In this document: piece by piece, positions 1 through 64,000 of the stretch
How positions within the stretch are numbered: the stretch's first letter is position 1
Layout of the letters: each line of letters opens with the position of its first letter
Assembly (NCBI GenBank): GCA_964106915.2
Contig: OZ066918.1
Strand: one strand, 5' to 3'
Source: Podarcis gaigeae
Taxonomy: Eukaryota
DNA length: 64,000 nt
Translations under genes and position numbers: made by a program
Notes under the pieces: model-generated
Seen by the model: only the letters and a program-made list of their open reading frames with translations
What the model was told of the DNA's origin: nothing
Database searches by the model: none

Positions 1-2746
1 CCCCAGCCCCGCCACCTCCACCCCCTTCTCGGTCAAGGATATTCTGAAACTGGAGCAGCAGAGTCTCGGGGACTCCCTCGAGCCGCCCTTCCCCGTCGCC
101 GCCGCCGCTGCCTCCTGCCTGCTGGGGTGCCGCAGCTTCTCCGACGGGGAGGACGACGACGAAGACGACGAGAAGCTGCCCTTCCTCAGCTCCATGGCGG
201 CGACGGGGAAGAGCGCCGCGGATGGGGGGCTTTCCCCAGGGAGCTACGTGCAGGCGGTGCTGCGGGGCACCTGCGATCCCAAGGCCCTGGCAGGAGAGGG
301 AGAACCGGTGCTGGATTCCGGAGCCGGTGAGTACCAGCGAGAGCGGGATCAGGACCCCAAAAGGGAGGCTTTATTGGGGAATCGTAGGGCCAGGCGGGCA
401 CCCAAGTCCCTCTCGGAACGCGGAGCGATTCCCAATCTTTCACATTGCCAGGATAACTAATTCCGAAAGTTTCCCCTTCTGGATCGCAGCGTGGTTGCGC
501 GTGTGTGGCTTGGAACCACCGTTTCTTCAGCCAGATGGGATGCTGAAAGTGGGACACGCGACATCCGCGTCTCCAGGAGCACGTCGGTAACGGTTCCGCG
601 CTGCTCAGAAGTGCTTGGGCACCTCCAAACCCAAGTCGCTTAGGCGGACGCCTCTTCCCTCTGCTGCAAAATATTTGTGACTCCAACTAACAAAGAATAA
701 GAGGATAAGTCCCTTGGAACTTTGAAGGACTTACTTCCGAGTAAACGTGCTTAGGCTGCTGTCCGCTCTACACGTCTCTGAGCCTAAGCCTCCCTGAACA
801 CAACGGGATTTGCCGTTGGGTAAAATGCACCGGATTGGGTGGTCACACTGCAGCCCTCTTCGTCTCGGATGTAAAATCTTGCTCAGTTAGTCCCGCTTCC
901 CCATGGCAAGTTTGCCTCGGAGTGCATCCTAATTCCCCTTACTTGAGAGCAGGTCCTGTGGACCTGGCTTACAAGAAAGCGTCCTGGGTTCAGCCGGAGA
1001 CTTAGGCAGAAAGGGAACGACACGTTTGGCCACGCCGAGCCATCCCAAAGCAGGCAAGGAACCGCTCTGAGGCCCAGCCTCGCAGCCTTGGTGGTCTGGC
1101 GGCAAGGAGAGCCGCCTTGGTGGAATGATGGTGCCGCTGGCTCCAAGCCCCCTTTAGGAAAGCACCCGGGGTGAAGTGGAGCGGAGTGGGGCGGTCAAAG
1201 CGGGAGGGGATCTAGTTGGGGACCCTTCGCGCCAAGGTTTTGTCCGAGGCGCGGCTAGCAAAGCTCTTGCTTGCGCTGTGTCAGTCAGTAACGGGCCTGG
1301 CCTGGCTTCCCTCCCTCCCTGGAAGGGAGAGGATCGTGTTCGCACTGCGGGATCTTTGGGGGCATAAAGACTACCGTCTGCTTCCTAAATGGGCATAAAT
1401 CCATTTCCCAAGTCCTTGCTTCCTTCCGGCTGCCGTAAGCAGTCCTGGTGGCACAGGGGGAAAACACACACACTTCGCTCCCTCAAGTTTTTCTCGAGTT
1501 GGCTGAGCTCCTGCAGAATGCCAGGCGGCGCTGGCTCCTTCGTTTGCAAGGCCGGGAAGCAGCGGCCATATTCCGTTGCGGAAGACTCAACTTTCTATAT
1601 AATAATATTAATACTATTGCTATTAAAAATACTTTGCAAACCGTGTTTCTAATTTGCTCCGCCTTTAGAATTACAGGCGCGCTTTTCTGCTGCAGGCTTA
1701 TTTTGCGGAGGAATAGTTTTGGGGTTCTCGCAGCTGTGTCTTTATGCCCTTTAAGGCTGCGGTTATACCTTAACCTGGGCGTAAGCCCCATTGAACAGAG
1801 CGGGACACTTCTGGGTTAGCCTACCTAGGAGTGCCCTGTAAGACACCGACGGAATTATCTTGTGACCTAGCAGTCGGTGCATTAAAAAAGAAAACGAAAA
1901 CAGATGTCGGCCCTTCCAGGTGCCCGCGCAGCGTGTTCTCTCCTCTCCCTTTAAATAATGTATTAATTTGTCTTGAGAAATGCGTAAATGAGAGGTTTCT
2001 GCAAGGTGATAAGGGGCGTGGGGGATGTCAATGTGTTGTACGGATCCCTTGTACCACGAGCGAGCGCAGCACGCAGCTCCCCGGTTCTTGACTGGAACAT
2101 CTCTCTCTGTTCCCGGTCTTCTGCAGGGAAGGAGTCCACGGAGGAGTCGTCCGAGCGGCCCAAGGCGCGCGGCCGGAGGAAGCCTCGGGTGCTCTTCTCG
2201 CAAGCGCAGGTCTTCGAGCTGGAGCGGCGCTTCCAGCAGCAGCGCTACCTGTCGGCCCCCGAGCGCGAGTTGCTGGCCAGCAGCCTCAAGCTCACGTCCA
2301 CGCAGGTGAAGATCTGGTTCCAGAACCGACGCTACAAGTGCAAGCGGCAGCGGCAGGACAAGGCCCTGGACCTGGGCGGCCCGACGGCGGGGATGCCTCC
2401 GCCGTCGCAGCAGCCTCCGCCTCCGCCGCGCAGGGTGGCCGTGCCCGTGCTGGTGAGGGACGGCAAGCCCTGCCTGGGCGGCTCGCAGGCCTACAGCGCG
2501 CCCTACAACGCCGCCGCCGCCGCCTATCCTTATAATGGCTTCCCCAACTACGCCTACGGCGGTTCCCCCGCGGCTGCTTACGGGGCCGGCTACGGCTGCA
2601 GCTACCCGGCGGCCAACAGCGGGGGCCCGTCGGTGCCGCCGCCTGCGGGGCCCTACATGAACATGGGCGGCTTCGCGGGCGGCGCGCAGCCCTTGCACCA
2701 GGGTCCCGCGGGGCCTTCCTGTAGTCAGGGCATCCGAGCTTGGTAG
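1..2746 (+). CDS. NKX2-3: NK2 homeobox protein Nkx-2.3 (5'-partial; 2 coding exons)
   Basis: Exon 1 <1..326 (frame from base 2 reads [20 protein letters not shown] = TN/eh1 domain; donor GTGAGT at 327). Exon 2 2127..2746 (acceptor CTGCAG) has the homeodomain [20 protein letters not shown]...[13 protein letters not shown] with Tyr54, the NK2-[17 protein letters not shown] and C-terminal GIRAW*. F at HD14 and linkage to SLC25A28 favour NKX2-3 over NKX2-5/2-6. The start ATG lies just upstream of the window. Confidence 0.95.
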
Positions 2747-3282
2747 CCCCGGCCGACGGAGAGATCGAGCAGCGAGCGCGGTTCAGAGCCACGAGCCCAG
2801 TCCCCGGTCGCTGGCTGGGGCCCGGCGAGGCAGGCGGGCAGCCGGAGAAGCGGCGCTTCCTCGGACGGGGAGACCCGACCACGCAAGAAGGTGCGCCGCG
2901 CTAGCACAGGGAGCGGCTCCATCCTCCACCCTCAGCACCTTGCCAGCCGACAGCCAGCCGTGCTGCAGTCCACGGTGCTAAACGGCGGCACTGGCTCTGC
3001 TGGACACTCTTCCCATTTAGACTCTCTTCCCTCACTCCCGGCGGAGTGGCCGCAGCCAAAGCTCTCCTGGGGAAAGGGGCGCGGCGGGAGACTCCGCGCC
3101 AAGCCCGAGCAGGGACGGGAACGGGGGGAGGCCAGGCTCTGCCAGAAAGCAGCTTCGCTTGTACAAAGCCAAAGCCGGGGTGGAGGCCGCCGCGAGCCAC
3201 CCCTTTTTGTTGTTGTTGTTGTTGTTGTTGTATCTTAAAAGTGTATCGATGTAGCCACCGCTGCAAGGAAGTTAAACGATCC

Positions 3283-3288
3283 AATAAA
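3283..3288 (+). terminator. Candidate NKX2-3 polyadenylation signal
   Basis: AATAAA about 540 nt after the stop, downstream of a (TTG)n tract at ~3206-3231. Confidence 0.6.
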
Positions 3289-3789
3289 CCAGGTGCAATA
3301 TCCATCGCAGGCTTCGCGCTGGCGGGGCGGGAAAGACAGGCGAACGAGCGAGCGAGCGAGATATGGGTTCCTCCTCTGGCATAAGCGTCCCTTCCAGGTA
3401 GAGCTCCTCTCCTGTTGCGCAGGTTCTAAACAAACCACGCTGCGCACCTAAAACGCGCAAGTGTTGCAGGAAAAGTCGAAGCCACAGAGCCGCTTTGCCA
3501 TCATAGACGGCTGTCTCTGAAGCTTCTCCCTCCTTCCTCCTCTCTTCCTTCGACGGCACCCATTTCCCCCTGCGGTGCAACAGAGTCCACCTCAGATCCA
3601 TGCAGCTTCTAACTGTGGGACAGTTATTCCTCCTAACCCAGCAGCCGAGGTAGATTCATGCCGCCTCCAGCAATCTGGAGGCACGGAAAGTGTGTGTGGG
3701 GGGTGTAATCCGGACTATCTTAATCCGGAGTCAGTTCCTCCGGAGGGCAGGCAAGCCCAAAGGAAACCCGCCCTGTCAGGACCCGGAGC

Positions 3790-5200
3790 TGCTTCAAGTA
3801 GCTCGAAGGCCGCGAGGGCTGCGGAGCGTGCGGCTCTCCAGACGCGGCTGGACTACAACTCCGAGCACGATGGGAGTTGGAGTCCTGCAACCTCCGTAGC
3901 CCGCAGGCTCCCGGTTCCTGAAGGGAGAAGGTAGGCCCGTTAGCCCGTCGACGGGCGTTGGAAGGGTCGCCCAAGGTCCCCCCTCCGCCTCCCTGCCGCG
4001 CCAGGCCTCAAGCACCTCCGTGGCCTCGGCTCTCCTAGCATTTGGAGGCGCGGCGAGACGGCGGGCTGCGCGGCCGGGTACCTGCCCGCGGCCGGAGGTG
4101 CCTCCTTCCCTCGGGCCTTTAATAGGTGGCCAGCCGGCCGCTGTAATCCCCTTGTCCCGGGCGGGGAGAGGGTGCCAAGGGGCTGAATAGGGCAGCGCGC
4201 GGCGCGGAGAGGCCCATTGTGGCGGCCGGGCCGGCTCTGAAAGGAAGCGCCTGGAAGGGGCCGAGAAGCGGCGCTTATTGGATTGGGGGACAAAAGGCGG
4301 GCCGAGGGGGGCTCCGGACAAAGGGCGAGATTGACGGCCCGCGCTGCCTCCCCCGCTGCGCCCGGGAGGGCAGGGGAGCTGCGGTTTTGTTCCCCTTTTT
4401 TATCCCGGGGGGCGAGCGGGGGATTAGGAGGCGCAGTTCAATGTCGGATCCGCCCCCGCCCTGAGTCGGGGTCGAGGAAGGTGGGGAAGCGGGGCAGAAG
4501 CAGACAGAGAGTGTATATCCCCCCCCCCCCCAGTAAAGGAAAAGCGCTGCTGTGTGACTCAGGGCTGACGTGAAGAAATGTGCCTGGGTTACTTAGTGGT
4601 TGGGAAAAGGTACTCTGCACATGCTTGAAAGACGCCTCGCCGTCAGTTGTGCTTTGGCCACGCCCCTCCGCGATGCCCTCGAGATAGATGGGGTAGCCTT
4701 CGCCAAAGGCACCGCCGAGGACCTCCCCTCTCGGTCTGCCTGAGCTGGCGACCCAGCTCACTGGGACGGGCAAGGCACGTGGGGCGTGTGTGTCCGCCCA
4801 TTCCTTGCTTCAAAGCAGGGTTGTCTTTTCCCACGTGAACAGGGGTGCCACATTGAATAAAGTCTGGGGAGGGAGTAAGCCCCGCCCCGCATAACCGATC
4901 ACATGATGTGGTGCACGCACACATTTGAATGGCAATGCCCATCCATTGGGGGAGGGAGCCTCCTCAAGTATTTTAGGGGGGGCGAAGACCCCCTCGGCCT
5001 CTAGGAGTTGGCTCCTATGCACATGAATGGCCGCGAAGAGGTTTCTTACTGCTTAGAATAGCCGGACGCAACTGCTGCGCAAAGGGGAGCTGCTTCCAAC
5101 CTGCGCGAGCTGGGGCGCCTTGCCCCGCAAGAGACCCTGCGGACTGTAGCCCCGGCGGAGACCGCGAACGAACGGCAGCCGCCGGAGGTGAGCCCTTGGC
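3790..5200. promoter_or_regulatory. GC/CpG-rich island downstream of NKX2-3 (putative enhancer/Polycomb domain)
   Basis: High CpG density with no credible coding exon; CpG density drops abruptly after ~5.3 kb. Confidence 0.5.
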
Positions 5201-5949
5201 GGTTAAAATGGTCTGGAACAAGAGCCTAGCGCCGAAGGTGTCAGGTTAGCCAGAGGAGGCGGCTCCATTAAGGGTCAATGGGGCGCTGCCTCCACACTTG
5301 CAACCGGTCCAGAGCGTACAGGTTTGTGTTTTTTTTTTTTGCTTCGGTTCTGTCTACTGTCTGGGCTTCCTGCTTGCTTCCCTGCCTGTTGTAGATGGGC
5401 ACCACCACCCGCCCGCCACTGAATTAGTTGGCCAGGGAGACAGAATGAAAAAAGTACAGTAAGTTTTGTGAACATGGAAGAAACCACCAGGGGGCGCACC
5501 CAAATAGACCTCCCGGATACTGTACCAGCAGTTTGCTTAATGCTGCCCACAATATTAACCGAAGGAATGAGGGGGCTGGGCGGGGGGAGCCATATAATCA
5601 CAGAGTTGAAAGGGATCCTGAGGTAAAAAGTCCAATGGGTAAAAAGAAATTGCATTTGCTGCCCACCAGAGGGAAAACTTTTAGGGATCTGCTTATCACT
5701 CTGTTGGTGGTGGGGTTAATGTAGGAATCGCTTTGCCTCCTTTCTTTAGGTCTTGGCGATCCTGAGGAAGTTGGGGTGATGGGAAAAGAGGCAGTTGTCA
5801 CTCCCATAACCCTGAATCACAGTCTGAGTGTGCTGTGAGGCAGTTGGCAAATGACACACATCCCTTTGACCAGATTTTAAACCTCTGTGATGCAATTGAT
5901 CAGTGCCTCTGGCTATTAACCAGAAGTTGGTGGTTCCAGCCAACCCAGG

Positions 5950-6041
5950 AACAGCTGTGGGTGAGATTCTTGCATTGAGGACATTGGACTAGATGACACT
6001 CGGGATCCCTTCCAACGCTACTCTATGATTCTATGATTCTA
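5950..6041 (+). mobile_element. CR1-type LINE/SINE 3' tail
   Basis: ttggactagatgac...gatcccttccaac followed by the (CTATGATT)n tail typical of CR1 and CR1-mobilised SINEs. Confidence 0.65.
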
Positions 6042-6057
6042 CCCCCTAAAGACGTTG

Positions 6058-6400
6058 TTAAATAAATAAATAAATTTTTATTTATACCCTGCCCTTCCTG
6101 GTTCAGAAAACCAGGCTCAGGGCGGCTAACAACAAAATTTAAAACACTTAAGTGATGCAACAAAACAGCATAAATTACTGTACAAAACGTTAATAACAGT
6201 AAATTCAAAATTCAAAATCAATTTAGGGGAAAATCCATCCAATAAACATTAGATGATCACCAGGGCTAGCTGGTTAATTAGTCCTATTTAGGCCAGTGAG
6301 GAGACCAGGGGAGAATTAGACATAAAAATTTAAGGAGGAAGGGGACAGAGGAGGGAGAAGGAAGGTTTCTCCCTGAAGGGAAAGGACCAGAAGAGGTGTT
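6058..6400 (-). mobile_element. LINE (L2-like) 3' end fragment
   Basis: Reverse complement of ttgttagccgccctgagcc...ggg...tataaataa, shared with copies at 22.4-22.6 kb and 43.5-43.8 kb. Confidence 0.55.
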
Positions 6401-8780
6401 GAAGGAAATCAGAAAGTGAGACAAAAGTTTACTACTGTATTTATTAATAATACATAAACCTGGAATAGAATGGAAGGGAAATAAGGCTGCACTAATTATA
6501 ATAGAATATGATCCAGATAACAGATCCTATTCAGCTCATTTCTTCTGCCTAGTTGATTCTCCTGCTTTAAGGAAGGGTAGGGAACCTCAGGCCCAGGGGG
6601 CAAATGCAGCCCCCCGGGCCTCGCTGTTTTGTCCTCAGAATACATCATACCCGGCTTTGCACTCCAGATGTTGTCTGTATTGAACTGCTCTGACTTGCAG
6701 CTGCTTTCTGGAGTTTTGGATGGGCGACATCCTCAATCCCATCTAGAGATGTTGAGGACTGAACCTGGAGCTTTTAACTGGCCCTGCTCTTCTGTCTTTT
6801 GCAGCAGCCTGTCAGTAATTAAGCAGGTAAAGTCCTCCCCACCATTTACCTTAGTCCCAGGGAAAGAGGGGACGGGGAGACTCCCATTGCCAACCAAATT
6901 CCTGTCAAGGGGTGCCAACTTGAATAAAATACCCTCATAATTGATCACATGACATGCACACACACCATTTGAATGACAACGGCCATTAAATGGGGGGGGG
7001 GGGGAGTTGGTGCCTCTGTTAAGTCACTACTGCAGGATGAGGGACTTGGAAGTTATGTACAAGTTCTTAGCCACGTCCATAGTTTTCCTGAAAGAATTAG
7101 CAAAAGCCATATGCCAGGAATTCCACTAGTGTGCAGGTACTCTGTTTTTCCTGTTGCCCTGCTACCCAGATCTAAGCCATGGCTTGACTTAGCATTATGT
7201 CCATACTGAGGTTCATGGTTTGTCTTGCTCCTGACAATGCACAAACTGCAACTAGGGGTTGTTCTTGGCTTACAAATTGTGGTTTTCTTTCAGAAGACAA
7301 GCCACAAGGCCAGGCTTGGATAGAACACTAAGCCAAGCCATGGCTTAGTTTCAGGAGTGTGGCAGCAGGATTTCCCACCTGTACCTGAGTGCTTATGCAT
7401 TCTTGTTTATTCATGGTTTGAATTACATGTGAACTGGGCCAGAGAAAATTTTCTCAAAATTAATGTTTACACCACCTCAAAGATTGAGGGGAAATGCCAG
7501 TCAGGGAGCACCAGGCTCTTCTCTGCATTGCTGCAACAGGTGAGCCTTCTTGTCAACTTTTCTTTCCCAGGAAGACAAGAATTTCCTGTCAAAGTCTACC
7601 CTTCCAAGACAGGTCAAGTCAGCAAGAAGCACAGCTAGCAAAACCATGTATGAACAGGCATTTTGAACATAAGTTCTATTTGCCCTTTTGGTTCAACTTC
7701 AAAGCTCTAAAACATCAGTTATTTCTCCATCACTCACATAACCCTAATGCAACAGAAAGTATGCATTAGGAAATCTAAAATTTGGCTACATCCATCATAA
7801 GCCAATGAAGACAGATGTATTGTTTTGAGGTTTCACTTTCCTTGCTGCAAAAGGCACACGTAGGAAGCAGACAGGCTTTTCAGTAAGACACTGGCTCAGT
7901 CAGAGGTTTATATTTGCCTCATTTGTGTATTCTTCCTCTTCCTAAATGACACATTCCAAATCTTGGGATCAAGAGTAGGAGGAAAGATTGCCACACTTCC
8001 CCCCTAAGAAGTAAGATGAAGCCCATTAACACAGTCATCTTTGTTGCCCATTCAAAGTTAAAAGTTACCTGGAACCTAAGTGCCGTACTTTTGGAGTTCC
8101 TGCAACATGGAGGGGCCAGCATCATAGGGCAAGGCAAACAGAGAATGCATGCTTTATAACTGCAGATGGATAAATGGTATTCCCCAATACCACCTGTCTG
8201 CCTGTTCTCAAACTACAGCCTGGCTCTACTCTTTCACATTGCTACTCTGTCTGGTGTGTGATAGAGGATAATAGGAACAAGAACTTTTTTTTTTACATAT
8301 GTGCACACATGCACCTGTGTCTTTTCCATCACAGTATATATATTACTGGAGGACACTGCAAGCCAGTTGAAAGAACACCTGACTGAGGCAGACACTGCAT
8401 CTTTTCCCCTGCTACTATAAGAATGTGTGTTTGAGCTATGTTGGTAGGTAAGAATACTGCTGAAATATATATGGGAGGAACAAGAATCACCTAAAGCTGT
8501 CAGTTGTCTGGTGCCGGTATCCTGTAGGAACATAAATGCTCTCCAAATATAATGACAATAGAAAGCTGGTTCTTCATGGATCAATATTACTCATACAAGA
8601 TGCGGCATTATATGATACTAATCTCACTTCTACTCTCCCACCTACCACAAGAGGAAACAATTTAGACCATCCTGCTATAGGTTGGGCTAACTTACCTGTA
8701 ACAAAGCCCTATAGCTGCTAAAAAGAGAGCAAGAGATAAGGAGAATAATAGCAAACAAGGGCTGTGACGATAAAGCAGAC

Positions 8781-8786
8781 TTTATT
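8781..8786 (-). terminator. Candidate SLC25A28 polyadenylation signal
   Basis: TTTATT on + (AATAAA on -) about 415 nt past the stop codon. Confidence 0.6.
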
Positions 8787-9200
8787 GGAGGTGCCAAGGG
8801 CCACAACAATCAAAGCCTTCCCAGAGAGCATGAGGTTTGTGTGTGTGCTACTAGACAACAGCTCAGCTAACACTTCCCCTGCCTCCATCACCACGTTGTC
8901 GTAACAGCAACCCGTTCAGGGTATGCAGGTCATCACCCCAAGTTCCAGTGTGCTCACGGTAGCTCATGGTAGTCTCCACCTCTTTTAAGGGAATACAACT
9001 TTTGGGGCAAGGGAGATGCTTGTTAGGTGTCAGGCTAGAAAAGGGCAGGCCAAGCTGCTGCTCATTGTGTACTATCCATTTGGGAGAAGGATGATGGGCT
9101 GTGCAAAATGCAGCAGCAGGCAAGAGGCGGCATCGTTATTCCAAAGGCTTGCTTGTCATCTGAGTCTGGCACCAGCCAATCCAGCGGGTGGAGTCACATT

Positions 9201-12200
9201 TCACTTCCCGGCCAATCGTTCCTCCTTTCGCTTGGTAAGGAAGTATTTGAAGAACTCATACACAGACCAGGCAATGGCTGTGGAGGGCATCTGGTAAATG
9301 ACACGTGCTTGTACCCCTCGAAAATAGGCAGTCAGCCCACCCACGCGGTACACCGTCCTGAATGCATGAGCCATGCCTGTAATGTGCCCACTGATGTTGG
9401 TATTCAGTGCCAGGGCCTCCTGGGTATTCAGCAGTGTCTTGCAAACGTCCAATGGGGTGGTGGCAGCAGCAGCAATGGCCCCTGCACAGGCCCCTGCCAC
9501 CATATGGGAACTAGGGTTGTACTGTCTGTGAGGATTGAGGTGTTCCTGCAAAGATTCATATGCCATGAAGTGGATGGCCTGGAAGGGGATGTTCATAGTC
9601 AGCTGAGTGGTGTAGCTTCGGTAGAAAGCTCCTGCCCCTTCATTGCACCATACAGCACGTACACAGTCTGTTGCTCGCTGGTATGGAGAGTTGTACATCT
9701 GCATTCTCTGCTTTACCACTGATCAAAAGATGACAGCAGCAGCCCAGCCATGGAGACGAGAGAAGGGCAGGGAGGAGCAAAGAAAAAATGTATAAGTGCA
9801 GTGATCTGAACAGTGTGCATTCTACGTAAACACTTTAATAGATTCAGGGGCCCTGCATCCCTCAAACTTGCCTCAGTGTGATCTATCTACCCACCCAAGA
9901 AATCCTGCAGAACTCCACAACTTGTGAAAAAACAGTAATGCCCCAATTCTGGAATTGTGAGACACCAAGTAAAACGGGGGTTACTGAAATGTGATCTGAT
10001 TATGCCTACACAATGTAGGGAACACAAATTATGAAAGACAAGTTGCAATATTGTTTTTATGTCATTTTTCAACACCAAGAGCAAGGGCAGATACACAAAT
10101 ACCTTCTTTGCTTCAGCCAAAGTCTTGTCCACCACCCACCCGCTGCATCCAAAGAACCCTTGTAGCAGGTAAGGCTGCATGTCTGAACTGTATCACAAGC
10201 AACATGAAAGCACCCCCTGGTGACAAGAAGGGAGCAGCACAAGCTGCATGAAAGTTGCAGGACTGCTGGGAAGCAACATTACCTTCTGCTGGGTTCATGG
10301 CTGCATCATGAAGCAATGTTGCCACACAGCCTGCTGCGCCTGCAAAACAAGGACTATTACATGTGAAAAGTGGGAAGAAGACATAAGGAGTTCTCACAAT
10401 GTGCCACCGGAGGAGTGTATGCGAGCAAATAGGGACACCCCCCTCCCCAAGAGAGAATGAAAGTTCATTGAGAAGTTAGCATCAGTTTTCAGAAAGGGAA
10501 TATCAGAAATATTCAAGGCTTCAGTGCAGGCAATATTTATCATATTAATCTCGACCCACATTGGAAGGATTGAGGGGGGGATCAGAAGACTAAGACTGCA
10601 ATCCTAACTCCACTTACCTGGGAGTAAGTCCACTGAATTAAATAGGACTTACTTCTGAGTAAACATGGTTAGGATTGCACTGTAAATTATCTATCATCTT
10701 TAATTCCTAGAGCAGAGAAGAGCCAAGACCGTCTTGCAGCTATTTAGGATTCTTGCAGCTATTTAGGATTCTTCCACCATCCTGCTAACACATCCAACAA
10801 GTTTCAGTCAGGCGAGTTAGTTCCAAAATTCTAGGATCTCCAGCTAATTGGGTCTTCCTATTATCTGTCCAGACTATCAGAGATGAAGGAGCCTCAGAAG
10901 CATGCTAGTGTGAAAAAGTAAATATAAGCAGACCAGACTCTACAACACGTTACAGCAAGCTTGGGGTTCTCCCCACTCAAAAATGAGGATGCTAAAAGGA
11001 CAAATGTAAGAGCACTATATAAAGTCAAAATGAAATACAAACAGCAGCACACCCATTCTTCTATCATATTTCAAACTATCTTCACAATACAGAAAGTTTG
11101 TCTGCTCTGGTGGAAACTGCAGCTATCTGCCCCATATTCCCACAATCCCTTCTCATTCACAAATTCCTTTCAAAAGTCAATGGGAAATCCTACATTCCTA
11201 ATTATCATGGTTAGATAATGCTTGGAGTGAAGCAGAACACAGCATCAGGGAAGAATGTCAATAGTAAATAGGATTCAGAAGTTAGCAATATAACAGCAGT
11301 AAGAAAGAAGACAGGAGTGCCTGGCGTGCTCTGGTCCATGGGGTCACGGACACGACTAAACAAGAAGAAGAAGAAGAAAAAACCAGGCATCCAGTTCTTC
11401 ATTTCACTAACAGTCCTAGCTGGGAACATAGGGACCCTCAGGGTGGGGCAAGCAGGCAAGAAGGGACAATACCGTTGGCCACGTGACTATTGCCCCCAGC
11501 ATGGATAATGTCGGTAAGTGTCTTTTTCAACTTTTCGTAGCAGGCGAAATACAAGGCATGAGCAGGGCCTGCCCCTGTGGCTGTGATGTTCAATCCACGC
11601 ATGGGTCGCCAGATCCCTTCAGTCCGCACGATCCGCCACAGGGCCTCCAGCACATTCCGGTAGCGAGCAGCAGGTTCCGGTTGCAGGCTCTGCATCCTTG
11701 TCTGCCAGTGCAGGGAGGGGAGCAGGTTAGATATGCCAAGGGACTTAGCCTAGTAAGCTCCACACCCAGCTCTCCCAACCCAGGACACTCCTTCCTTTCA
11801 GAGCCATTCAGCTGCATTTGATGGCTGCACACAAATGAGTTCTCGCAGGCGACCTTTGTAGGTGTCTGCAGATCACCAGAGGGCCCTCGCGTCTGCCAGG
11901 ACTCTACCGTATGTACAACCCCCCCCACACACACCTTACCCCTTTCTCTCAACCCCATGACTGAGACCAAATATTTCTGGGAACCAGGTCGGTCGCTTTG
12001 GCGGCAAAAGTGAAGGCCTGAAACGTGATCAAGGAAACCGATCTTGCTTCTTGACAACTAGCGGCGGCAACACATAACTCTCCTGTCAAGTGATCGTTCG
12101 TTGGCACTTCTGCCATTAGCCAGCAAAAGAGCCGAGAACGTGTTTGATCCATCCCTCCCCGAAGTCGTTAGCTCCATCGCATTCATCGGGGAACACATCC

Positions 12201-12721
12201 TTCGCCTTTCTGTCAACTCTGGTCCCCCCCCCCCTTTTTGCTAAATTCGGATCTAGTCGGACCGTCCGGTGATGCGGATTAAAGTGCAACACTAATGAAG
12301 ATCGTGTGCCGGTTAACCCCTCTCAGGTCCTGCCCAGGGACTCCCGCGTCTCGTCTCAGCTCCCCGCCCCCCCCGACTCCCGCCAGCACCCGCCCTGCGC
12401 CCGGAGACGCCAGAGCAGCTCGGCGCCCGTGCTCACCTTGACACAGTCCACCGGGTACATGAGGCTGTGCTCCAGCACCCCCGCCACAGCCCCTGCGAGC
12501 ATGTGGGTGGAGGCGGCGGAGCCCCGCGGGAGGGCCTCGTAGTCCGGCTCCGGGCCGGCCTCCGTGTCCGTGCCAGTCCCTCCCGCCCCGCCATCCCCCG
12601 CGGGCCACGCCCAACCCGCCCCTCCACCGTCGCCCCCGCCCAGCAGCAGGAGGAGCTGGCGGCCCGGCTCTGCCCCGCCGCGCTGCCCGGGCCCCGCCGA
12701 GCCGCCCGCCCCGAGCTCCAT
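9201..12721 (-). CDS. SLC25A28: Mitoferrin-2, mitochondrial iron carrier (362 aa, 4 exons)
   Basis: complement(join 12437..12721, 11473..11701, 10283..10339, 9201..9718); all introns GT-AG; 1089 nt in frame. MELGAGG...PDYEALP...[23 protein letters not shown]|[17 protein letters not shown]...EERLAGK*, with three PxDxxK-type carrier motifs. Confidence 0.97.
10596..10682. repeat. ~90-bp imperfect hairpin interspersed repeat (MITE-like), best copy
   Basis: ctgcaatcctaa...acttacctgggagtaagtcc...ggacttacttctgagt...ttaggattgcac. Related copies at ~705-760, 14848-14920, 24925-25015, 28855-28940, 58058-58155 and 60117-60202. Confidence 0.7.
10732..10773. repeat. 19-bp tandem duplication
   Basis: (tcttgcagctatttaggat)x2 followed by tctt. 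Confidence 0.9.
11306..11378 (+). mobile_element. Sauria SINE / Bov-B-type 3' end
   Basis: gacaggagtgcctggcgtgctctggtccatggggtcacggacacgactaaac plus an (AAG)n tail resembles the Bov-B/Sauria SINE 3' terminus. Confidence 0.7.
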
Positions 12722-13617
12722 GGCACCGCCGTCGAGTCCGTTGCGGGCTGCACACTCGGTCCTGCGGCTCCCGCTCTGTCCGCCCCGCCCATGGATGTCA
12801 CTCATTGGCCGCGGACGGTTTTCGCGCCGCCCCGAGCCAATGTCCATTGGTAGGCTGCGACTCACGCTCTCTTCCATTGGCTAACGTCCGTCCTGTCTCC
12901 CGCCTATCCAGAGAGGATATTGGGCAATACCTCTTTGACCTTTCGTTCGTTCCTCACCCGATTGGCTACTTTTCCGCTTTATTCGAGATACGTGAGGAAA
13001 AGGAGAAAGGTATTGGCTACGATGCCTGCCGTTCAAGCTGACAGGCTTGTAATAAGGCTGCGCAGTTTTCTTTGGTGCGTGGGGTTTGTTTGTGGATGTT
13101 GGTTGGCTTGCTTTCAGTGATGACGTTGCCGTGGGAAGAATATGCCTGTACATTGGTGGACCAAACATGCAGTGTGAGAGTTGACTGGAGGCTGCGAATG
13201 GGCAACAGGGCGCCTGCGCGTTCCCGCGAAGACGAGGCCCACAAAAAAAGGAGGTGTACGTTGAAAAGCCACCCTTGGGCCTACGAATTGGGCAATATAC
13301 GCATGACGTAACGAAAACCCGCCCGAATGACCCTCGCCGGGTTGGCCCAGAGCTTGTGACGTGTTGGAAATTACTGAATGACACTTGAGGAGAGTATCGG
13401 GTCCCGTCCTGGAAAGAGCGGCGTGCCCTTCGGAAAGCGCAGCTGGTTGGCTGCCCGCCGCGGGAGGCGGAGCCCAGGCCGACTCGGTTCCGTTGCGTCA
13501 ACCTTACCCGGGCTCTGCCATTGGCTGCCGCCCAGCCCGGTCGCCCTGGGGACGTGGCTGGAGCAAAGGGCCGACGAAGTCGTGGCGCCGGACGGCGAGC
13601 GCGGGGCGAAGGAAGCG
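12722..13617. promoter_or_regulatory. Bidirectional CpG-island promoter SLC25A28/ENTPD7, including ENTPD7 non-coding exon 1
   Basis: Divergent genes; 10 CCAAT/ATTGG boxes (12804, 12837, 12846, 12876, 12919, 12961, 13012, 13152, 13287, 13520); CRE-like TGACGTAA at 13304 and TGACGTG at 13357; GC boxes; ENTPD7 exon-1 donor GTAAGT at 13618. Confidence 0.8.
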
Positions 13618-13979
13618 GTAAGTCGGGCTCTCCGGGGAAGCGGGGGGAAAGGAGCGCTGCCTGTGTGGAAGGGGAACCGCGGCACTGCCGGGCGGAGGAG
13701 CCTGCTCTGCGGCCAGAGGCGCGTCTCTCTCTCTCTCTCTCTCTCTGAAGCTGATCTCAGCCTGGGATGAAATGTGGAGCATTAATTAACGGACCAATTT
13801 TGTGGCCCTTTCAGGGGGTAGAGGCGGGAAGGTCGTCGGCGCTGATCCCTGGTTTAACCACTCCGTCTCTTCCTTCCTTTTTCAGGGTCCAGGATCATCC
13901 TGCAACTTGGAGGAGCCGAAAGAGATGCTACTTCCTCCTGGGACCCGCACTGGAAGCTGACAGACTGCGGGACGAGCAC

Positions 13980-16900
13980 ATGGCCAGGTGAGGTGATGGG
14001 ATCGCGGGTCCCACTACGAATTGCCCACACGGTCTCCTTTCCGGCGTTGCCGGCTTCCTCCTCCTCGTCGTTGTACCCCGTGGGCGTGGGCTGCTTCCCG
14101 GCTGCTAGGCAGGGCGGTGGCGACCTTGATGCCACTGGAAGAGCAGGTGCGCTGTGGGAGCCTTGGGGCTTGGAGTTTGAGACCCCTGACCCACAAGCGC
14201 AGGGGGAGACCGACAAAGAAATGGAAGGATCTCAACAAAGAACTCTTGATCTGAAAACCAGATATAGCCCAGCACTGATCTGGGTTCGAGATTGCTTGTT
14301 GATTGGCATGGCTTTGGGACAGGGGTTTTGCATTTAGAACAGCTTTGCTGCAGGGATTCTTCCTGAAAGCTTTGGCGTTGCCTTTTGATTTGTGCTCATG
14401 GCAGGATCTTCTCTTGCCGCTCAGAGATTGGGATACACACAGCATTATCTACCCTTCTCTTCTGCTCCCTCCCCCCCCCTGACCCTAGTTACAGTGATGC
14501 TGTCAGCCTCTTCTCTTGCTCCTTCTGTGAGGCTGGTATGTCTTAAAAACCTCTGCTGTTACAGCCAACCTGGCTAGCAGCCACTTAAGTTCAAAGATCA
14601 CAGCTTGGTGCTAATCGGTGCAGGGTAGAAGGGCAGCCTGAGTGTTTCCATGTGGTCTCTGCAGAGTATCTGTGATTGTTTCCCAGCACTTTAACCCCAT
14701 TATTATTCAAGTCCCAAATGAAAGGTTGGGAAAGGGGAAGTGGGAATGAAGAACAGAGTAGCAGAGGCTCACCTGCAAGTTAGGGAAGATTGAAAATGTA
14801 CAATGCACATCGTGTGTGCCCTTCCACAAAGATGTGTTAATGATTATGGCTGCAATCCCAGGGAGTAAGCCCAGTGAATATAGTAGGATGTACTTCTGAA
14901 TGAACATGCATAGGCTTGCATTGTTGGTGATTAATTGCAAACTATTGCTAGCTGACTCAGCTGGCTTGTTTAGATGCAAGGTTGCCAATGCCATTAAAAT
15001 GACTGCAGTACTCGGTACTCACATGGGTCCCATCTGCTCCTTGTTACATTCCCAGCTGCTTTGGAAGAAGGATCCTCCTATACCAAACTTCCAGCTGTAG
15101 GCTATGCTGGTTTAGCTGTATATGTTGGAAGCTTCAGCACTTGGATTTCTAAGATCATTTTGTTGGCAAGGACCTGTGGATGACTGATGAGGCTTTGCTA
15201 GACGTTTAACAACTGTTTAATCTGATTTTCCCCTTCTTCCAGGATCAGTTTTTCCTGTCTGTGTCCAGCATCTTGGCACTTCACAGTGCCTTCAGTGAGC
15301 CTTTGTCTCCGTCAGCGGCTGGGCCTGCTGGGCCTCTTAGTTGCAGCCAGTATTTTGCTGTTTGTGGGAATCACAAATCTATGGCGTTGGAAAACTAGTT
15401 CTCGGGACTGGCAGTCTGAAAGGTGAGTGAATGTGACTGCACTGGCATGAAGCATGCTGAGATAAGGCAAAAAGATCCTTTCAAAGGAGTCAGTCGACTT
15501 CCACTGCTTGCATTTCCAAGTTAGCTAAGCTTTAGCAAAACATTCTAAATTACCGTATTTTCCCCTCTATAACACGCAGATTTTTTCTCCTAAAAAGTAA
15601 GGGGAAATGTCTATGCGTGTTATGGAGCGAATGTGTGGTCCCTGGAGCCAACTGGCCCGAGTGCATCACACATTTTCTTCAAGGGTCATCTTCGTTGCGG
15701 TCAGCAGAAGCCAGGGAAGTGCTTGCTAGGAGGTTTGGCCACTCTGCAGCCCGACTGCGTGTTTGCTAGTGTGTGTGCTTGCCTGTGTGTTTGTTCGCTA
15801 GCGTGGGTGCTTGGAGGGAGTGAGAGAGTGACGGACTGCTGCATCTTCTCCTGCAATTTGCCTTTTAAAAAATTGGAAGCAGCGGGGCAGTAAAAACCAC
15901 CTCCGAAAGCCCCATTTTTCCCTTCTAAGGCTGCAGCTCGGCTTTGGGAGCCCTGAACCCCTGCCTTGTTCTTGAGGGATCTTTGAGGTTTTCCCTTTAG
16001 CTTTAACCCAGCCCCCTTATTTTACCAGTTTATCTTCATTCTCCGTGGGCTAAACTGAATGCAGGCAGCGAGAGAGAAAGCTGTTGCTTTCCTGCATTCT
16101 GCCTCAGGGTCTTACTGCCCACCCTCTTCTCTTTCGTTAGGAGGGGAAAGCAGAGCGTCCTTCCTTCTAACTCCTCTCCGTGCTCCTGTGCTGCTGATGC
16201 TGCGTCTAGAGACTCGCAGGCAACATGCAGATTGGGGGGCGGGGGGGGGGAGAGAGAGAGAGAGAGAGAGAGAGCGCGCTGGCTGGCTGGCTTGGGGAAC
16301 TTTTGCCTTCCTTTCCTCCGTCCGGTAAAACCCTCTCCTGCATTCTTAGCCAGCTGCTTCTCCGCACACCCCTCTCAGTGCTCCTTGTCCCTTCTATGTT
16401 TTTCCTTCCCTCCCCACTTAAAATGTGGTTACAAAGCACGGATCCACATGGATCCTCAGGATTTTTGCATTGGGTCACCCCAAATTCAACATCAGATCAC
16501 ATAGCAATGATCTGATGCAAAAACAGGGCTGCAATGGTGCAAAAATGTGGTTACAAAGCATGGATCCTCAGGATCTTTGCATTGGGTCACCCCAAATTCA
16601 ACATCAGATCACATAGCATGTCCATGGCTACAGCCTGCACCAAAAAAATCACGCACCCACTGTTGCCTGGGGCTGCAATGGTGCAAAAACGTGGTTACAA
16701 AGCACAGATCCACATGGATTCTCAGGATTTTTGCATTGAGCTACCCCAAACTCACCGTCAAATCACATGTCTGTGGCCACAGCATGAAGCACAAAAATGA
16801 TACATCCACTGTTTCATTCAGAATTTTTTTTCTTGCTTTCCTTCTCTAAAAACTATGTGCGTGTTATGGTCAGGTGCGTGTTATCGAGCGAAAAATACGG

Positions 16901-18165
16901 TAATTGCTTCTGAAATGGCTTGTTCATTTAGGCATAAAGACCACTTTGTACCCTACAAAACGCTTAGAGAGATTAGTTAAGAATACGACACAGTACTGCT
17001 CTGAGACAGTTTATGCATGAAATGAAACCAACCCTAAAGGAAAGTGTTACGCTGTATGTTGTATATTAGGTGTCTTCAGGGTCAGAAAGTACTGTGTGCC
17101 TTTTAATCAAAGCTAAGATTATTCTGTACTTTGGGTGTTGTTGGACTCCCAGATCCTATCATGCCTAGCCAACATGACCGATAGCTGGGGATGATGGGAA
17201 CTGTAGTTCATCAACATATGGAGAGCCAAGGGTAGCTACCCCTGCTCTAGATGTTGTTGGACTACAAGGCTCATTGTTCCTGACAATTGATAATGGTCAC
17301 TGTTACTAACAGGAGCTGGGAAGCCCTTACACATCACCTGGTTCCTCACCCTTGCTATACATGCTACGCATAATGTAGAATCTGGTTTCCTGGGGAAACT
17401 ATGAGGAAGGGGAGAGTTAGTGGCACCAAACAAGGTGGCAGTTTCTATGGCACACAAAGTCCTTCTATCCCCCTCCTTTCCCCTCTGTTCTTCTACGATC
17501 TTGGTCTTGGGTTACAGAATTGGGCATATATTTCTGCATTTTTTGTCTAACACAAATATAGCAGTAGAAAAGGAGATGCTTGATGGAAAAAACTGCAGAG
17601 GAAATGGCAGGGCATATTTCACAGTTCCCATCCAACAGCAAAATGGGAGTGATGGGAAGAAGCCACGTGGACTGAGTTCAGCTGGCATTTTCCCACCAAC
17701 AAAGGCTGAAGCCCTTTTAAGCTAGAGGGGGAGGAGGAAGATGCTGCGCTAGTCCTGCTGGGCAGTGCTTTCACAGAGCTTCTGTTGGCACTCTTCATTT
17801 AGTGAAATGTTGGGAACGAAGGACTGTCAGGGTGTCAACATAAGAACCCAAGGTTTAACTGCTGGGAAGTCCCAAATTTTGCCCTTAAATGATTCCCAAC
17901 CCACACATATAATGCTCTTCAGTACGTTTGCACAGGGACTGGCAATTCTGCTGCCAGTTGGTGTTCTGCAATTGGAAAGTGTGAGGTATCTGGCACAGAA
18001 GCAGTTGCTTGAGCTGGTTTGCCCACCTTCTTTTACACAGTCCCTGTTTGGGTATTCAGGCTTCACATGTAAGCAAACATGTGAGGAGAAGCTGGAGAAC
18101 TGTGCTGCCAACCCCTCTCCACAGCATCATCTGTACAAAGTTCAGAGCTTTCTCTCTCTTTCTCT

Positions 18166-18206
<41 letters not shown>

Positions 18207-21200
18207 GTCCTGATTTAGCAGACTTCTGAATCGCACAAGGAACTGCCATGTGGAGAAGAGGCTTCCCACTTCAGACACCTCACTTTTCCCTATACCCACT
18301 CCTCTTAAGATGAATAAAATTTCAGAATGACTAGATGTGTGACTTGAAGTATTAACACCAGTCTACTGTTCCTAAAGAAAGGAAGTTGTCAATAAATATA
18401 ACACCAGAGAGATAGGAAAGCATAAAAGACAACAAGCAACTCATAAAGAAAACAAAAGGTAAAAACAACAACAACAAAACTTCTTAACATTACTAACTGG
18501 TTCTTCATTGGTGTTAAATATGCTTGGCAGATTACTAAGAATTAAAAATTACTAAACTAGGAAGTAATTATTTACATTTCTGTCCATAAGATGACAAAGA
18601 ACAGTTCTTTTACGTCAAGGATGAAAGCTGATAATTTCCCATAGGCAATACTGCCTGTCCCCCAGTTGCATCTTAAGAAATGAGGGAATAGTTTTAAGAT
18701 TCTAAGTTAGGATCCCCCAATCTGAACCAGACTTCTCATGGTCTGCTGGAAAATGACAGTACTTCCTCTGAAGCCAGGATTTTATTTGATATGCTAAAGA
18801 GGGTCTCTCCAGCTGCGGTTCTTTATAAGATTAACAAGTCTAGACTTGTTGATGTTATCACTTTAAAATGGGCCATTAAGATAAAGGTAGGGTAAATGTT
18901 TTGGCAAAAGCCAGCTATTTGCATTTGACAACCACCTTAACCAAGTAATTTTCAGACCAAAGGAGAGATTGGTAATTACTTTTAAATTCACATTTCCTCT
19001 AAACTATACATTCACATTGTATACATCCTCTCAGCTTCCCTTATGGCAGGTAGCAACTTGCCTTTAATTTTAAAAGGGCATTTCTGCTGCAGCTTTTGTT
19101 TGCATAATATCCAGTAACATCCAGCATTTATTACCCCAGCCATTCATCAGATGCACACCAGCTTACCTTCAGCAGGTTCATTGCTGGACCTGGGACCAAT
19201 GCTTGTGCCTCTTCCTTCAAGAGCAGAGCTGATCCTACAAGATGCATTTAGCTGCATGGCTTTTATTTTTTCAATGTGATGTGGACTGGACAGAATTTTC
19301 TTGTTGGGACAGACTACCAATTACTGTACTCAAATAATGTGACATTCAATGGCTCCTCTAGAACTCAGACTCTGATCAACTTCTTGTCCCACCTGACACA
19401 GTTCAGAGGGCCTGGCACTGCCTCATCCATGGTTGTCCTACCACATGGCAGGCCTTGGGTCTTCCTGCTTCTCCTCTTCCTTTGCCCTTTCCTCCTTCCA
19501 TGAATGCTGATTAACAGATGTAAACAAAGACTGATAGAGTGGCTTATGCCTCAACTTTTGTGACCTGACCTTCTGTCTGTGATAGGTCTGGCTTCTCCTC
19601 CCTCTTGGATCAGATGCCATTGTATTTGTGCATCTCTTGGCTCCTGTGTCCATGGGGAAATCCAGCTGGAATACTTGGGGTGGCGTGTGGCATTTGTGAG
19701 AGCTGCTGCTCTAGCTGAGTGCCCAGGGAATCTATGCCCTCTTCTGCAAAAGTCAGGATGTTGGAACATTTGGCCCTATGGCATTTGGCCGTGGGATGGC
19801 CTTCTTCAAACCCTTGCTTTGTTCCACCGCTGCTGCTGCTGCTGGGTGGGGGAAGCAGCAGAGGCTGTGCTGACTGAGCCAGAATTTCCTTCAGTGCAAG
19901 AAAGGGGAGCAGGATCAATAAGAACTGTGGTGGCATGAATTCTCTGTCTAATGGATCTGCAAAACCCACTAATTTGGTTAGCTTTCTTCTTAATGGCTGG
20001 ACATGCTGTGGTCTCTCAGTCCTGTTTTCTGATTGCACCGATGAAATGGCACAAAGTGGGTAGGTTGGGATGTCTGCTTCAGTTCTCTGGTTCCTGGGGA
20101 GCTGAATCCAGTGCCTAGGGGGATTCCAATAACTTTCATCTGGTTTCTAGAAGGGGGAACGAGAGCCTCCGCAGGGACTAGATGCACATGCTGGGTCAGC
20201 ATCGCTTGAAGCATTTATGGAGAAGTGATATAGGCATTTTGTGTTCCTGTAATTCCTATTATTGCTGTTGTGCAATAATAGACAGCCTCTGAAAGAGCAG
20301 AGCAGGCATTTTATGGAATGCTGGATCTGCCTTTTTATTTTCTTTTAGGGGTGTGAAGACTGGTCTGGTCTCTAACTCTTAACTCCAAATCTTCCTCATT
20401 CCCCTTGCAGGTACCTGGAACGGTTTCATACCTTGGAGGCAACGGACACAAATAACCCATCTCTGAATTACGGGGTGGTTATTGATTGCGGGAGCAGCGG
20501 GTCCCGAGTCTTTGTATACTTTTGGCCACCACACAATGGGAATCCGCACGACCTGCTGGACATCCGGCAGATGCGAGACCGTAACGGCCAGCCTGTTGTC
20601 AAGAAGATCAAGCCAGGTTTGGATATTTCCAAATGCCTTTTTTGTTGGTGGCTGTGAACCCACAAGCACCAAGCACCTGGAGGTGGGCAGAGTTGTTCTG
20701 TAGAGATGGCAGCTGAGGGAATATTCCCTTTTCATTGTACAGGGATCTCTACTCTGGCAGCCACTCCAGACAAAGCTAGTGACTACATCAGGCCGCTGCT
20801 CAGCTTTGCTGCTGCCTATGTGCCCAGTACCAAGCACAAAGAGACTCCCCTCTACATTTTGTGTACTGCAGGAATGAGACTGCTGCCGGACTGGTGAGTG
20901 AGCTATATTTTTCCAAGACCTGAGCAGAGTAGGCTTGGGACTGGGGAGCAGGAAGTGCCGGGCCTCTTGGAGCTACAGATGGACTTGCATCCTGAAGTAG
21001 AAAGGGACAGGGTGTGGGGTGTATCTTCACTGTAGCAGTCAAATACAACATTTCCTGTTTCCTAGAGTGGACACACAGGGGGATGTTGCTCCAGACAGGG
21101 AGGATTTCCTGTCATACCTGCTCTGGAGCACCCTCCCCCTGTGTGCGACCAGGTAGATGGGTGTGACCCTAGCAGACCCTATAAAAGGGCCAGTCACGCA

Positions 21201-22531
21201 GCCATCTTCCTCTTTTGCTGCTCTTTTGCGACTCCTCTGCTGGCTCTTAGCCAGCAGCACATGGCTCATTCTTACAGAGGATGGAAGCCACAAGGTAGAA
21301 AGTCTGAGGCCTAGCTCAGACTTCTTTTCTCTACAACTGTAACTGTGACTACAAAATAAAGCCTGCCTTCAGGACAATACTGTGAACCGAATGTAAGTAA
21401 ACTTTATCATTACTTTTAAAAGAAGACTGTCATGGCATTATTCTTTTTAAGAGGGAACTAAAGGGGAAATTTACCAGGAACAATCCAATCTGGACAAGCC
21501 AGACTGGATTGCTCAATTCAAATGATTCTAACAAATCCATCAACTAGCTTCCAGCAATGTGCAAGGGAATGTGCTCTGCTACTACTACTACTACTAATAA
21601 TTTATTATTTCTACCCGCCCATCTGGCTGGGTTTCCCCACCCACTCTGGGTGGCTTTCAACAGAACATTAAAAACAGAATAAAACTTCAGACATTAAAAA
21701 CTTCCCTAAACAGGGCTGCCTTCAGATGTTAAGGTGTTCCACAGGGTGGGCACCACTACCGAGAAGGCCCTCTTCCTGGTTCCCTGTAACCTCACTTCTT
21801 GCAGTGAGGGAACCGCCAGAAGGCCCTCGGCGCTGGACCTCAGTGTCCGGCTGAACGATGGGGGTGGAGACTAGCTCACTAACGTGAGGAAGGATAATAT
21901 TTAATCAATATATCCTCTCCTACTATCCACAACATTCCCACACAGGGTTCCCTAACTTGATAGTGAGCAATGGGTCATCTCCACCCCAGGTGGACTAAAA
22001 ATTAAGTCCTGCTTATGAAGTTGTTGTGGGTGTTTGCAAATTCGTGGCTGGAAAGAGACCAAGTGAGAAGGGTGACTTGCACAGGGGGACAAAAGGACAA
22101 GATTTTGAAATGAGGTCGAGTCTGCTGTTTAGACACCTTGACCATTCGGCAAAGGAGCAGTGGAGAGGGGGGTCATTATATTTCAGTACAAAGAAATGGG
22201 AGTTGCTCAGTTTGTCTGCTTGTGGATCTTCACAGGCAGCAGACAGCCATCCTGGCAGACCTGGTGAAGGATGTGCCCCTGGAATTTGATTTCCTCTTCT
22301 CAGAATCACAGGCAGAAGTGATCTCTGGGAAGCAAGAAGGTAGGTGTTGGGCCAGAAAGGCTCGCTCACTCCATCATCACTGTGATGAGGCTGCATTTTA
22401 ATATTTTAATGTTTCAATATTTTAATGTTGTATTTTAATCTTGTTTTTAAGTTGTATTCATTCAACTTGTTTTTATTATTGCTTGTTAGCTGCCCTGAGC
22501 CCGGCCTTGGCTGGGGCGGGCGGGGTATGAA

Positions 22532-22575
<44 letters not shown>

Positions 22576-25500
22576 ATATCACCATCATCTTAGGGAGTTT
22601 GGCAAAGGGTGAAGGGAGAGAGGGGGGAACGTAGGTAGTGAGGCAGCACTGTGCAGGATCTGGGGGCTTAGCTAGCTGTTAAACCAGCTTAACTTGCTGT
22701 TGGCGGTGCCTGTCCCTTGGGGTTGTTCCCTCCCCTCAAACTTCACAGGGTGCTACTCAAGTCCTGTACCTTCAAGGAACCCAACACTGCTTTTGATTCT
22801 CTTTCTTCCCCCACCCCCAATTTCCCAGGAGTCTATTCTTGGATAGGCATCAACTTTGTATTGGGAAGATTTGACCACGAAGAAGGTGAGACCGGGAAAG
22901 GGACAGTGGAGTTGAATGGGTAGGTAGAAGTTTTCTCTTTTGGCTCAGTTCCCTCTTGAGGGAGGGAATCTTCAGCACAGTTTGCTCGATTCCCAGCAGG
23001 AATGGAGATTTGGTTTTCCCACATGACCTGAACTAAGGCACCTTCCCATTCTGCAGTTTAGCAGGAGTGAAGGTGAGCAAGAGAGACTAGAGCGGATCCC
23101 CACTTCTTCCCTAACTTCTGCCCCCGCCCCCCCAAACCCTAGACATTTCTAGTGTTCAGCCCAAGAGGTATGGGGATGTGCCATCTTCCATCTCCATCTT
23201 CCATTGCTTTGGAAACTCTCTCTTTCTCTTTCTCTTTCTCTCTCTCCCTCTGGGATTGTAGAGGAAGATGCAGTGATTTCTGTGACCCTGGCTGGCCAGG
23301 AAGAAACCCTGGTGCGAAAGAGGACTGTTGGGATCCTTGACATGGGAGGTGCCTCTCTGCAAATCGCCTATGAGGTGCCGACTTCCACGTCCTTCTCTTC
23401 CCCGCAGGAGGTGTGTAGTTTGGGAGGGAAATATGTGCTATGGTCCAGGTTGGGCACTGTTTCTTACTCCCTCTCTCCCTCCCCTCTGCTACCGACAGGA
23501 GGAAGCTGCCAAGAGCCTGCTTGCTGATTTCAACCTTGGCTGTGACATGCAACACACGAAGCACGTGTACCGAGTCTACGTCAGCACCTTCCTGGGCTTT
23601 GGGGGCAACTACGCCCGGCAGCGCTATGAAGAGCTGGTGCTGAATCAGACCACCACCCGCAACAGGTGATGTCCTCATGCTGCCAGGTTTCAAAAGGTCT
23701 GGCTAAAGGCAGCTCTGGATTCCACTGCCCCCAGGAGTTCAAGGTGTGGCATCCTGGGAGAGGGTGTGTGTTTATTTGTAGGAGGCAGGCTCCCTGAGTG
23801 ATGAGATCAATGGGAGAAGTTTTTGATGGTCCGTATGCATACCTCTAGCCTGTTTCGGGGTGGCACAGAAGAACTCACTGATCATAACTTGCCGCTGGGG
23901 ATGTCTGTGTTTTCCCAACCCTGAAGCTTAGGCTCTCGTTGCAGGTTGAAGGGTGAGCAGCTTGGCGCAAATGCTGGGGTGCCCGTCTTGGACCCCTGCC
24001 TGCCTGTGGGACTGGAGGATGTTGTGGAGCATGGCGGCCAGACCCTGCACATCAAGGGCCAGGGAGACTGGCAGTTGTGCGCGAAGCAAGTGCACCTCCT
24101 GCTGGCGGGAGACAACAGAACCACGGTGTCTCTGCGCAACACCTATCAGGCACCAATTGACTTTGTTAACAGCGAATTCTATGGGTTCTCTGAATTCTAC
24201 TACTGCACCGAAGATGTGCTGCGCCTGGGAGGACTGTACCACATGCCCACGTTCACACGCGCTGCCCAGGTGACTCTAGAATATGTGATCACTTTGCCAG
24301 GATAGGGGGTATTGTTTCTGTGCCCACTCATGTCTTTTGCCTCCTTCCAGGATTTTTGCAGCCTGAGCTGGTCCTTATTGATCCAGAGGTTCCGAGACCA
24401 CCTATACTCAGCACATGCAGATCTGCACCGTGTCAAGTAAGAATCCATTCTTCCTTTTCACAGAGAATGTGCTTGGTCCTTAGCTCTTCTTCCATGGACG
24501 GTGAAGGGGTGGGGGTAAGATTGCCCCCCAGCAGTTTTCTCAACTGATGAGCCTCAGTCCAGCGTATTTGTGATGGAGTCTCTATGCTCTGCTTGCAGGT
24601 ACCAGTGCTTCAAATCAGCATGGATGCACCAAGTCCTACACGAAGGCTTTCATTTCCCCAAGGATTATTCTGGTCTGCGCACAGCCCAGTTGGTGTATGA
24701 TCGTGAGGTACAATGGACACTGGGAGCCATTCTCTATAAAACTCGTTTTCTGCCACTCAGGTAACCTAAATTGCTGCCCACTACATGTTTTCTCATCTTA
24801 AGAGTGGTAGAGTTCTTTTGGTTACTTCAGAATCAGTCTTTCAAACAAGGTCTTCAGTAAAGAACTGGACCATGGCACTTGACTAGGAGTAAAATGCCGG
24901 TTTTCTAGCCCTAATTAGAGTGTTCAGTCATCTTAATATGTGAACTTGGGAGTAAGCCTCACAGAGTTCAACATGAGGAGGGCTTACTCTCAATAAGCAT
25001 GCATAGGATTGAGCTTGAAACATGGAGGAGTTCAGTACTCTGTGTTTAGTTTGAAGTTGCTTTTTTTGAACTTGAGAAAGCAAGTGATCCTGCCAGCAGT
25101 GCTTTTCTGAAAGAAAAAAAAACAGAAAAGGAGAAAGCAAAGGCATGCAGAGACCTGGTTTGTTTTTAAGAGGTACCTAAGGGAGAGACATCAAAAGCAC
25201 CCTCAATGAAGCACAGAGCCTGCGTGAAAAGGAAGGATCCTTTATCAGTAGGCAACATGGTGTCTTAAACCATTAAACTAAACCTATGTTTTCGACATCT
25301 CTCATCTATTTACAAATGGTCTGTAGGGCATAGGCCTGAGAAAAGCCAGGTATTTGGGAATGATACTTACTGCAGTATCTGGAATGCTTCTTTGTCTGCT
25401 AGTTGCAAGAGATTCAAGCTTAGCGCAGCTTCACATTTTAACTTCAGACTGATTTTTCTTTGTTTTTCAGGGATCTCCGCCAGGAGAGCATCCACCAACC

Positions 25501-25699
25501 TCGCAGCCCTTGGCTCCGTCTCTCCTTTGTTTATAACCACTACCTTTTCTTTGTGTGCATTCTTGTGGTGATGCTTGCAATTGGACTCTACCTCTTCCGT
25601 CTGCGCCGCATCCACCAGAAGCAGTTGCACGTGGCACAGCTGGACCTGCTGTGGCTAGCAGAAGTGGTCCCGCTGCCAGCACAGGAGGCAGCCTCCTGA
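13980..25699 (+). CDS. ENTPD7: Ectonucleoside triphosphate diphosphohydrolase 7 (LALP1; 607 aa, 12 coding exons)
   Basis: join 13980..13987, 15243..15422, 20411..20616, 20743..20893, 22236..22339, 22829..22885, 23262..23410, 23499..23665, 23945..24269, 24351..24436, 24599..24760, 25471..25699 = 1824 nt in frame, all GT-AG. Starts MARISFSCLCPASWHF; apyrase conserved regions DCGSSGSR, CTAGMRLL, ISGKQEG, DMGGASLQ, WTLG; N- and C-terminal TM segments. The 5'UTR part of exon 2 starts at 13886. Confidence 0.97.
15553..16900. mobile_element. Non-autonomous Tc1/mariner-superfamily (Tc2/pogo-like) element, 1348 bp
   Basis: TA|CCGTATTTTCCCCTCTATAACACGCA ... TGCGTGTTATCGAGCGAAAAATACGG|TA terminal inverted repeats with TA target duplication; no transposase ORF; internal ~90-120-bp triplication at ~16420-16770. 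Confidence 0.85.
17130..17330. mobile_element. hAT-like MITE fragments (ggactacaactcccatc family)
   Basis: Internal palindrome ccagatgttgttggactacaa / gatgatgggaactgtagttc. Related copies at ~3850-3890, 6575-6690, 27660-27785, 40815-40930, 41665-41705 and 51445-51585. Confidence 0.55.
18170..18204. repeat. (GT)n microsatellite
   Basis: About 17 GT units preceded by a (CT) tract. Confidence 0.95.
18300..19110 (-). mobile_element. Degenerate LINE ORF2 3' fragment (family uncertain)
   Basis: AT-rich block; minus strand has a decayed HFLRC zinc-knuckle-like remnant (~18662-18682) and an A/C-rich tail region. No intact ORF. Confidence 0.3.
21031..21583 (+). mobile_element. Probable solo LTR (~550 bp) in ENTPD7 intron
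   Basis: Starts TGTAGCAG and ends CTGCTAC(T) (short inverted termini); TATA box CTATAAAAG at 21180 followed by a pyrimidine-rich tract and AATAAA at 21355. TSD not resolvable because an L2 tail abuts the 3' end. Confidence 0.55.
21584..21872 (-). mobile_element. L2 LINE 3' fragment
   Basis: Tail (ACT/AAT)n, then tttctacccgcccatctggctggg...aaggccctc...ctggacctcagtgtccgg, typical of squamate L2 3' ends. Confidence 0.6.
22400..22578 (+). mobile_element. L2-like LINE 3' end with (TAAA)n tail
   Basis: ttgttagctgccctgagcccggcc...gggcggggtat followed by about 11 TAAA units. Confidence 0.6.
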
Positions 25700-26944
25700 G
25701 AAAAGAACTACCTCTCAGCGAACTCTCTCCACTGCCCTATTGGCAGTGGCTTTTAATGGGCCAGAAGCTGTGATTCTCTTGCGGGCTAGTCCAGAATTCT
25801 GCAGGACTCCAGCCCAACCCCAGGGCCTAAACAGTGTCTGCTCAGACTTGCCCCTAACCCAAGCCGCTCAACCCTAATGGACTCTAGATTTTCCTCCGTG
25901 GCTGAAATCCCCAGCCACTGTGGGAGAATCACGCTGCAGGCGCTGTGAGGCAAGGGAAGCTGATCTGTGTTACCCTTGACAGTGGGCAAAAGGCAGCATA
26001 GCTGAAAGTGACCAAAGAAACTTGATTTACTCAGGAAGGGGAGGGAGAAGGACATTGTGTGGCCAGGAACTGGACAGCTCTCCCGCAAAAGGAAAGAAAA
26101 TGGTTCTTTCTGGTGCTTTACTATGAGCACGCCCCCCCCTACTTCTGTTGATGTCTATGATAGGACCAAAAAAGGAGTCGTGCAAACAGGATTCCTTGAG
26201 GGTAAGAAATAACCTTTTTAAAAAATCAAGGCAGATATTTTGCTGCCTTCCTTCACACTCCTCCCCACAAATACATTTTGCACACACTCCTTTCAAATCC
26301 CACATTTACCCATCATTCAGTGTGTCTCAGTGCTGTTGTCCCAGCACTGGGGCTTCCAGCAGTTCCAAGTTTCACAGAAGACCACCTTGAACTGTGGAAC
26401 GCTGTCTCTGGTACTTGTTTTAACAACAACTAGCCCATAAACTCAATCAACTATGGGCTAAGTTAAATTATGAATTTGTTTTCATACTTGAACTCCAGTT
26501 ACTGTAGCAATAAATTATGCTGAACTGTGTAAGCAGAGTTTCTTGATGCTAGTTGTGCTGGAAGCTTGTTGGTTGGTGTAGCTGGTTGGTTTTACTAGCT
26601 GTAAAAACCATGATTTCTCACCTGTGCTCAAGAATGAGAACCAATCTACAATTGTAGGCCAAAGGAAAAGAACTTGCTTTATTGCTGTATGGTCCTGAAC
26701 ACAATAGGGTTACTATCATAAATCCTAGTCTGGAAATTTGCAGTGGCTTAGTTGCTTACACCACCTGGATAGTTTACTGAAGTGCTCCTTGTCAGGAAAC
26801 ACAGACCACTTTTGATTTCCCCCAATACCAATTAGATGCTATGGATAGAGGCTGGAGTATTACCCTGGCTGAATTTCAAGCACTTCTGGGCCCCATATCA
26901 GATGCCTTTAACAAAAGACAAAGAAAGCTCACATACTAAAAAAA

Positions 26945-27451
26945 TTTATTTTCACGATAACAGTTTACACTCAATAAATACAAATACACAACATTATAAA
27001 TAATAGTGGAAGGGGGAATTCTAGGCAAATGCATCCTAGTGCAGCAGCCTCACTGCTAATGGACAACGATAGGGAGAGAACAGATCTATTGGGTGAGCAT
27101 CACCATGTAAATGTAAGGAAGGTGTCTTGTATCTTGCCCAAGAGGGTGTTCCAGAGCTCCATCAGCAATTATTCAATCTTAGCGTTCATTACAGGACTTT
27201 CAAAATGCAAACATTTTCCCTAACTGCCACAAGAGGGACATTTCGTTACAACATCAAACCCAAGAGCAGATGCCACCAAGATGCATCAGTTAAAACAAGT
27301 GGGAGATGGTTAAACAAGTGAAATGGTCCCTTCATATGTTTGGGTCTTGGCTCTACTGCTGTGGGGAAATTTAGAGTGCAAACAAAAGATCCGTTGAGTT
27401 AGTACTGGAAAGGACAAGGGGTGGAGCTGTTATCTAGCATCAGAAGGAAGC
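26945..27451 (-). other. ATP6V0E2: ATP6V0E2 terminal non-coding exon (3' UTR) with polyA signal
   Basis: Acceptor ctttttctctttttcctAG (plus-strand 27452-27470); AATAAA on - at 26945-26950; upstream donor CAG|GTACTT with the exon ending at 27943. Confidence 0.7.
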
Positions 27452-27970
27452 CTAGGAAAAAGAGAAAAAGATTTCTTAGTATAGACCTTACCCCAGCAGG
27501 ATAGAAGATATCTGGGAACAATCAACCTGTTGCCCTTTCAGTGAGATTTACCATAGCTACCTTTTACATACAATGAGAAAGTGACCTGTCCTATAGAACC
27601 ACAGAGTGGCAACACTATTGGAGACAGATTACAGGTACCTTTCTGGTTCTATTGGTTAAGCCAGGGATGGGACCTGTGATTCCAATGTGGCTTGACTAGG
27701 ATCCCTGACTGGCTATACTGGCTTGGGCTAATAGGAGTCAGAATCCAATAATATCTAGAGAACCATAAGTTCCCCATCCCTGGGCTATGCCATTGACAGG
27801 TGAGTCGGGTAAGGAACCCAGGATGGGAATCTTTGTAAACTGGAAGCAAGCAGATTCCTTGTTCTTACAAGCTATTAATGAGTTGCATCTAATGTATTTG
27901 TGTTAGTAAGGTAGGTTAGGTAGCGCTGGATAGAGAAAGTACCTGTTGAATTGGTTGATAGTGGTGCAGT

Positions 27971-29709
27971 TCACTCCCACAGGAAGCGCACATACCAGAT
28001 GGTCTCATTCTTCAGCTGGGGTCCAAACAGTGGGTTGGCCTGGGCCAGGAGTGCTATAAGCCAGCTGCAAGGGAAAGATAGGAAGGAGACATATAAACTG
28101 GATCACAACTCCTGCACTAGTGCTGAAATACAAAAAGTCATATTTTGCAAGTAACTGCTAGGTCATTTTTGCAAGTAACGGTTATTCTTATAAAGAGGAC
28201 AGTGTCACTGTAGGAGGGATATACAATCTAGGGAGCAAGGTCTTCTAGTTCTTTAAATGTACTACAAGGAGATAAGATCTGCCCTGGTGCATTATGCCCG
28301 AGTGTGTGTAGCTTAGCATAACAGCTGAGTCAGACAGGATGTTAGGGCAGCTAGAACAGTCTAGTGCTTTGGTGTATGACCAGAGATGGTCTAAGGTTTG
28401 TTATGGGATGCAAAATCCACTCCTTGTTCATATATGGGGTCCTGGGAGCATCATGCATGAATGATGCTAGGACATATTGGAAGAGACAGTGTACCATGAT
28501 CCAAGATTACCCAAAAGCTTATTTTATGAAAGAGAGGCAGGCTGTTTATGCACCTATGTGTAGAATAAGGACCTGGCAACTGTGAAGCAACTTGAGCATC
28601 TCCAAGGTGGTGTATACAGGAGAACTTCTTCTATTTGGGATTCCTTCCTAGATTCCCAATATTCATGAAGCAGCCACTTAGATAAAGTTATGAGGGTGGT
28701 TGGTTTCCTGCTGGGTACAACCCAGCCCTACACCCACAACCCATCTCCCCTATGCAATACTCACAAGAGATAGCAGGAAATGGCTGTAGTCACCAACATG
28801 GTAATAATTACTCTGTGAAGTGAAAAAATGAAAAAGAAAAAAGACTGAGTAAAGCTGCAAGCCTAACCCTACTTACCTGAGAGTAAACCCCACTGAATAT
28901 ATTAGGAATTACTTCTGAGTAGCCATGGATAGGATTGTGCTGTTACTGAAACAGTCAAGCAGGTCACACAGGAGAAAGGATTCCCAGATCAGGCACTCCT
29001 CAACGCTCTTTCTCCCTGCTCCCACACCCGGACCCCTATATACCATGTTCATAAGAGAAAAATACCCTAGCCCAGCCCTTTGGCTGCTATACTAGTTTGC
29101 TATTTGCAGGGTCGCTGGTGTTTCCAACGCGAGGTAGCACTCATAAATGTGATTCGCCCCCACTTGGCAGTCTGAAGCGATGCAAAGTCCCCTGTTCACA
29201 GCATCCGTGGATCAGGCCTCCTTCAAGGCCAAAGGCGGCTGCGGAGAAGGAAAGCCTGCGAGTGTCGCACTTGCGGGGGAAGCGGGTGCTGGTCCCTGCT
29301 AAAGATTTTGTGTGTGTCATGTCATCTCCCAATATATCAATATCTCTATATAGTGATCTTTTTGGATATATAGGTCATTCTCACATATCTATCTATCATC
29401 TATCTATCTATCTATCTATCTGTAAATCAATCTGTCAATCAATCATCTATCTAGATATAGATATTCTCAAAGCCTTTAGCAGGGACCACCATCACCCTTC
29501 CCTCGCAATTATAGATCACAATGCATATATTGATCTATTTGGCGATGACCGAGAGACCTGGCGACGGATCGGGCGGGCGGAGGCTGCGCGGGCGGGGAGC
29601 CTCACCCGCGGTTGGGCCCCTTGGGCACGAGCCACGGCCCGGCGATTCCCACGAGCCCCCAGAAGACGGAGAAGAGGATGATCGGCAGCGCGAAGCTGTG
29701 CGCCGTCAT
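27971..29709 (-). CDS. ATP6V0E2: V-type proton ATPase subunit e2 (81 aa, 3 coding exons); absent from the ORF track
   Basis: complement(join 29606..29709, 28765..28812, 27971..28064) = 246 nt, GT-AG introns: [35 protein letters not shown]|[16 protein letters not shown]|[31 protein letters not shown]-terminal MTAHSFALP and C-terminal YVRFLWE are the e2 rather than e1 signatures. Has its own CpG island at 29.5-30.0 kb. Confidence 0.95.
29386..29455. repeat. (TATC)n/(TCAA)n microsatellite
   Basis: Imperfect tetranucleotide run in ATP6V0E2 intron 1. Confidence 0.85.
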
Positions 29710-30030
29710 AGCGAGGCAGGTTGGGAGCGACTGACGGGATGAAGGACAAGAAGCCGCCGCCGCCGAGACCGCAAGAAGAGTGAGTCTCCGCTCCTCCCCC
29801 TGTCTCTTCCTTCGCTTCTGGTCCGGTCCGCAACCAATCAGAACTCCGTGCGCGCCCCCCGGTGTTTTTCCCCCTTCGCCACCCCGTATTTTGGAGCCTC
29901 GGTTCCGAATGGAGCTGCCTGTGTCATACCGCCCCCTGCTGCCTCGGAGGGTGTATTGCGAGGAGCGGAGAAGGCAGGTCGAATCTTACTAGAGCTGTTG
30001 CAGGCATGGGCATCGTATAGGCGTCCACTG
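29710..30030 (-). promoter_or_regulatory. ATP6V0E2 CpG-island promoter/5'UTR
   Basis: CpG-rich; CCAAT at 29834; GC-box-like motifs directly upstream of the ATG. Confidence 0.65.
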
Positions 30031-31370
30031 GGGTTGGGGTAATTGCTCCCTCTAATGAGCCATGATCACCAGATTTACAGGTTTCTACTCCCCACCCCCC
30101 GCTCTACAGAAAGGTTATAAAATTTGTAGACCCAGATATGAACAAAAATGTGCAGGCACCAATCTTCACCTCTATTTTGTGAGAAAACTTACCCCTCCAA
30201 CCTTTCATGGTTTCTATCCATTTTAGACCACTACTTAAAATATACAAAAAATCCTCTAAGTGGTGTACAGAAAACAAGCTGATCAGAAAATTTTACGAAT
30301 ATGATGTTATGTATAAAAATGTTGCATTACTGCAACATAACTAATACATAGAAACCAGTATCAGTTCCTTCTCCTTCTGACACCCATCCCCTCTCAGTAT
30401 CCGGGCTCTCAAAAAGCGCATTCATTGGTTTCTAGCTAATGAATGAAGCAATGGATGACATTAAGGAAACTAGATCTAGCCAATTTAATACTTGAGTGAA
30501 ACACCTGTGTCTCCGCTCTTGGGTTTGGTTTAAAACCTTTTATGCTGGTCTTCACTGCTGGTGAAGTGAATGCTACCCCACTGAAAACAATTCAGGTATC
30601 CAATACTGGCAAGTAATGTATAAAAGAAAAATGTAGCAGCAAAGACAGTAAGTAGTCCATCATCTTTCAAAGTCACATTTCATAGCAACCCCCCCCCCCG
30701 CCCCCACATCTGCAAACACTTTAAAAGATACTCTGCTGACAACCTGCCATAATTATACCAATATTGAAGCAGGCTGGGCTGGGGCTGATTTCATGTTAGG
30801 CTCATTTTGCCGAGAGGCAGCGGTAGGGAACTGCAGTAGTGTAGTACAACTCTGAATTGTAGGGTACATGATAGGGCTTTTTAGGGAAATGAAGCAAAGT
30901 GGGAGTGTGAAGTTGAGTTCGGGAAAGAATTAAGGGCTTCAGCAATGAGTGAAAAGCCATCTACCCATTGTAGCAGGTCAACCCACTGAGAAGGAAAGGG
31001 ATAAATATGTAATACAAGTTTCTCAGGGTTCTACCCAAGTCTAGGAAGTCACCTGATCCACCAGAATTGTTAGCTATGTTCTCTGCTGCTAGTTATGTTT
31101 ATTTACTCATTTGCAACATTTACTCTCCCCCTCCCCTCCCCAGAAAAAATCCTTTGTGGATATTGATGTTAATGAAACGTGTTCCAAATCAACCCACTCA
31201 TGTGCCTGCTTGAAAGCTGCCACAGGCATCTGGTTGGCCACTGAGAACAGGATGATGGACTTGATGGGGCCTTTGGTTTGCTGCAGCAGAGTTTCTTATG
31301 AAGGTACATTGCATAGGGACATTGTAAGAACAGTCAGTTTTAAAATACTGAGAAATATTGAGAAACTTTT

Positions 31371-31376
31371 TTTATT
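31371..31376 (-). terminator. Candidate COX15 polyadenylation signal
   Basis: AATAAA on - about 550 nt after the stop; a second one at ~31098. Confidence 0.55.
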
Positions 31377-31925
31377 AAATAAGGAAAGGATTGTGGGTCT
31401 TCTGCATGGTTAAATTACAGTGCACATTTCAATATTCTAATGCAAACAATTGCACTCAAAAAATTGCACTCAAACCCCATTCTGCTAAAGAAAATCCACA
31501 AACTATGCCACCCATCACCCTTATAATAGTTTTGAAATGCCTTCATTTGCTGTTCATCCAAATTTCTAGGCCCACTCACCCCATAATCCGTTGTCTATAT
31601 CATGCCTACACAGAATGTAAAAGGCTCATGGCTTTAGCCTCATACAGACAGCTCAGCAGGAAGCGAGACACACCTCAAATGACCATCATTCTTGCCAGAG
31701 CCCACCTTGTCAACATCACACCTTAAGCAAAGCATGGTGATTCATGTTCACCAAGTTTTGCAACAAATCAGTTGAACTCATGACGTCAAGGTGCTGCTCA
31801 GCCTCGCCTTCTGTTCAAATTAAGGCTTTCAGGAAGAGGAGCATACAACACGTGGGGCAAAGGCAGCAACAGCAACCGTGAACCTTCAGCACTAGCAAAG
31901 AGGCTGGCTAAATAGAGAAGCAGCG

Positions 31926-32440
31926 TTATTTTGGGATCCGCTTCAGTTCATGCATCAGCCACAACGCCACACTGAGCAATACCAAGGAACCTGATTGATG
32001 AGTGGCTGCTAAAGGAGTTGGGACATACAGGAGAAGTGTGCTGATGCCCAGGGTAACCTGCAGAGAAGCAAGAATAAAATGAAGTTTCAGATGTAAGCAA
32101 AGTTTGCTTACAAGTATACCTGAAATGTAGAAGTATGTGCAAATACATCTGCATCGTATTCTTATAGCACAGAATTATACACAAAAGCTTCATAAGCAAT
32201 TGGTATGGGGATTTTTATATGTTCTGTCTCTCCCCCACTGTAAATAACCTGCTACAGGATGAGGTAGCTGTCATAGTGCTTCATGATACAATGCTAATGA
32301 AACTGCACTGATGTTCCCCCTTTGCCTTCTCAGTTTAAACCCAGAAGCCAGAGAAGGGCAGTGACCATAGCACTGTGCAATATTTCCACAGAAGAGCACG
32401 ACTGCAGCTCTATTTCCTCCCTTTGTTCTTCAAAGCCAAA

Positions 32441-32475
<35 letters not shown>

Positions 32476-35400
32476 ATATTGGTCCCCACCAATTTTAGTT
32501 TTAAATACCTGAGACCAGCAACCAAGATAGCATTATCAGTGACAAGAAGGCAGGCACCTACCTGGAAGGAAGGAGAAACTTGCCATTCCATTAGAGGACA
32601 CTACTGAGTGACAACTAAAAGGGTGTTTTAAAGGGCATAGTTAATACCTGGAGGTATGCCACAGCCAGTAAGGAAGCAACTGCCATCCTTGTCCTCCGTG
32701 GGAGAGGAATCCTCCGGGAAAACAGGTACAGACCTGTAATGGCTGTGACAGAGGAAACTCCCTAAAGGGAAAAGAGTAAATATCAGTGAGGGAACCAGAG
32801 AAGCTTTGCAATGACAACAAAGGGTTTAGAAGTGGAGTTGGAAGGGATCTTAAAAGGTCATTGCAGGAACCTCACTACTACAGCATCCCTGACCATCCAG
32901 CCTCTGAAAAAGAGTCCATCACTTCTGGGGCGGTCTGCTCCTCTTTCAAACAACTCATATCATCATTATGTACTCCTTAATGTTTAGACTAACCCCCCCC
33001 CCTTTTGTAACTTGCACCCTTTAATTAGAGACAGTGGAGATGGAAACCAGTACTTTAGGCATGTAAGCAAGTGCTCTACTCTGAGTTAAGAGTGTGCCTT
33101 CCCACACTCCCAGTTACACTGCCACCTGGAATGAACACAAACCCAAGAACAGCAAACCAATTAAAAAGAGGTGTTATCTAAGAGCATAAAGAGGAAGAAA
33201 CATACCAGAATCCTGTGATCAAACTGCACAGTTGTGGGATTCTCAAATATGTTCTTCAACTTTGGGGAAAAGGCAAGGAGATCATCAGGGATCCAGCGTT
33301 CCCCCATCTTGGGAAATGAATTGTATACAAGACCAGCATCCAGTCCTGCCACAAATGCCCCTAGAGTTCCAGAGAAGAGAGTCTGTCACACCTGGAAGTA
33401 TGAATGTAATAGAACAAGCCACCTAAAAACCATCACGGTGGGTGTTTCAGGTTCTTCCCTCAAGGCCACAAAACAGTTCCCAGTGATGTTGTCTGACCAG
33501 CATGAAGAGGAAGCATTTCAGTAACCTGGAATTGAAAACGTCTAGACCCTCCCAATGGGAAATCAAGCAAGAAACACACATCCCTGACCATGCTGCCTAT
33601 TGCTTCTCAAAAGAAAGAGATTGGTGCAAAAGTGACAGGGACTTTTACCTGAGAGGGCAGTGAGAAAGATCAGGCCTGATGTTCCATGAGCAAACCTTCT
33701 GAGGCGCAGGAGTTGACGGGTTTCTGGTAACTGTCAAAACAGGAGGAGGATCACAAGAATATGCAATGGCCTTTTTATATATTCTAAAGGGAGTATGTGC
33801 AAAGGAAACTAGTGTTCCATAGGGTCAGCATATATACACATTTCCAATAAGACTCCTGACTGAAGAGGAACTTATTTATTTCTCTCTCAATGGCTGCATG
33901 GCCCTTAATGGACATGGCTTACATCCAATTATATCTATGAACCCAAATCTACCAAATTTTATAGACATCACCAGGCGTTCTTGGAAGCAGTCAGATAGCA
34001 TCTGCATGCTTGATTTAATCCTGCTGTCAAGTCACCATACCCAGGACCAGATCCACAGGCCCCAGAAGCATCTACTGCCTGGATGTGTAGGGCAAAAGTG
34101 CATGGCTCCCTCTATGCATGGGAGTGTCAGTGCTAACAGAGTTCTTGACTGGTAAGCTTTGGTGGTGTTTCCAGGAACGTTATCTCTTTGACATTTCCCA
34201 AGATTTGTAATTTTCCTCTTCTAGGCTGATCACATATAGCATACAGTGGCAGTTTGGTCTGCACAGTGGCAGTGTGCCTCCCTCCAAAGGTGCAATTGGT
34301 GTACAGGCTTTCTTGGCCCAACTGGGACTCCATACATGCCCCCGGTCTGCCTCACTCTTCGCTTACCTTGTGCTGCGGCAGCAGTAATGAGAGTCCAGTC
34401 CACAGGCTGTAGCAGTAAAGAACAAGCGCAGAGCCCAGGTGTGCGGCTAGACGGTACTGACTGACCCGTGGGATATCATGAGAGTCTGGCTTTTCCTCTA
34501 ATCCACTTTTTACCATATACCATCCCAATAGGCCCTGCCAAAACAAAGAAAAAGTACCATAGAGGCATGAAACTAAGACCACTTTTGCTCCTGCCAATAT
34601 CATGTACATTCTCTTCCAAGGAACTAAGATCTAACAACACTCCAAGCTCCATGATCTGAAGCTTCTGCTGGGCTTCTGTGCAGCAGAGACCTAAGATCAC
34701 ATACAAATCAGCTCCTGAAGCGTGCAAAGGATCAATGCCTTTCATGTTCTATCTCAGTTATCTTGGGCAGAGTAATTTAATGATTCATTTAACAATTTCA
34801 AGGTCCCAGTGATCTTTCCTACCTGGAAGCAGACAAGTCCACAGAGGGCAACGACACGACCCTTCAGGGACCGGTTGAGGTAACCCTTCCTCCAGAAGTA
34901 AGCTGCTGGAAGGATGTAAGCCAGTCCAACAAGCCGTCCCCACATTCGGTGTGAATACTCCATGTACCAGATGAATTTGAACTCTGTCAGCGTCATGTTG
35001 TGGTTCAGGCTGTTAAGATTCAGAGAGAAGGTTTATAAAACAACAACAAACCCTGCAGTAAGGTGTAGTTGCCCATTCCCCTCTTTCCTTGAGAAGTTCT
35101 ATCAAGAAGTAGCATTCAAGATACTCTTTTTTTCTCATTTCCCTTTTGCTGGGATAGTAGACTAGGCTTCCCCCACCACCACCAATTTAAATTTAGTCTC
35201 TAGGAACTTTGTTCAACCCATGCCTACATTTTAAATTCTGGGAATTGCTGGTAGTTTTGGAATTCTGCTTCCCACTCCTGCTGTGTCCGAGGAGGCTTCA
35301 TCTCCCGCACGAGATGCCAGTCAACCATTGAAAGCCCAGACTCTGTCAGCCTGAAAAGGAAAGAACAGCAATGACATACCACTGAGGGAAGGTGCTATCA

Positions 35401-37216
35401 ATGTGGCATATAATGGTGTGTGCATGTGTATCCATCTATCTAGAAAAGCAGAATGAAGACACAATGGGAAAATTTAGACACTGGGGGCAATGCAGATGCA
35501 AAGTCTGACTACACACAAAACATACCGGTCATCAATTCGATGCAAATATATATTGTTTACAATGCATTTATAAATTAAGGGTAAACACAGGCATTCAAAG
35601 GGCAGAGAGATACCAGAAGTTAGTTTAGGCCCACACACTGGTATGACCAAGAGGAAGCAATGCACCTAGGAAGATCTCTGCTGGTTGCAGAAAGATACAA
35701 TCTATGACAGTTGGAGAACCATAGTGTCAAGGGTAAATAAAATATAGTAAAGGCTTGAAGAGGAGGTGCTAATTTTCCTTACCTAGTGACTCCACCCAAC
35801 ACCACAGCTCCGGCCACAGTCCCACTGCATATTAGAAGCCAGCGCCCTACAGCCCGGTTGGTCACAGCACTGGGGACAGGTGGTACCACCACTCTGGGAT
35901 GGGAAGCAACTTCTGACACTACGCTGTGTTGTGACCGTCTCTGTGGGAGCTGCCACCACCGTTGGCATTGCTGAGGACAGAGAAGGTAGTGAGGAGCCTG
36001 TTTATAATTATGCCACCCCACTAAACATACATTTGCAATTCAAGATATGGAAGAGGAGAATTACTCAAGATGAATGAACTCTCTTTACTGTAAAGAGTTC
36101 ACACCTGTGTTCACTACATCAGAAAGGTTGTATTCAGTGCCAGACATTATTCTACAAAATGCAAGGACAAGGATAAAGGACCAGATCATCAATGATGCAA
36201 GCACAGAAAAACTGGACAACAGGAATTCACTGAGATGCTCAGCAAAACTTATTTTTATTTTCAATATGTTCATATGTGTCCTGCTTGTGGAATATGCAGA
36301 AGCATTTGGCTGGCCACCATTAGCAGGTTTTCATATGTTATTAAAACGCTGAAAGCATATGGAGGGGAAAGTGTTCATGTTTTTACAGGGCCTGTGTCCA
36401 TGTAATAAAATGTGATATATTCATAACTGTTATTTTATTTGTTTAAAACATGTATACACTACTCCTCATCTAGGTGGGACCAGAGTAGTTCATGGTATAG
36501 AACCTTAAAAAAAATATCCTATGAAACATTATACCTCTTGTTAAAGTTATATATAAAGAGAGAGAAAGCCTGCAACTTACACATTTAACTGGTGCACATT
36601 TAGCTATACACGCTTGGCAATTAAAAAAATAATTAAAAAGAGACCAAGCGTCCAAGGAAAAAGACTTTGACAATCCCAACTGCCATTGAACCTAATGTGT
36701 TTTGACTATCTGTGAATTATGATTTCGGCATGATTCCCAGAATGTAACTTGTAGGTATACAAGTGAAATATTTTGGCAGTCACCGAAACTCCTAGAGAAA
36801 CAAGTTTTCAGTCTGCTCCCTTTAACGTGTCTGCTTGTGACAGGTGTAGACAATAGAGTCTGTAGTTTTCTTGAATATCCACCCATAATTAGAGTTCCCC
36901 ACGTGGAAATGAGGTAGCATTGATTAGCACCTCCCACAGTGCAAAGGATACATAAAGGCGGAAACTCCTGGCATTTTCCCCAGCAGCGTCTCTTAGCGAG
37001 CGTGATAGCAGGTACGCAGCCTGCTCGCAAGCCTAAGAAACGAGGAGCCGCGGGGGGTCGCTTCGTTTTGCAACCATCGGCCGATAGAGGCATCTTTGGC
37101 CCGGTCCCCGTTGCTATGGAAACCAAGCGCCGCCCCTGGAGTACCTGGCCGGGGGACCCCGTTCCTCGTGGGGCCAGCAGCAGCCGGGACCCTCTTAGTG
37201 CCGCCCGCAAGAGCAT
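31926..37216 (-). CDS. COX15: Heme A synthase COX15 (406 aa, 9 exons)
   Basis: complement(join 37145..37216, 35783..35970, 35228..35350, 34823..35009, 34367..34534, 33649..33730, 33206..33360, 32648..32761, 31926..32057) = 1221 nt in frame. Motifs [41 protein letters not shown]; Arg/Leu-rich mitochondrial presequence. Confidence 0.96.
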
Positions 37217-37475
37217 CGCTCCTCAAGCTGCAACCCGGAAGCGACTCGCTCTTGACACGGAAAGGAATCCGAGCTATTTCCGGAAACGCCGCGACCGCGC
37301 ACTCGGTGACCGCGACGCCACGTGACAGGTAGGACGGCGTCTCCTCTCGCGTGTGCGCCGCCGCCGCGCGGGATCCGAGGCCCCAGGGGTGGGCGGGGCT
37401 TCCTCCTCAGCTCAGGGGTGGTTTGGCGCAGAACTGCCGACATCCGCCGCGCCTCCGGAGCGGCCCCGAGGCGGA
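37217..37475. promoter_or_regulatory. Bidirectional COX15/CUTC CpG-island promoter
   Basis: Start codons 260 bp apart head-to-head; ETS/GABP CCGGAA at 37235 and within palindromic TTTCCGGAAA 37277-37286; E-box CCACGTGAC 37318-37326; GC box GGGCGGGG at ~37391. Confidence 0.8.
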
Positions 37476-40400
37476 ATGAGGAGATGGGACCGGAAGCAGG
37501 GCCTAGCAGAAGGGTGTGAGGGTGAGTGGGCGGAGGGACGGCCGGAAGGAAGCGCCAGAGATCCCGAGGAATCCCGAGGGCGGGGCCGGGGCCGGAAATC
37601 CGGGCGGCTTCAAGGCCTCCCTTTCCCCCTCCACAGAAGCAAGAGGAGCCAGAAATTTTAATACTGTTGTTCTGGGGGGGGGGAGGGGTACCCTGTGCAC
37701 ACTCACGGCCGCTATGTGCATTCAGCAAAACCAAGTGGGATAGATTTTATTGGCATTTTTACATATCAGTCCTTTGTGTTTAAAACGTAAAACCCAATTG
37801 AGTCCAAAGGGGTCCTTATTCTCAGGTGAGCGTCTGCAGGGTTGTAGCTATAGGCCTGAGGACTGCAATCTTGCCTGCACTCAGTTGGGCTTGCTTGCTC
37901 GTTTGCGTATTTATTTAATTTCTATATTTTTAAGGGGGGAGTTGAAGCGCTTTACAAGCTACATTGAAGCATCAATTAAAGCAATCCTGAATAAAATATA
38001 ACGGAATAAAAACAAATATAAAGTGTACCTTCAAAGCGACAGTTAATAGGAAACTGAAACATTACCTTAAAAGATTTCAAAACAAAACATAACAAAGGAG
38101 GTCAACTACAGAATACACATTTAATGCACTATGTTACTGGCCAAAGTTCCATCTGTTGTTAGAGTTTCTAGAGTAAGTTCTGCATTTGCCTAAGGGAGAC
38201 AGGCTGGCTTTGCTGTCAGCTGTTCCCACGCATCTCAACTTCATCTTCCTGCTGCAGAACCTGAATCCTCTGAAATATCTGGAGAAAGGTTGAAGGGAAG
38301 CCAGCCCTGCTCAATTTAGTATTCTGAAAGGAGGAAAAATCTGTATCACCAGCACAGACTTTTTATTCAGAATGTAGAATGCTACTTTAAAGTGAGTCAG
38401 ACCTTAGAGCCATCTAGTTCAGTATTGTTTGCACTGACTTGACAGCAGTTCTACAGGGTTTCAAACGGAACAACCTAGCCCTACTTGGACTTACTGGGAA
38501 TTGAACCTGCGGCCTTCTGAATACAAGGCACTACCGCTGAGCTGTGACCCATCCTTGAATCCTCCAAATTGGAGCCCCCCCTTCAAACCCTTATTCCACT
38601 TTAGATTTGTGTTAATCTGCAGAAATCAGGTTCAAAAGTCTCTTCTAATGATGCAGTTACATTAAGGACCACCTACTGAATAAACTTGCCAGTGTATTAA
38701 TTTCTCCTGTGCCCCTGTAAGTAATGAAATTGATGAAGAGTTGGGATAGCGGAGGTTTATAATTCTCTCTATTGGAAGGTTCACCTAGTGCTGGGTTTTT
38801 TTGTTTTGTTTGTTTTTTGGTGCCAGATAAACATTTTTTAATTGCACAGGTCTTTTAAAATATTTTAGAATTTTCAGGTTTTTAGTCTTCTGATTTTTGT
38901 ATGTGCCACTTTCACAGTTGCTTTTTTGTTAATTATTTGGTATTCTATATAATTTAATTTTGTATACTACTCTGGGAGACCAGGCTGAAAAGTGACTTAT
39001 TTGGTAATAAACAAGCAAACATATAAACACACAGACAGATCTGTTCAGACAATGCAACACAGAGAACAAGATCCAGGGAGAGCAAGAAGGCAAGAGGATC
39101 AGGAGTTACAGCAAAAGTAGCGTTCAACTTCCCATGTGTTTTTTCTGTACCTGTTTTGAGCTGATACAGATCAAGCTTGATTTCTTCTTTATGGTGATAC
39201 AAGTTTTCTGTTCTTATTGTGTGTACCCTTTAAAGCAGCTGCTGACAGGTTAAGGCTTTGTAAGGTTACTGGTGATGGGGAATCTATGAAGCTTCTATTT
39301 CTGAGAGCTGGGTGTGCTTGGGTGAGCAAGATGAAAGAAGCCAGTTAAAAGACAAAACAAGCGCTGGAGCTTGAGGTGGAAGGAATCGCCTCTCTCAATC
39401 ACTGTCTGTCACTTTTCTCTGAGACAGAGCCTGATTGCCTCTGGTTGTGTTTCTCTTCTAGGAATGGCCAATGGCTTTCTCATGGAAGTATGTGTTGATT
39501 CTGTGGAGTCTGCTGTGAATGCAGAGAGAGGAGGTAATCCCATAAAAAAGATGGAAGATGAAATACGTAAGGATCATTGAGGGGTCTTTCTAGGCCAGGA
39601 CACCTCTGAGTACACATGCTATATGTATTGAAAAGAGAGGCACACTTACTTCCCCAAGCAGTGTGAAACTGTTTTATGAACCCTTTTAGGCTTGAAAGGT
39701 AGGATATTAAATGTTATAAACTGCTCAGTAAGTAAAGACTTCCAAAGTTCTGATCTAGGTTAGTGACACATAGATTCAGGATATGCATTTATATATTTTA
39801 ATTGCCTGCAACCCAATTACTCTAGCCTTTGAGAGTAGGGCAAACTGCAAATTTAAATGAATAAATGTTAATTGCCTTGTCTTCAGCTGCTTTAACTACT
39901 TAAGTTGTCCTGCTCTGTTTTGCTGCAGTGCATTATAAAACATGGGCCGAGATACTCAAATCACCTATTAATTGTTTTTCTTTCTTAGTTACTACCTGAG
40001 TAGGGGTTGAAGTCTATGTGGTGACCAATCTCACTCTTGGCTCGAAAATTTCCAGCACTCCTACCCATTGGTTTATTTTATTTATTACTTAAATTTGTTA
40101 GTTGCTACTTACAAACAAACATCATCCCCATACCTTAACACACCCAACATAGATACATTAAAACCAAGGGGGGGGGAGGGAGGGAATACTTTAAAAAACA
40201 CTTCTAAATGGCCGCAGATAGTTAAAGGCCAAAGGCCTGCTTATAGAGGAAGGTTTTTGCCTGGCAGCTAAAGACATATAATGATGGAGCCGGGCGAACT
40301 TCCCTTGTTGGATTATAGCAAGGACCACATGGTTTCTTCATTATGTAGATCTCTGTTAAAATCTTGCAAACCACTTCTATTCAGAGGTTTAATGTGTGAC

Positions 40401-43400
40401 CCTGTTGCAGGTGCTGGCCGCCTTGAACTGTGTGCCAACCTCATGGAAGGAGGAACAACACCTACTATAGGTGAGTTGGCACATACAAGCCAAGATCCAA
40501 TCCACCATTTCTCTGCAAGATGTAGCAGTACTGAGCAGCCAAGCAATGTGGAGAAATGTTTGGACCTTTGCCCTCTAGGCCCTCTGTTCCTGGAACAGAA
40601 AGAAAATACCTGTTGTTCTGCTTGCTCTTTTTGTGTTCCTCTGTGTCATCAGCACCTCCTGGTCTTTTTGCAAGACAGGCTGTTATTTAATCACCCTATT
40701 TCACCTTCCTTTCTTCAGCAGCCCCTTCTCCTAAATTCTGCAAAAAGGGTTTGACATCTGCCCTGTTCTCTTCTCCCTTGCTTCTCTTAGACCCAGTGCT
40801 GATGGTCTAGCTCTGGGATGGGGAACGTGTGGCTCTCCAGGTGATGTTAGACTCCAACTCGCCTCAGCCTAAACAGTCAGTGGTCAGTTGATTGGAGTTG
40901 TAGTTCACCAACATCTGGAAGGCATCTTCTTGGCTACTCCAGACATAGGCAGAACTGAGCTAGATGGCTCAGTGTTCTCCCTTTGTATAAGGCATCTTGC
41001 TATGATCCTAAGTTCCTCCGTACCATGTTCTAGGTTTCACTTCTTGTCCATCTCATAGAACAATCCAGTACATAACTGACACCATGTCCTAAACCTGTTT
41101 GACTGCAGGCCTTTTGCAAGTGGTGAAGCAGTGTACAAGGGTGCCTGTATTTGTGATGATCCGCCCCCGTGGGGGGGATTTCCTCTATTCTGACCGAGAA
41201 GTGGAGGTGATGAAAGCAGACATCCGACTTGCCAAGCAACATGGGGCTGATGGGTTGGTGTTTGGAGCCTTAACTGAGGATGGACGTGTGGATACAGAGC
41301 TCTGCACAGCGCTGCTGGGTGAGCAGGCTTTACTTTTCATAGGGCTTATTTGGTGCTTGAGTAGTGATTGTCGTACAGTGCCACCAGCTAATAATTCAAA
41401 TTAAGAAATATTTCCTATAGGCAAGAGGCAAGATCCACGAGATACTAGAGCCTGCCTCACTATACTGAGCTATTCATTCATTCATTCATTCATTCATTTA
41501 CAGTATAAGAGAAATCAATCCAACCTTCATCATGTGATCCCAGGGTGGGTTACAGCAGAATAAAAACAATGCAGCACAATTTATAAAAACATAACATGAT
41601 GCCAAAATGACAACAGCGCTTTAGCACCAGTCGTGCTCCTAGAGCAGTCTACACCAAGCTGGTATCCTCCAGATGTTTGGGGCTATAACTCCCATTAGCC
41701 CCAGCTAATTTGACAAAGGCTGCTCTAGAGGGAGGACATTCCATAGGTCATTCCATAAATGAATGAATTATTCAGATAAAGCAGGAGCCAAATGCTGTAA
41801 TGGTTGGGATGAATGACCTTTGTTTGTAAGAAGGGGCACTGTGCAGCTCTGATGGAGAGAGTGATAGGTAGCCATAAATTCTGCACAGAAGGAAGAATTA
41901 TCCAGAAGAATAGGAAACTTTATTGAAAGAATGATAACTGTATGGTTTTTCTGGACCCTCAAAAATGCAAAGAAAATAATTACTAGCTATTTTCTCTATT
42001 TAACTGAAACGGACAGTATATCTTCTGAAGAAGAATTAGTCTTTCTAGAGGAAGCCTGTCTTCTCCCTGCATGCCCCCCCCAAAAAATTGGCTCTAGCTA
42101 GGTGAAGCCTGTCCTCTTCCTACATGTCCCCCCCCCCCAGAACAGCACAAGGAGGAGGAAAGGTGGGAAAAGTTCTGTGAGGCTAGCTGAAATACAGCAG
42201 CTAAACTATTTTAACCAGAAGCCAATATCCATTCACTCCATGGTTGATTATTCCACACGCTACCTAGGGAGAAGAGTGGATACATCTTTAGTCTACACCT
42301 GGATTACTTTCTAAAATAAGTGCATAAGCCAAACATGTGTGAGGGGTTTGATACACAAAATGAGAAAATAAATGCCATACAAAGAGCTAGCTAGTGGGCA
42401 GTCTCAGTGGAAATGAGAAAAGATGATGAATCCATATTGCAGAAATGGTGTCAGATGACAACAGCCACTTTGGTTGAACCATCTGGAGAAGTTTCCTTTC
42501 TTTCCAGGGCCAGTAGCAGAAGCATTGCCTTCACAAAGACAACCCCTAAGCAAAGGTATACTAACCATCTGGGATCTGTTCTTTTTGCAGCTGCTTCCCG
42601 CCCTCTGCCAGTCACCTTCCACAGAGGTGAGTTTCTGCCTGCTGGTTTCCCACAGACATCTGGTTGGGCACTGTGAGAACATGATGCTGGACTGGATAGG
42701 CCATTGGACAGGTCCAGCAGACTCTTCTTACAGAGCTTGGAGTGGGGAATGAAAGCCGGACTGCCCCCTTGCAGGACGTAGGCTCAGGCACAATGGCCTT
42801 ACCTTGGTGGGGGGGACTATGAGAATGTTCTCTGGGAATTGCACATATTAGGTCTGTCTACCAGGGATTTGGGACTAGGCTAAAGCCTGGAATATGTCAG
42901 TAGATTTGCTTTCCAGAAGATTTGGCAGTAAAGACTGACATGCTCCATTTTTCTCAGCTTTTGACATGGTCTATGAGCCTTTGGCAGCCTTGGAAACGCT
43001 AATATCGATGGGCTTTGAACGGGTCCTGACTAGTGGCTGTGACAGCTCTGTTCTAGAGGGGCTGCCCTTGATAAAACGACTGACAGAACAGGTGAGGTGT
43101 CATCTCTACCAAATTTGTAAGTCTCATACACTTTTCTTGCCTACAAGGAACTGGACAGAGTGTGGTGGGGACAGAGAAATGCCAGCTAGCAGTCTTTCAT
43201 GGTCTTCAGATGGGTGAGGGTTTTTCAACGATTAAGGGTAAAAACTGGCCTCCCCATTGAATATACAGAAACTGTTCCTTGCACCTTCTGATACAATAGC
43301 TTCTTTCAGTATTGCATGAATTCCCATAGGCTACCGCAATAAATTAGCTCCCATCTTCTCTTTTAAGTATACAATATGCGCATGGCACACCCATATCTCA

Positions 43401-45438
43401 CACCTGTCCAGCAGAATGCACAACAGACAAAAAAGTCTACGAAGGAGTCACTCAGTTATTTTAAAGTTGCTTCCAGTCTCTAACTGCGGGACCTGACATC
43501 TTTCCGCAGGGCCTGCAAGACAGAGTTGTTCCACCAGGCCTTTGGTCAGGGCGCAGCCTGACTCCCTCCTCTGGCAACCTGCACAGAATATTGCTTAATT
43601 GGTTGCCATTAATTTGATTTTAATTAATTTTTATAATGAATATTTTGAATGTGTGATTATTTGATTGTTTGATTATTTGATTATTGTTAGCCGCCCTGAG
43701 CCCGGCTTCGGCTGGGGAGGGTGGGATATAAATAAAATTTATTATTATTATTATTATTATTAACACTGGGGTGAAGTTGAAGCAGTCCTGCTGATACTGA
43801 TATGACAGCATATAGTTTCTGAAGTTCAACCATCCCAGGATGGGGGTGAAACTTGGTAGATCCTCAGTTGTTTGACTTTGCAGAGGTGAAATATACACAA
43901 TGATAGACAAATGTGGGAGCATACTTTCCTAGAGGAGCATGTAAGAAACTCAATGTGACAGTATTACTTGGAGCAAACCCTTTGAAAAGCAGCATTAAAA
44001 AATGAAATTAAATATTGCAAATAAATCCATTCTACATCTTCCTTAACAGAATATTTGTGCTACCCATTTGGTGTGTTTTCTCCTGTAAGCAAGACCACTA
44101 AACCCATTTTCCCTTCCTTTTCAGGCTAAGGGCAGGATTGTTGTAGTGCCAGGTAAGACTCTTCAATGAGTACCACTTGTTGGCATAGATCAGAACTCTA
44201 GCACCAACCAAGCATGTTGTTAGGCAGCCCCACTTGCTCAAGTGGCAAGAAGTCCAGGAACAGAGCTTTAGGGTGCAATTCCCTTTGGATGAGAGTGCAC
44301 GAAAGACTTAATCTTCATAATATTTACTTATTTGCAGATATAAAAACAGACAGAGCATAGTAGAAATAGATGGATGTCACAACTGCTTGAAACTGCATTA
44401 GGTTAAAGGAATAGTGTGGACACCCACGCACAACCCCTACCTGCTTAACTTGCTGCTGTAGACTCTTTGCCTCTGTCAATCCAAATTCAAGTTGCTTCTA
44501 GCTATCTGTCCCTTCCTTAAACTCTTATAGGTATGGCATTATGAAGGCAAAGATTTCCAGGCATCAAGGAACATTAACTAATGTTCCCTTATCGTGTTCC
44601 TGAGTGATCACTAACTGTCAGGCAAAACAAAAGCAGTGGGCCATTTGCTAATCAGCAGCTAAACTGATAAGATAATACCTGATGGGCATCTGCTCCCTTC
44701 CAGAGGCATATTTAGGAGCTCTACCTGCTTCAGAGCTGTGAGTGCAGCCTGCATTGACCCTAAAGATTAGCCCCTGGTTCAGAGCAAAGGGATTTCTCCC
44801 ATCTATTTAATGACCCAGAATGTAGCTCTGTCTATTCCTGCTTAACTTCATGTTTGTGACTGAGTGATGGGTTCTCTCCACCAGGGGGAGGCATAACCGA
44901 GAGAAACCTGCAGAGAATCTTAGAAGGCTCTGGCGCCTCTGAGTTTCACTGCTCGGCGCGCTCACTCAAAGACTCAGGAATGAAGTTCAGGTAACTGAGC
45001 AAGTTTCTATCCTGACTTACTGAGGGGCCCAAGCCTTGCTTCCATCTCCCGATGCAGCTCCACCGTTTGGGGTAGTAACTTGACTAAGAACATCTGGGGC
45101 ACTGGAACCTGACAGGTGCATTTAGCTGGGAGCAAGGCATCGTTGCATTAGGGATGGACTTGTGTCTGTAGTTCATAGTTGCAGATGCAGTGGGTTAAGG
45201 TAGCACCCAAAAGGCAACATGACAGCAGATTATGGCCCAGTGGGTAGGACTTAGGATGGTTCTTTTTCCGGCTCTTCTAGGTCCAGGTTCCAGACAGTAA
45301 CCAAAGACTTGTTGGTATTCTTTTAGAAACCCTTACATTACCATGGGGGCCTACCTCTCCACACCTGAATATTCCATCAAGGTGGCCGATGTGGCTAAAG
45401 TGAGGACCCTGAATGCAATTGCAAAGAATATCCTGTAG
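37476..45438 (+). CDS. CUTC: Copper homeostasis protein CutC homolog (267 aa, 9 exons)
   Basis: join 37476..37521, 39462..39533, 40411..40470, 41109..41318, 42591..42626, 42958..43091, 44125..44152, 44885..44990, 45327..45438 = 804 nt in frame. Motifs MEVCVDSVESA, RLELCANL, GGTTP, MIRPRGGDF, TFHRAFD, VLTSG, PGGG, EFHCSAR. Exon 1 (MRRWDRKQGLAEGCEG) is less certain than exons 2-9. Confidence 0.93.
38390..38552 (-). mobile_element. tRNA-derived SINE fragment
   Basis: ggaattgaacct...cactaccgctgagctgtgaccc is the reverse complement of a decayed A/B-box tRNA head. Confidence 0.5.
43470..43762 (+). mobile_element. L2-like LINE 3' end with (ATT)n tail
   Basis: ...ttccaccaggcctttgg...ttgttagccgccctgagcccggcttcggctggggagggtgggatataaataaa followed by (ATT)n. 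Confidence 0.65.
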
Positions 45439-45716
45439 AACAAGCTACTGTGGGCCAGGAAGACCCAGAGCCCTGTGACCTGCGCAATCCATAGACTTAG
45501 ACATTTCAACCGCATCCTTGCCAGCGCTTAAAGGACATGGGTCAATCAAATGAAGAAGCCTCTGCTTGTTTTTCTCCTATTCCCACTTGCTCCACAGCGT
45601 TTTTTCCTCAGATGTCGTAATGCCGTTTTGTCTGTGGGGAGCAAATGACGGGGAGGGGCTTAATTAAAGGGGTACTCGCCATCGGGCAACACTCTCCCTG
45701 TTAAGGTCTCTTCTCA

Positions 45717-45722
45717 AATAAA
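45717..45722 (+). terminator. Candidate CUTC polyadenylation signal
   Basis: AATAAA about 280 nt after the CUTC stop. Confidence 0.55.
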
Positions 45723-45921
45723 CCCTGAAGCCACTCCGTATCACTGTGGCTTTTCTTCCTGTAGAGGCCACGGCAAGACTTTGAACTGCTCCCAAAGGAA
45801 ATGGGCCAGGGTGGGGGGGAAGAGCACATTCGGTGTTGCAGGCTTCCTTCATCCCACCTCAGTTTGATTGGAGTGGAAGACTACTTCTTTGAAGTACATA
45901 GAGGAAAGTGGTAAAGCAATA

Positions 45922-46248
45922 CAGTGGTGCCTCGCAAGACAAAATTAATCCGTTCCACGAGTCTCTTCGTCTAGCGGTTTTTTCGTCTTGCGAAGCAAGC
46001 CCATTGACGACTTAGCGGATTAGCGCTATTAGCGGCTTTTAGCGACTTAGCGGATAAGCAGATAAGCGGCTTAGCGGCTTAGAAAAAGGGGGGGAGGGGA
46101 AAAAACCCCGCAGGAACTCGCAAGACATTTTTGTCTTGCGAAGCAAGCCCATAGGAAATTTGTTTTGTGAAGCACCTCCAAAACAGAAAACCCTTTCGTC
46201 TAGCGGGTTTTCCGTCTTGCGAGGCATTCGTCTTGCGGGGCACCACTG
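45922..46248. mobile_element. Tigger/pogo-like MITE, 327 bp
   Basis: TA|CAGTGGTGCCTCGCAAGAC ... GTCTTGCGGGGCACCACTG|TA; repeated subterminal TCGTCTTGCG/TCGTCTAGCGG motifs and internal TTAGCGG repeats; CpGs retained. Confidence 0.9.
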
Positions 46249-46434
46249 TATTGCAATTGCAGGAGGAGGAATCTCTCTGAGAGGGTTAGAGAGCAATCAC
46301 AAGGTGACCAAGCACTGCAATTCCGTACACCTGACAGCAAAATTTCATTGTTGCCTGGTTCTGGATTCTGTCCTACAGAAGTCATTAGAGAGGGTGAAGT
46401 TTCTATGTAATTTATATAAAAAAATTATATACCA

Positions 46435-46833
46435 CTATTGATAAAAATGCCAGAGTAGTTTGCAACAATTATACATAGAACCACACAACAAAAACCATAT
46501 TGAAAAGTTAAAATCAGAAATGAGGTAGCTTTTACAGAAAGATGTATTCTTGATTTCCTGCATGAACCTGTTAATCCTTATTGGCAGAACATTCCACAGT
46601 GCTGGACTGATGATGCTAAAGGCTTGGATGCTTGTTGTCAGATCTCCACCAATTTGGGGAATGACCAATGACGCTCCTGCAAATGATCTTAGTGACTGAG
46701 CTGGGATATAAGGGTTCAGGCGGAACGAGGCCAAGGGAAGCCCCACACAGAGCACATTGCAGTAATCCAACCTCATGTTTATCAACACATGGACTACAGT
46801 AGCCAGGCTGCAAGGTTGCCCTAAGGGCTTCAT
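46435..46833 (-). mobile_element. L2 LINE ORF2 C-terminal remnant
   Basis: Translation contains LATVVHVLINMRLDYCNVL and SLRS...AFS..SPALWNVLP..I, the conserved post-RT motifs of L2 elements. Confidence 0.8.
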
Positions 46834-47260
46834 TTTCTTGCCCTTATGGCATTTGCCGCCATTTGCATAGCTTCATGACAAGCAGGGCAGCTCCTCAGGT
46901 AAGTTAACCTTCCAGAATAATCAGTATCTTGAGGAGGAGCAGACGTTCAGAAAACGTTTGAGGTTTTATCTGACTCTGGTAAGGGGAGTTTAGAGATTCA
47001 TAGATTGTGTAAGAGATAGTCATGTGGTTTCTGCTGCTAAAGGCCATTGTGGATCTCACACAATGACTCACAAGTAAAGCTAAGCCAAATCATGACTTGG
47101 CACAAATTCTCTGACATACAGAAGAGGAGAGATTGTGATTGCTCCTCTGGGCCTGCCGCTTCAAGCTAAGCCTGGGCCCATGTCTGAAGCAAGACAAACT
47201 ATGGTCTTGGGCTTACAGCAGGACTAGAGAAGGAGCAAAGCAGATGTGAATTTTGAGAAC

Positions 47261-47319
47261 CTGTGTGTCTGATCTATGAAATTCAACTCTGTGTGTCTGA
47301 TCTATGAAATTCAACTCTG
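47261..47319. repeat. 28-bp perfect tandem duplication
   Basis: (ctgtgtgtctgatctatgaaattcaact)x2 followed by ctg. Confidence 0.9.
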
Positions 47320-48413
47320 CCCCCCTCCACCTTTACAAATAAAAGTACCCTGAGAAAGGGGAACACCGTTGCAACAGCCTGCCATTAACACCAATTTGTA
47401 GGAAGGAATATGGGCCCTTCCCTGTGTCTCAGCTTAAGGCAGAATTGGGAGTTAGAAAGTTGTCCATTATGGAAAGGTGGTCTTCACTTCCCATTTCCTA
47501 AGGTTGTGTTGTGTGCTCCTGAATTTTAACAGACTGCTGCCATACAGATAGGGACACTGTTTATAATATGATGAGATTTGATTAACTATCTAATAATTAA
47601 CCACGAGGGATTTAAATTGCATGTTCCGTGGACATTGGACCCTTTAGTCAGGACTATGAATCACAGTCGGTTCTGGGTATATTGATTGTATAAAGAATGA
47701 GACAGCAGAATCTCTCTTGCCTTTTTTTCAGTTCGTTTCACGAGCACTTTGGGTAAGGGGGGGGGGGAAGACACAAAATGAGGTCAGTATTACTGCTGGT
47801 GGTTTTTGTCTTTTATCCCGAGTAGTATTTTCATAGTTCCCGGCCCCCCACCCCCTCCAACCTGGTTTGCTCACTCTCAGACCACTTTTTGTGATTCAGT
47901 ACTTCCCAGATTGAGATCTATGGATCCCCCAGTGCGGTACCAATCTGATGGGACACTAGAACACTCCATGACGCTTGACTGGCTGTGTAGGATTACACAA
48001 TGGGGATACCTAGCTGCTGGAATGGGGAAGACTCTGCTGCATACTTTCAGAAACCCCTTGCCCACAGAAATCATGATGCAGAAGAACAATGGGGCAGAAT
48101 CAGACCGAGACAGTGCTGGAAATCTGCGGAGGTGGAGAGTAGCATAGGAAATTCCCTAGTGTGGAAAAGGGTAATGGTTGTCTTCCCACACTTTCTTCCC
48201 AGGCATTATTCAACTTTATCATCACTGGGGAGTGGGTCTTAGACTAGTGGTGAGTCAACTTGAGGGATCTCATCCAAGACAGCACACGTTGCTGCCCACC
48301 AGAATCCATGCCACCACTCTCCTGCAGTGTCTCTGGCAATACCCAGGCAGCTCCTCTGCCTATGCCATCCAAGGTTCATGAATTTGATCCATGGGGCTGA
48401 CTGCACACCAGGA

Positions 48414-48426
48414 GTTAACGATTAAT
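48414..48426. promoter_or_regulatory. HNF1-like site in ABCC2 proximal promoter
   Basis: GTTAACGATTAAT versus consensus GTTAATNATTAAC (2 mismatches), about 125 nt upstream of the ATG; non-CpG promoter. Confidence 0.5.
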
Positions 48427-48547
48427 GATCTGTTGTTTAGAGGCTGTGCCCAACGCCCCTCGGTTGAACCTGTGAGACTTTCATCCTGCTCAGCCTCTCT
48501 GGCTGATAGATAGGTCGGACAAAGGCAGGAGGAAGAAGTGCCTTGCC

Positions 48548-63376
<14,829 letters not shown>

Positions 63377-64000
63377 TGATACTCCACCTTTCTTCCAAAG
63401 CGAACAAAAATCTAGCCAGTGTGGAAGAATAGCATTATCGATTCAGGTAATTGAAAGCTGGCTCCAAAAGAAGTCACTGACTCCAAATGGTCTGTGACTG
63501 TTTTCTACAGATGAAAGCTTGCTCTGTCCCCTGGTAAAGAGTGTAGAGCTCAACCCTCTTTGGGACTGAGATCCATATTACTTGAATCAGTAAATTAAAT
63601 CAACTGCATCAGCTGGATTTGGTGTTTGCTTCTGTTTTGTGATGCTGCCTTTCAATGTGTTCTTAGAAAACTGAGGCAGCTGGCAGAAGGCTAAGTTAAA
63701 ACAAGCAAACAACAATGCTAAATAAAGAGGATTAGAAATTCAACATACGGCAATATTAAGATTCATGAAAGCCAAATGTCAGGACCTAACCTAGCTCCAA
63801 GAGTGGGTCCTGTTCAGGTTGAGGTGTTCAAGGATCAGAAGGGAAACAGATGTGGCCACAGATGGAGTGGAGGTCAAGCATTGGATCAAAGGCAATAGAT
63901 GCAATTGTAGGTAGTTTGGAGTTCATGCAGATGAAGATCCAAAGGCCAGAGGCATGTGTAGAGTCAGAACCTGGCAGAAAGGCAGCAACAGGGGGTTGAT

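Follow-up and report, generated by a model that had tools for sequence, protein, structure and literature searches.

The NK/Lbx-Tlx paralogons of human 4p, 5q, 8p and 10q unite NKX2-3, NKX2-5 and NKX2-6 as one ohnologue family (PMC2446394, PMC8040251), and a microsynteny block around the NK4-family genes, with atp6v0e1/2 included, is drawn in Fig. 1A and the coordinate table of PMC12019251 (Nat Commun 2025). In that table, gar and zebra shark share the order ATP6V0E2, CREBRF-like, ENTPD7, SLC25A28, NKX3-3, NKX2-3, and ATP6V0E2 (hereafter e2) lies at this site by coordinates on chicken chr6, Xenopus chr7, gar LG5 and zebra shark chr20; thorny skate e2 is missing. The same source adds CREBRF and BNIP1 to the block families and traces them, atp6v0e1/2 included, to an inferred ancestral locus older than 1R; its single main-text mention of atp6v0e is a figure legend. 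The earlier note on the lizard DNA considered here had proposed an ancestral paralogon; the paralogon is real, but it is known rather than new, and our addition is modest. Its main value lies in confirming the block in a lizard and about a dozen further species.

The window, a 64,000-nucleotide stretch of the Podarcis gaigeae genome (contig OZ066918.1), carries NKX2-3(+), SLC25A28(-), ENTPD7(+) and an intact ATP6V0E2(-) with three coding exons, followed by COX15 and CUTC. The first four genes had been noted to lie within 30 kb, and the start codons of NKX2-3 and e2 are indeed 29.7 kb apart; all four have open spliced frames and GT..AG introns, and their order and strands are conserved relative to published outgroups. 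NKX2-3, an NK4-family homeobox gene, occupies positions 1..2746 (+; exon 1 to 326, exon 2 2127-2746; 317 aa), its ATG lying 8 nt upstream of window base 1, and a CpG island follows on its 3' side (3700..5300; GC 0.64, CpG o/e 0.77). SLC25A28 (mitoferrin-2; 9201..12721, -, 4 coding exons, 362 aa) has a last exon 99% identical to squamate mitoferrin-2, and ENTPD7 (13980..25699, +, 12 coding exons, 607 aa) is separated from the e2 polyA signal by a 1.2-kb gap (25700..26944). On the 5' side of e2 lies COX15 (31926..37216, -, 9 coding exons, 406 aa), whose start codon is at position 37216. Family matches comprise Homeodomain, Mito_carr, ATP_synt_H, GDA1_CD39, COX15-CtaA and CutC, the two short e2 exons scoring 24.3 and 21.7 bits for ATP_synt_H against a whole-protein cut-off of 25 bits. 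The names NKX2-3 and ENTPD7 were assigned independently of trees, from the published order and from distinct NKX2-5-type and ENTPD4-type loci in the same genome.

The e2 gene itself consists of exon 1 (coding part 29606..29709, 104 nt), which sits in its own CpG island (29100-30000, o/e 0.89), exon 2 (28765..28812, 48 nt), exon 3 (27943..28064, of which 27971-28064 are 94 coding nt, with the stop at 27971-27973) and a predicted non-coding last exon (26945..27451; AATAAA 26945-26950) with splice sites called from the DNA, all on the minus strand. Judged by sequence, the gene is e2 and not e1: against PDB chains, exon 1 scores 62.6 bits for e2 and 39.7 for e1, and exon 3 scores 58.7 and 49.5 bits, respectively. 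Once spliced, its product matches the RefSeq e2 proteins of Podarcis muralis and Lacerta agilis at every residue and groups on the e2 side of the tree described below (100/99). With its intact 81-aa frame, 104/48/94-nt exon layout and GT..AG introns, the gene is predicted to encode an ordinary e subunit of the V-ATPase V0 sector. A single e2 was detected in the lizard genome. A second lizard e2 at the mammalian site was considered and rejected: of four exon-3 matches, one is e2 itself, one is e1 and the other two are processed copies of e1, and the region around lizard SSPO/LRRC61 gave no e2 match (see below).

Sister loci of the block are present in the same lizard genome. One intron-bearing e1 lies about 70 kb from NKX2-5, has the same 104/48/94-nt exons as e2, converges on NKX2-5 as e2 does on NKX2-3, and has CREBRF directly downstream. 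A third contig carries ENTPD4(-), SLC25A37(+) and NKX3-1(-) in an order matching the window. NKX3-3 and CREBRF-like, present in the fish blocks, are both missing from the lizard block. In the PMC12019251 table, frog, gar and shark carry nkx3-3 in the interval within which the lizard CpG island 3' of NKX2-3 lies, and gar and zebra shark carry crebrf-like in the equivalent of the lizard ENTPD7-e2 gap. No NK3 coding remnant above chance was found near NKX2-3 in the window (best E 0.39), nor any CREBRF-like remnant in its ENTPD7-e2 gap (the best CREBRF query match, E 0.04, falls in the wrong gap). Chicken also lacks both genes at the block in that table, and their absence marks the amniote form of the block, not non-membership.

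Mammals carry e2 elsewhere; the PMC12019251 table shows that their block has lost it, a point undiscussed in the passages of that paper examined. In three fused mammalian gene models e2 follows a ZNF862-type gene, one model running SSPO-KRAB-e2-LRRC61; ZNF862, a KRAB-hAT gene, is the direct neighbor of e2 in rodents, and chimpanzee and dasyurid e2 lie on contigs other than those of SLC25A28. Mammalian isoforms diverge from the e2 sequence at residue 35 (macaque, pangolin) or residues 50-51 (7 primate records), the two points at which introns interrupt lizard e1 and e2; these protein isoforms support the view that mammalian e2 keeps both. The suggestion that e2 moved with its introns in the human lineage holds for the introns but is probably wrong on the timing: in dasyurid marsupials e2 and SLC25A28 are already unlinked, and echidna e2 seems to have the mammalian neighbors, going by one accession distance (107 numbers between echidna e2 and ATG9B; an ATG9 gene of the lizard is 1.9 Mb from LRRC61). 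No echidna SLC25A28 record appeared among the matches. The move is likely older than the monotreme divergence. Alternatively, mammalian e2 might never have moved as DNA: a retrocopy could have taken the place of the original gene, or e2 of mammals could be a distinct ohnologue left by reciprocal loss. ATP6V0E retrocopies do occur, as the two processed e1 copies in the lizard show, and the mammalian introns are read from protein isoforms rather than genomic DNA; the coincidence of the isoform breaks with the lizard intron positions argues against a retrocopy, and a hidden older paralogue is opposed by the tree, in which mammal e2 joins reptile and bird e2 at 98/92 within a tetrapod e2 clade (97/93). 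We consider this alternative very improbable and favor a move with introns. In stem mammals, a small, self-contained e2 would have left as a piece of DNA, introns included; the SSPO/KRAB-ZNF/LRRC61 region would have received it by copying or by transfer, and the old copy would have been lost. In the literature searched, we found no account of mammalian e2 with SSPO/ZNF862/LRRC61 neighbors, retained introns and a likely pre-monotreme move.

A more specific scenario, which we hold to be improbable, is that e2 alone left a 450-million-year-old NK4 block in stem mammals before the monotreme divergence, introns kept, and that a single episode brought both it and the hAT transposase of ZNF862 to a rearranged SSPO/LRRC61 junction. 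No ZNF862-transposase match was found in the 360 kb around lizard SSPO/LRRC61, and ZNF862 is not named in the searched main text of a transposase-capture preprint (10.1101/2020.05.07.082677). If true, a DNA transposon would have carried a housekeeping gene, or been inserted together with it, in an event that can be dated.

The deeper history of the pair was examined in a midpoint-rooted e1/e2 tree of 46 rows and 81 columns, confined to jawed vertebrates in that it holds neither invertebrate nor cyclostome rows. The e1 and e2 sides separate at 100/99, and tetrapods, ray-finned fish and cartilaginous fish occur on both; a Pleurodeles row, named ‘hypothetical protein’ at source, falls with e2. 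The e1/e2 divergence is older than the shark-bony fish split, and the tree does not assign it to a particular round of duplication. Among the 120 of 201 matches listed, none is a named ATP6V0E of a lancelet, tunicate or cyclostome. An early vertebrate whole-genome duplication is the likely origin of e1 and e2, and the earlier claim that they are ohnologues is supported by the pre-shark split and by paralogous blocks in matching order. A local or segmental duplication would be the competing origin, and we rate it as very improbable. A two-member family alone cannot demonstrate a genome-wide event, and no ATP6V0E row was found in the ohnologue supplements searched (PMC9974502, PMC4504502 and the accessible parts of PMC8040251, PMC13489949 and PMC10927551), although the pair may still be present in tables that give ids in place of gene names. 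Against a local event, the duplicated unit holds further families (CREBRF, NK4, STC, mitoferrin and ENTPD) in matching order and strand; it sits on chromosomes placed in one paralogon by Lamb 2021 (PMC8040251, in the part available), and the duplication predates the shark-bony fish split.

Of the vertebrate NK4 gene blocks, the window most probably carries the one with NKX2-3, and ATP6V0E2 is placed in it as in zebra shark, gar, frog and chicken; the sister blocks are ATP6V0E1-CREBRF-BNIP1-NKX2-5 and ENTPD4-SLC25A37-NKX3-1-NKX2-6. Merged, the three suggest a pre-duplication order of ATP6V0E, CREBRF, ENTPD4/7, (BNIP1), mitoferrin, NK3, NK4, in which BNIP1 is placed by its head-to-head arrangement with ENTPD in lancelet. 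CREBRF-like is absent from this site in the tetrapods checked and NKX3-3 in the amniotes, leaving the compact four-gene run of the window. A pre-duplication block of NK2, mitoferrin, ENTPD4/7 and ATP6V0E had been proposed, which names correct families but is incomplete, since CREBRF, BNIP1 and an NK3 gene also belong. Amphioxus linkage, suggested as a check, agrees at the level of the chromosome and not of a tight block: in the PMC12019251 rows, the relatives all lie on lancelet chr3, SLC25A28 0.6 Mb and CREBRF-ENTPD4-BNIP1 6.5 Mb from NK4, with ATP6V0E not among the rows and no contiguous NK4-mitoferrin-ENTPD-ATP6V0E block found there.

Outgroups support the window as the ancestral gnathostome site of e2. 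Beyond the published coordinates, e2 and SLC25A28 lie on identically sized contigs in 16 of the 19 comparable non-mammal, non-squamate species among the matches listed, an identical contig size indicating the same chromosome only and closeness of accessions serving as a proxy for position. Near-consecutive e2 and SLC25A28 accessions occur in gar (XP_006630494/495), Huso, two further sturgeons, bowfin, reedfish, Pleurodeles, Pelobates cultripes and Gopherus; a CREBRF paralogue is joined to e2 in the gene models of two sturgeons, and four other rays or skates match by identical contig size. The three mismatches are conger, eel and paddlefish. All three have a further genome duplication, and the mitoferrin listed may be the other copy. 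The ancestral placement proposed for e2 is therefore borne out, and the human-type neighborhood was not found in the non-squamate outgroups. An insertion of e2 here in squamates, with the mammalian SSPO/ZNF862 site ancestral, would fit the different mammalian location and the lack of ATP6V0E2 at the locus in the human and mouse rows of the PMC12019251 table, but it is rejected as exceedingly improbable on the chicken, Xenopus, gar and zebra shark coordinates, together with the shared contigs of those 16 species and the absence of any e2 match in the 360 kb around lizard SSPO/LRRC61 (best E 0.62, human e2 query).

Taken together, it is highly probable that the window is an NK4 block with e2 at its outgroup site, that early vertebrate whole-genome duplication is the likely source of e1 and e2, and that mammalian e2 likely moved with its introns. 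Human ATP6V0E1 and ATP6V0E2 are likely genome-duplication sisters whose kinship is hidden by the later move of e2, and a pair of this kind would easily escape ohnologue lists that start from gene order in mammals. If the move occurred in stem mammals, it would offer a marker for how single intron-bearing genes switch chromosome, and a natural test of e2 expression change after leaving the NKX2-3 neighborhood.

Compared with described systems, the lizard protein differs from known V-ATPase V0 subunit e2 (PDB 6vq6_e, 6xbw_e; Pfam PF05493) by ordinary substitutions only, sharing its 81 aa, two hydrophobic segments and C-terminal RFLWE; what differs relative to mammals is genomic position. Chicken chr6 and Xenopus chr7 in the PMC12019251 table have the same genes, order and strands as the window, and the sister blocks around NKX2-5 and NKX2-6/NKX3-1 are those of the lizard, which here joins a table holding no squamate, turtle, marsupial or monotreme. 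For the NK paralogons of PMC2446394 and PMC8040251, the searched text names none of ATP6V0E, SLC25A28 and ENTPD7, unlike the lizard block. Finally, the mammalian translocation of Lbx2-Tlx2 out of an NK paralogon (described in PMC2446394) involved a multi-gene block, whereas e2 apparently left alone.

Gene models were read from the sequence, with exons fitted to GT..AG edges, and yielded open frames whose families were borne out by Pfam: NKX2-3 (+; 317 aa), its ATG 8 nt before base 1 of the window and its end at 2746, SLC25A28 (9201-12721, -; 362 aa), ENTPD7 (13980-25699, +; 607 aa), ATP6V0E2 (e2; 27971-29709, -; 81 aa) and COX15 (31926-37216, -; 406 aa). The first four span 29.7 kb, as the earlier note had it in placing them within 30 kb. 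CUTC (37260-45440, +), the next gene after COX15, stands head-to-head with it, both on one CpG island; beyond lies the 5' portion of a gene for an ABCC-type transporter (51700-64000), presumably ABCC2, and an N run occupies 53552-53766. Another CpG island (3700-5300), downstream of NKX2-3, held no coding gene that we could find; frog, gar and shark nkx3-3 sits in the matching interval, and the island may be a left-over regulatory element. Lizard e2 measures 2.8 kb, with a CpG island of its own; chicken e2 measures 1.4 kb (PMC12019251, table).

Sequence comparison identifies the ATP6V0E gene in the window as e2, not e1, in agreement with the earlier assignment. RefSeq proteins of Podarcis muralis and Lacerta agilis match its spliced product residue for residue, which places the window in a lacertid lizard. 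The solved e2 chains outscore e1 for both exon 1 (62.6 bits versus 39.7 against human e1) and exon 3 (58.7 versus 49.5 bits). Moreover, the e1 and e2 sides separate at 100/99 in a tree of 46 rows (81 columns, no invertebrate root), hand-picked among the matches to span the main lineages, the Pleurodeles row being an e2. Sharks or rays, ray-finned fish and tetrapods occur on each side, the window gene falling on that of e2. The tree shows that the split is older than crown jawed vertebrates, and does not indicate the duplication round.

The proposal that the window preserves the ancestral site of e2 is upheld by outgroups. In the table of PMC12019251, NKX2-3, SLC25A28, ENTPD7 and ATP6V0E2 adjoin on chicken chr6 and Xenopus chr7, and gar LG5 and zebra shark chr20 carry these four with nkx3.3 and crebrfl. 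Linkage was further judged from the size of the source contig and the accession attached to each protein record. On this basis, e2 and SLC25A28 lie on equally long contigs in 16 of 19 comparable non-mammal, non-squamate species: the rays and skates Pristis, Hypanus, Narcine and Rhinoraja; the fishes gar, Amia ocellicauda, Huso, Acipenser sinensis, reedfish and Megalops (for one of two mitoferrin-2 copies); and the tetrapods Pleurodeles, two Pelobates, Rhinophrynus, Gopherus flavomarginatus and Alca. Conger, eel and paddlefish, whose lineages underwent further genome duplications, do not match; alligator, Engystomops, Lepidochelys and several birds and teleosts, represented by different assemblies or pooled species, were left out of the 19. 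The two accessions are at most 10 numbers apart in gar (XP_006630494/495), Huso, A. oxyrinchus, A. sinensis, Amia calva, Atractosteus, reedfish, Pleurodeles, Pelobates cultripes and Gopherus; in six other species the distance is 48 to 590. Accession distance is supported as a proxy for position because only 36 kb separate e2 from slc25a28 in gar (PMC12019251, table).

Sister blocks are present in the same lizard genome (G000), where searching with exons recovered a single e2, a single intron-bearing e1 and a pair of processed e1 copies. The intron-bearing e1 (contig C2, 52.94-52.95 Mb, +) has coding exons of 104/48/94 nt, as in e2; it is followed by CREBRF and converges on an NKX2-5-type gene ~70 kb off, paralleling the convergence of e2 on NKX2-3. 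On a third contig, ENTPD4-type (-), SLC25A37-type (+) and NKX3-1-type (-) genes match the window in order and strands, with a stanniocalcin gene beyond. The intronless e1 copies (G000:C30:8.75 Mb, L003; G000:C9:55.79 Mb, L004) each contain an in-frame stop; one lies on the window's contig, 4 Mb away, and might pass for a local paralogue. On G000:C28, 49 gap-free kb separate NKX3-1 (3.153 Mb) from the stanniocalcin gene (3.204-3.216 Mb), an interval occupied by NKX2-6 in chicken, frog and human. An NKX2-6 homeobox search there (G000:C28:3,154,500-3,230,000, L053-L060) gave no match (best E 0.21), and the gene was not among the best 8 NK2 matches across the genome; NKX2-6 may be lost in Podarcis gaigeae. 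C1 and C16 carry the four NK2.1/NK2.2 genes that were to be expected; a divergent NK2-type homeobox of the NHRYKMK class (G000:C17:82.35 Mb, L018) is distinct from all of them.

A CREBRF paralogue also accompanies e2 in sturgeons. Two A. sinensis gene models join them, and in sterlet they share a contig with consecutive accessions. Apart from true CREBRF, this paralogue and its gar copies form a separate clade (100/100), which lungfish joins more weakly (90/86); P0254 branches outside both CREBRF and this clade. The family (proteins P0248-P0258, P0253 and P0254 included) is retained in ray-finned fish and lungfish, and was not found in the Podarcis gaigeae genome.

In mammals, e2 lies elsewhere. 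Three fused gene models place it directly behind a ZNF862-type gene, for example SSPO-KRAB-e2-LRRC61 in vole and SSPO-KRAB/hAT-e2 in Scotinomys. In chimpanzee, the contig bearing e2 is 160.4 Mb long and that bearing SLC25A28 129.8 Mb; in dasyurids, the corresponding lengths are at most 316.8 Mb for e2 and 684.6-690.4 Mb for SLC25A28. Among 25 longer or variant e2 records, mainly mammalian, two (both mammalian) have an insertion behind residue 35 and seven (all primate) diverge at residue 50-51. Because lizard e1 and e2 have their introns at these positions, mammalian e2 likely moved with its introns, as the earlier note had proposed, and thus as DNA rather than via RNA. Echidna e2 (XP_038611507) is 107 accession numbers from ATG9B (XP_038611400; PMC10936676) and ~12,000 from ATG9A; one of two lizard ATG9 genes, ATG9B to judge by position, is on the SSPO contig at a distance of 1.9 Mb from LRRC61. 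This proximity suggests, without proving, a move in stem mammals. Neither e2 nor the ZNF862 transposase had a match in 360 kb of the lizard SSPO/LRRC61 region. There (G000:C24:2.20-2.43 Mb, L066-L092), a C2H2 zinc-finger gene separates LRRC61 (-) from SSPO (+), which stand head-to-head, and KRAB exons lie beyond the 3' end of SSPO; in the vole model, unlike lizard, SSPO, the KRAB gene, e2 and LRRC61 share one strand, with LRRC61 downstream of SSPO. The relocation was not found in the literature searched, though a description may exist in subscription journals or in further supplements.

Four outgroup classes share this site of e2. A genome duplication would have split e1 from e2. At the NKX2-3 copy of the block, tetrapods would have lost CREBRF-like and amniotes NKX3-3, and in early mammals the compact e2 would have been copied or moved at the DNA level before the old-site copy disappeared. 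More speculatively, the move could be linked to the captured hAT transposase in its new neighbourhood.

The legend and table of PMC12019251 leave the proposed pre-duplication block of NK2, mitoferrin, ENTPD4/7 and ATP6V0E correct in its families and incomplete, since CREBRF, BNIP1 and NK3 also belong, and a tight pre-vertebrate block unsupported. In that table, lancelet chr3 carries NK4, NK3, SLC25A28, CREBRF, ENTPD4 and BNIP1, but CREBRF, ENTPD4 and BNIP1 lie 6.5 Mb from NK4, and the lancelet rows have no ATP6V0E entry. The arrangement noticed in the window is real and was correctly interpreted, and the NK paralogon with e2 is already known at its core: the Fig. 1A legend of PMC12019251 names slc25a28/37, entpd4/7, bnip1, crebrf/rfl and atp6v0e1/2 as NK4 neighbours, and a single ancestral locus predating the first duplication is inferred there.
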